This document shows positions 1-64,000 of a stretch of DNA of 64,000 nucleotides, piece by piece (position 1 is the first letter of the stretch; each line of letters starts with the position of its first letter). The stretch comes from the human T2T-CHM13v2.0 reference genome, Homo sapiens. The DNA lies in NCBI RefSeq assembly GCF_009914755.1, contig NC_060933.1, one strand, 5' to 3'. The notes under the pieces are model-generated. The model made no database searches. It worked only from the letters and a program-made list of their open reading frames with translations, and was not told where the DNA came from. A program made the translations under genes and the position numbers.

Positions 1-3000
1 ATTCCACTCGGAATGATTCCATTCCATTCCGTTCCATTCCATTCCATTCGATTCTATTTCCTACCATTGCTTTCTATTCCGTACCATTCCATTTCATTCC
101 ATTCCATGCCATTCCACTCTGGTTGATTCCATTGCTTTCCATTCCATTTGGGTTGAATCCATTCCATTCCATTCCATTCCATTCCATTCCATTGCACTAG
201 GTTTGATTCCATTCCACTGCATTCCATTCCATTCCATTCCATTCCATTCCATTCCATTCCATTCCGTTCCATTCAGTTCCATTACATTCGGATTGATTCT
301 TTTTAATTCCCTCAGACTCCATTACATTCCATTCCATTCGGGTACTTTCCATTCCATTCCATTCCATTCCATTCCATTCCACTGCATTATATTGCACTCG
401 GGTTTATTGATTCCATTCCATTGCATTCCATTCCATTCCATTCCATTCCGGATGATTCCATTCCATTGCATTCCATTCTATTCCATTCCCCTGCACTCGG
501 GTTGATTCCATTCCATTCCATTCCATTCTATTCCGTTCCGTTCCATTCGATTCCATTCCATTCTGTTCAGGTTAATTCCATTCCATTCCATTCCCTTCCA
601 TTCCATTCCATTCCATTCCATTGCAATCGAATTGATTCCATTGCATTCCATTTCATTCCATTCCATTGCATTCCATTCCATTCCTATCCCCTGCACTCAG
701 GTTGATTCCATTCCATTCCATTCCATTCCATTCCATTCTATTCCATTCCATTCTATTCGCGGTAATTCCATTCCATTCCATTCCATTACCTTCCATTGCA
801 ATCGAGTTGATTCCATTCCATTCCGTTCCTTTCCATTCCATTCCATTCAAATCCTTTCCATTCCATTCCAGTCGTGTTGATTCCATTTTATTAGTTTCCA
901 TTCCATTCCATTCCCTTCCATTCCACTCTGGTTGATTCCATTCCTTTCCATTCCACTCGAATACATTCCCTTCTATTCCACTCGGAATGATTCCATTCCA
1001 TTCCGTTCAATTCCATTCCATTCCATTCCATTTCTTTCCATTCCATTCTATTCCGTACCATTCCATTCCATTCCACTCCATTCCATTCCATTCCATTCCA
1101 TTCCATTCCATTCCATTCCATTCCATTCCATTCCATGCCATTCCACTCGGGTTGATTCCATTGCTTTCCATTCCATTTGGGTTGAATCCATTCCATTCCA
1201 TTCCATTCCATTCCATTCCATTCAATTGCACTAGGTTTGATTCCATTCCACTGCATTCCATTCCATTCCATTCCATTCCATTCCACTCCATTCCATTCCA
1301 TTCCCCCGCACTCGGGTTCATTCCATTCCATTGCATTTCCTTCCATTCCATTCCATTCCATTCCATTCCATTCCATTCCATTGCATTCCATTCCATTCCA
1401 TTGCAATCGAGTTGATTCCATTCCATTCTTTCTATTCAATTCCGGATGATTCCATTCCATTGCCTTCAATTCCATTCCATTCCCCTGCACTCGGGTTGAT
1501 TCCATTCCATTCCATTCCATTCCATTCCATTCCATTCCATTTCATTCTATTCCATTTCTTTCCATTCCATTCTATTCCGTACCATTCCATTCCATTCCAT
1601 TCCATTCCATTCCATTCCATTCCATTCCATTCTATTCGGGTTAATTCCATTCCACTCCATTCCATTCCATTCCATTCCATTCCATTCCATTCCATGCCAT
1701 TCCACTCGGGTTGATTCCATTGCTTTCCATTCCATTCGAGTTGAATACATTCCAATCCATTCCATTGCATTCGATTCCATTCCATTGCACACGGGTTCAT
1801 TCCATTCCATTCCATTCCATTCCATTGCATTCGAGTTGATTCCATTACATTCCATTCAATTCCGGATGATTCCATTCCATTGCCTTCAATTCCATTCCAT
1901 TCCCCTGCACTCGGGTTGATTCCATTCCATTCCATTCCATTTCATTCCATTCCATATCGTTCCATTCCATTCTATTCCATACCATTCCATTCCATTCCAT
2001 TCCATTCCATTCCATTCCATTCCATTCCATGCCATTCCACTCGGGTTGATTCCATTCCTTTCCATTCCATTCGAGTTGAATCCATTCCATTCCATTCCAT
2101 TCCATTCGATTCCATTCCATTGCACACGGGTTCATTCCATTCCATTCCATTCCATTCCATTCCATTCCATTTCGTTCCATTCCATTCTATTCCGTACCAT
2201 TCCATTCCATTCCATTCCATTCCATTCCATTCCACTCCATTCCATTCCACTCCATTCCATGCCATTCCACTCGGGTATATTCCATTCCTTTCGATTCCAT
2301 TCGGGTTGAATCCATTCCATTCCATTCCATTCCATTCGATTCCATTACATTGCACTCGGGTTGATTCCATTCCACTCCATTCCATTACATTTCATTCCAT
2401 TCCACTCCATTCCATTTCATTCAATTCTATTCCATTCAATGCCATTCCATTCGTGTTTATTCCATTCCTTTCCATTCCATTCGAGTTGAACCCATTCCAT
2501 TCCATTCCATTCCATTCCATTCCATTCCGTTCCATTCCATTGCACACGGGTTCATTCCATTCCATTCCATTACATTACATTACATTCCATTACATTACAT
2601 TCCATTTCGTTCCTTTCAATTCTATTCCGTTCCATTCCATTCCATTCCATTCCGGATGATTCCATTCCACTGCATTCCATTCCATTAAATTCCCCTGCAC
2701 TTGGGGTGATTCCTTTCCATTCTATTCCATTCCATTCCTTTACATTCCATTCAATTCCATTCTATTCGGGTTAATTCCATTCCATTCCATTCCATTCAAT
2801 TCCATTCCATTGCAATCGAGTTGATTCCATTGCATTCCATTCCATTCCATTCCAGTCCTTTCCATTCCATTCCACTCGGGTTGATTCCATTCTATTCCTT
2901 TCCATTCCATTCGATTCCATTCCATTCCACTCTGGTTGATTCCATTCCTTTTCATTCCACTCGAAAACATTTCCTTCTATTCCACTCGGAATGATTCCAT

Positions 3001-6000
3001 TCCATTCCATTTCGTTCTTTCCATTCTATTCAGTACCATTCCATTCCATTCCATTCCATTCCATTCCATTCCATGCCATTCCACTCGCGTTGATTCCATT
3101 CCTTTCCATTCCATTCGAGTTAAATCCATTCCAATCCATTCCATTCCATTCGATTCCATTCCATTGCACACGGGTTCATTGCATTCCATTCTATTCCATT
3201 CCATTCCATTCCATTCCATTTCGTTCCATCCCATTCTATTCCGTACCATTCCATTCCATTCCATTCCATTCCATTCCACTCCATTCCATGCCATTCCATT
3301 CGGGTTTATTCCATTCCTTTCCATTCCATTCGGGTTGAATCCATTCCATTCCATTCCATTCCATTCGATTCCATTACATTGCACTCGGGTTGATTCCATT
3401 CCATTCCATTCCATTACATTTCATTCCATTCCACTCCATTCCATGCCATTCCACGCGGGTTTATTCCATTCCTTTCCATTCCATTCGTGTTGAATCCATT
3501 CCATTCCATTCCATTCCATTCGATTCCATTACACTGCACTCGGGTTGATTCAATTCCATTCCATTCCATTACATTTCATTCCATTCCATTCCATTCCATT
3601 CCATTCTATTCCATTCCATTCCATTCCATTGCACACGGGTTCATTCCATTCCATTCCATTCCATTCCATTCCATTCCATTGCGTTCCATTCCATTCCATT
3701 CTTTTCTGTTCAGGTTAATTCCATTCCATTCCTTTCCCTTCCATTCCATTCCATTCCATTCCATTGCAATCGAGTTGATTCCATTGCATTCTATTCCATT
3801 ACATTCCATTGCAATCCATTCCATTCCATTCCCCTGCACTCAGGTTGATTCCATTCGATTCCGTTCCATTCCATTCCATTCCATTCCGTTCCATTCCATT
3901 CCATTCCATTCTATTCGCTTTAATTGCATTCCATTAAATTACATTGCATTCCATTGCAATCCACTTGATTCCATTCCTTTCCGTTCCATTCCATTCCATT
4001 CCATTCCATTTCGTTCCATTCCATTCTATTCCGTACCTTTCCATTCTATTGCATTCCATACCATTCAATTCCATTCCGTTCCATTCCATTCCATGCCATT
4101 CCACTCGGGTTGATTCCATTGCTTTCCATTCCATTTGGGTTGAATCCATTCCATTCCATTCCATTCCATTCCATTCCATTCCATTCCATTGCACTAGGTT
4201 TGATTCCATTCCACTGCATTCCATTCCATTCCATTCCATTCCGTTCCTTTCCATTCCATTACATTCGGATTGATTGTATTCAATTCCCTTACACTCCATT
4301 TCATTCCATTCCATTCGGGTTGTTTCCATTCCATTCCATTCCATTCTATTCCATTTCGTTCCATTCCATTCTATTCGGTACCATTCCATTCCATTCCATT
4401 CCATTCCATTCCATGCCATTCCACTTGGGTTGATTCCCTTCCTTTCCATTCCATTCGGGTTGAATCCATTCCATTCCATTCCATTCCATTCCATTCCATT
4501 CCTTTCCATTCCATTACACACGGGTTGATTCCATTCCATTCCTTTCTGTTCCATTCCGGATGACTCCATTCCATTCCATTCCATTCCATTCCCCTGCCCT
4601 CGGGTTCATTACATTCCATTCCATTTACTTCCATTCCATTCCATTCCATTCAATTCCATTCTATTCGGGTTAATTCCATTCCATTCCATTCCATTCCATT
4701 CCATTCCATTGCATTCCATTGCAATCAAGTTGATTCCATTCCATTAAATTCAATTCCGGATGATTCCATTCCATTGCCTTCAATTCCATTCCATTCCCCT
4801 GCACTCGGGTTGATTCCATTCCATTCCATTCCATTCCATTTCATTCCATTCCATTTCGTTCCATTCCATTCTTTTGCGTTCCATTCCATTCCATTCCATT
4901 CCATTGCTTTCCATTCTATTCGGGTTAATTCCATTCCATTCCATTCCATTCCATTCCATTCCATTCCGTTCCATTCAATTCCATTACATTCGGATTGATT
5001 CTTTTTAATTCCCTTACACTCCATTACATTCTATTCCATTCGGGTAGTTTCCATACCATTCCATTCCATTCCACTGCATTCTATTGCACTCGGGTTGATT
5101 GATTCCATTCCATTGCATTCCATTCCATTCCATTCCATTCCGGATGATTCCATTCCATTGCATTCCATTGCATTCCATTCCCCTGTACTCGGGTTGATCC
5201 CATTCCATTGCATTCTATTCCATTCCATTCCATTCCATTCCATTCCGTTCCGTTCCGTTCCATTCCATTCCCTTCCATTCTGTTCAGGTTAATTCCATTC
5301 CATTCCATTCCCTTCCATTCCATTCCATTCCATTCCATTCCATTCCATTCCATGCCATTCCACTCGGGTTGATTCCATTCCATTCCTTTCCATTCCATTC
5401 GAGTTGAACCCATTCCATTCCATTCCATTCCATTGCATTCCACTCGGGTTGATTCCATTCCTTTCCATTCCATTCGGGTTGAAACCATTCCATTCCATTC
5501 CATTCCTTTCGATTCCATTCCATTTCACTCGGGTTGATCCCATTCCATTGCATTCCATTCCATTCCTTTGCATTCCATTCCGTTCCATTCCATTCCATTA
5601 CATTCGTATTGATTCTATTCAATACCCTTACTCTCCATTACATTCCATTCCTTTCGGGTTGTTTCCATTCCATTCCATTCCATTCCACTCCATTCCATTT
5701 CAATCGGGTGATTCCATTACATTCCATTGCATTCCATTCCATTCCATTCCATTCCGTATGATTCCATTCCATTGCATTCCATTCCATTCCATTCCCTTGC
5801 ACTCGGGTGGATTCCATTCTATTCCATTCCATTCCATTCCATTCCATTCCATTCCATTCCATTCTATTCGGGTTAATTTCATTCCATTCCATTCCATTCC
5901 CTTCCATTGCATTCCATTCCATTCCATTCCATTCCATTGAAATCGAGTTGATTCCATTCCATTCCATTCCATTCCATTCCATTCCATTCCATTCCATTCC

Positions 6001-9000
6001 ATTCCATTCTATTCGGGTTAATTCCATTCCATTCCTTTCCATTCCATTCCATTCCCTTCCATTCCATTCTATTCCATTCCATTCCATTCCATTCCATCCT
6101 ATTAGGGTTAATTCCATTCCATTCCATTCCATTCCATTCCATCCGATTCCATTCCATTCCATTGCAATCGAGTTGATTCCATTCCATTCCATTCCATTTC
6201 ATTCCATTCAATTCCATTTAACTCGGGTTAATTCCATTCAATTCCATTCCATTACATTCCCTTCCATTCCATTCTATTCCATTCCATTCCATTCCATTCC
6301 ATTCCATTCCATTCCATTCTATTAGGGTTAATTCCATTCCTTTCCATTCCATTCCATTCCATTCCATTCCATTCCATTCCATTGCAATCGAGTTGATTCC
6401 ATTCCATTCCATTCCATTCCATTCAATTCAATTCCATTGAACTCGGGTTAATTCCATTCCATTCCATTCCATTCCATTTCATTCCATTCCATTCCATTCC
6501 ATTCCATTCCATTCCATTCCTTTCCGTTCCATTCCATTACATTCGGATTGATTATATTCAATTCCCTTACACTCCATTACATTCTATTCCATTCGTGTTG
6601 TTTCCATTCTATTCCAGTCCATTCCACTCCATTCCATTGCCCTCTGGTTGATTCCATTCCATTCCCTTCCATTCCGTATGACTCCATTCCATTTCATTCC
6701 ATTCCATTGCATTCCCCTGCACTGGAGTTGATTACATTCCATTCCATTCCCTTCCTTTCCATTCCATTCCATTGTATTCGAGTTAATTCTATTCCATTCC
6801 ATTACATTCCATTCCCTTCCATTCCATTCCATTCCATTCCATTCCATTCCATTGCAATCGACTTGATTCCATTCCATTCCATTCCATTCCATTCCATTCC
6901 GGATGATTCCATTCCATTGCCTTCCATTCCATTCCATTACCATGCACTCGGGTTGTTTCCATTCCATTCCATTCCATTCCATTCCATTTCGTTCCATTCG
7001 ATTCTATTCCGTACCATTCAATTCCATTCCATTCCATGCCATTCCATTCCATTCCAGTCCATGCCATTCCACTCGGGTTGATTTCATTCCTTTCCATTCC
7101 ATTCGAGTTGTATCCTTTCCATTCCATTCCATTCCATTCGATTCCATTCCATTGCACACGGGTTCATTCCATTCCATTCCATTCCATTCCATTCCATTTC
7201 GTTCCATTCCATTCTATTCCGTACCATTCCATTCCATTCCATTCCATTCCAGTCCATTCCATGCCATTCCACTCGGGTTGATTCCATTCCTTTCCATTCC
7301 ATTTGGGTTGAATCCATTCCATTCCATTCCATTCCATTCGATTCCATTACATTACACTTGGGTTGATTCCATTCCATTCCATTCCATTCCATTTCATTCC
7401 ATTCCATTCCATTCCATTCCATTCCATTCCATTCCATTCCATTCCATACCATTCCATTCCATTCCATTCCATGCCATTCCACTCGGGTTGATTCCATTCC
7501 TTTCCATTCCTTTCGAGTTGAAACCATTCCATTCCATTCCATTCCATTCCATTCCATTCCATTGCACACGGGTTCATTCCATTCCATTCCATTCCATTCC
7601 ATTTCGTTTTTTTCCATTCTATTCCGTACCATTCCATTCCATTCCATTCCATTCCATGCCATTCCACTCGGGTTTATTCCATTCCTTTCCCTTCCATTCG
7701 GGTTCAATCCATTCCATTCCCTTCCATTCCATTCGATTCCATTCCATTGCACTCGGGTTGATTCCATTCCATTCCATGCCATTCCATTTCATTCCATTCC
7801 ATTCCATTCCATTCCATTCTATTCCGTTCCATTCCATTCAATTACATTCGTATTGATTCTTTTTAATTCCCTTACACTCCATTACATTCCATTCCATTCG
7901 GGTACTTTCCATTCCATTCCATTCCATTCCACTGCATTCTATTGCACTCGGGTTGATTGATTCCATTCCATTGCATTCCATTCCATTCCATTCCCCTGAA
8001 CTCGGGTGGATTCCATTCCATTCCATTCCATTCCATTCCGTTACATTCCATTCCATTCCATTCTGTTCAGGTTAATTCCATTCCATTCCATTCCCTTCCA
8101 TTCCATTCCAATCTATTCCATTCCATTCCATTCCATTCCCCTGCACTCAGTTTGATTCCATTCCATTCCATTCCGTTCCATTCCATTCCAGTCCATTGTA
8201 TTCGCATTAATTCCATTCAATTCCATTCCATTACATTCCATTGCAGTCGAGTTGATTCCATTCCATTCCATTCCATTCCATTCAAGTCCTTTCCATTCCA
8301 TTCCACTCGTGTTGATTCCATTTTATTAGTTTCTATTCCATTCCATTCCCTTCCATTCCACTCTGATTGATTCCATTCCTTTCCATTCTACTGGAATACA
8401 TTCCCTTCTATTCCACTCTGATTGATTCCATTCCATTCCGTTCCATTCCATTCCATTTCGTTCCATTCCATTCTATTCCATTCCATTCCATTCCATTCCT
8501 TTCCATTCCATTCCGTTCCATTCCATTCCATTCCATTCCATTTCTTTCCATTCCATTCTATTCCATACCATTCCATTCCATTCCGTTCCATGCCATTCCA
8601 CTCGGGTTGATTCCATTGCTTTCCATTCCATTTGGGTTGAATCCATTCCATTCTATTCCATTCCATTCCATTCCATTCCATTGCATTCCATTCCATTGCA
8701 CTAGGATTGATTCCATTCCACTGCATTCCATTCCATTCCATTCCATTCCATTCCGTTCCATTCCATTCCATTACATTCGTATTGATTGTATTCAATTCCC
8801 TTACACTCCATTACATTCCATTCCACTCGGGTTGTTTCCATTCCATTCCATTCCATTCCACTCCATTCCATTGCAGTCGGGTTGATTCCATTCCATTCCA
8901 TTCTATTCCCTTCCATTCCATTTCGTTCCATTCCATTCTATTCCATACCATTCCATTCCAATCCATTCCATTCCACTCCATTCCATTCCATTCCATTCCA

Positions 9001-12000
9001 TGCCATTCCACTCGGGTTGATTCCATTCCATTCCATTCCATTCGGGTTGAAACCATTCCATTCCTTTCCATTCCATTCCATTCCATTCCGGATGATTGCA
9101 TTCCATTGCCTTCCATTCAATTGCATTCCCCTGCACCCGGGTTGATTCCATTGAATTCCATTCCATTCCATTCCGTTCCATTCCATTGCATTCCATTCCA
9201 TTCCATTCCATTCCATTCCATTGCATTCCATTCCATTCCATTCCGTATGATTCCATTCTATTGCATTCTATTCCATTCCATTCCCCTGCAGTCGGGTGGA
9301 TTCCATTCCATTCCATTCCATTCCATTGAAATCGAGTTGATTCCATTCCATTCCATTCCATTCCATTCCATTCCATTCCATTCTATTCGGGTTAATTCCA
9401 TTCCATTCCATTCCATTCCATTCCATTCCATTCCATTCTATTAGGGTTAATTCCATTCCATTCCATTCCATTCCATTCCATTCCATTCCATTCCATTCCA
9501 TTGCAATCGAGTTGATTCCATTCCATTCCATTCCATTCCATTCCATTCAATTCCATTGAACTCGGGTTGATTCCATTCCATTCCATGCCATTCCATTTCA
9601 TTCCAATCCATTGCCTTCCATTCCATTCCATTCCTCTGCACTCGGGTTGATTCCATTCCATTCGTTTCCATTCCATTCCATTCCATTCCATGCCATTCCA
9701 CTCGGGTTGATTCCATTACTTTCCATTACATTCGAGTTGAATCCATTCCATTCGATTCCATTCCATTCGATTCCATTCCATTGCTCACGGGTTCATTCCA
9801 TTCCATTCCATTCCATTCCATTCCATTCCATTCCATTCCATTTCGTTCCATTCCATTCTCTTCCGTACCATTCCATTCCATTCCATTCCACTCCATTCCA
9901 TGCCATTCCACTCGGGTTTATTGCATTCCTTTCCATTCCATTCGGGTTGAATTCATTCCATTACATTCCATTCCATTCCATGCCATTCCTCTCGGGTTTA
10001 TTGCATTCCTTTCCATTCCATTCGGGTTGAATTCATTCCATTCCATTCCATTCCATTCCATTCCATTCCATTCCATTACATTGCACTCGGGTTGATTCCT
10101 TCAATTCCATTCCATTTCATTCCATTCCCTTCCATTCCATTTCATTCCATTCCATTCCATTCCCTTCCATTCCATTCCTTTCCATGCCATTCCACTCGGG
10201 TTGATTCCATTCCTTTCCATTCCATTCCAGTTGAACCCATTCCATTCTTTTCCATTCCATTCCATTCCATTCTATTCCATTTCGTTTCATTCCATTCCAT
10301 TACATTCGGATTGATTCTTTTTAATTCCCTTACACTCCATTACATTCCATTCCATTCGGGTACTTTCCATTCCATTCCATTCCATTCCACTGCATTCTAT
10401 TGCACTCGGGTTGATTGATTCCTTTCCATTGCATTCCATTCCATTCCATTCAATTCCGGATGATTCCATTCCATTGCATTCCATTCCATTCCATTCCGCT
10501 GCACTCGGGTTGATCCCATTCCATTGCATTCCATTCCATTCCATTCCATTCCGTTCCATTCCATTCCATTCCATTCTGTTCAGGTTAATTCCATTCCATT
10601 CCATTCCCTTCCATTCCATTCCATTCCATTCCATTCCATTCCATCCCATTGCAATCGAGTTGATTCCATTGCATTCCATTCCATTCCATTCCATTCCATT
10701 CCATTCCATTCCATTCCACTCCACTCCATGCCATTCCACTCGGGTTTATTCCATTCCTTTCCATTCCATTCGGGTTGAATCCATTCCATTCCATTCCATT
10801 CCATTCGATTCCATTACATTGCACTCGGGTTGATTCCATTGCATTCCATTCCATTACATTCCATTGCATTCCATTCCTTTCCATTCCCCTGCACTCAGGT
10901 TGATTCCATTCGATTCCTTTCCATTCCATTCCATTCGGGTTGTTTCCATTCCATTCCATTCCATTCCACTCCATTCCATTGCAAGCGGGTTGATTCCATT
11001 CCATTCCATTGCATTCCATTCCATTCCATTCCATTCCGTATGATTCCATTCCATTGCATTCCATTCCATTCCATTCCCCTGCACTCGGTTGGATTCCATT
11101 CTATTCCATTCCATTCCATTCCATTCCATTCCATTCTATTCGGGTTAATTTCATTCCATTCCAATCCATTCCCTTCCATTCCATTCCATTCCATTCCATT
11201 CCATTCCATTCCATTGAAATTGAGTTGATTCCATTCCATTCCATTCCATTCCATTCCATTCCATTCTATTCGGGTTAATTCCATTCCATTCCATTCCATT
11301 CCATTCCCTTCCATTCCATTCCATTCCATTCCATTCCATTCTATTAGGGTTAATTCCATTCCATTCCATTCCATTCCATTCCATTCCATTCCACTCCATT
11401 CCATGCCATTCCACTCGGGTTTATTCCATTCCTTTCCATTCCATTTGGGTTGAATCCATTCCATTCCATTCCATTCCATTCCATTCCATTCCATTCCATT
11501 CCATTCCATGCCTTTGCACTCGGGTTGATTCCATTCCTTTCCATTCCATTCGAATTCAACCCATTCCATTCCATTCCATTCCATTCCATTCCATTCCATT
11601 CCATTCCATTGCTCACGGGTTCATTCCATTCCATTCCATTCCATTCCATTCCATTCCATTTCGTTCCATTCCATTCTACTCCGTACCATTCCATTCCATT
11701 CCATTCCCTTCCATGCCATTTCACTCGGGTTTATTCCATTCCTTTCCATTCCATTCGGGTTGAATCCATTCCATTCCACTGCATTCCATTCCATTCCATT
11801 CCATTCCATTGCGCTCGGGTTGATTCCATTCCATTCTATGCCATTCCATTTCATTCCATTCCATTCCATTCCATTCCATTCCTTTCCATTCCATTCCTTT
11901 CCTTTCAATTCCATTCCATTAGATTCGGATTGATTCTTTTTAATTCCCTTACACTCCATTACATTCCATTCCATTCGGGTACTTTCTATTCCATTCCATT

Positions 12001-15000
12001 CCATTCCACTGCATTCTATTGCACTCGCGTTGATTGATTCCATTCTATTGCATTCCATTCCATTCCATTCCATTCCATTCCATTCCATTCTGTTCAGTTT
12101 AATTCCATTCCATTCCATTCCCTTCCATTCCATTCCATTCCATTCCATCCCATTGCAATCGAGGTGATTCCATTGCATTCCATTCCATTCCATTCCATTG
12201 CATTCCATTCCATTCCATTCCCCTGCACTCAGATTGATTCCATTCCATTCCTTTCTATTCCATTCCGTTCCATTCCTTTCCATTCCATTCTATTTGCGTT
12301 AATTCCGTTCCATTCCATTCCATTACATTCCTTTGCAATCGAGTTGATTCCATTCCATTCCGTTCCATTCCATTCCATTCCATTCCATTCCATTCCATTC
12401 CATGCCATTCCACTCGGGTTGATTCCATTCCTTTCCATTCCATTCGAGTTGAATCCATTCCATTCCATTCCATTCCATTCGATTCCATTCCATTGCTCAC
12501 GTGTTCATTCCATTCCATTCCATTCCATTCCATTCCATTTCGTTCCATTCCATTCTCTTCCGTAGTATTCCATTCCATTCCATTCCACTCCATTCCATGC
12601 CATTCCACTCGGGTTTATTCCATTCCTTTCCATTCCATTCGGGTTGAATTCATTCCATTCCATTCCATTCCATTCCATTCAATTCCATTACATTGCACTC
12701 GGGTTGATTCCATTCCATTCCATTCCATTTCAATCCATTCCCTTCCATTCCATTTCATTCCATTCCATTTCATTGCATTCCATTCGATTCCATTCCATTC
12801 CTTTCCATTCCATTCCATGCCATTCCACTCGGGTTGATACCATTCCTTTCCATTCCATTCTAGTTGAACCCATTCCATTCCATTCCATTCCATTGCATTC
12901 CATTCCATTCCATTGCACACCATTCCATTCCATTCCATTTCGTTCCATTCCATTCTATTCCTTACCGTTCCATTCCATTCCATTCCCTTCCATGCCATTT
13001 CACTCGGGTTTATTCCATTCCTTTCCATTCCATTCGGGTTGAATCCATTCCATTCCATTCCATTCCATTCCATTGAACTCGGGTTAATTCCATTCCATTC
13101 CATTCCATTCCATTCCATTCCATTCCATTCCATTCCGTTCCCTTCCATTCCATTACATTCGGATTGATTCTTTTTAATTCCCTTACACTCCATTACATTC
13201 CTTTCCATTCGGGTACTTTCCATTCCATTCCATTCCATTCCACTGCATTCTATTGCACTCGGGTTGATTGATTCCATTCCATTGCATTCCATTCCATTCC
13301 ATTCCCCTGCACTCGGGTTGATCCCATTCCATTGCATTTCATTCCATTCCATTCCATTCCATTCTGTTCCATTCCATTCCATTCCATTCTCTTCAGCTTA
13401 ATTCCATTCCATTCCATTCCCTTCCATTCCGTTCCATTCCATTCCATTCCATTCTGTTCAGGTTAATTCCATTCCATTCCATTCCCTTCCATTCATTTCC
13501 ATTCCATTCCATCCCATTGCAATCTAGTTGATTCCATTGCATTCCATTCCATTCCATTCCATTCCATTGCATTCCATTCCATTCCATTCCCCTGCACTCA
13601 GATTGATTCCATTCCATCCCATTCCATTCCATTCCGTTCCATTACATTCCATTCCATTCTATTCGCGTTAATTCCATTCCATTCCATTCCATTACATTCC
13701 ATTGCAATCGAGTTGATTCCATTCCATTCCGTTCCATTCCATTCCATTCCATTCCATTTCATTCCATTCTATTGTATTCTGTACCATTCCATTCCATTCC
13801 ATTCCATTCCATTCCATTCCATTCCATTCCATTCCGTTCCATTCCATTCCATTGCACTAGGTTTGATTCCATTCCACTGCATTCCATTCCATTCCATTCC
13901 GTTCCATTCCATTCCATTACATTCGGATTGATTGTATTCAATTCCCTTACACTCCATTATATTCCATTCCATTCGGGTTGTTTCCATTCCATTACATTCC
14001 ATTCCACTCCATTCCATTGCACTCAGGTTGATTCCATTCCATTCCATTCCATTCCATTCCATTTCGTTCCATTCCATTCTATTCCGTACCATTCCATTCC
14101 ATTCCATTCCATTCCATTCCATGCGATTCCACTCAGGTTTATTCCATTCCTTTCCATTCCATTCGGGTTGAATCCATTCCATTCCATTAAATTCCATTCC
14201 ATTCCATTCCTTTCCATTCCATTCCTTTGCACTCGGGTTGATTCCATTCCATTCCCTGCCATTCCATTCCATTCCATTCCATTCCATTCCACTGCATTCT
14301 ATTGCACTCGGGTTGATTGATTCCATTCCATTGCATTCCATTCCATTCCATTCCATTCCATTCCATTCCATTCTGTTCAGGTTAATTCCATTCCATTCCA
14401 TTCCCTTCCATTACATTCCATTCCATTCCATCCCATTGCAATCGAGGTGATTCCATTGCATTCCATTCCATTCCATTCCATTGCATTCCATTCCATTGCA
14501 TTCCCCTGCACTCAGATTGATTCCATTCCATTCCTTTCCATTCCATTCCATTCCATTCCTTTCCATTCCATTCTATTTGCGTTAATTCCGTTCCATTCCA
14601 TTCCATTACTTTCCTTTGCAATCGAGTTGATTCCATTCCATTCCGTTCCATTCCATTCCATTCCATTCCATTCCATTCCATGCCATTCCACTCGGGTTGA
14701 TTCCATTCCTTTCCATTCCATTCGAGTTGAATCCATTCCATTCCATTCTATTCCATTCGATTCCATTCCATTGCTCACGTGTTCATTCCATTCCATTCCA
14801 TTCCATTCCATTTCGTTCCATTCCATTCTCTTCCGTAGTATTCCATTCCATTCCATTCCACTCCATTCCATGCCATTCCACTCGGGTTTATTCCATTCCT
14901 TTCCATTCCATTCGGGTTGAATTCATTCCATTCCATTCCACTCCATTCCATTCAATTCCATTACATTGCACTCGGGTTGATTCCATTGCATTCCATTCCA

Positions 15001-15158
15001 TTTCAATCCATTCCCTTCCATTCCATTTCATTCCATTCCATTCCATTCCATTCCATTCCATGCCATTCCACTCGGGTTGATTCCATTACTTTCCATTCCA
15101 TTCTAGTTGAACCCATTCCATTCCATTCCATTCCATTCCATTCCATTCCATTGCACAC
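1..15158 (+). repeat. HSat3 orientation block 1 (CATTC on + strand)
   Basis: The + strand reads (CATTC)n until ...CATTGCACAC at 15149-15158. Confidence 0.97.
12000..15158 (+). repeat. Direct duplication of ~0.9 kb (12000-12920 and 14285-15158); second copy truncated by J1
   Basis: Private markers GAGGTGATT (12161/14444), CGTAGTATT (12561/14834), TAGTTGAACC (12861/15104). Confidence 0.85.
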
Positions 15159-15170
15159 GGAATGGAATGG
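15151..15170. other. Inversion junction J1 (CATTC to GGAAT), 2-bp GG microhomology
   Basis: Sequence is TTGCACAC-GG-AATGGAATGG. GG (15159-15160) fits both the canonical TTGCACACGGGTTC motif and the GGAAT unit. Confidence 0.93.
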
Positions 15171-17499
15171 AATGGAAACAACCCGAATGGAATGGAATGT
15201 AATGGAGTGTAAGGGAATTGAATACAATCAATCCGAATGTAATGGAATGGAAGGGAACGGAATGGAATGGAATGGAATGCAGTGGAATGGAATCAAACCT
15301 AGTGCAATGGAATGGAATGGAATGGAATGGAATGGAATGGAATGGAAGGGATTGGATTCAACCCAAATGGAATGGAAAGCAATGGAATCAACCCGAGTGG
15401 AATGGCATGGAATGGAATGGAATGGAATGGAATGGAATGGTACAGAATAGAATGGAATGGAACGAAATGGAATGGAATGGAATGGAATGGAACGGAATGG
15501 AATTAACGCGAATAGAATGGAATGGAATGTAATGGAACGGAATGGAATGGAATGGGATGGAATGGAATCAATCTGAGTGCAGGGGAATGGAATGGAATGG
15601 AATGCAATGGAATGGAATGGAATGGAATGGAATGCAATGGAATCAACTAGATTGCAATGGGATGGAATGGAATGGAATGGAATGGAAGGGAATGGAAAGA
15701 AATGGAATTAACCTGAACAGAATGGAATGGAATGGAATGGAACGGAATGGAAGGGAATGGAATGGAATGGAATTAACCTGAACAGAATGGAATAGAATGG
15801 AATGGAACGGAATGGAATGGAATGGAATGGAATGGAATGCAATGGAATGGGATCAACCCGAGTGCAGGGGAATGGAATGGAATGGATTGGAATAGAATGG
15901 ATTCAACCCGAATGGAATGGAAAGGAGTGGAATAAACCCGAGTGGAATGGCATGGAATGGAGTGGAATGGAATGGAATGGAATGGAATGGAATTAACCCT
16001 AATAGAATTGAATGGAATGCAATGGAATGGAATGGAATGGAATGGAATGGAAGGGAATGGAATGGAATGGAATGGAATGGAATCATTCAACCCGAGTGCA
16101 ATAGAATGCAGTGGAATGGAATGGAATGGAATGGAAAGTACCCGAATGGAATGGAATGTAATGGAGTGTAAGGGAATTAAAAAGAATCAATCCGAATGTA
16201 ATGGAATGGAATTGAAAAGAAAGGAATGCAAAGGAATGGAACGGAATGGAACGGAATGAAATGGAATGGCATAGAACGGAATGGAATCAACCCGAGCACA
16301 ATGGAATGGAATGGAATGGAATGGAATGGATTCAACCCGAATGGAATGGAAAGGAATGGAATAAACCCGAGTGAAATGGCATGGAAGGGAATGGAATGGA
16401 ATGGAATGGTACGGAGTAGAATGGAATGGAACGAAATGGGATGGAATGGAATGGAATGGAATGGAATGGAATGAACCCTTGAGCAATGGAATGGAATGGA
16501 ATGGAATGGAATGGAATGGAAGGGAATGGAATGGAATGGAATGGAAGGGAATGGAATGGGTTCAATTCGAATGGAATGGAAAGGAATGGAATCAACCCGA
16601 GTGCAATGGCATGGAATGGAATGGAATGGAATGGAATGGATTCAACCCGAATGGAATGGAAAGGAATGGAATAAACCCGAGTGGAATGGCATGGAATGGA
16701 GTGGAATGGAATGGAATGGAATGGAATGGAATGGAATGGAATTAACCCTATTAGAATGGAATGGAATGCAATGGAATGGAATGGAATGGAATTGAATGGA
16801 AGGGAATGGAATGGAATGGAATGGAATGGAATGGAATGGAATGGAATTAACACGAGTAGAATGGAATGGAATGGAATGGAATGGAATGGAATGGAATCAA
16901 CTCGATTTCAATGGAATGGAATGGAATGGAATGGAATGGAATGGAAGGGAATGGAATGAAATTAACCCGAATAGAATGGAATGGAATGGAAAGGAATGGA
17001 ATGGAATGGAATGGAATGGAATAGAATTGAATCCAACCGAGTGCAGTGGAATGGAATGCAATGGAATGGAATCATACGGAATGGAATGGAATGGAATGGA
17101 ATGAAATGGAATGGAATGCAATGGAATGGAATGGAATCAACCCAATTGCAATGGAATGGAGTGGAATGGAATGGAATGGAATGGAAACAACCCGAATGGA
17201 ATGGAATGTAATGGAGAGTAAGGGAATTGAATAGAATCAATACGAATGTAATGGAATGGAATGGAACGGAATGGAATGCAATGGAATAGAATGGAATGCA
17301 ATGGAATGGGATCAACCCGAGTGAAATGGAATGGAATCGAAAGGAATGGAATGGAATGGAATGGTTTCAACCCGAATGGAATGGAAAGGAATGGAATCAA
17401 CCCGAGTGGAATGGAATGGAATGGAATGAAATGGAATGGAATGGAATGGGTTCAACTCGAATGGAAGGGAAAAGAATGGAATCAACCCGAGTGGAATGG

Positions 17500-20400
17500 C
17501 ATGGAATGGAATGAATGGAATGGAATGGAATGGAATGGAATGGAATGGATTCAACCCGAATGGAATGGAAGGGAATGGAATAAACCCGAGTGGAATGGCA
17601 TGGAATGGAGTGGAATGGAATTGAATGGAAGGGAATGGTACGGAATAGAATGGAATGGAACGAAATGGAATGGACTGGAATGGAATGGAATGGAATGAAC
17701 CCGTGTGCAATTGAATGGAATCGAATGGAATGGAATGCAATGGAATGGATTCAACTAGAATGGAATGGAAAGGAATGGAATCAACCCGAGTGGAATGGCA
17801 TGGCATGAAATGGAATGGAATGGAATGGAAAGGATTGGTACGGAATAGAATGGAATGGAACGAAATGGAATGGAATGGAATGGAATGGAATGGAATGGAA
17901 TGGAATAGAATGGAATCCACCCGATTGCAGGGGAATGGAATGGAATGGAATGGAATGGAATGGAATGGATTCAACCCGAATGAAATGGAAAGGAATGGAA
18001 TCAACCCGAGTGGATTGGCATGGAATGGAATGGAATGGAATGGAATGGTAGGGAATAGAATGGAATGGAACGAAATGGAATGGAATGGAATGGAATGGAA
18101 TGGAATGGAATCAACCTGAGTGCAATGGAACGGAGTGGAAGGGAATGTAATGGAACGGAAACAACACGAATGGAATGGAATGTAATGGAGTGTAAGGGAA
18201 TTCAATACAATCAATCCGAATGTAATGGAATGGAATGGAACGGAATGGAATGGAATGCAATGGAATGGAATGGAATGGAATGGAATCAAACCGAGTGCAA
18301 TGGAATGGAATGGAATGGAATGGAATGGAATGGAATGGATTCAACCCGAATGGAATAGAAAGGAATGGAATAAACCCGAGTGGAATGGCATGGAATGGAA
18401 TGGAATGGAATGGAATGGTACGGAATAGAATGGAATGGAACGAAATGGAATGGAATGGAATGGAATGGAATGGAATGGAATGGAATGGAATCAACCTGAG
18501 TGCAATGGAATGGAATGGAATGGAATGGAATGGAATGGAAACAACCCGAATGGAATGGAATGTAATGGAGTGTAAGGAATTGAATACAATCAATCCGAAT
18601 GTAATGGAATGGAATGGAACGGAATGGAATGGAATGGAATGCAGTGGAATGGAATCAAACCTAGTGCAATGGAATGGAATGGAATGGAATGGAATGGAAT
18701 GGATTGGATTCAACACAAATGGAATGGAAAACAATAGAATCAACCCGAGTGGAATGGCATGGAATGGAATGGAATGGAATGGAATGGAATGGTACGGAAT
18801 AGAATGGAATGGAACGAAATGGAATGGAATGGAATGGAATGGAACGGAATGGAATGGAATCAACTCGATTGCAATGGAATGTAATGGAATGCAATGGAAT
18901 TAACGCGAATAGAATGGAATGGAATGGAATGGAACGGAATGGAATGGAATGGGATGGAATGGAATCAATCTCAGTGCTGGGGGATGGAATGGAATGGAAT
19001 GCAATGGAATGGAATGTAATGGAATGGAATGCAATGGAATGGAATGGAATGGAATGGAATGAAATGGAATGGAATGGAATGGAATGGAATGCAATGCAAT
19101 CAACTCGATTGCAATGGGATGGAATGGAATGGAATGGAATGGAATGGAAGGGAATGGAATGGAATGGAATTAACCTGAACAGAATGGAATGGAACGGAAT
19201 GGAATGGAATGGAATGGAATGGAATCAACCCGATTGCAAAGGAATGGAGTGGAATGGAATGGAATGGAATGGAAACAACCCGAATGGAATGGAATGTAAT
19301 GGAGTGTAAGGGAATTGAATAGAATCAATACGAATGTAATGGAATGGAATGGAACGGAATGGAATGCAATGGAATGGAATGCAATGCAATGGAATGGGAT
19401 CAACCCGAGTGTAATGGAATGGAATCGAAAGGAATGGAATGGAATGGAATGGTTTCAACACGAATGGAATGGAAAGGAATGGAATCATCCCGAGTGGAAT
19501 GGAATGGAATGGAATGGAATGGAATGGAATGGAATGGACCCGTGTGCAATGGAATGGAATCGAATGGAATGGAATGGAATGGAATGGATTCAAGTCGAAT
19601 GGAATGGAAAGGAATGGAATCAACCCGAATGGAATGGCATGGAATGGAATGGAATGAAATGGAATGGAATGGAATGGAATGGTACGGAATAGAACGGAAT
19701 GAAACGAAATGGAATGGAATGGAATGGAATGGAAAGGAATGGAATGGAATCAACCCGAGTGCAGGGGAATGGAATGGAATGGAAGGCAATGGAATGCAAT
19801 CATCCGGAATTGAATGGAATGGAATGGAATGGAATGGAATCAACTCGATTGCAATGGAATGTAATGGAATGGAATGCAATGGAATTAACCCTAATAGAAT
19901 GGAATGGAATGGAATGGAAGGGAATGGAATGGAATGGAATGGAATGGAATGGAATGGAATGGAATTAACCGGAATAGAATGCAATGGAATGGAATGGAAT
20001 GGAATGGAATGGAATGGAATGAAATGGAATCAACTCGATTTCACTGGAATGGAATGGAATGCAATGGAATGGAATGGAATGGAATGGAATGAAATTAACC
20101 CGAATAGAATGGAATGGAATGGAATGGAATGGAATGGAATGGAATGGAATAGAGTGGAATGGAATGGAATGGAATAGAATGGAATCCACCCGAGTGCAGG
20201 GGAATGGAATGGAATGGTATGCAATGGAATGGAATCATACGGAATGGAATGGAATTGAATGGAATGGAATCAACCCGATTGCAATGGAATGGAGTGGAAT
20301 GGAATGGAATGGAATGGAAACAACCCGAATGGAATGGAATGGAATGGAGTGTAAGGGAAGTGAATAGAATCAATACGAATGTAATGGAATGGAATGGAAC

Positions 20401-22850
20401 GGAATGGAATGCAATTGAATGGAATGGAATCCAATGGAATGGGTTCAACCCGAGTGCAATGGAATGGAATCGAAAGTAATGGAATGGAATGGAATGGATT
20501 CAACAAGAATGGAATGGAAAGGAATGGAATCAACCCGAGTGGAATGGAATTTAATGGAATGGAATGGAATGGAATGCAGTGAAATGAAATCAAACCTAGT
20601 GCAATGGAATGGAATGGAATGGAATGGAATGGAATGGAATGGATTAGATTCAACCCAAATGGAATGGAAAGCAATGGAATCAACCCGAGTGGAATGGCAT
20701 GGAATGGAATGGAATGGAATGGAATGGAAAGGTACGGAATAGAATGGAATGGAACGAAATGGAATGGAATGGAATGGAATGGAATGGAATGGAATGGAAT
20801 GGAATGGAATAGAATGGAATCCACCCGATTGCAGGGGAATGGAATGGAATGGAATGCAATGGAATGGAATGGAATGGATTCAACCCGAATGGAATGGAAA
20901 GGAAAGGAATAAACCCGAGTGAAATGGCATGGAAGGGAATGGAATGGAATGCAATGCTACGGAGTAGAATGGAATGGAACGAAATGGAATGGAATGGAAT
21001 GGAATGGAATGGAATGGAATTGGATGGAATGAACCCGTGAGCAATGGAATGGAATGGAATGGAATGGAATGGAATGGAATGGAATGGGTTCAACTCGAAT
21101 GGAATGGAAAGGAATGGAATCAACCCGAGTGGAATGGCATGGAATGGAATGGAATGGAATGGAATGGAATGGAATGGATTCAACCCGAATGGAATGGATT
21201 CAACCCGAATGGAATGGAAAGGAATGGAATAAACCCGAGTGGAATGGCATGGAATGGAGTGGAATGGAATGGAATGGAAGGGAATGGTACGGAATAGAAT
21301 GGAATGGAACGAAATGGAATGGAATGGAATGGAATGGAATGGAATGGAATGAACCCGTGTGCAATTGAATGGAATCGAATGGAATGGAATGCAATGGAAT
21401 GGATTCAACTAGAATGGAATGGAAAGGAATGGAATCAACTCGAGTGGAATGGCATGGCATGGGATGGAATGGAATGGAATGGAATGGAATGGAAAGGTAC
21501 GGAATAGAATGGAATGGAACGAAATGGAATGGAATGGAATGGAATGAATGGAATGCAATGGAATAGAATGGAATCCACCCGATTGCAGGGGAATGGAATG
21601 GAACGGAATACAATGGAATGGAATGGAATGGAATGGATTCAACCCGAATGCAATGGAAAGGAATGGAATCAACCCGAGTGGAATGGCATGGAATGGAATG
21701 GAATGGAATGGAATGGAATGGTACGGAATAGAATGGAATGGAACGAAATGGAATGGAATGGAATGGAATGGAATGGAATGGAATGGAATCAACCTGAGTG
21801 CAATGGAATGGAGTGGAATGGAATGTAATGGAACGGAAACAACCCGAATGGAATGGAATGTAATGGAGTGTAAGGGAACTGAATACAATCAATCCGAATG
21901 TAATGGAATGGAATGGAACGGAATGGAATGGAATGGAATGGAATGGAATGGAATGGAATGGAATGAAATGGAATGGCAGGGAATGGAATGGAATCAACCC
22001 GAGTGCAAAGTAATGGAATGGAATGGAATGGAATGGAATGGAATGGAATGGATTCAACCCGAATGGAATGGAAAGGAATGTAATAAACCTGAGTGGAATG
22101 GCATGGAATGGAATGGAATGGAATGGAATGGTACGGAATAGAATGGAATGGAACGAAATGGAATGGAATGGAATGGAATGGAATGGAATCAACCTGAGTG
22201 CAATGGAATGGAGTAGAATGGAAAGTAATGGAATGGAAACAACCCGAATGGAATGGAATGTAATGGAGTGTAAGGGAATTGAATACAATCAATCCGAATG
22301 TAATGGAATGGAATGGAACGGAATGGAATGGAATGGAATGCAGTGGAATGGAACCAAACCTAGTGCAATGGAATGGAATGGAATGGAATGGAATGGAATG
22401 GATTGGATTCAACCCAAATGGAATGGAAAGCAATGGAATCAACCCGAGTGGAATGGCATGGAATGGAATGGAATGGAATGGAATGGAATGGAATGGTACA
22501 GAATAAAATGGAATGGAACGAAATGGAATGGAATGGAATGGAATGGAACGGAATGGAATGGAATCAACTCGATTGCAATGGAATGGAATGGAATGGAATG
22601 GAATGGAATTAACGCGAATAGAATGGAATGGAATGTAATGGAACGGAATGGAATGGAATGGGATGGAATGGAATCAATCTGAGTGCAGGAGAATGGAATG
22701 GAATGGAATGCAATGGAATGGAATGGAATGGAATGGAATGCAATGGAATCAACTAGATTGCAATGGGATGGAATGGAATGGAATGGAATGGAAGGGAATG
22801 GAATGGAATGGAATTAACCTGAACAGAATGGAATGGAATGGAATGGAACG
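17500..22850 (-). repeat. Direct duplication of ~1.7 kb (about 17500-19200 and 21150-22850), offset ~3.65-3.7 kb
   Basis: Collinear markers GTGTGCAATTGAA (~17703/21357), TCAACTAGAA (~17751/21405), GGCATGGCATG (~17797/21450), AAACCTAGTGC (~18657/22336), TAACGCGAATAG (~18901/22610). Confidence 0.8.
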
Positions 22851-25800
22851 GAATGGAATGGAATGGAATGGAATGGAATGGAATGCAATGCAATGGGATC
22901 AACCCGAGTGCAGGGGAATGGAATGGAATGGAATGCAATGGAATGGAATCAATCAACCCGAGTGCAATAGAATGAAGTGGAATGGAATGGAATGGAATGG
23001 AAAGTACCCGAATGGAAAGGAATATAATGGAGTGTAAGGGAATTAAAAAGAATCAATCCGAATGTAATGGAATGGAATGGAACAGAATGGAATGGAATGG
23101 AATGGAATGGAATGGAATGGAATGAAATGGAATGGCATGGAATGGAATGGAATCAACCCGAGTTCAATGGATTGGAATCAAATGGAATGGAATGGAATGG
23201 AATGGATTCAACCCGAATGGAATGGAAAGGAATGGAATAAACCCGAGTGAAATGGCATGGAAGGGAATGGAATGGAATGGAATGGTAAGGAATAGAATGG
23301 AATGGAACGAAATGGAATGGAATGGAATGGAATGGAATGGAATGCAATGGAATGGAATGAACCCGTGAGCAATGGAATGGAATGGAATGGAATGGAATGG
23401 AATGGAAGGGAATGGAATGGGTTCAATTCGAATGGAATGGAAAGGAATGGAATCAACCCGAGTGCAATGGCATGGAATGGAATGGAATGGAATGGAATGG
23501 ATTCAACCCGAATGGAATGGAAAGGAATGGAATAAACCCGAGTGGAATGGCATGGAATGGAGTGGAATGGAATGGAATGGAATGGAATGGAATGGAATGG
23601 AATTAACCCTAATAGAATGGAATGGAATGCAATGGAATGGAATGGAATGGAATTGAATGGAAGGGAATGGAATGGAATGGAATGGAATGGAATTAACACG
23701 AATAGAATGGAATGGAATGGAATGGAATGGAATGGAATGGAATCAACTCGATTTCAGTGGAATGGAATGGAATGGAATGGAATGGAATGGAAGGGAATGG
23801 AATGAAATTAACCCGAATAGAATGGAATGGAATGGAATGGAATGGAATGGAATGGAATGGTATGGAATAGAATGGAATGGAACTAAATGGAATGGAATGG
23901 AATGGAATGGAATGAAATGAAATGAACCCGTGTGCAATGGAATGGAATGGAATGGAATGGAATGGATGGAATGGAAATTAATAGAACGGAATCAACACGA
24001 GTGGAATGGAATGGAAAGGACTGGAATGGAATGGAATGGAATGGAATCAACTCGATTGTAATGGAATGGAATGGAATGGAATGGAATGGAATGGAATGGA
24101 ATGGAATCAACCCGAATGCAGGGGAATGGAATGGAATGGAATGCAATGGAATGGTATCATCCGGAATGGAATGGAATGGAATGGAATGCAAAGCAATGGA
24201 ATCAACTCGATTGCAATGGAATGGAATGGAATGGAAAGGAATACATTGGAATCAACCCGACTGGAATGGAATGGAAAGGACTGGAATGGAGTGGAATGGA
24301 ATGGAATGGAATGGAATGGAATGAACTTGATTGGAATGGAATGGAATGGAATGGAATGGAATGGAATGGAATTAACCCGAATAGAATGGAATGGAATGGA
24401 ATGGAACGGAACGGAATGGAATGGAATGGAATGGAATGGAATGGAATCAACCCGACTGCAGGGGAATGGAATGGAATGGAATGCAATGCAATGGATTCAA
24501 CTTGAATGGAATGGAAAGAATGGAATCAACACGAGTGGAATGGCATGGATTGGAATGGAATGGAATGGAATCAACCCGAGTACAGGGGAATGGAATGGAA
24601 TGGAATGCAATGGAATGGAATCATCCGTAATGGAATGGAAAGGAATGGAATGGAATGGAATGGAATGGAATGGAATGGAATGGAATGGAATCAACTCGAT
24701 TGCAATCGAATGGAATGGAATGGAATTAACCCGAATAGAATGGAATGGAATGGAATGGAACGGAACGGAATGGAATGGAATGGAATGGAATGGAATGGAA
24801 TGGAATGGAATTAACACGAATACAATGCAATGGAATGGAATGGAACGGAATGGAGTGGAATGGAATGGAATCAACCCGAGTGCAGGGGAATGGAATGGAA
24901 TGGAATGCAATGGAAGGGAATCATCCGGAATGGAATGGAATGGAATGGAATGCAAAGCAATGGAATCAACTCGATTGCAATGGAATGGAATGGAATGGAA
25001 AGGAATACATTGGAATCAACCCGAGTGGAAAGGAATGGAAAGGACTGGAATGGAGTGGAATGGAATGGAATGGAATGGAATGGAATGGAATGGAATGGAA
25101 TTAACCCGAATAGAAAGGAATGGAATGGAATGGAACGGAACGGAATGGAATGGAATGGAATGGAATGGAATGGAATGGAATGGAATCAACCCGACTGCAG
25201 GGGAATGGAATGGAATGGAATGCAATGGAATGGATTCAACTTGAATGGAATGGTAAGAATGGAATCAACACGAGTGGAATGGCATGGATTGGAATGGAAT
25301 GGAATGGAATCAACCCGAGTACAGTGGAATGGAATGGAATGGAATGCAATGGAATGGAATCATCCGTAATGGAATGGAAAGGAATGGAATGGAATGGAAT
25401 GGAATGGAATGGAATGGAATCAACTCGATTGAAATCGAATGGAATGGAATGGAGTTAACCCGAATAGAATGGAATGGAATGGAATGGAACGGAACGGAAC
25501 GGAAGGGAACGGAATGGAATGGAATGGAATGGAATGGAATGGAACGGAGAGGAATGGAATGGAATGGAATGGAATGGAATGGAATCAACGCGAGTGAAGG
25601 GGAATGGAATGGAATGGAATGCAATGGAATGGAATCTTCCGGAATGGAATGGAATGGAATGGAATGGAATGGAATGGAATGGAATGGAATAAACCCGAGT
25701 GCAATGGAATGGAGTGGAATGGAATGGAATGGAATGGAACAACCCGAATGGAATGGAGTGTAATGGAGACTAAGGGAGTTGAATAGAATCTATCCGAATG

Positions 25801-28800
25801 TAATGGAATGCAATGGAACGGAATGGAAGTGAATGGAATGGAATGGAATGGAATGCAATGGAATGGAATCAACCCGAGTGCAATGGAATGGAGAGGAATG
25901 GAATGGAATGCCATGGAAACTACCCGAATGGAATGGAATGTAATGGAGTGTAAGGGAATTGAATAGAATCAATCCGAATGTAATGGAATGGAATGGAACG
26001 GAATGGAATGGAATGGAATGGAATGGAATGCAATGGAATGGAATCAACCCGAGTGCAATCGAATGGAATCGAATGGAATGGAATGCAATGGAATGGATTC
26101 AACTTGAATGGAATGGAAAGAATGGAATCAACACGAGTGGAATGGCATGGATTGGAATGGAATGGAATGGAATCAACCCGAGTACAGGGGAATGGAATGG
26201 AATTTAATGCAATGGAATGGAATCATCCGTAATGGAATGGAAAGGAATGGAATGGAATGGAATGGAATGGAATGGAATCAACACGATTGCAATCGAATGG
26301 AATGGAATGGAATTAACCCGAATAGAATGGAATGGAATGGAATGGAAGAGAACGGAATGGAATGGAATGGAATGGAATGGAATGGAACGGAACGGAACGG
26401 AACGGAACGGAACGGAACGGAAAGGAATGGAATGGAATGGAATGGAATCAACGCGAGTGCAGGGGAATGGAATGGAATGGAATGCAATGGAATGGAATCT
26501 TCCGGAATGGAATGGAATGGAATGGAATGGAATGAAATGCAATGGATTCAACTCGATTGCAATGGAATGGAATAGAATGGAATGGAATGGAATGGAATGG
26601 AATGGAATTACCCCGAATAGAATGGAATGGAATGGAATGGAACGGAACGGAACGGAACGGAATGGAATGGAATGGAATGGAATGGAATGGAATGCAATGG
26701 TATGGAATCGAATGGAATGGTACGGAATAGAATGGAATGGAAAGAATTGTAATGGAATGGAATTGAATGGAATGGAATGGAATGGAATGGAATCAACGCG
26801 AGTGCAGGGGAATGTAATGGAACGGAATGCAATGGATTGGAATCATCCGGAATGGAATGGAATGGAATTGAATGGAATGGAATGGAATCAACCCGAGTGC
26901 AATGGAATGCAGTGGAATGGAATGGAATGGAATGGAACAACCCGAATGGAATGGAATGTAATGGAGAGTAAGGGAGTTGAATAGAATCAATCCGAATGTA
27001 ATGGAATGGAATGCAACGGAGTGGAATGGAATGGAATGGAATGGAATGGAATGGAATGCAAAGGAATGGAATCAACCCGAGTGCAATGGCATGGAATGGA
27101 ATGCAATGGAATGGAAGTTAATGGAATCAACTCCAGTGGAAAGGAATGGAATGGAATGGAAAGGAATGGAATGAAATCAAGTCGAGTGGAATGGAATGGA
27201 ATGGAATGGATTGGAATAGATTGCAACGGAATGAAATGGAATGGAATGGAATGGAATCAATCATTCCGAGTAGAATGGAAGGTAATGTAATGGAGTGGAA
27301 AGAAGGGAATGGAATCAACCCGATTGGAATGCAAGGCAATGGAATGGAATGGAAAGGAATGGAATGCAATCAACTCGATTGCAATGGAATGGAACGGAAT
27401 GGAATGGAATGGAAGGTAATGGAATCAACACGAGTGCAGGGGAATGGAATGGAATGGAATGCAATGGAATGGAATCATCCGGAATGGAATGGAATGGAAT
27501 GGAATCAACTCCATTGTAATGGAATGGAATGGAATGGAATGGAATAGAATGGAATGGAATTAACCCGAATAGAACGGAATGCAATAGAATGGAATGGAAC
27601 GGAACCGAATGGAGTGGAATGGAATGGAATGGAATCAACATGAGTGCAGGGGAATGGAATGGAATGGAATGCAATGGAATGGAATCATCCGGAATGGAAT
27701 GGAATGGAATGGAATGGAATCAAACCGAGTGCAATGGAATCGTGTGAAATGGAATGGAATGGAATGGAAACAACCTGAATGGATTGGAATATAATGGAGT
27801 GCAAGGGAATTGAATAGAATCAATCTGAATGTAATGAAATGGAATGGAACGGAATGGAATGGAATGGAATGGAATCGAATGGAATGGAATGGAATGGAAT
27901 CAACCCGAGTGCAATGGAATGGATTCGAATGGAATGGAATGGAGTGGAATGGATTCAACTTGAATGGAATGGAAAGAATGGAATCAACACGAGTGGAATG
28001 GCATGGAATGGAATGGAAAGGAATGGCGTGGAATGGAATGGAATGGTTCGGAATAGAATGGATTGGAACAAAATGGAATGGAATGGAATGGAATGGAATG
28101 GAATGGAATCAACGCGATTGAAGGGGAATGTAATGGAACGGAATGCAATGGAATGGAATCATCCGGAGTGGAATGGAATGGAATGGAATGGAATGGAATG
28201 GAATCAACCCGAGTGCAATGGAATGGAGTGGAATGGAATGGAATGGAATGGAACAACCCGAATAGAATGGAATGTAATGGAGAGTAAGGGAGTTGAATAG
28301 AATCAATCCGAATGGAATGGAATGTAATTGAGAGTAAGGGAGTTGAATAGAATCAATCCGAATGTAATGGAATGGATAGGAACGGAATAGAATTGAATGG
28401 AATGGAATGGAATGCAATGGAATGGAATCAACCCGAGTACAATGGAATGAAATGGAATGGAATGGAATGGAATGGAATGGAATGGAATGGAATGGAACGG
28501 AATGGAACGGAACGGAATGGAATGGAATGGAATGGAATGGAATGGAATGGAATGGAACGGAAAGGAATGGAATGGAATGGAATGGAATGGAATGGAATCA
28601 ACGCGAGTGCAGGGCAATGGAATGGAATGGAATGCAATGGAATGGAATCTTCCGGAATGGAATGGAATGGAATGGAATGGAATGGAATGGAATCAACCCG
28701 AGTGCAATGGAAAGGAGTGGAATGGAATGGAATGGAACAGCCCGAATGGAATGGAATGTAATGGAGAGTAAGGGAGTTGAATAGAATCAATCCGAATGTA

Positions 28801-31800
28801 AAGGAATGGAATGGAACGGAATGGAATGGAATGGAATGGAATGGAATGCAATGGAATGGAATCAACCCGAGTACAATGGAATGGAATGGAATGGAATGGA
28901 ATGGAATGGAATGGAATGGAATGGAATGAAATGGAATCAATCCGAGTGCAATGGAATAGAGAGGAATGGAATGGAAAGGAATGGAAACTACCCGAATGGA
29001 ATGGAATGTAATGGAGTGTAAGGGAATTGAATAGAATCAATCCGAATGGAATGGAATGGAATGGAACGGAATGTAATGTAATGGAATGGAATGGAATCAA
29101 CCCGAGTGCAGGGGAAACGAATGGAATGGAATGCAATGGAATGGAATGGAATGGAATGGAATGGAATCAACTCGATTGCAATCGAATGGAAAGGAAGGGA
29201 ATTAACCCGAATAGAATGGAATGGAATGGAATGGAACGGAACGGAACGGAATGGAATGGAATGGAATGGAATGGAATGGAAAGTATTGGAATGGAATGCA
29301 ATGGAAAGGAATGGAATGGAATGTAATGGAATGGAATGGAATGGAATCAACGCGAGTGCAGGGGAATGGAATGGAATCGAATTTAATGGAATGGAATGGA
29401 ATGGAATCAACCCGACTGTAGGGGAATGTAATGGAACTGAATGCAATGGAATGGAATCATCCGGAATGGAATGGAATGGAATGGAATGGAATGGAATGGA
29501 ATCAACCCAAGTACAGGGGAATGGAATGGAATGCAATGCAATGGAATGGAATCATCCGTAATGGAATGGAAATGAATGGAATGGAAAGGAATGGAATGGA
29601 ATGGAATGGAATGGAATGGAATGGAATCAACTCGATTGCAATCGAATGGAATGGAATGGAATTAACCCGAATAGAATGGAATGGAATGGAATGGAACGGA
29701 ACGGAATGGAATGGAATGGAATGGAATGGAATGGAACCGAACGGAACGGAATGGAATGGAATGGAATCAACGCGAGTGCAGGGGAAAGGAATGGAATGGA
29801 ATGCAATGGAAAGGAATCTTCCGGAATGGAATGGAATGGAATGGAATGCAATGGATTCAACTCGATTGCAATGGTATGGAGTAGAATGGAATGGAATGAA
29901 ATGGAATGGAATGGAATGGAATTAACCCGAATAGAATGGAATGGAATGGAACGGAATGGAACGGAACGGAACGGAACGGAATGGAATGGAATGGAATGGA
30001 ATGGAATTGAATGGAATGGAATGGTATGGAATGGAATGGAATGGAATGGAGTCAACGCGAGTGCAGGGGAATGTAATGGAACGGAATGCAATGGAATGGA
30101 ATCATCCGGAATGGAATGGAATGGAATGGAATGGAATGGAATGGAATGGAATGGAATCAACCCGAGTGCAATGGAATGGAGTGGAATGGAATGGAATGGA
30201 ATGGAACAACCCGAATGGAATGGAATGTAATGGAGAGTAAGGGAGTTGAATAGAATCAATCCGAATGTAATGGAATGGAAGGGAATGGAATGGAATGGAA
30301 TGGAATGGAATGGAATGGAATGGAATGCAAAGGAATGGAATCAACCCGAGTACAATGGAATGGAATGGAATGGAATGGAATGGAATGGAATGGAATGGAA
30401 TGGAATGGAATCCACCCGAGGGCAATGGAATGGAGAGGAATGGAATGGAATGGAATGGAAACTACCCGAATGGAATGGAATGTAATGGAGTGTAAGGGAA
30501 TTGAATAGAATCAATCCGAATGGAACGGAATGGAATGGAACGGAATGTAATGTAATGGAATGGAATGGAATCAACCCGAGTGCAGGGGAATGGAATGGAA
30601 TGGAATGCAATGGAATGGAATCATCCGGAATGGAATGTAATGGAATGCAATGGAATGGAATGGAATGGAATCAACCCGAGTGCAATGGAATGGAGTGAAA
30701 TGGAATGGAATGGAATCGAATGGAAACAACCAGAATGGATTGGAATATAATGGAGTGTAAGGGAATTGAATAGAATCAATCTGAATGTAATGAAATGGAA
30801 TGGAACGGAATGGAATGCAATGGAATGGAATGGAATGGAATGGAATGCAATGGAATGGAATCAACCCGAGTACAGGGGAATGGAATGGAATGGAATGCAA
30901 TGGAATGGAATCATCCGTAATGGAATGGAAAGCAATGGAATGGAATGGAATGGAATGGAATGGAATGGAATGGAATGGAATGGAATCAACTCGATTGCAA
31001 TCGAATGGAATGGAATGGAATTAACCCGAATAGAATGGAATGGAATGGAATGGAATGGAACGGAAAGGAATGGAATGGAACGGAATGGAATGGAATGGAA
31101 TGGAACGGAACGGAATGGAATGGAATGGAATTGAATGGAATGGAATGGAATCAACCCAACTGCAGGGGAATGGAATGGAATGGAATGCAATGGAATGGAA
31201 TCATGCGGAACGGAATGCAATGGAATGGAATGGAATCAACACGAGTGCAATGGAATGGAGTGGAATGGAATGGAATGGAATGGAATGGAACTACCCGAAT
31301 GGAATGGAATGTAATGGAGAGTAAGGGAGTTGAATAGAATCAAACCGAATGTAATGGAAAGGAATGGAAAGGAATGGAATGGAATGGAATGGAATGCAAT
31401 GGAATGGAATCAAACCGAGTACAATGGATTTGAATGGAATGGAATGGAATGGAATGGAATGGAATCAACACGAGTGCAATGGAATGGAGTGGAATGGAAT
31501 GGAATGGAATGGAACAACGCGAATGGAATGGAATGTAATGGAGAGTAAGGGAGTTGAATAGAAACAATCCGAATGTAATGGAATGGAACGGAATGGAATG
31601 GAAAGGAATGGAATGGAATGGAATGGAATGGAATGCAATGGAAGGGAATCAACCCGAGTACAATGGAATGGAATGGAATGGAATGGAATGGAATGGAATG
31701 GAATGGAAAGAATGGAATGGAATCAACCCGAGTGCAATGGAATGGAGAGGAATGGAATGGAATGGAATGGAAACTACCCGAATGGAATGGAATGTAATGG

Positions 31801-34800
31801 AGTGTAAGGGAATTGAATAGAATCAATCCAAATGGAATGGAATGGAATGGAACGGAATGTAAAGAATGGAATGGAATGGAATCAACGCGAGTGCAGGGGA
31901 ATGGAATGGAATGGAATGCAACGGAATGGAATCATCCGGAATGGAACGGAATGGAATGCAATGGAATGGAATGGAATGGAATCAACCCGAGTGCAATGGA
32001 ATGGAGTGAAATGGAATGGAATGGAATGGAAACAACCAGAATGGATTGGAATATAATGGAGTGTAAGTGAATTGAATAGAATCAATCTGAATGTAATAAA
32101 ATGGAATGGAACGGAATGGAATGGAATGGAATGGAATAGAATGGAATGGAATGGAATGCAATGGAATGGAATCAACCCGAGTGCAATCGAATGGAATCGA
32201 ATGGAATGGAATGCAATGGAATGGATTCAACTTGAATGGAATGGAAAGAATGGAATCAACACGAGTGGAATGGCATGGATTGGAATGGAATGGAATGGAA
32301 TCAACCCGAGTACAGGGGAATGGAATGGAATGGAATGCAATGGAATGGAATCATCCGTAATGGAATGGAAAGGAATGCAGTGGAATGGAATGGAATGGAA
32401 TGGAATCAACTCGATTGCAATCGAATGGAATGGAATGGAATTAACCCGAATAGAATGGAATGGAATGGAATGGAACGGAACGGAATGGAATGGAATGGAA
32501 TGGAATGGAATGCAACGGAACGGAACGGAATGGAATGGAATGGAATGGAATGGAATGGAATGGAATGGAATCAACGCGAGTGCAGGGGAATGGAATGGAA
32601 TGGAATGCAATGGAATGGAATCTTCCGGAATGGAATGGAATGGAATGGAATGGAATGGAATGGAATGGAATCAACCCGAGTGCAATGGAATGGAGTGGAA
32701 TGGAATGTAATGGAATGGAACAACCCGAATGGAATGGAATGTAATGGAGAGTAAGGGAGTTGAATAGAATCAATCCGAATGGAATGGAATGGAATGGAAC
32801 GGAATGGAATTGAATGGAATGGAATGGAATGCAATGGAATGGAATCAACCCGAGTGCAATGGAATGGAGAGGAATGGAATGGAATGGAATGGAAACTACC
32901 CGAATGGAATGGAATGTAATGGAGTGTAAGGGAATTGAATAGAATCAATCCGAATGTAATGGAATCGAATGGAACGGAATGGAATGGAATGGAATGGAAT
33001 GGAATGGAATGGAATGGAATGCAATGGAATGGAATCAACCCGAGTGCAATCGAATGGAATCGAATGGAATGGAATACAATGGAATGGATTCAACTTGAAT
33101 GGAATGGAAAGAATGCAATCAACACGAGTGGAATGGCATGGATTGGAATGGAATGGAATGGATCAACCCGAGTACAGGGGAATGGAATGGAATGGAATGC
33201 AATGGAATGGAATCATCCGTAATGGAATGGAAAGGAATGGAATGGAATGGAATGGAATGGAATGGAATGGAATGGAATCAACTCGATTGCAATCGAATGG
33301 AATGGAATGGAATTAACCCGAATAGAATGGAATGGAATGGAATGGAACGGAACGGAATGGAATGGAATGGAATGGAATGGAATGGAATGGAATGAACGCG
33401 AGTGCAGGGCAATTGAATGGAATGGAATGCAATGGAATGGAATCTTCCGGAATGGAATGGAATGGAATGGAATGGAATAGAATCAACTCGATTGCAATCG
33501 AATGGAATGGAATGGAATTAACCCGAATAGAATGGAATGGAATGGAATGGAACGGAACGTAATGGAATGGAATGGAATGGAATGGAATGGAATGGAACGG
33601 AACGGAATGGAATGGAATGGAATGGAATCAACGCGAGTGCAGGGGAATGGAATGGAATGGAATGCAATGGAATGGAATCTTCCGGAATGGAATGGAATGG
33701 AATGGAATGGAATGAAATGCAATGGGTTCAACTCGATTGCAATGGAATGGAACAGAATGGAATGGAATGGAATGGAATGGAATTAATTCGAATAGAATGG
33801 AATGGAATGGAATGGAACGGAATGGAACGGAATGGAATGTTATGGAATGGAATGGTATGGAATGGAATGGAATGGTACGGAATAGAATGGAATGGAAAGA
33901 ATTGTAAGGGAATGGAATTGAATGGAATGGAATGGAATGGAATGGAATCAACGCGAGTGCAGCGGAATCTAATGGAACGGAATGCAATGGAATGGAATCA
34001 TCCGCAATGGAATGGAATGGAATGGAATGGAATGGAATGGAATGGAATCAACCCGAGTGCAATGGAATGGAGTGGAATGGAATGGAATGGAACAACCCGA
34101 ATGGAATGGAATGTAGTGGAGAGTAAGGGAGTAGAATAGAATCAATCCGAATGTAATGGAATGGAATGCAACGGAATGGAATGGAATGGAATGGAATGGA
34201 ATGCAATGGAATTGAATCAACCCGAGTACAATGGAATGGAATGGAATGGAATGGAATGGAAGGGAATGGAATGGAATGGAATGATACGGAACAGAATGGA
34301 ATGGAACGAAATGGAATGGAATGGAATGGAATGGAATCGTTCCGAGTGGAATAGGATGGAATGTATTCGAGTGGAATGGAAACGAATGGTATCAACCAGA
34401 GTGGAATGGAAGGGAATGGAATGGAATGGAAACTAATAGAATGGAATCAACCCGAGTGGAATGGAATGGAAAGGACTGGAATGGAATGGAATGGAATGGA
34501 ATCAACTCGATTGTAATGGAATGGAATGGAATGGAATGGAATGGAATGGAATGGAATGGAATTAACCCGAATAAAATGGAATGGAATGGAATGGAACGGA
34601 ATGGAGTGGAATGGAATGGAATCAACCCGAGTGCAGGGGAATGGATTGGAATGGAATGCAATGGAATGGAATCTTCCGGAATGGAATGGAATGGAATGGA
34701 ATGCAAAGCAATGGAATCAACTCGATTGCAATGGAATGGAATGGAATGGAAAGGAGTACATTGGAATCAACCCGAGTGGAATGGAATGGAAAGGACTGGA

Positions 34801-37800
34801 ATGGAGTGGAATGGAAAGGAATGGAATGGAATGGAATCAACTCGACTGGAATGGAATGGAATGGAATGGAATGGAATTAACCCGAAGAAAATGGAATGGA
34901 ATGGAATGGAACGGAACGGAATGGAATGGAATGGAATGGAATGGAATGGAATGGAATCAACCCGACTGCAGGGGAATGGAATGGAATGGAAGGCAATGGA
35001 ATGGATTCAACTTGCATGGAATGGAAATAATGGAATCAACACGAGTGGAATGGCATGGATTGGAATGGAATGGAATGGAATCAACCCGAGTACAGGGGAA
35101 TGGAATGGAATGGAATGCAATGGAATGGAATCATCCGTAATGGAATGGAAAGGAATGGAATGGAATGGAATGGAATGGAATGGAATGGAATGGAATCAAC
35201 TCGTTTGCAATCGAATGGAATGGAATGGAATTAACCCGAATAGAATGGAATGGAATGGAATGGAATGGAACGGAACGGAATGGAACGGAACAGAGTGGAA
35301 TGGAATGGAATGGAATTGTATGGAATGGAATGGCATGGTACGGAATAGAATGGAATGGAAAGAATTGGAATGGAATGGAATCGAATGGAATGGAATGGAA
35401 TGGAATGGAATCAACCCGAGTGCAGGGGAATGTAATGGAAAGGAATGCAATGGAATGGAATCATCCGGAATGGAATGGAATGGAATGGAATGGAATGGAA
35501 TGGAATGGAATCAACCCGAGTGCAATGGAATGGAGTGGAATGGAATGGAATGGAATGGAACAACCCGAATGGAATGGAATGTAATGGAGAGTAAGGGAGT
35601 TGAATAGAATCAATCAGAATGTAATGGAATGGAACGGAATGGAATGGAATGGAATGGAATGGAATGGAATGGAATGGAATGCAATGGAATGGAATCAACC
35701 CGAGTACAATGGAACGGAATGGAATGGAATGTAGTGGAATGGAATGGAATGGAATGGAATGGAATGGAATCAACCCGAGTGCAGGGGAATGGAGAGGAAT
35801 GGAATGGAATGGAATGGAAACTACCCGAATGGAATGGAATGTAATGGAGCGTAAGGGAATTGAATAGAATCAATCCGAATGGAATGGAATGGAATGGAAC
35901 GGAATGTAATGGAATGGAATGGAATGGAATCAACCCGAGTGCAGACGAATGGAATGGAATGGAATGCAATGGAATGGAATCATCCGGAATGGAATGGAAT
36001 GGAATGCAATGGAGTAGAATGGAATGGAATCAACCCGAGTGCAATGGAATGGAGTGAAATGGAATGGAATGGAATGGAAACAACAAGAATGGATTGGAAT
36101 ATAATGGAGTGTAAGGGAATTGAATAGAATCAAGCTGAATGTAATGGAATGGAATGGAACGGAATGGAATGGAATGGAATGGAATGCAATGGAATGGAAT
36201 GCAATGGAATGGAATCAACCCGAGTGCAATCGAATGGAATCGAATGGAATGGAATGCAATGGAATGGATTCAAGTTGAATGGAATGGAAAGAATGGAATC
36301 AACACGAGTGGAAGGGCATGGATTGGAATGCAATGGAATGGAATCAACTCGAGTACAGGGGAATGGAACGGAATGGAATGCAATGGAATGGAATCATCCG
36401 TAATGGAATGGCAAGGAATGAAATGGAATGGAATGGAATGGAATGGATTGGAATGGAATGGAATCAACACGATTGCAATCGAATGGAATGGAATGGAATT
36501 AACCCGAATAGAATGGAATGGAATGGAATGGAACGGAACGGAATGGAATGGAATGGAATGGAATGGAATGGAATGGAACGGAACAGAAAGGAATGGAATG
36601 GAATGGAATGGAATGGAATGGAATGGAATGGAATGGAATGGAATCAACGCGAGTGCAGGGGAATGGCATGGAATGGAATACAATGGAATGGAATCTTCCG
36701 GAATGGAATGGAATGGAATGGAATGGAATGGAATGAAATGCAATGGATTCAACACGCTTGCAATGGAATGGAATAGAATGGAATGGAATGGAATGGAATG
36801 GGATTAACCCGAATAGAATGGAATGGAATGGAATGGAATGGAACGGACTGCAACGGAATGGAATGGAATGGAATGGAATGGAATGGAATGGAATGGAATG
36901 GTATGGAATGGAATGGAATGGTACGGAATAGAATGGAAAGGAACGAATTGTAATGGAATGGAATTGAATGGAATGGAATGGAATCAACGCGAGTGCAGGG
37001 GAATGTAATGGAATGGAATTGAATGGAATGGAATGGAATGGCATGGAATCAACGCGAGTGCAGGGGAATGTAATGGAACGGAATGCAATGGAATGGAATC
37101 ATCCGGAATGGAATGGAATGGAATGGAATGGAATGGAATCAACCCGAGTGCAATGGAATGGAGTGGAATGGAATGGAATGGAATGGAACAACCCGAATGG
37201 AATGGAATGTAATGGAGAGTAAGGGAGTTGAATAGAATCAATCCGAATGTAATGGAATGCAATGCAACGGAATGGAATGGAATGGAATGGAATGGAATGG
37301 AATGGAATGGAATGGAATGCAAAGGAATGGAATCAACCCGAGTGGAATGGCGTGGAATGGAATGCAATGGATTGGAATGGAATGGAATCAACTCGAGTGG
37401 AAAGGAATGGAATGGAATGGAAAGGAATGGAATGAAGTCAACTCGAGTGGAATGGAATGGAATGGAATGGATTGGAATGGATTGCAATGGAATGAAATGG
37501 AATGGAATGGAATGGAATGGAATGGAATGGAATGGAATGGAATCAACCCGAGTGCAATGGAATGCAGTGGAATGGAATGGAATGGAATGGAACAACCCGA
37601 ATGGAATGGAATGTAATGGAGAGTAAGGGAGTTGAATAGAATCAATCCGAATGTAATGGAATGGAATGGGAAGGAATCGAGTTGAATGGAATGGAATGGA
37701 ATGCAATGGAATGGAATCAACCCGAGTGCAATGGAATGGAGAGGAATGGAATGGAATGGAATGGAAACTACCCGAATGGAATGAAATGTAATGGAGTGTA

Positions 37801-38289
37801 AGGGAATTGAATAGAATCAATCCGAATGTAATGGAATGGAATGGAACGGAACGGAATGGAATGGAATGGAATGGAATTGAATGGAATGGAATGGAATGGA
37901 ATGCAAAGGAATGGAATCAACCCGAGTGCAATCGAATGGAATCGAATGGAATGGAATGCAATGGAATGGATTCAACTTGAATGGAATGGAAAGAATGGAA
38001 TCAACACGAGTGGAAGGGCATGGATTGGAATGCAATGGAATGGAATCAACCTGAGTACAGGGGAATGGAATGGAATGGAATGCAATGGAATGGAATCATC
38101 CGTAATGGAATGGAAAGGAATGGAATGGAATGGAATGGAATGGAATGGAATGGAATGGAATCAACTCGATTGCAATCGAATGGAATGGAATGGAATTAAC
38201 CCAAATAGAATGGAATGGAATGGAATGGAACGGAACGGAATGGAATGGAATGGAATCAACCCGAGTGCAGGGGAATGGAATGGAATGGA

Positions 38290-41200
38290 ATGCAATGGAA
38301 TGGAATCAACACGATTGCAATCGAATGGAATGGAATGGAATTAACCCGAATAGAATGGAATGGAATGGAATGGTACGGAACGGAATGGAATGGAATGGAA
38401 TCAACCCGAGTGCAGGGGAATGGAATGGAATGGAATGCAATGGAATGGAATCATCCGGAATGGAATGGAATGCAAAGCAATGGAATCAACTCGATTGCAA
38501 TGGAATGGAATGGAATGGAAAGGAATACATTGGAATCAACCCGAGTGGAATGGAATGGAAAGGACTGGAACGGAGTGGAATGTAATGGAATGGAATGGAA
38601 TGGAATCAACTCGATTGGAATGGAATGGAATGGAATGGAATGGAATGGAATGGAATGGAATTAACCCGAATAGAATGGAATGGAATGGAATGGAACGGAA
38701 CGGAACGGAATGGAATGGAATGGAATGGAATGGAATGGAATCGAATCAACCCGACTGCAGGGGAATGGAATGGAATGGAATGCAATGGAATGGATTCAAC
38801 TTGAATGGAATGGAAAGAATGGAATCAACACGAGTGGAATGGCATGGATTGGAATGGAATGGAATGGAATCAACCCGAGTACAGGGGAATGGAATGGAAT
38901 GGAATGCAATGGAATGGAATCATCCGTAATGCAATGGAATGGAATGGAATGGAATGGAATGGAATGGAATGGAATCAACTCGATTGCAGTCGAATGGAAT
39001 GGAATGGAATTAACACGAATAGAATGGAATGGAATGGAATGGAACGGAAAGGAATGGAATGGAATGGAATGGAATGGAATGGAATGGAATGGAATGGAAT
39101 GGAATCAACGCGAGTGCAGGGGAATGGAATGGAATGGAATGCAATGGAATGGAATCTTCCGGAATGGAATGGAATGGAATGGAATGGAATGGAATGGAAT
39201 GGAATCAACCCGAGTGCAATGGAATGGAGTGGAATGGAATGGAATGGAATGGAACAACCCGAATGGAATGGAATGTAATGGAGAGTAAGGGAGTTGAATA
39301 GAATCAATCCGAATGTAATGGAATGGAATGGAAAGGAATCGAGTTGAATGGAATGGAATGGAATGCAATGGAATGGAATCAACCCGAGTGCAATGGAATG
39401 GAGAGGAATGGAATGGAATGGAATGGAAACTACCCGAATGGAATGGAATGTAATGGAGTGTAAGGGAATTGAATAGAATCAATCCGAATGTAATGGAATG
39501 GAATGGAACGGAACGGAATGGAATGGAATGGAATGGAATGGAATGGAATGGAATGGAATGCAATGGAATGGAATCAACCCGAGTGCAATCGAATGGAATC
39601 GAATAGAATGGAATGCAATGGAATGGATTCAACTTGAATGGAATGGAAAGAATGGAATCAACACGAGTGGAAGGGCATGGATTGGAATGCAATGGAATGG
39701 AATCAACCTGAGTACAGGGGAATGGAATGGAATGGAATGCAATGGAATGGAATCATCCGTAATGGAATGGAAAGGAATGGAATGGAATGGAATGGAATGG
39801 AATGGAATGGAATGGAATGGAATCAACTCGATTGCAATCGAATGGAATGGAATGGAATTAACCCAAATAGAATGGAATGGAATGGAATGGAACGGAACGG
39901 AATGGAATGGAATGGAATGGAATGGAATGGAATGGAATGGAATGGAACGGAATGGAATGGAATGGAATGGAATGGAATGGAATGGAATCAACGCGAGTGC
40001 AGGGGAATGGAATGGAATGGAATGCAATGGAATGGAATCTTCCGGAATGGAATGGAATGGAATGGAATGGAATGGAATGGAATGGAATCAACTCGAGTGC
40101 AATGGAATGGAGTGGAATGGAATGGAATGGAATGGAACAACCCGAATGGAATGGAATGTAATGGAGAGTAAGGGAGTTGAATAGAATCAATCCCAATGTA
40201 ATGGAATGGAATGCAACGGAATGGAATGGAATGGAATGGAATGGAATGGAATGGAATGCAATGGAATTGAATCACCCCGAGTGCAATCGAATGGAATCGA
40301 ATGCAATGGAATGCAATGGAATGGATTCAACTTGAATGGAATGGAAAGAATGGAATCAACACGAGTGGAATGGCATGGATTGGAATGGAATGGAATGGAA
40401 TCAACCCGAGTAAAGGGGAATGGAATGGAATGGAATGCAATGGAATGGAATCATCCGTAATGGAATGGAAAGGAATGGAATGGAATGGAATGGAATGGAA
40501 TGGAATGGAATCAACCCGAGTGCAGGGGAATGGAATGGAATGGAATGCAATGGAATGGAATCATCCGGAATGGAATGGAATGGAATGGAATGCAAAGCAA
40601 TGGAATCAACTCGATTGCAATGGAATGGAATGGAATGGAAAGGAATACATTGGAATCAATCCGAGTGGAATGGAATGGAAAGGACTGGAATGGAGTGGAA
40701 TGGAATGGAATGCAATGGAATGGAATGGAATGGAGTCAACTTGATTGGAATGGAATGGAATGGAATGGAATGGAATGGAATGGAATCAACCCGACTGCAG
40801 GGGAATGGAATGGAATGGAATGCAATGGAATGGATTCAACTTGAATGCAATGGAAAGAATGGAATCAACACGAGTGGAATGGCATGGATTGGAATGGAAT
40901 GGAATGGAATCAACCCGAGTACAGGGGAATGGAATGGAATGGAATGCAATGGAATGGAATCATCCGTAATGGAATGGAAAGGAATGGAATGGAATGGAAT
41001 GGAATGGAATGGAATGGAATGGAATCAACTCGATTGCAATCGAATGGAATGGAATGGAATTAACCCGAATAGAATGGAATGGAATGGAATGGAACGGAAC
41101 GGAATGGAATGGAATGGAATGTAATGGAACGGAACGGAATGGAATGGAATGGAATGGAATGCAATGGAATGGAATCAACGCGAGTGCAGGGGAATGGAAT

Positions 41201-44200
41201 GGAATGGAATGAAATGGAATGGAATCTTCCGGAATCGAATGGAATTGAATGGAATGGAATGGAATGGTATGGAATAAACCCGAGTGCAATGGAATGGAGT
41301 GGAATGGAATGGAATGGAATGGAACAACCCGAATGGAATGGAATGTAATGGAGACTAAGGGAGTTGAATAGAATCAATACAAATGTAATGGAATGGAAAG
41401 GAACGGAATGGAATTGAATGGAATGGAATGGAATGCAATGGAATGGAATCAACACGATTGCAATCGAATGGAATGGAATTGAATTAACCCGAATAGAATG
41501 GAATGGAATGGAACGGAACGGAACGGAATGGAATGGAATGGAATCAACCCGAGTGCAGGGGAATGGAATGGAATGGAATGCAATGGAATGGAATCATCCG
41601 GAATGGAATGGAATGGAATGGAATGCAAAGCAATGGAATCAACTCGATTGCAATGGAATGGAATGGAATGGAAAGGAATACATTGGAATCAACCCGAGTG
41701 GATTGGAATGGAAAGGACTGGAATGGAGTGGAATGTAATGTAATGTAATGGAATGGAATCAACTCGATTGGAATGGAATGGAATGGAATGTAATTAACCC
41801 GAATAGAATGGAATGGAATGGAATGGAACGGAACGGAACGGAATGGAATGGAATGGAATGGAATGGAATGGAATGGAATGGAATCATCCCGACTGCAGGG
41901 GAATGGAATGGAATGGAATGCAATGGAATGGATTCAACTTGAATGGAATGGAAAGAATGGAATCAACACGAGTGGAATGGCATGGATTGGAATGGAATGG
42001 AATGGAATCAACCCGAGTACAGGGGAATGGAATGGAATGGAATGCAATGGAATGGAATCATCCGTAATGGAATGGAAAGGAATGGAATGGAATGGAATGG
42101 AATGGAATGGAATGGAATCAACTCGATTGCAGTCGAATGGAATGGAATGGAATTAACCCGAATAGAATGGAATGGAATGGAATGGAACGGAACGGAACGG
42201 AACGGAACGGAATGGAATGGAATGGAATGGAATGGAATGGAACGGAAAGGAATGGAATGGAATGGAATGGAATGGAATGGAATGGAATGGAATGGAATCA
42301 ACGCGAGTGCAGGGGAATGGAATGGAATGGAATGCAATGGAATGGAATCTTCCGGAATGGAATGGAATGGAATGGAATGGAATGGAATGGAATGGAATGG
42401 AATGGAATAAACCCGAGTGCAATGGAATGGAGTGGAATGGAATGGAATGGAATGGAACAACCCGAATGGAATGGAATGTAATGGAGAGTAAGGGAGTTGA
42501 ATAGAATCAATCCGAATGTAATGGAATGGAATGGAAAGGAATCGAGTTGAATGGAATGGAATGGAATGCAATGGAATGGAATCAACCCGAGTGCAATGGA
42601 ATGGAGAGGAATGGAATGGAATGGAATGGAAACTACCCGAATGGAATGGAATGTAATGGAGTGTAAGGGAATTGAATAGAATCAATCCGAATGTAATGGA
42701 TTGGAATGGAACGGAAGGGAATGGAATGGAATGGAATGGAATGGAATGCAATGGAATGGAATCAACCCGAGTGCAATCGAATGGAATCGAATGGAATGGA
42801 ATGCAATGGAATGGATTCAACTTGAATGGAATGGAAAGAATGGTATCAACACGAGTGGAAGGGCATGGATTGGAATGCAATGGAATGGAATCAACCTGAG
42901 TACAGGGGAATGGAATGGAATGGAATGCAATGGAATGGAATCATCCGTAATGGAATGGAAAGGAATGGAATGGAATGGAATGGAATGGAATGGAATGGAA
43001 TGGAATGGAATCAACTCGATTGCAATCGAATGGAATGGAATGGAATTAACCCAAATAGAATGGAATGGAATGGAATGGAACGGAACGGAATGGAATGGAA
43101 TGGAATGGAATGGAATGGAATGGAATGGAACGGAACTGAACGGAATGGAATGGAATGGAATGGAATGGAATAGAATGGAATCAACGCGAGTGCAGGGGAA
43201 TGGAATGGAATGGAATGCAATGGAATGGAATCTTCCGGAATGGAATGGAATGGAATGGAATGGAATGGAATGGAATGGAATCAACCCGAGTGCAATGGAA
43301 TGGAGTGGAATGGAATGGAATGGAATGGAACAACCCGAATGGAATGGAATGTAATGGAGAGTAATGGAGTTGAATAGAATCAATCCGAATGTAATGGAAT
43401 GGAATGGAACGGAATGGAATTGAATGGAATGGAATGGAATGCAATGGAATGGAATCAACCCGAGTTCAATGGAATGGAGAGGAATGGAATGGAATGGAAT
43501 GGAAATTACCCGAATGGAATGTAATGTAATGGAGTGTAAGGGAATTGAATAGAATCAATCCGAATGTAACGGAATGGAATGGAACGGAATGGAATGGAAT
43601 GGAATGGAATGGAATGCAATGGAATGGAATCACCCCGAGTGCAATCGAATGGAATCGAATGGAATGGAATGCAATGGAATGGATTCAACTTGAATGGAAT
43701 GGAAAGAATGGAATCAACACGAGTGGAATGGCATGGATTGGAATGGAATGGAATGGAATCAACCTGAGTACAGGGGAATGGAATGGAATGGAATGCAATG
43801 GAATGGAATCATCCGTAATGGAATGGAAAGGAATGGAATGGAATGGAATGGAATGGAATGGAATGGAATGGAATGGAATCAACCCGAGTGCAGGGGAATG
43901 GAATGGAATGCAATGGAATGGAATGGAATGGAATGGAGTGGAATGGAATGGAATCAACCCGAGTGCAGGGGAATGGAATGGAATGGAATGCAATGGAATG
44001 GAATCATCCGGAATGGAATGGAATGGAATGGAATGCAAAGCAATGGAATCAACTCGATTGCAATGGAATGGAATGGAATGGAAAGGAATACATTGGAATC
44101 AACCCGAGTGGAATGGAATGGAAAGGACTGGAATGGAGTGGAATGGAATGGAATGCAATGGAATGGAATGGAATGGAATCAACTTGATTGGAATGGAATG

Positions 44201-44830
44201 GAATGGAATGGAATGGAATGGAATGGAATGGAATGGAATCAACCCGACTGCAGGGGAATGGAATGGAATGGAATGCAAAGGAATGGATTCAACTTGAATG
44301 GAATGGAAAGAATGGAATCAACACGAGTGGAATGGCATGGATTGGAATGGAATGGAATGGAATCAACCCAAGTACAGGGGAATGGAATGGAATGGAATGC
44401 AATGGAATGGAATCATCCGTAATGGAATGGAAAGGAATGGAATGGAATGGAATGGAATGGAATGGAATGGAATGGAATCAACTCGATTGCAATCGAATGG
44501 AATGGAATGGAAATAACCCGAATAGAATGGAATGGAATGGAATGGAACGGAACGGAATGGAATGGAATGGAATGGAATGGAACGGAACGGAATGGAATGG
44601 AATGGAATGGAATGGAATGGAATGGAATCAACGCGAGTGCAGGGGAATGGAATGGAATGGAATGAAATGGAATGGAATCTTCCGGAATGGAATGGAATTG
44701 AATGGAATGGAATGGAATAGTATGGAATAAACCCGAGTGCAATGGAATGGAGTGGAATGGAATGGAATGGAATGGAACAACCCGAATGGAATGGAATGGA
44801 ATGGAGAGTAAGGGAGTTGAATAGAATCAA
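38290..44830 (-). repeat. Tandem duplication, unit ~3.15-3.45 kb (about 38290-41400 and 41435-44830)
   Basis: Collinear private markers: GATTGCAGTCGA (~38981/42125), AAGGAATCGAGTTG (~39333/42537), GAAGGGCATGG (~39670/42858), TCACCCCGAG (~40272/43630), CAACTTGATTGG (~40737/44180), TATGGAATAAACCC (~41268/44721). Confidence 0.8.
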
Positions 44831-47800
44831 TCCGAATGTAATGGAATGGAATGCAACGGAATGGAATGGAATGGAATGGAATGGAATGCAATGGAATTGA
44901 ATCAACCCGAGTACAATGGAATGGAATGGAATGGAATGGAATGGAATGGAATGGAATGGAATGATACGGAATAGAATGGAATGGAACGAAAAGAAATGGA
45001 ATGGAATGGAATGGAATGGAATGGAATGGAATGGAATGGAACGGAATGGAATGGAATGGAATGGAATGGAATGGAATGGAATCAACGCGAGTGCAGGGGA
45101 ATGGAATGGAATGGAATGCAATGGAATGGAATCTTCCGGAATGGAATGGAATGGAATGGAATGGAATGAAATGCAATGGATTCAACTCGACTGCAATGGA
45201 ATGGAATAGAATGGAATGGAATGGAATGGAATGGAATGGAATTAACCCGAATAGAATGGAATGGAATGGAATGGAACGGAATGGAACGGAATGAAATGTA
45301 ATGGAATGGAATGCAATGGTATGGAATGGAATGGAATGGTACGGAATAGAATGGAATGGAACGAATGTAATGGAATGGAATACAATGGAATGGAATGGAA
45401 TGGAATGGAATCAACGCGAGTGCAATGGAATGGAGTGGAATGGAATGGAATGGAATGGAACAACCCGAAAGGAATGGAATGTAATGGAGAGTAAGGGAGT
45501 TGAATAGAATCAATCCGAACGTAATGGAATGGAATGCAACGGAATGGAATGGAATGGAATGGAATGGAATGGAATGGAATGGAATGGAATGGAATCGTTC
45601 CGAGTGGAATAGGAGGGAATGTATTCGAGTGGAATACAAAGGAATGGAATCAACCAGAGTGGAATGGAAGGGAATGAAATGGAATGGAAACTAATAGAAT
45701 GGAATCAACCCGAGTGGAATGGAATGGAAAGGACTGGAATGGAATGGAATGGAATGGAATCAACTCGATTGTAATGGAATGGAATGGAATGGAATGGAAT
45801 TGAATGGAATGGAATGGAATGGAATTAACCCGAATACAATGGAATGGAATGGAATGGAACGGAATGGAGTGGAATGGAATGGAATCAACCCGAGTGCAGG
45901 GGAATGGAATGGAATGGAATGCAATGGAATGGAATCATCCGGAATGGAATGGAATGGAATGGAATGGAAAGCAATGGAATTAACTCGATTGCAATGGAAT
46001 GGAATGGAATGGAAAGGAATACATTGGAATCAACCCGAGTGGAATGGAATGTAAAGGACTGGAATGGAGTGGAATGGAATGGAATGGAATGGAATGGAAT
46101 TAACCCGAATAGAATGGAATGGAATGGATTGGAACGGAACGGAATGGAATGGAATGGAATGGAATGGAATGGAATGGAATGGAATCAACCCGACTGCAGG
46201 GGAATGGAATGGAATGGAATGCAATGGAATGGATTCAACTTTAATGGAATGGAAAGAATGGAATCAACACGAGTGGAATGGCATGGATTGGAATGGAATG
46301 GAATGGAATCAACCCGAGTATAGGGGAATGGAATGGAATGGAATGCAATGGAATGGAATCATCCGTAATGGAATGGAAAGGAATGGAATGGAATGGAATG
46401 GAATGGAATGGAATGGAATCAACTCGATTGCAATCGAATGGAATGGAATGGAATTAACCCGAATAGAATGGAATGGAATGGAATGGAACGGAACGGAACG
46501 GAATGGAATGGATTGGAATGGAATGGAATGGAATGGAATGGAACGGAAAAGAATGGAATGGAATGGAATGGAATGGAATGGAATGGAATGGAATGGAATG
46601 GAATGGAATCAACGCGAGTGCAGGGGAATGGAATGGAATGGAATGCAATGGAATGGAATGTTCCGGAATGGAATGGAATGGAATGGAATAAACCCGAGTG
46701 CAATGGAATGGAGTGGAATGGAATGGAATGGAATGGAACAACCCGAATGGAATGGAATGTAATGGAGAGTAATGGAGTTGAATAGAATCAATCCGAATGT
46801 AATGGAATGGAATGGAACGGAATGGAATTGAATGGAATGGAATGGAATGCAATGGAATGGAATCAACCCGAGTGCAATGGAATGGAGAGGAATGGAATGG
46901 AATGGAATGGAAACTACCCGAATGGAATGGAATGTAATGGAGTGTAAGGGAATTGAATAGAATCAATCCGAATGTAATGGAATGGAATGGAACGGAGTGG
47001 AATGGAAAGGAATGGAATGGAATGGAATGCAACGGAATGGAATCAACCCGAGTGCAATCGAATGGAACCGAATGGAATGGAATGCAATGGAATGGATTCA
47101 ACTTGAATGGAATGGAAAGAATGGAATCAACACGAGTGGAATGGCATGGATTGGAATGGAATGGAATGGAATCAACCCGAGTACAGTGGAATGGAATGGA
47201 ATGGAATGCAATGGAATGGAATCATCCGTAATGGAATGGAATGGAATGGAATGGAATGGAATGGAATGGAATGGAATCAACTCGATTGCAATCGAATGGA
47301 ATGGAATGGAATTAACCCGAATAGAATGGAATGGAATGGAATGGAATGGAATGGAACGGAACGGAATGCAATGGAATGGAATGGAATGGAATGGAACGGA
47401 ATGGAATGGAATGGAATGGAATCAACGCGAGTGCAGGGGAATGGAATGGAATGGAATGCAATGGAATGGAATCTTCCGGAATGGAATGGAATGGAAAGGA
47501 ATGGAATGAAATGCAATGGATTCAACTCGATTGCAATGGAATGGAATAGAATGGAATGGAATGGAATGGAATGGAATGGAATTAACCCGAATAGAATGGA
47601 ATGGAATGGAATGGAACGGAATGGAACGGAATGGAATGGAATGGAATGGAATGCAATGGTATGGAATGGAATGGTACGGAATAGAATGGAATGGAACGAA
47701 TGTAATGGAATGGAATTCAATGGAATGGAATGGAATGGAATGGAATCAACGCGAGTGCAGGGTAATGTAATGGAACGGAATGCAATGGAATGGAATCATC

Positions 47801-49880
47801 CGGAATGGAATGGAATGGAATGGAATCAACCCGAGTGCAATGGAATGGAGTGGAATGGAATGGAATGGAATGGAACAACCCGAAAGGAATGGAATGTAAT
47901 GGAGAGTAAGGGTGTTGAATAGAATCAATCCGAAAGTAATGGAATGGAATGCAACGGAATGGAATGGAATGGAATGGAATGGAATGCAATGGAATGGAAT
48001 CAACCCGAGTACAATGGAATGGAATGGAATGGAATGGAATGGAATGGAATGATACGGAATAGGATGGAATGGAACGAAATGGAATGGAATGGAATGGAAT
48101 GGAATGGAATGGAATGGAATGGAATGGAATCGTTCCGAGTGGAATAGGAGGGAATGTATTCGAGTGGAATGGAAAGGAATGGAATCAACCAGAGTGGAAT
48201 GGAAGGGAATGGAATGGAATGGAAACTAATAGAATGGAATCAACCCGAGTGGAATGGAATGGAAAGGACTGGAATGGAATGGAATGGAATGGAATTAATT
48301 AACTCGATTGTAATGGAATGGAATGGAATGGAATGGAACGGAATGGAGTGGAATAGAATGGAATCAACCCGAGTGCAGGGGAATGGAATGGAATGGAATG
48401 CAATGGAATGGAATCATCCGGAATGCAATGGAATGGAATGGAAAGCAACACAATGGAATCAATTCGATTGCTATGGAATGGAATGGAATGGAAAGGAATA
48501 CATTGGAATCAACCCGAGTGGAATGGAATGGAAAGGACTGGAATGGAGTGGAATGGAATGGAATGGAATGGAATGGAATCAACTCGATTGGAATGGAATG
48601 GAATGGAATGGAATGGAATGGAATGGAATGGAATTAACCCGAATAGAATGGAATGGAATGGAATGGAACGGAACGGAACGGAACGGAACGGAATGGAATG
48701 GAATGGAATGGAATGGAATGGAATGGAATGGAATGGAATCAACCCGACTGAAGGGGAATGGAATGGAATGGAATGCAATGGAATGGATTCAACTTGAATG
48801 GAATGGAAAGAAAATGAATCAACACGAGTGGAATGGCATGGATTGGAATGGAATGGAATGGAATCACCCCGAGTACAGGGGAATGGAATGCAATGGAATG
48901 CAATGGAATGGAATCATCCTAATGGAATGGAAAGGAATGGAATGGAATGGAATGGAATGGAATGGAATCAACACGATTGCAATCGAATGGAATGGAATGG
49001 AATTAACACGAATAGAATGGAATGGAATGGAATGGAACGGAACGGAATGGAATGGAATGGAATGGAATGGAATGGAACGGAACGGAATGGAATGGAATGG
49101 AATGGAATTTAATGGAATGGAATGGAATCAACGCGAGTGCAGGGGAATGGAATGGAATGGAATGCAATGGAATGGAATCTTCCGGAATGGAATGGAATGG
49201 AATGGAATGGAATGAAATGCAATGGATTCAACTCGATTGCAATGGAATTGAATAGAATGGAATGGAATGGAATTAATCCGAATAGAATGGAATGGAACGG
49301 AATGGAATGGAATGGAATGGAATGGTATGGAATGGAATGGAATGGTACGGAATAGAATGGAATGGAACGAATTGTAATGAAATGGAATTGAATGGAATGG
49401 AATGGAAAGGAATGGAATCAAAGCGAGTGCAGGGGAATGTAATGGAACGGAATGCACTGGAAAGGAATCATCCGGAATGGAATGGAATGGAATGGAATGG
49501 AATGGAATGGAATGGAATGGAATCAACCCGAGTGCAATGGAATGGAGTGGAATGGAATGGAATGGAATGGAACAACCCGAATGGAATGGAATGTAATGGA
49601 GAGTAAGGGAGTTGAATAGAATCAATCCGAATGTAATGGAATGGAATGCAACGGAATGGAATGGAATGGAATGGAATGGAATGCAATGGAATGCAATGGA
49701 ATAGAATCAACCAGAGTACAATGGAATGGAATGGAATGGAACGGAATGGAATGGAATGGAATGGAATGGAATCATTCCGAATGAAATAGGAGGGAATGTA
49801 TTCGAGTGGAATGGAATCAACCTGAGTGCAATGGAATGGACTGAAATGGAATGGAATGGAATGGAAACAACCAGAATGCA

Positions 49881-49900
49881 ATGGAATGCACTCGGGTTGA
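49881..49900. other. Inversion junction J2 (GGAAT to CATTC), 4-bp palindromic TGCA microhomology
   Basis: Sequence is ATGGAA-TGCA-CTCGGGTTGA. TGCA (49887-49890) fits both GGAATGCA(ATGG) and (CAT)TGCACTCGGG. Confidence 0.93.
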
Positions 49901-52900
49901 TTCCATTCCATTGCATTCCATTCCATTCCATTCCATTCCATTCCTTTCCGTTCCATTCCATTTCATTACATTCAGATTGATTCTATTCAATTCCCTTACA
50001 CTCCATTATATTCCAATCCATTCTGGTTGTTTCCATTCCATTCCATTCCATTTCACTCCATTCCTTTGCACTCGGGTTCATTCCATTCCATTCCATTCCA
50101 TTCCATTCCGGATGATTCCATTCCATTGCATTCCATTCCATTCCATTCCCCTGCACTCGGGTTGATTCCATTGCAGTCCATTACATTACATTCCGTTCCA
50201 TTACATTCCATTCCATTCGGATTGATTCTATTCAATTCCCTTACACTTCATTACATTCCATTCCATTCGGGTAGTTTCCATTCCATTCCATTCCTTTCCT
50301 CTCTATTCCATTGCACTCGGGTTGATTCCATTCCATTCCATTCCATTCCATTCCATTCCATTCCATTCCATTCCATTCCATTCCATTGTACTCGGGTTGA
50401 TTCCATTCCATTGCATTCCATTCCATTCCATTCCATTCCATTCCGTTCCATTCCATTCCATTACATTCGGATTGATTCTATTCAATTCCCTTACTCTCCA
50501 TTACATTCCATTCCATTCGGGTTGTTCCATTCCATTCCATTCCATTCCAATCCATTCCATGGCACTCCGGTTGGTTCCATTCCATTCCATTCCATTCCAT
50601 TCCATTCCATTCCATTCGATTCCATTCCATTCGATTCCATTCCATTCCAATTCTTTCCATTCCATTCTATTCTGTACCACTCCATTCCATTCCATACAAT
50701 TCCATTCCATTCCATTCCATTCCATTCCATTCGGTTCCGTTCCGTTCCGTTCCGTTCCATACCATTCCATTCCATTCTATTCGGGTTAATTCCATTCCAT
50801 TCCATTCCATTCCATTCCATTCCATTCCATTCTATTCCATTTCATTGTAATCGAGTTGAATCCATTGCATTCCATTCCATTCCATTCCATTCCATTCCAT
50901 TCCATTCCATTCCTTTACATTCCATTACGGATGATTCCATTCCATTGCATTACATTCCATTCCATTCCCCTGTACTCGGGTTGATTCCATTCCATTCCAT
51001 TCCATTCCATTCTAATCCATTCCATTCCATTCAATTCCGTAAGATTCCATTCCATTTCATTCCATTCCATTCCATTCCCCAGCACTCACGTTGATTCCTT
51101 TCCATTCCATTCCTTTCCATTCCATTCCGTTCCGTTCCGTTCCATTCCATTCCATTCCATTCCATTCCGATCCGTTCCGTTCCGTTCCGTTCCATTCCAT
51201 TCCATACCATTCTATTCGGGTTAATTCCATTCCATTCCATTCCATTCCATTCCATTCCAATCGAGTTGATTCCATTCCATTCCATTCCAGTCCATTCCAT
51301 TCCATTCCACTCCATTCCAGTCCTTTCCATTCCATTCCACTCGGGTTGATTCCAATATATTCCTTTCCATTCCATTCCATTCCATTGCAATCGAGTTGAT
51401 TCCATTGCTTTGCATTCCACTCCATTCCATTCCATTCCGGATGATTGCATTCCATTGCATTCCATTCCATTCCATTCCCCTGCACTCGGGTTGATTCCAT
51501 TCCATTCCACTCCATTCCGTTCCATTCCATTCCATTCCATTGTATTCGGGTTAATTCCATTCCATTCCATTCCATTCCATTCCATTCCATTACAATCGAG
51601 TTGATTCCATTCCATTCCATTCCATTCCAGTCCTTTCCATTCCATTCCACTCGGGTTGATTCCATTCTATTAGTTTCCATTCCATTCCATTCCCTTCCAT
51701 TCCACTCTGGTTGATTCCATTCCTTTCCATTCCACTCGAATACATTCCCTCCTATTCCACTCGGAACCATTCCATTCCATTCCATTCCATTCCATTCCAT
51801 TCCATTCCATTCCATTTCGTTCCATTCCATTCTATTCCGTATCATTCCATTCCATTCCATTCCATTCTATTCCATTCCATTCCATTCCATTGTACTCGGG
51901 TTGATTCAATTCCATTGCATTCCATTCCATTCTATTCCATTCCATTCCGTTGCATTCCATTCCATTACATTCGGATTGATTCTATTCAACTCCCTTACTC
52001 TCCATTACATTCCATTCCATTCGGGTTGTTCCATTCCATTCCATTCCATTCCACTCCATTCCATTGCACTCGGGTTGATTCCATTCCATTCCATTCCATT
52101 CCATTCCATTCCATTCCATTCCATTCCGGATGATTCCATTCCATTGCATTCCGTTCCATTACATTCCCCTGCACTCGCGTTGATTCCATTCCATTCCATT
52201 CAATTCCATTCCATTACAATTCGTTCCATTCCATTCTATTCCGTACCATTCCATTCCATTCCATACCATTCCATTCCATTCCATTCCATTCCGTTCCATT
52301 CCGTTCCATTCCATTCCATTCCATTCTATTCGAATTAATGCCATTCCATTCCATTCAATTCCATTCTATTCCATTCCATTGCAATCGAGTTGAATCCATT
52401 GCATTTCATTCCATTCCATTCCATTCCATTCCATTCCGGAAGATTCCATTCCATTGCATTCCATTCCATTCCATTCCCCTGCACTCGCGTTGATTCCATT
52501 CCATTCCATTCCATTCCATTCCATTCCATTCCGTTCCGTTCCATTCCATTCCATTCCATTCCATTCCATTCCATTCCGTTCCGTTCCATTCCATTCCATT
52601 CCATTCTATTCGGGTTAATTCCATTCCATTCCATTCGATTGCAATCGAGTTGATTCCATTCCCTAACATTCCATTCCATTCCATTCCATTCCATTCCTTT
52701 CCATTCCATTACGGATGATTCCATTCCATTGCATTCCATTCCATTCCATTCCCCTGTACTCGGGTTGATTCCATTCCATTCCTATTCCAATCCATGCCAT
52801 TCCACTCGTGTTGGTTCCATTCTTTCCATTCCATTCAAGTTGAATCCATTCCATTGCATTCCATTCCATTCGATTCCATTCGATTGCACTCGGGTTGATT

Positions 52901-54790
52901 AAATTCCATTGCAATCCATTCCATTCCATTCCATTGCATTCCATTCCATTCCGTTCCATTCCATTCCATTACATTCGCATTGATTCTATTCAATTCCTTT
53001 ACACTCCATTACATTCCATTCCATTCGGGTAGTTTCCATTCCATTCCATTCCATTCCTCTCCATTCCATTGCACTCGGGTTGATTCCATTCCATTGCATT
53101 CCATTCCATTCCATTCCATTCCATTCCATTCCATTCCATTACGGATGATTCCATTCCATTGCATTCCATTCCATTCCATTCCCCTATACTCGGGTTGATT
53201 CCATTCCATTCCATTCAAATCCATGCCATTCCACTCGTGTTGATTCCATTCTTTCCATTCCATTCAAGTTGAATCCATTCCATTACATTCCATTCCATTC
53301 GATTCCATTCTATTGCACTCGGGTTGATTCCATTCCATGGCATTCCATTCCATTCCATTCCATTCCATTCCATTCCGTTCCATTCCATTTCATTACATTC
53401 AGATTGATTCTATTCAATTCCCTTACACTCCATTATATTCCAATCCATTCTGGTTGTCTCCATTCCATTCCATTCAATTTCACTCCATTCCATTGCACTC
53501 GGGTTGATTCCATTCCATTGCATTCCATTCCATTCCATTCCATTCCATTCCATTCCATTCCATTCCATTCCGTTCCATTCCATTTCATTACATTCAGATT
53601 GATTCTATTGAATTCCCTTACACTCCATTATATTCCAATCCATTCTGGTTGTCTCCATTCCATTCCATTCCATTTCACTCCATTCCATTGCACTCGGGTT
53701 GATTCCATTCCATTCCATTCCATTGCATTCCATTCCATTCCATTCCGGATGATTCCCTTCCATTGCATTCCATTCCTTTCCATTCCCCTGCACTCGGGTT
53801 GATTCCATTCCATTCCATTCCATTACATTCCGTTCCATTCCATTCCATTCCATTCGGATTGATTCTATTCAATTCCCTTACACTCCATTACATTCCATTC
53901 CATTCGGGTAGTTTCCATTCCATTCCATTCCATTCCTCTCCATTCCATTGCACTCGGGTTGATTCCATTCCATTCCATTCCATTCCATTCCATTCCATTC
54001 CATTCCATTCCATTACATTCCATTCCATTCCATTCCATTCCGTTCCATTGTACTCGGGTTGATTCCATTCCATTGCATTCCATTCCATTCCATTCCATTC
54101 CATTCCATTCCATTCCATTCCATTCCGTTCCATTCCATTACATTCGGATTGATTCTGTTCAACTCCCTTACTCTCCATTACATTTCATTCCATTTGGGTT
54201 GTTCCATTCCATTCCATTCCATTCCACTCCATTCCATTGCGCTCGGGTTGATTCCATTCCATTCTATTCCATTCCATTCCATTCCATTCCATTCCATTCC
54301 ATTCGGATGATTCCATTCCATTGCATTCCGTTCCATTACATTCCCCTGCACTCGGGTTGATTCCATTCCATTCCATTCCATTCCATTCGATTCCATTCCA
54401 TTCCAATTCTTTCCATTCCATTCTATTCCGTACCATTCCATTCCATTCCATACAATTCCATTCCATTCCATTCCACTCCGTTCCGTTCCGTTCCGTTCTG
54501 TTCCGTTCCATTCCATTCCATTCCATTCTATTCGGTTTAATTCCATTCCATTCCATTCCATTCCATTCCATTCTTTTCCATTCCATTGCAATCGAGTTGA
54601 ATCCATTGCATTCCATTCTATTCCATTCCATTCCATTTCATTCAATTCCGGAAGATTCCATTCCATTGCATTCCATTCCATTCCATTCCATTACATTCCA
54701 TTCCTTTCCATTCCATTGTACTCGGGTTGATTCCATTCCATTGCATTCCATTCCATTCCATTCCATTCCATTCCGTTCCATTCCATTGCA

Positions 54791-57399
54791 TTACATTCGG
54801 ATTGATTCTTTTCAACTCCCTTACTCTCCATTACATTCCATTCCATTCGGGTTGTTCCATTCCATTCCTTTCCATTCCACTCCATTCCATTGCACTCGGG
54901 TTGATTCCATTCCATTCCATTGCATTCCATTCCGGATGATTCCATTCCATTGCATTCTGTTCCATTACGTTCCCCTGCACTCGGGTTGATTCCATTCCAT
55001 TCCTTTCCATTCCATTCGATTCCATTCCATTCCCCTGCACTCGCCTTGATTCCATTCCATTCCATTCCGTTCCAATGCATTCCATTCCATTCCTTTCCGT
55101 TCCATTCCATTCCATTCCGTTCCGTTCCATTCCATTCCATTCCATTCTATTCGGGTTAATTCCATTCCATTCCATTCGATTGCAATCGAGTTGATTCCAT
55201 TCCATTCCATTCCATTCCATTCCAGTCCTTTCCATTCCTTTCCATTCCATTACTGATGATTCCATTCCATTGCATTCCATTCCATTCCATTCCCCTGTAT
55301 TCGGGTTGATTCCATTCCATTCCATTCCAGTCCATGCCATTCCACTCGTGTAGATTCCATTCTTTCCTTTCCATTCAAGTTGAATCCATTCCATTGCATT
55401 CCATTCCATTTGATTCCATTCGATTGCACTCGGGTTGATTCCATTCCATTGCATTCCATTCCATTCCATTCCATTCCATTCCCTTCCATTCCACTCTGGT
55501 TGATTCCATTCCTTTCCATTCCACTCGAATACATTCCCTCCTATTCCACTCGGAATGATTCCATTCCATTCCATTCCATTCCATTCCATTCCATTCCATT
55601 CCATTCCATTCCATTTCGTTCCATTCCATTCTATTCCGTATCATTCCATTCCGTTCCATTCCATTCCATTCCATTCCATTCCATTCCATTCCATTGTACT
55701 CGGGTTGATTCAATTCCTTTGCATTCCATTCCATTCCATTCCATTCCATTCCATTCCATTCCGTTGCATTCCATTCCATTACATTTGGATTGATTCTATT
55801 CAACTTCCTTACTCTCCATTACATTCCTTTCCATTCGGGTTGTTCCATTCCATTCCATTCCATTCCATTCCATTCCATTCCATTCCATTCCTTTCCGTTC
55901 CATTCCATTCCATTCCCTTCCATTCCGTTCCGTTCCATTCCATTCTATTCCATTCTATTCGGGTTAATTCCATTCCATTCCATTCGATTGCAATCGAGTT
56001 TATTCCTTTCCATTCCATTCCATTCCATTCCATTCCAGTCCTTTTCATTCCTTTCCATTCCATTACTGATGATTCCATTCCATGGCATTCCATTCCATTC
56101 CATTCCCCTGTACTCGGGTTGATTCCATTCCATTCCATTCCAATCCATGCCATTCCACTCGTGTTGATTCCATTATTTCCATTCCATTCAAGTTGAATCC
56201 ATTCCATTGCATTCCATTGCATTCGATTCCATTCGATTGCACTCGGGTTGATTCCATTCCAATGCATTCCATTCCATTCCATTCCATTCCATTCCATTCC
56301 ATTCCATTCCGTTCCATTCCATTTCATTAGATTCAGATTGATGCTATTCAATTCCCTTACTCTCCATTATATTCCAATCCATTCTGGTAGTTTCCATTCC
56401 ATTCCATTCCATTTCACTCCATTCCATTGCACTCGGGTTGATTCCATTCCATTCCATTCCATTGCATTCCATTCCATTCCATTCCGGATGATTCCATTCC
56501 ATTGCATTCCATTCCATTCCATTCCCCTGCACTCGTGTTGATTCCATTCCATTCCATTCCATTCCATTCCATTCCATTCCATTCCATTCCATTCGGATTG
56601 ATTCTATTCAATTCCCTTACACTCCATTACATTCCATTCCATTCCGGAAGTTTCCATTCCATTCCATTCCATTCCTCTCCATTCCATTGCACTCGGGTTG
56701 ATTCCATTCCATTGCATTCCATTCCATTCCATTCCATTCCATTCCATTCCATTCCATTCCATTCCGTTCCATTGTACTCGGGTTGATTCCATTCCATTGC
56801 ATTCCATTCCATTCCATTGCATTCCATTCCATTCCATTCCCCTGCACTCGAGTTGATTCCATTCCATTCCATTCCATTCCATTCCATTCAATTCCATTCC
56901 ATTACAATTCGTTCCATTCCATTCTAATCCGTACCATTCCATTCCATTCCATTCCATTCCATACCATTCCATTCCATTCCATTCCATTCCATTCCGTTCC
57001 ATTCCGTTCCATTCCATTCCTTTCCATTCTATTCGGATTAATTCCATTCCATTCCATTCCATTCCATTCTATTCCATTCCATTGCAATCGAGTTGAATCC
57101 ATTGCATTTCATTCCATTCCATTCCATTCCATTCCATTCCAGAAGATTCCATTCCATTGCATTCCATTCCATTCCATTCCCCTGCACTCGCGTGGATTCC
57201 ATTCCATTCCATTCCATTCCATTCCATTCCATTCCGTTCCGTTCCATTCCATTCCATTCCATTCAATTCCATTCCGTTCCGTTCCATTCCATTCCATTCC
57301 ATTCTATTCGGGTTAATTCCATTCCATTCCATTCGACTGCAATCGAGTTGATTCCATTCCATTCCATTCCATTCCATTCCATTCCATTCCTTTCCATTC
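54791..57399 (+). repeat. Near-identical duplication, copy 1 (partner 61402-64000)
   Basis: Shares many private variants with the partner, in the same order (CATTACGTTCCCC, CTCGCCTTG, GTGTAGATT, ACATTTGGATT, GATGCTATT, CCGGAAGTTTCC, CGCGTGGATT). Identical ORF translations at offsets 6611 and 6616, near-identical at 6601. Confidence 0.92.
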
Positions 57400-60300
57400 C
57401 ATTTCGGATGATTCCATTCCATTGCATTCCATTCCATTCCATTCCCCTGTACTCAGGTTGATTCTATTCCATTCCATTCCAATCCATGCCATTCCACTCG
57501 TGTTGATTCCATTCTTTCCATTCCATTCAAGTTTAATCCATTCCATTGCATTCCATTCCATTCGATTCCATTCGATTGCACTCGGGTTGATTCCATTCCA
57601 TTGCATTCCATTCCATTCCATTCCATTCCATTCCATTCCGTTCCATTCCATTCCATTACATTCGGATTGATTCTATTCAATTCCCTTACACTCCATTACA
57701 TTCCATTCCATTCGGGTAGTTTCCATTCCATTCCATTCCATTCCTCTCCATTCCATTGCACTCGGGTTGATTCCATTCCATTGCATTCCATTCCATTCCA
57801 TTCAATTCCATTCCGTTCCATTCCATTCCATTACATTCGGATTGATTCTATTCAACTCCCTTACTCTCCATTACATTCCATTCCATTCGGGTTGTTCCAT
57901 TCCATTCCATTCCATTCCACTCCATTGCATTGCACTCGGGTTGATTCCATTCAATTCCATTCCATTCCATTCCATTCCATTCCATTCCGGAAGATTCCAT
58001 TCCATTGCATTCCATTCCATTCCATTCCCCTGCACTCGCGTTGATTCCATTCCATTCCATTCTATTCCATTCCATTCCCTTCCTTTCCGTTCCATTCCAT
58101 TCCATTCCATTCCATTCCATTCCATTCCATTCTATTCGGGTTAATTCCATTCCATTCCATTCGATTGCAATCGAGTTGATTCCATTCCATTCCATTCCAT
58201 TCCATTCCATTCCTTTCCTTTCCATTCCATTACGGATGATTCCATTCCATTGCATTCCATTCCACTCCATTCCCCTGTACTCGGGTTGATTCCATTCCAT
58301 TCCATTCCAATCCATGCCATTTCACTCGTGTTGATTCCATTCTTTCCATTCCATTCAAGTTGAATCCATTCCATTGCATTCCATTCCATTCGATTCCATT
58401 CGATTGCACTCGGGTTGATTCCATTCCATTGCATTCCATTCCATTCCATTCCATTCCATTCCATTCCATTCCGTTCCATTCCATTCCATTACATTCGGAT
58501 TGATTCTATTCAATTCCCTTACACTCCATTACATTCCATTCCATTCGGGTAGTTTCCATTCCATTCCATTCCATTCCTCTCCATTCCATTGCACTCGGGT
58601 TGATTCCATTCCATTGCATTCCATTCCATTCCATTCAATTCCATTCCGTTCCATTCCATTCCATTACATTCAGATTGATTCTATTCAACTCCCTTACTCT
58701 CCATTACATTCCATTCCATTCGGGTTGTTCCATTCCATTCCATTCCATTCCACTCCATTCCATTGCACTCGGGTTTATTCCATTCCATTCCATTCCATTC
58801 CATTCCATTCCATTCCGGAAGATTCCATTCCATTGCATTCCATTCCATTCCATTCCCCTGCACTCGCTTTGATTCCATTCCATACCGTTCCATTCCATTT
58901 TATTCCTTTCCGTTCCATTCCATTCCATTCCATTCCATTCCAATCCATTCCATTCCGTTCCGTTCCGTTCCATTCCATTCCATTCCATTCTATTCGGGTT
59001 AATTCCATTCCATTCCATTCGATTGCAATCGAGTTGATTCCATTCCATTCCATTCCATTCCATTCCATTCCATTCCTTTCCATTCCATTACGGATGATTC
59101 CATTCCATTGCATTCCATTCCATTCCATTCCCCTGTACTCGGTTTGATTCCATTCCATTCCATTCCAATCCATGCCATTCCACTCGTGTTGATTCCATTC
59201 TTTCCATTCCATTCAAGTTGAATCCATTCCATTGCATTCCATTCCATTCCATTCCCCTGCAGTCGGGTTGTTTCCATTCCATTCCATTCTATTCCATTCC
59301 ATTCCATTCCATTCCATTACATTACATTACATTACATTACATTCCGTTCCGTTGTACTCGGGTTGATTCCATTCCATTGCATTCCATTCCATTCCATTCC
59401 ATTCCATTCCATTCCATTCCGTTCCATTCCATTACATTCGGATTGATTCTATTTAACTCCCTTACTCTCCATTACATTCCATTCCATTCGGGTTGTTCCA
59501 TTCCATTCCATTCCATTCCACTCCATTCCATTGCGCTCGGGTTGATTCCATTCCATTCCATTCCATTCCATTCCATTCCATTCCATTACATTCCGGATGA
59601 TTCTATTCCATTGCATTCCGTTCCATTACATTCCCCTGCACTCGGGTTGATTCCATTCCATTCCATTCCATTCCATTCGATAGCATTCCATTCCAATTCT
59701 TTCCATTCCATTCTATTCCGTACCATTCCATTCCATTCCATACAATTCCATTCCATTCCATTCCACTCCGTTCCGTTCCGTTCCGTTCTGTTCCGTTCCA
59801 TTCCATTCCATTCCATTCTATTCGGTTTAATTCCATTCCATTCCATTCCATGCCATTCCATTCTATTCCATTCTATTGCAATCGAGTTGAATCCATTGCA
59901 TTCCATTCCATTCCATTCCATTGCATTCCATTCCATTCCATTCCGGAAGATTCCATTCCATTGCATTCCATTCCATTCCATTCCATTCCATTCCATTCCA
60001 TTCCATTCCATTCCATTCCATTCCATTGTACTCGGGTTGATTCCATTCCATTGCATTCCATTCCATTCCATTCCATTCCATTCCATTCTGTTCCATTCCA
60101 TTCGGATTGATTCTTTTCAACTCCCTTACTCTCCATTACATTCCATTCCATTCGGGTTGTTCCATACCATTCCATTCCATTCCACTCCATTCCATTGCAC
60201 TCGGGTTGATTCCATTCCATTCCATTCCATTCCATTCCGGATGATTCCATTCCATTACATTCCGTTCCATTACATTCCCCTGCACTCGCGTTGATTCCAT

Positions 60301-61401
60301 TCCATTCCATTCCATTCCTTTCCGTTCCATTCCATTCCATTCCATTCCATTCCATTCCGTTCCGTTCCATTCCATTCCGTTCCACTCTATTCGGGTTAAT
60401 TCCATTCCATTCCATTCGATTGAAATCGAGTTGATTCCATTCCATTCCATTCCATTCCATTCCATTCCATTCCATTCCAGTCCTTTCCATTCCTTTCCAT
60501 TCCATTACTGATGATTCCATTCCATTGCATTCCATTCCATTCCATTCCCCTGTACTCGGGTTGATTCCATTCCATTCCATTCCAATCCATGCCATTCCAC
60601 TCGTGTTGATTCCATTCTTTCCTTTCCATTCAAGTTGAATCCATTCCATTGCATTCCATTGCATTCGATTCCATTCGATTGCACTCGGGTTGATTCCATT
60701 CCATTACATTCCATTCCATTCCATTCCATGCCATTCCGTTCCATTCCATTTCATTACATTCAGATTGATTCTTTTCAATTCCCTTAAACTCCATTATATT
60801 CCAATCCATTCTGGTTGTTTCCATTCCATTCCATTTCACTCCATTCCATTGCACTCGGGTTGATTCCATTCCATTCCATTCCATTGCATTCCATTCCATT
60901 CCATTCCGGATGATTCCATTCCATTGCATTCCGTTCCATTACATTCCCCTGCACTCGCGTTGATTCCATTCCATTCCATTCCATTCCATTCAATTATTCA
61001 ATTACATTCCATTACAATTCGTTCCATTCCATTCTATTCCGTACCATTCCATTCCATTCCATACCATTCCATTCCATTCCATTCCATTCCATTCCATTCC
61101 ATTCCATTCCCCTGCACTCGGGTTGATTCCATTCCATTCCATTCCATTACATTCCGTTCCATTCCATTCCATTCCATTCGGATTGATTCTATTCAATTCC
61201 CTTACACTCCATTACATTCCATTCCATTCGGGTAGTTTCCATTCCATAACATTCCATTCCTCTCCATTCCATTGCACTCGGGTTGATTCCATTCCTTTCC
61301 ATTCTATTCCATTCCATTACATTACATTCCATTCCATTCCGTTCCATTGTACTCGGGTTGATTCCATTCCATTGCATTCCATTCCATTCCGTTCCATTCC
61401 A

Positions 61402-64000
61402 TTACATTCGGATTGATTCTTTTCAACTCCCTTACTCTCCATTACATTCCATTCCATTCGGGTTGTTCCATTCCATTCCTTTCCATTCCACTCCATTCCA
61501 TTGCACTCGGGTTGATTCCATTCCATTCCATTGCATTCCATTCCGGATGATTCCATTCCATTGCATTCTGTTCCATTACGTTCCCCTGCACTCGGGTTGA
61601 TTCCATTCCATTCCTTTCCATTCCATTCGATTCCATTCCATTCCCCTGCACTCGCCTTGATTCCATTCCATTCCATTCCGTTCCAATGCATTCCATTCCA
61701 TTCCTTTCCGTTCCATTCCATTCCATTCCGTTCCGTTCCATTCCATTCCATTCCATTCTATTCGGGTTAATTCCATTCCATTCCATTCGATTGCAATCGA
61801 GTTGATTCCATTCCATTCCATTCCATTCCATTCCAGTCCTTTCCATTCCTTTCCATTCCATTACTGATGATTCCATTCCATTGCATTCCATTCCATTCCA
61901 TTCCCCTGTATTCGGGTTGATTCCATTCCATTCCATTCCAGTCCATGCCATTCCACTCGTGTAGATTCCATTCTTTCCTTTCCATTCAAGTTGAATCCAT
62001 TCCATTGCATTCCATTCCATTTGATTCCATTCGATTGCACTCGGGTTGATTCCATTCCATTGCATTCCATTCCATTCCATTCCATTCCATTCCCTTCCAT
62101 TCCACTCTGGTTGATTCCATTCCTTTCCATTCCACTCGAATACATTCCCTCCTATTCCACTCGGAATGATTCCATTCCATTCCATTCCATTCCATTCCAT
62201 TCCATTCCATTCCATTCCATTCCATTCCATTTCGTTCCATTCCATTCTATTCCGTATCATTCCATTCCGTTCCATTCCATTCCATTCCATTCCATTCCAT
62301 TCCATTCCATTGTACTCGGGTTGATTCAATTCCTTTGCATTCCATTCCATTCCATTCCATTCCATTCCATTCCATTCCGTTGCATTCCATTCCATTACAT
62401 TTGGATTGATTCTATTCAACTTCCTTACTCTCCATTACATTCCTTTCCATTCGGGTTGTTCCATTCCATTCCATTCCATTCCATTCCATTCCATTCCATT
62501 CCATTCCTTTCCGTTCCATTCCATTCCATTCCCTTCCATTCCGTTCCGTTCCATTCCATTCTATTCCATTCTATTCGGGTTAATTCCATTCCATTCCATT
62601 CGATTGCAATCGAGTTTATTCCTTTCCATTCCATTCCATTCCATTCCATTCCAGTCCTTTTCATTCCTTTCCATTCCATTACTGATGATTCCATTCCATG
62701 GCATTCCATTCCATTCCATTCCCCTGTACTCGGGTTGATTCCATTCCATTCCATTCCAATCCATGCCATTCCACTCGTGTTGATTCCATTATTTCCATTC
62801 CATTCAAGTTGAATCCATTCCATTGCATTCCATTGCATTCGATTCCATTCGATTGCACTCGGGTTGATTCCATTCCAATGCATTCCATTCCATTCCATTC
62901 CATTCCATTCCATTCCATTCCATTCCGTTCCATTCCATTTCATTAGATTCAGATTGATGCTATTAAATTCCCTTACTCTCCATTATATTCCAATCCATTC
63001 TGGTAGTTTCCATTCCATTCCATTCCATTTCACTCCATTCCATTGCACTCGGGTTGATTCCATTCCATTCCATTCCATTGCATTCCATTCCATTCCATTC
63101 CGGATGATTCCATTCCATTGCATTCCATTCCATTCCATTCCCCTGCACTCGTGTTGATTCCATTCCATTCCATTCCATTCCATTCCATTCCATTCCATTC
63201 CATTCGGATTGATTCTATTCAATTCCCTTACACTCCATTACATTCCATTCCATTCCGGAAGTTTCCATTCCATTCCATTCCATTCCTCTCCATTCCATTG
63301 CACTCGGGTTGATTCCATTCCATTCCATTCCATTCCATTCCATTCCATTCCATTCCATTCCATTCCGTTCCATTGTACTCGGGTTGATTCCATTCCATTG
63401 CATTCCATTCCATTCCATTGCATTCCATTCCATTCCATTCCCCTGCACTCGAGTTGATTCCATTCCATTCCATTCCATTCCATTCCATTCAATTCCATTC
63501 CATTACAATTCGTTCCATTCCATTCTAATCCGTACCATTCCATTCCATTCCATTCCATTCCATACCATTCCATTCCATTCCATTCCATTCCATTCCGTTC
63601 AATTCCGTTCCATTCCATTCCTTTCCATTCTATTCGGATTAATTCCATTCCATTCCATTCCATTCCATTCTATTCCATTCCATTGCAATCGAGTTGAATC
63701 CATTGCATTTCATTCCATTCCATTCCATTCCATTCCATTCCAGAAGATTCCATTCCATTGCATTCCATTCCATTCCATTCCCCTGCACTCGCGTGGATTC
63801 CATTCCATTCCATTGCATTCCATTCCATTCCATTCCGTTCCGTTCCATTCCATTCCATTCCATTCAATTCCATTCCGTTCCGTTCCATTCCATTCCATTC
63901 CATTCTATTCGGTTTAATTCCATTCCATTCCATTCGACTGCAATCGAGTTGATTCCATTCCATTCCATTCCATTCCATTCCATTCCATTCCTTTCCATTC
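61402..64000 (+). repeat. Near-identical duplication, copy 2 (runs off window end)
   Basis: See 54791-57399. By eye it differs by about four substitutions plus whole-pentamer indels. Confidence 0.92.

What the first reader, a model, noticed from the sequence alone, without database searches (positions are those of the whole stretch)
25631..63751. Perfect heat-shock elements embedded in only one of two adjacent HSat3 sub-families
Seen: the spacer GGAATCTTCCGGAAT parses exactly as n-GAA-nn-TTC-nn-GAA-n. About 28 perfect sites occur in 25.6-63.8 kb (roughly one per 1.4 kb), and I found none in 1-23.9 kb. Domain A carries only the one-mismatch sister GGAATCATCCGGAAT (ATC for TTC). Because the site sits in pentamer register, flanking GGAAT units supply further GAA half-sites at 10-bp spacing. 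Established: HSF1 trimers bind inverted nGAAn arrays, and HSF1 binds and transcribes 9q12 SatIII to form nuclear stress bodies. Inference: a single A-to-T change, amplified by satellite turnover, could turn one sub-family into a stress-inducible HSF1 platform with a sharp sequence-defined edge inside the array. I cannot verify whether this motif has already been described.
Basis: partly seen in the sequence, partly recalled or inferred. Interest (0 to 1): 0.8.

Follow-up and report, generated by a model that had tools for sequence, protein, structure and literature searches.

The report
Canonical HSF1 sites in chr9 HSat3
The heat-shock-factor binding sites are real and come from one amplified single-base variant that fills most of the giant chromosome 9 satellite array, but the uneven spread of such sites and of HSF1 binding within these satellite arrays is already reported.

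Summary
The window has 28 perfect three-unit heat-shock elements (GAAnnTTCnnGAA), all between 25,632 and 63,750 and none before; 23 are the exact 15-mer GGAATCTTCCGGAAT. Domain A (1 to about 23,800) has no inverted nGAAn pair at all.

All sites are copies of one derived A-to-T variant of a conserved block. TTC sits on the CAACGCGAG haplotype in 60 of 62 scored copies. The 15-mer occurs 12,700 times in T2T-CHM13, with none on chromosomes 1-8. Of 25 spaced samples across the chr9 array, 21 carry it, 3 are HSE-free A-type and 1 is a mosaic. So the HSE-bearing form is the bulk of the array and domain A is a minority patch type. Both lie within coordinates labelled as one HSat3 B5 array.

The HSF1-platform reading is likely but was not tested here. 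A 2024/25 preprint already reports HSF1 motifs confined to sub-regions of HSat3 arrays, with heat-shock HSF1 ChIP-seq following motif density. My searches did not find the exact 15-mer, its copy number or its ATC sister (20,563 copies) in print.

The abundance and the sharp edge are ordinary satellite turnover: 145 other 15-mers are equally B-private.

The parts
1..15155 (-). A-type HSat3 with ATTCC on the + strand. HSE-free; holds 8 copies of the ATC sister (445-10,467).
15156..23800 (+). A-type HSat3 with GGAAT on the + strand. HSE-free, no ATC sister, rich in the marker GGAATGGCATGGAAT.
23544..24154 (+). A-to-B transition zone, running from the last dense A marker to the first B-type block. 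There is no strand change here.
23801..49890 (+). B-type HSat3 (GGAAT strand) with 19 perfect trimeric HSEs.
49891..64000 (-). B-type HSat3 (ATTCC on +) with 9 perfect trimeric HSEs. Contains a direct duplication of about 6.6 kb.
25631..25645 (+). First copy of GGAATCTTCCGGAAT (gGAAt cTTCc gGAAt).
32572..32656 (+). Representative 85-nt block carrying the HSE: CAACGCGAGTGCAGGGG, then a pentamer run, GCAAT, and GGAATCTTCCGGAAT. There are 11 identical copies in the window.
24917..24931 (+). Example of the ATC sister GGAATCATCCGGAAT in the B domain (8 of 9 core bases).
63738..63750 (-). Last HSE, the variant GAATCTTCTGGAA. The CpG has changed to TpG but the site is still a perfect HSE. It is the 6.6-kb duplicate of the site at 57,137.

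Best explanation
The 28 sites are copies of one derived variant (ATC to TTC) of a conserved block of about 60-85 bp in the chromosome 9 HSat3 (B5) array. The change turns gGAAt-cATCc-gGAAt into a canonical three-unit heat-shock element.

The variant was spread by the kb-scale duplications that build the array, and it now occurs about 12,700 times, essentially all on chr9. The array is a mosaic. B-type sequence makes up most of the sampled array (73 of 92 2-kb bins) and carries one HSE per 1.4-2 kb. A-type patches (11 of 92 bins, plus 5 mixed and 3 unclassified) carry none.

On heat shock, HSF1 trimers most likely dock on these sites, one DNA-binding domain per unit. That concentrates HSF1 on 9q12, drives transcription of GGAAU-rich RNA and seeds nuclear stress bodies.

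Shown here: the sequence, the counts, the linkage and the mosaic. Inferred from the literature: HSF1 occupancy and its preference for TTC over ATC. The abundance of the site and the sharp edge need no selection; they follow from descent within a satellite.
For: Perfect trimer in 28 of 28 sites, with no other inverted nGAAn pair anywhere in the window.

The site meets published auxiliary preferences (Feng 2021 passages):
- A pyrimidine-purine step between TTC and the following GAA: CG in 26 and TG in 2 of 28.
- A non-T base 5' of each GAA: G for all three units in the 23 exact 15-mers.

Single origin: TTC is on CAACGCGAG in 60 of 62 scored copies; ATC is on C (62), G (35) and A (8) backgrounds.

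Genome: 12,700 copies, first at C9:49,162,019, none on C1-C8 on either strand. The density in 184 kb of spaced chr9 samples extrapolates to about 12,400 (Poisson 95% 9,900-15,400).

GGAATNTTCNGGAAT totals 14,004, so 91% of all pentamer-flanked HSEs are this one 15-mer; the 100 listed hits on C1-C7 are scattered single sites.

The 15-mer is 17% of all 76,189 perfect trimers in the genome; the reversed-pattern control gives 43,994.

Mosaic: 21 B-type, 3 A-type and 1 mixed of 25 samples. A-type samples have 0 inverted dimers.

Literature:
- HSF1 motifs lie in sub-regions of HSat3 arrays and heat-shock HSF1 ChIP-seq is enriched where motif density is high (passages and the Fig. 2b legend of PMC11526998).
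- Putative HSEs at 9q12 are noted as an unpublished observation.
- Canonical HSEs in Yq12 SatIII are bound by HSF1 in ChIP.
Against: No binding data were analysed here.

The region-level match of ChIP signal to motif density cannot separate the TTC site from the other features private to B-type sequence (145 15-mers in this window), nor from mappability differences.

HSF1 shifts the 9q12 clone pHuR98 in vitro although its NGAAN units are not arranged as a canonical HSE. HSF1 and HSF2 DNA-binding domains were co-crystallised with head-to-tail SatIII repeats.

Heat-induced reads were reported across the entirety of the chr9 array.

The ATC sister keeps the guanine contacted by the conserved arginine, so the TTC/ATC contrast may be quantitative rather than all-or-none.

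The CpG inside TTCCGGAA and the heterochromatin state could mask sites.

Matches on contigs after C9 were never listed, so a minority of the 12,700 could lie elsewhere.
Confidence: 0.72

Rival explanations
1. HSF1 is recruited to 9q12 mainly by the ubiquitous head-to-tail GGAAT repeats, through many weak sites, unusual DNA structure or condensate formation. On this view the TTC sites add little, and A-type and B-type sequence would be bound alike.
For: EMSA shift of pHuR98 despite a non-canonical arrangement of its units, with the authors suggesting secondary structure. Co-crystals of HSF DNA-binding domains with head-to-tail SatIII repeats. Heat-induced transcripts reported across the whole chr9 array.
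Against: The pHuR98 shift needed more HSF1 than a consensus HSE (above 12.5 ng against above 3 ng) and was competed by HSE. GGAAT repeats are common to all HSat3 arrays, yet 9q12 and Yq12 are the primary targets. HSF1 ChIP-seq is reported to follow HSF1-motif density in sub-regions, unlike the evenly spread TEAD signal. A neighbouring GGAAT-rich array at chr9:48.7 Mb has no inverted pair.
Confidence: 0.15
2. The relevant protein is an ETS-family factor rather than HSF1. The same A-to-T change creates CCGGAAG on the opposite strand, an ETS core, and the sister gives CCGGATG.
For: CCGGAAG occurs 25 times in B and 0 times in A, all at the HSE sites. The ETS core motif is recalled from memory, not taken from a tool.
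Against: The full recalled core CCGGAAGT is met at only 2 of 28 sites. The HSat3 motif screen found ETS motifs not enriched apart from one fusion motif. The CpG in the core would be methylated in heterochromatin; that ETS binding is methylation-sensitive is recalled.
Confidence: 0.05
3. The TTC variant was amplified because HSF1 binding is advantageous, i.e. by selection for a stress platform rather than by neutral hitch-hiking in satellite turnover.
For: It is the only route to an inverted nGAAn pair seen in this array. It is among the three commonest forms of the 15-mer. The two primary HSF1 targets, 9q12 and Yq12, both carry perfect HSEs.
Against: The non-HSE variant GGAATCATCCGTAAT is equally abundant (25 against 23 in the window; 79 against 83 in samples). 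145 other B-private 15-mers exist. A position-by-position look at block copies gave no usable signal of constraint.
Confidence: 0.15

Closest known systems
HSF1-motif-dense sub-regions of HSat3 arrays (Franklin et al., bioRxiv 2024/25, PMC11526998; I read passages and the Fig. 2b legend)
   Same: The same assembly and the same claim in outline: HSF1 motifs are confined to sub-regions of HSat3 arrays, and heat-shock HSF1 ChIP-seq (MCF7) is enriched where motifs are dense.
   Different: In the passages I read, the preprint gives no site sequence, copy number, sister site or kb-scale A/B mosaic. I could not see the figure or its supplements, so which array is shown is unknown to me.
Canonical HSEs in the Yq12 DYZ1 SatIII unit (Penin et al. 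2021, PMC7889540; passages)
   Same: Perfect HSEs are interspersed in an HSat3-type satellite that is a primary HSF1 target.
   Different: Four HSEs per 3,564 bp (1.1 per kb) as reported there. Here there are 0.70 per kb in B-type sequence and about 0.53 per kb array-wide. The Y sites are not the pentamer-flanked 15-mer, which accounts for 91% of GGAATNTTCNGGAAT.
Promoter HSEs of heat-shock genes (e.g. HSP70; as described)
   Same: Three alternately inverted nGAAn units, a pyrimidine-purine step in the tail-to-tail pair, and a purine 5' of GAA.
   Different: The site is repeated about 12,700 times inside heterochromatic satellite. It is flanked by same-direction GAA units rather than by further alternating units, and no promoter context is defined.
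Head-to-tail SatIII repeat binding by the HSF1/HSF2 DNA-binding domain (Neudegger 2016 and Jaeger 2016, as cited in Feng 2021)
   Same: The same satellite and the same protein domain.
   Different: Those structures use direct GGAAT repeats. The site here is an inverted, canonical trimer site.

Membership tests
Canonical heat-shock element (HSF trimer site) | At least three contiguous, alternately inverted nGAAn units | tested here: met
   28 of 28 sites match GAANNTTCNNGAA. Domain A has 0.
Canonical heat-shock element (HSF trimer site) | Pyrimidine-purine step between TTC and the following GAA, and no T directly 5' of GAA (auxiliary preferences, Feng 2021) | tested here: met
   The step is CG in 26 and TG in 2 of 28. 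In the 23 exact 15-mers all three units read gGAA on their own strand. The 5' base of the outer unit in the other 5 was not tabulated.
Canonical heat-shock element (HSF trimer site) | Occupied by HSF1 after heat shock | not testable with these tools
   Only region-level published evidence is available. No read data are on hand.
Canonical heat-shock element (HSF trimer site) | Confers heat-inducible transcription | not testable with these tools
   Array-level induction is reported. Nothing is available at the level of single sites.
HSat3 subfamily B5 (chr9) | GGAAT-pentamer satellite with CAACCCGAGT-type interruptions | tested here: met
   About 100-120 pentamers per kb throughout. CAACCCGAGT occurs 10-17 times per 4 kb in both domains.
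HSat3 subfamily B5 (chr9) | Lies in the array annotated B5 | tested here: met
   The window is chr9:62.06-62.13 Mb. A figure legend labels chr9:52,732,572-72,971,764 as hSat3_9_3(B5). This rests on coordinates only; I did not see the annotation file.
HSat3 subfamily B5 (chr9) | Subfamily-specific 24-mers (Altemose 2014) | not tested
   The k-mer library is not on hand.
   The domains differ in many k-mers: 145 B-private and 16 A-private 15-mers with at least 15 copies. They share the conserved block, lie in one labelled B5 interval and interleave at kb scale elsewhere (L027).
ETS class-I site | Core CCGGAAGT (recalled motif) | tested here: not met
   CCGGAAG is present at 25 of 28 sites, but the full CCGGAAGT at only 2 of 28.

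The most novel reading that the evidence does not exclude
One A-to-T substitution in a conserved 15-mer is the whole sequence basis of HSF1 targeting to 9q12. About 12,700 TTC copies would be bound, while the 20,563 ATC sisters and a similar number of GTAAT sisters would not. The largest human satellite array would then be a kb-scale mosaic of HSF1-competent (most of it) and HSF1-blind (a minority) patches. Differences between people or cell lines in TTC copy number would set nuclear-stress-body capacity and the 9q12-versus-Yq12 preference.
Probability: 0.3. Interest if true: 0.55.

Novelty: already known. Interest (0 to 1): 0.3.

Why it matters
HSF1 binding to 9q12 SatIII and the nuclear stress bodies it forms are textbook. 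A preprint already says that HSF1 motifs and ChIP signal sit in sub-regions of HSat3 arrays.

This check adds base-level detail:
- The site is one 15-mer, present about 12,700 times, or about 14,600 perfect trimers by extrapolation.
- That is roughly a sixth of all perfect trimeric HSEs in the genome.
- It differs by one base from an even commoner sister (20,563 copies).
- It is absent from interspersed A-type patches.

The TTC/ATC pair also gives a mapping-free k-mer test. It can separate canonical-HSE binding from binding to direct GGAAT repeats in existing ChIP data.

Tried and rejected
A 48-kb request was granted, so the distal 54-76 Mb is covered by only eleven 4-kb samples.
- Matches on contigs after C9 are never listed by the genome search, so chr9 exclusivity rests on three things: C1-C8 being empty, scattered singles on C1-C7 for the looser pattern and the density extrapolation.
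- A test for constraint on the HSE core among block copies mixed two block types and gave no usable signal; I dropped it.
- The window shows no clean higher-order period, only many spacings of 0.8-3.4 kb and one 6.6-kb duplication.
- The 49.9-kb strand flip is not a simple palindrome.
- Exact-string literature searches for the 10- to 13-mers found no satellite or HSF1 paper. The single 13-mer hit is a Cas12a coding sequence. A search for block strings returned SatIII probe and primer papers only.
- The Science version of the centromere paper was not held, so I used its preprint.
- I did not run a position-weight-matrix scan because no matrix is on hand. I did not examine chrY or the acrocentric arrays.
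Full report
**Observation**

A scan for GAANNTTCNNGAA on both strands finds 28 sites, against 2.6 +/- 1.7 in 100 dinucleotide shuffles. All lie between 25,632 and 63,750. Twenty-three are the exact 15-mer GGAATCTTCCGGAAT; the other five are one-base variants that remain perfect HSEs.

With the A/B divide set at 23,800, domain A has no perfect site and no two-unit inverted pair (GAAnnTTC or TTCnnGAA) either. Domain B has 28 of each, all within the 28 trimers.

The exact spacer count is 23 rather than about 28, and domain B carries both forms.

**Anatomy of the window**

The pentamer strand flips twice, near 15,155 and near 49,890. Neither flip coincides with the A/B edge.

The edge lies within one orientation, between the last dense A marker (GGAATGGCATGGAAT at 23,544) and the first B-type block at about 24,100.

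Every TTC or ATC site sits at the same place in a conserved block: CAAC[G/C]CGAGTGCAGGGG, a pentamer run, GCAAT, GGAAT, then GGAATC[T/A]TCCGGAAT.

I scored this block in the window plus 184 kb of chr9 samples. TTC is on the CAACGCGAG form in 60 of 62 copies. ATC is found on C (62), G (35) and A (8) forms and in both domains. By parsimony ATC is the older state and TTC arose once. One 85-nt TTC block is present in 11 identical copies in the window.

The 15-mer has three abundant forms:

| Form | Window | Samples |
|---|---|---|
| GGAATCATCCGGAAT (ATC) | 36 | 121 |
| GGAATCATCCGTAAT | 25 | 79 |
| GGAATCTTCCGGAAT (TTC) | 23 | 83 |

The second form is also private to B. In all, 145 canonical 15-mers with at least 15 copies in B are absent from A. 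Abundance and B-privacy are therefore ordinary consequences of descent in a satellite. The binomial P of 2.2e-6 overstates the evidence because the copies are not independent.

**Whole genome**

The window's assembly is held (24 contigs, 3.117 Gb), and the window is C9:62,062,001-62,126,000.

- The TTC 15-mer occurs 12,700 times (6,460 forward, 6,240 reverse). The reversed control gives 3.
- Listings are ordered by contig. The first hits are C9:49,755,937 on + and C9:49,162,019 on -, so contigs 1-8 have none.
- The ATC sister occurs 20,563 times.
- All forms within one mismatch of ATC total 57,140.
- GGAATNTTCNGGAAT totals 14,004, so the one 15-mer is 91% of pentamer-flanked HSEs. The 100 listed hits on C1-C7 are scattered single sites.
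- All perfect trimers in the genome number 76,189, against 43,994 for the reversed control. The chr9 15-mer alone is 17% of them.

**Along the array**

I fetched 20 x 10 kb at 300-kb steps from 47.5 to 53.2 Mb. I then fetched 11 x 4 kb at 2-Mb steps from 54 to 76 Mb, plus 4 kb just upstream of the window.

Twenty-five of the spaced samples lie in the GGAAT array (49.3-76.0 Mb). Their make-up is:

- 21 carry the TTC 15-mer.
- 3 are pure A-type, rich in GGAATGGCATGGAAT, with no CAACGCGAGT or only one and no inverted pair. These are at 51.4, 52.3 and 76.0 Mb.
- 1, at 52.9 Mb, is an A-B-A mosaic within 10 kb.

By 2-kb bins the split is 73 B, 11 A, 5 mixed and 3 unclassified of 92. The 4 kb upstream of the window is A-type.

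Densities in the 184 kb are 0.45 TTC 15-mers and 0.53 perfect trimers per kb. Over 27.4-27.6 Mb this extrapolates to about 12,400 (Poisson 95% 9,900-15,400) and about 14,600. The first figure matches the genome total, so nearly all copies are on chr9.

A separate GGAAT-rich array at 48.7 Mb has neither form of the block and no inverted pair.

The window lies inside the interval that a published figure legend labels hSat3_9_3(B5). Domains A and B are therefore variants within one annotated sub-family, and B is the bulk form.

**Quality of the site**

According to passages of Feng et al. 2021:

- The guanine of GAA is the most conserved base and takes the main arginine contact.
- The TTC-to-GAA step is usually pyrimidine-purine.
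- A purine or C, but not T, is favoured 5' of GAA.

The site reads gGAAt-cTTCc-gGAAt. The step is CG (26) or TG (2), and all three units are gGAA on their own strand in the 23 exact copies.

Outside the trimer the neighbouring units all point the same way. They read GAA GAA CAA GAA [GAA TTC GAA] GAA GAA GAA GAA in 22 of 28 sites. There are in-phase GAA units 10 and 20 bp downstream, but no extended alternating array.

The sister keeps the key guanine (gGATg on the lower strand), so it may retain some affinity. That is my inference.

The A-to-T change also creates CCGGAAG on the lower strand (25 in B, 0 in A).

**What is in print**

- Jolly et al. 2002 showed HSF1 binding to the 9q12 clone pHuR98. 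It was weaker than to a consensus HSE, and the authors noted that the clone's NGAAN units are not arranged canonically (passages).
- Reviews speak of HSE-like sequences scattered in HSat3.
- A 2022 review mentions putative HSEs at 9q12 as an unpublished observation and states that the number of sites is unknown.
- Penin et al. 2021 found four perfect HSEs in the 3,564-bp Yq12 unit and showed HSF1 ChIP there.
- Structural work used head-to-tail SatIII repeats.
- Franklin et al. (preprint, 2024/25) mapped JASPAR motifs and heat-shock HSF1 ChIP-seq to this same assembly. They state that HSF1 motifs are enriched in sub-regions of HSat3 arrays and that ChIP signal is enriched where motif density is high (passages and legend only, figure and supplements not seen).
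- Heat-induced RNA maps across the chr9 array.
- Searches for the exact strings and five topic searches found no paper giving this 15-mer, its count or the TTC/ATC contrast.

**Mechanism and rivals**

The best-supported reading is that these are the canonical HSF1 trimer sites of 9q12. They were created once and spread by array turnover, with A-type patches lacking them.

Against it stand four points:

- No binding data were analysed here.
- The region-level ChIP correlation is confounded by every other B-private feature and by mappability.
- There is evidence that HSF1 can also bind direct repeats.
- The sister may well be a weaker site rather than a non-site.

The rivals are listed with their tests: binding to direct repeats, an ETS-family site, and selection rather than hitch-hiking.

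**Verdict**

In outline it is already published. The increment is the base-level identity, the counts, the mosaic and a simple k-mer test.

Noticed in passing
window 15,140-15,170 and 49,880-49,900: Two strand switches of the pentamer array: ATTCC to GGAAT near 15,155, and GGAAT to ATTCC near 49,890. Neither coincides with the A/B edge. Strand switches in HSat arrays are described in the centromere-maps preprint.
   Followed up: partly
window 49,900-64,000: A direct duplication of about 6.6 kb: 40-mer spacings of 6,616, 6,611 and 6,601 account for more than 1,300 k-mers. It duplicates two variant HSEs (56,642/63,253 and 57,137/63,738).
   Followed up: partly
window 24,617-59,087: A third abundant form of the 15-mer, GGAATCATCCGTAAT: 25 copies, all in domain B, as common as the TTC form. 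It matches only 7 of 9 HSE core bases.
   Followed up: partly
whole genome: Perfect trimeric HSEs are strand-asymmetric genome-wide: 45,122 forward against 31,067 reverse, with the control symmetric at about 22,000 each. This points to another large, strand-biased repeat source of about 14,000 sites, possibly the Yq12 unit with four HSEs reported. I did not examine it.
   Followed up: no
window, domains A and B: CpG density is lower in A (19.9 per kb) than in B (25.8 per kb), and CCGG is 0.55 against 1.47 per kb. Exact 40-mer recurrences per base are about half as frequent in A as in B. This fits A being the older, less recently homogenised layer.
   Followed up: no
L013 (chr9:48,700,001-48,710,000): A separate GGAAT/ATTCC-rich array of mixed strand, proximal to the main array. 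It has CAACCCGAGT but none of the ATC/TTC block and no inverted nGAAn pair.
   Followed up: no
L027 (chr9:52,900,001-52,910,000): An A-B-A mosaic within 10 kb: B markers and three TTC sites at 3.2-5.8 kb, flanked by A-marker-rich sequence. A/B switches therefore occur at a scale of a few kb.
   Followed up: partly
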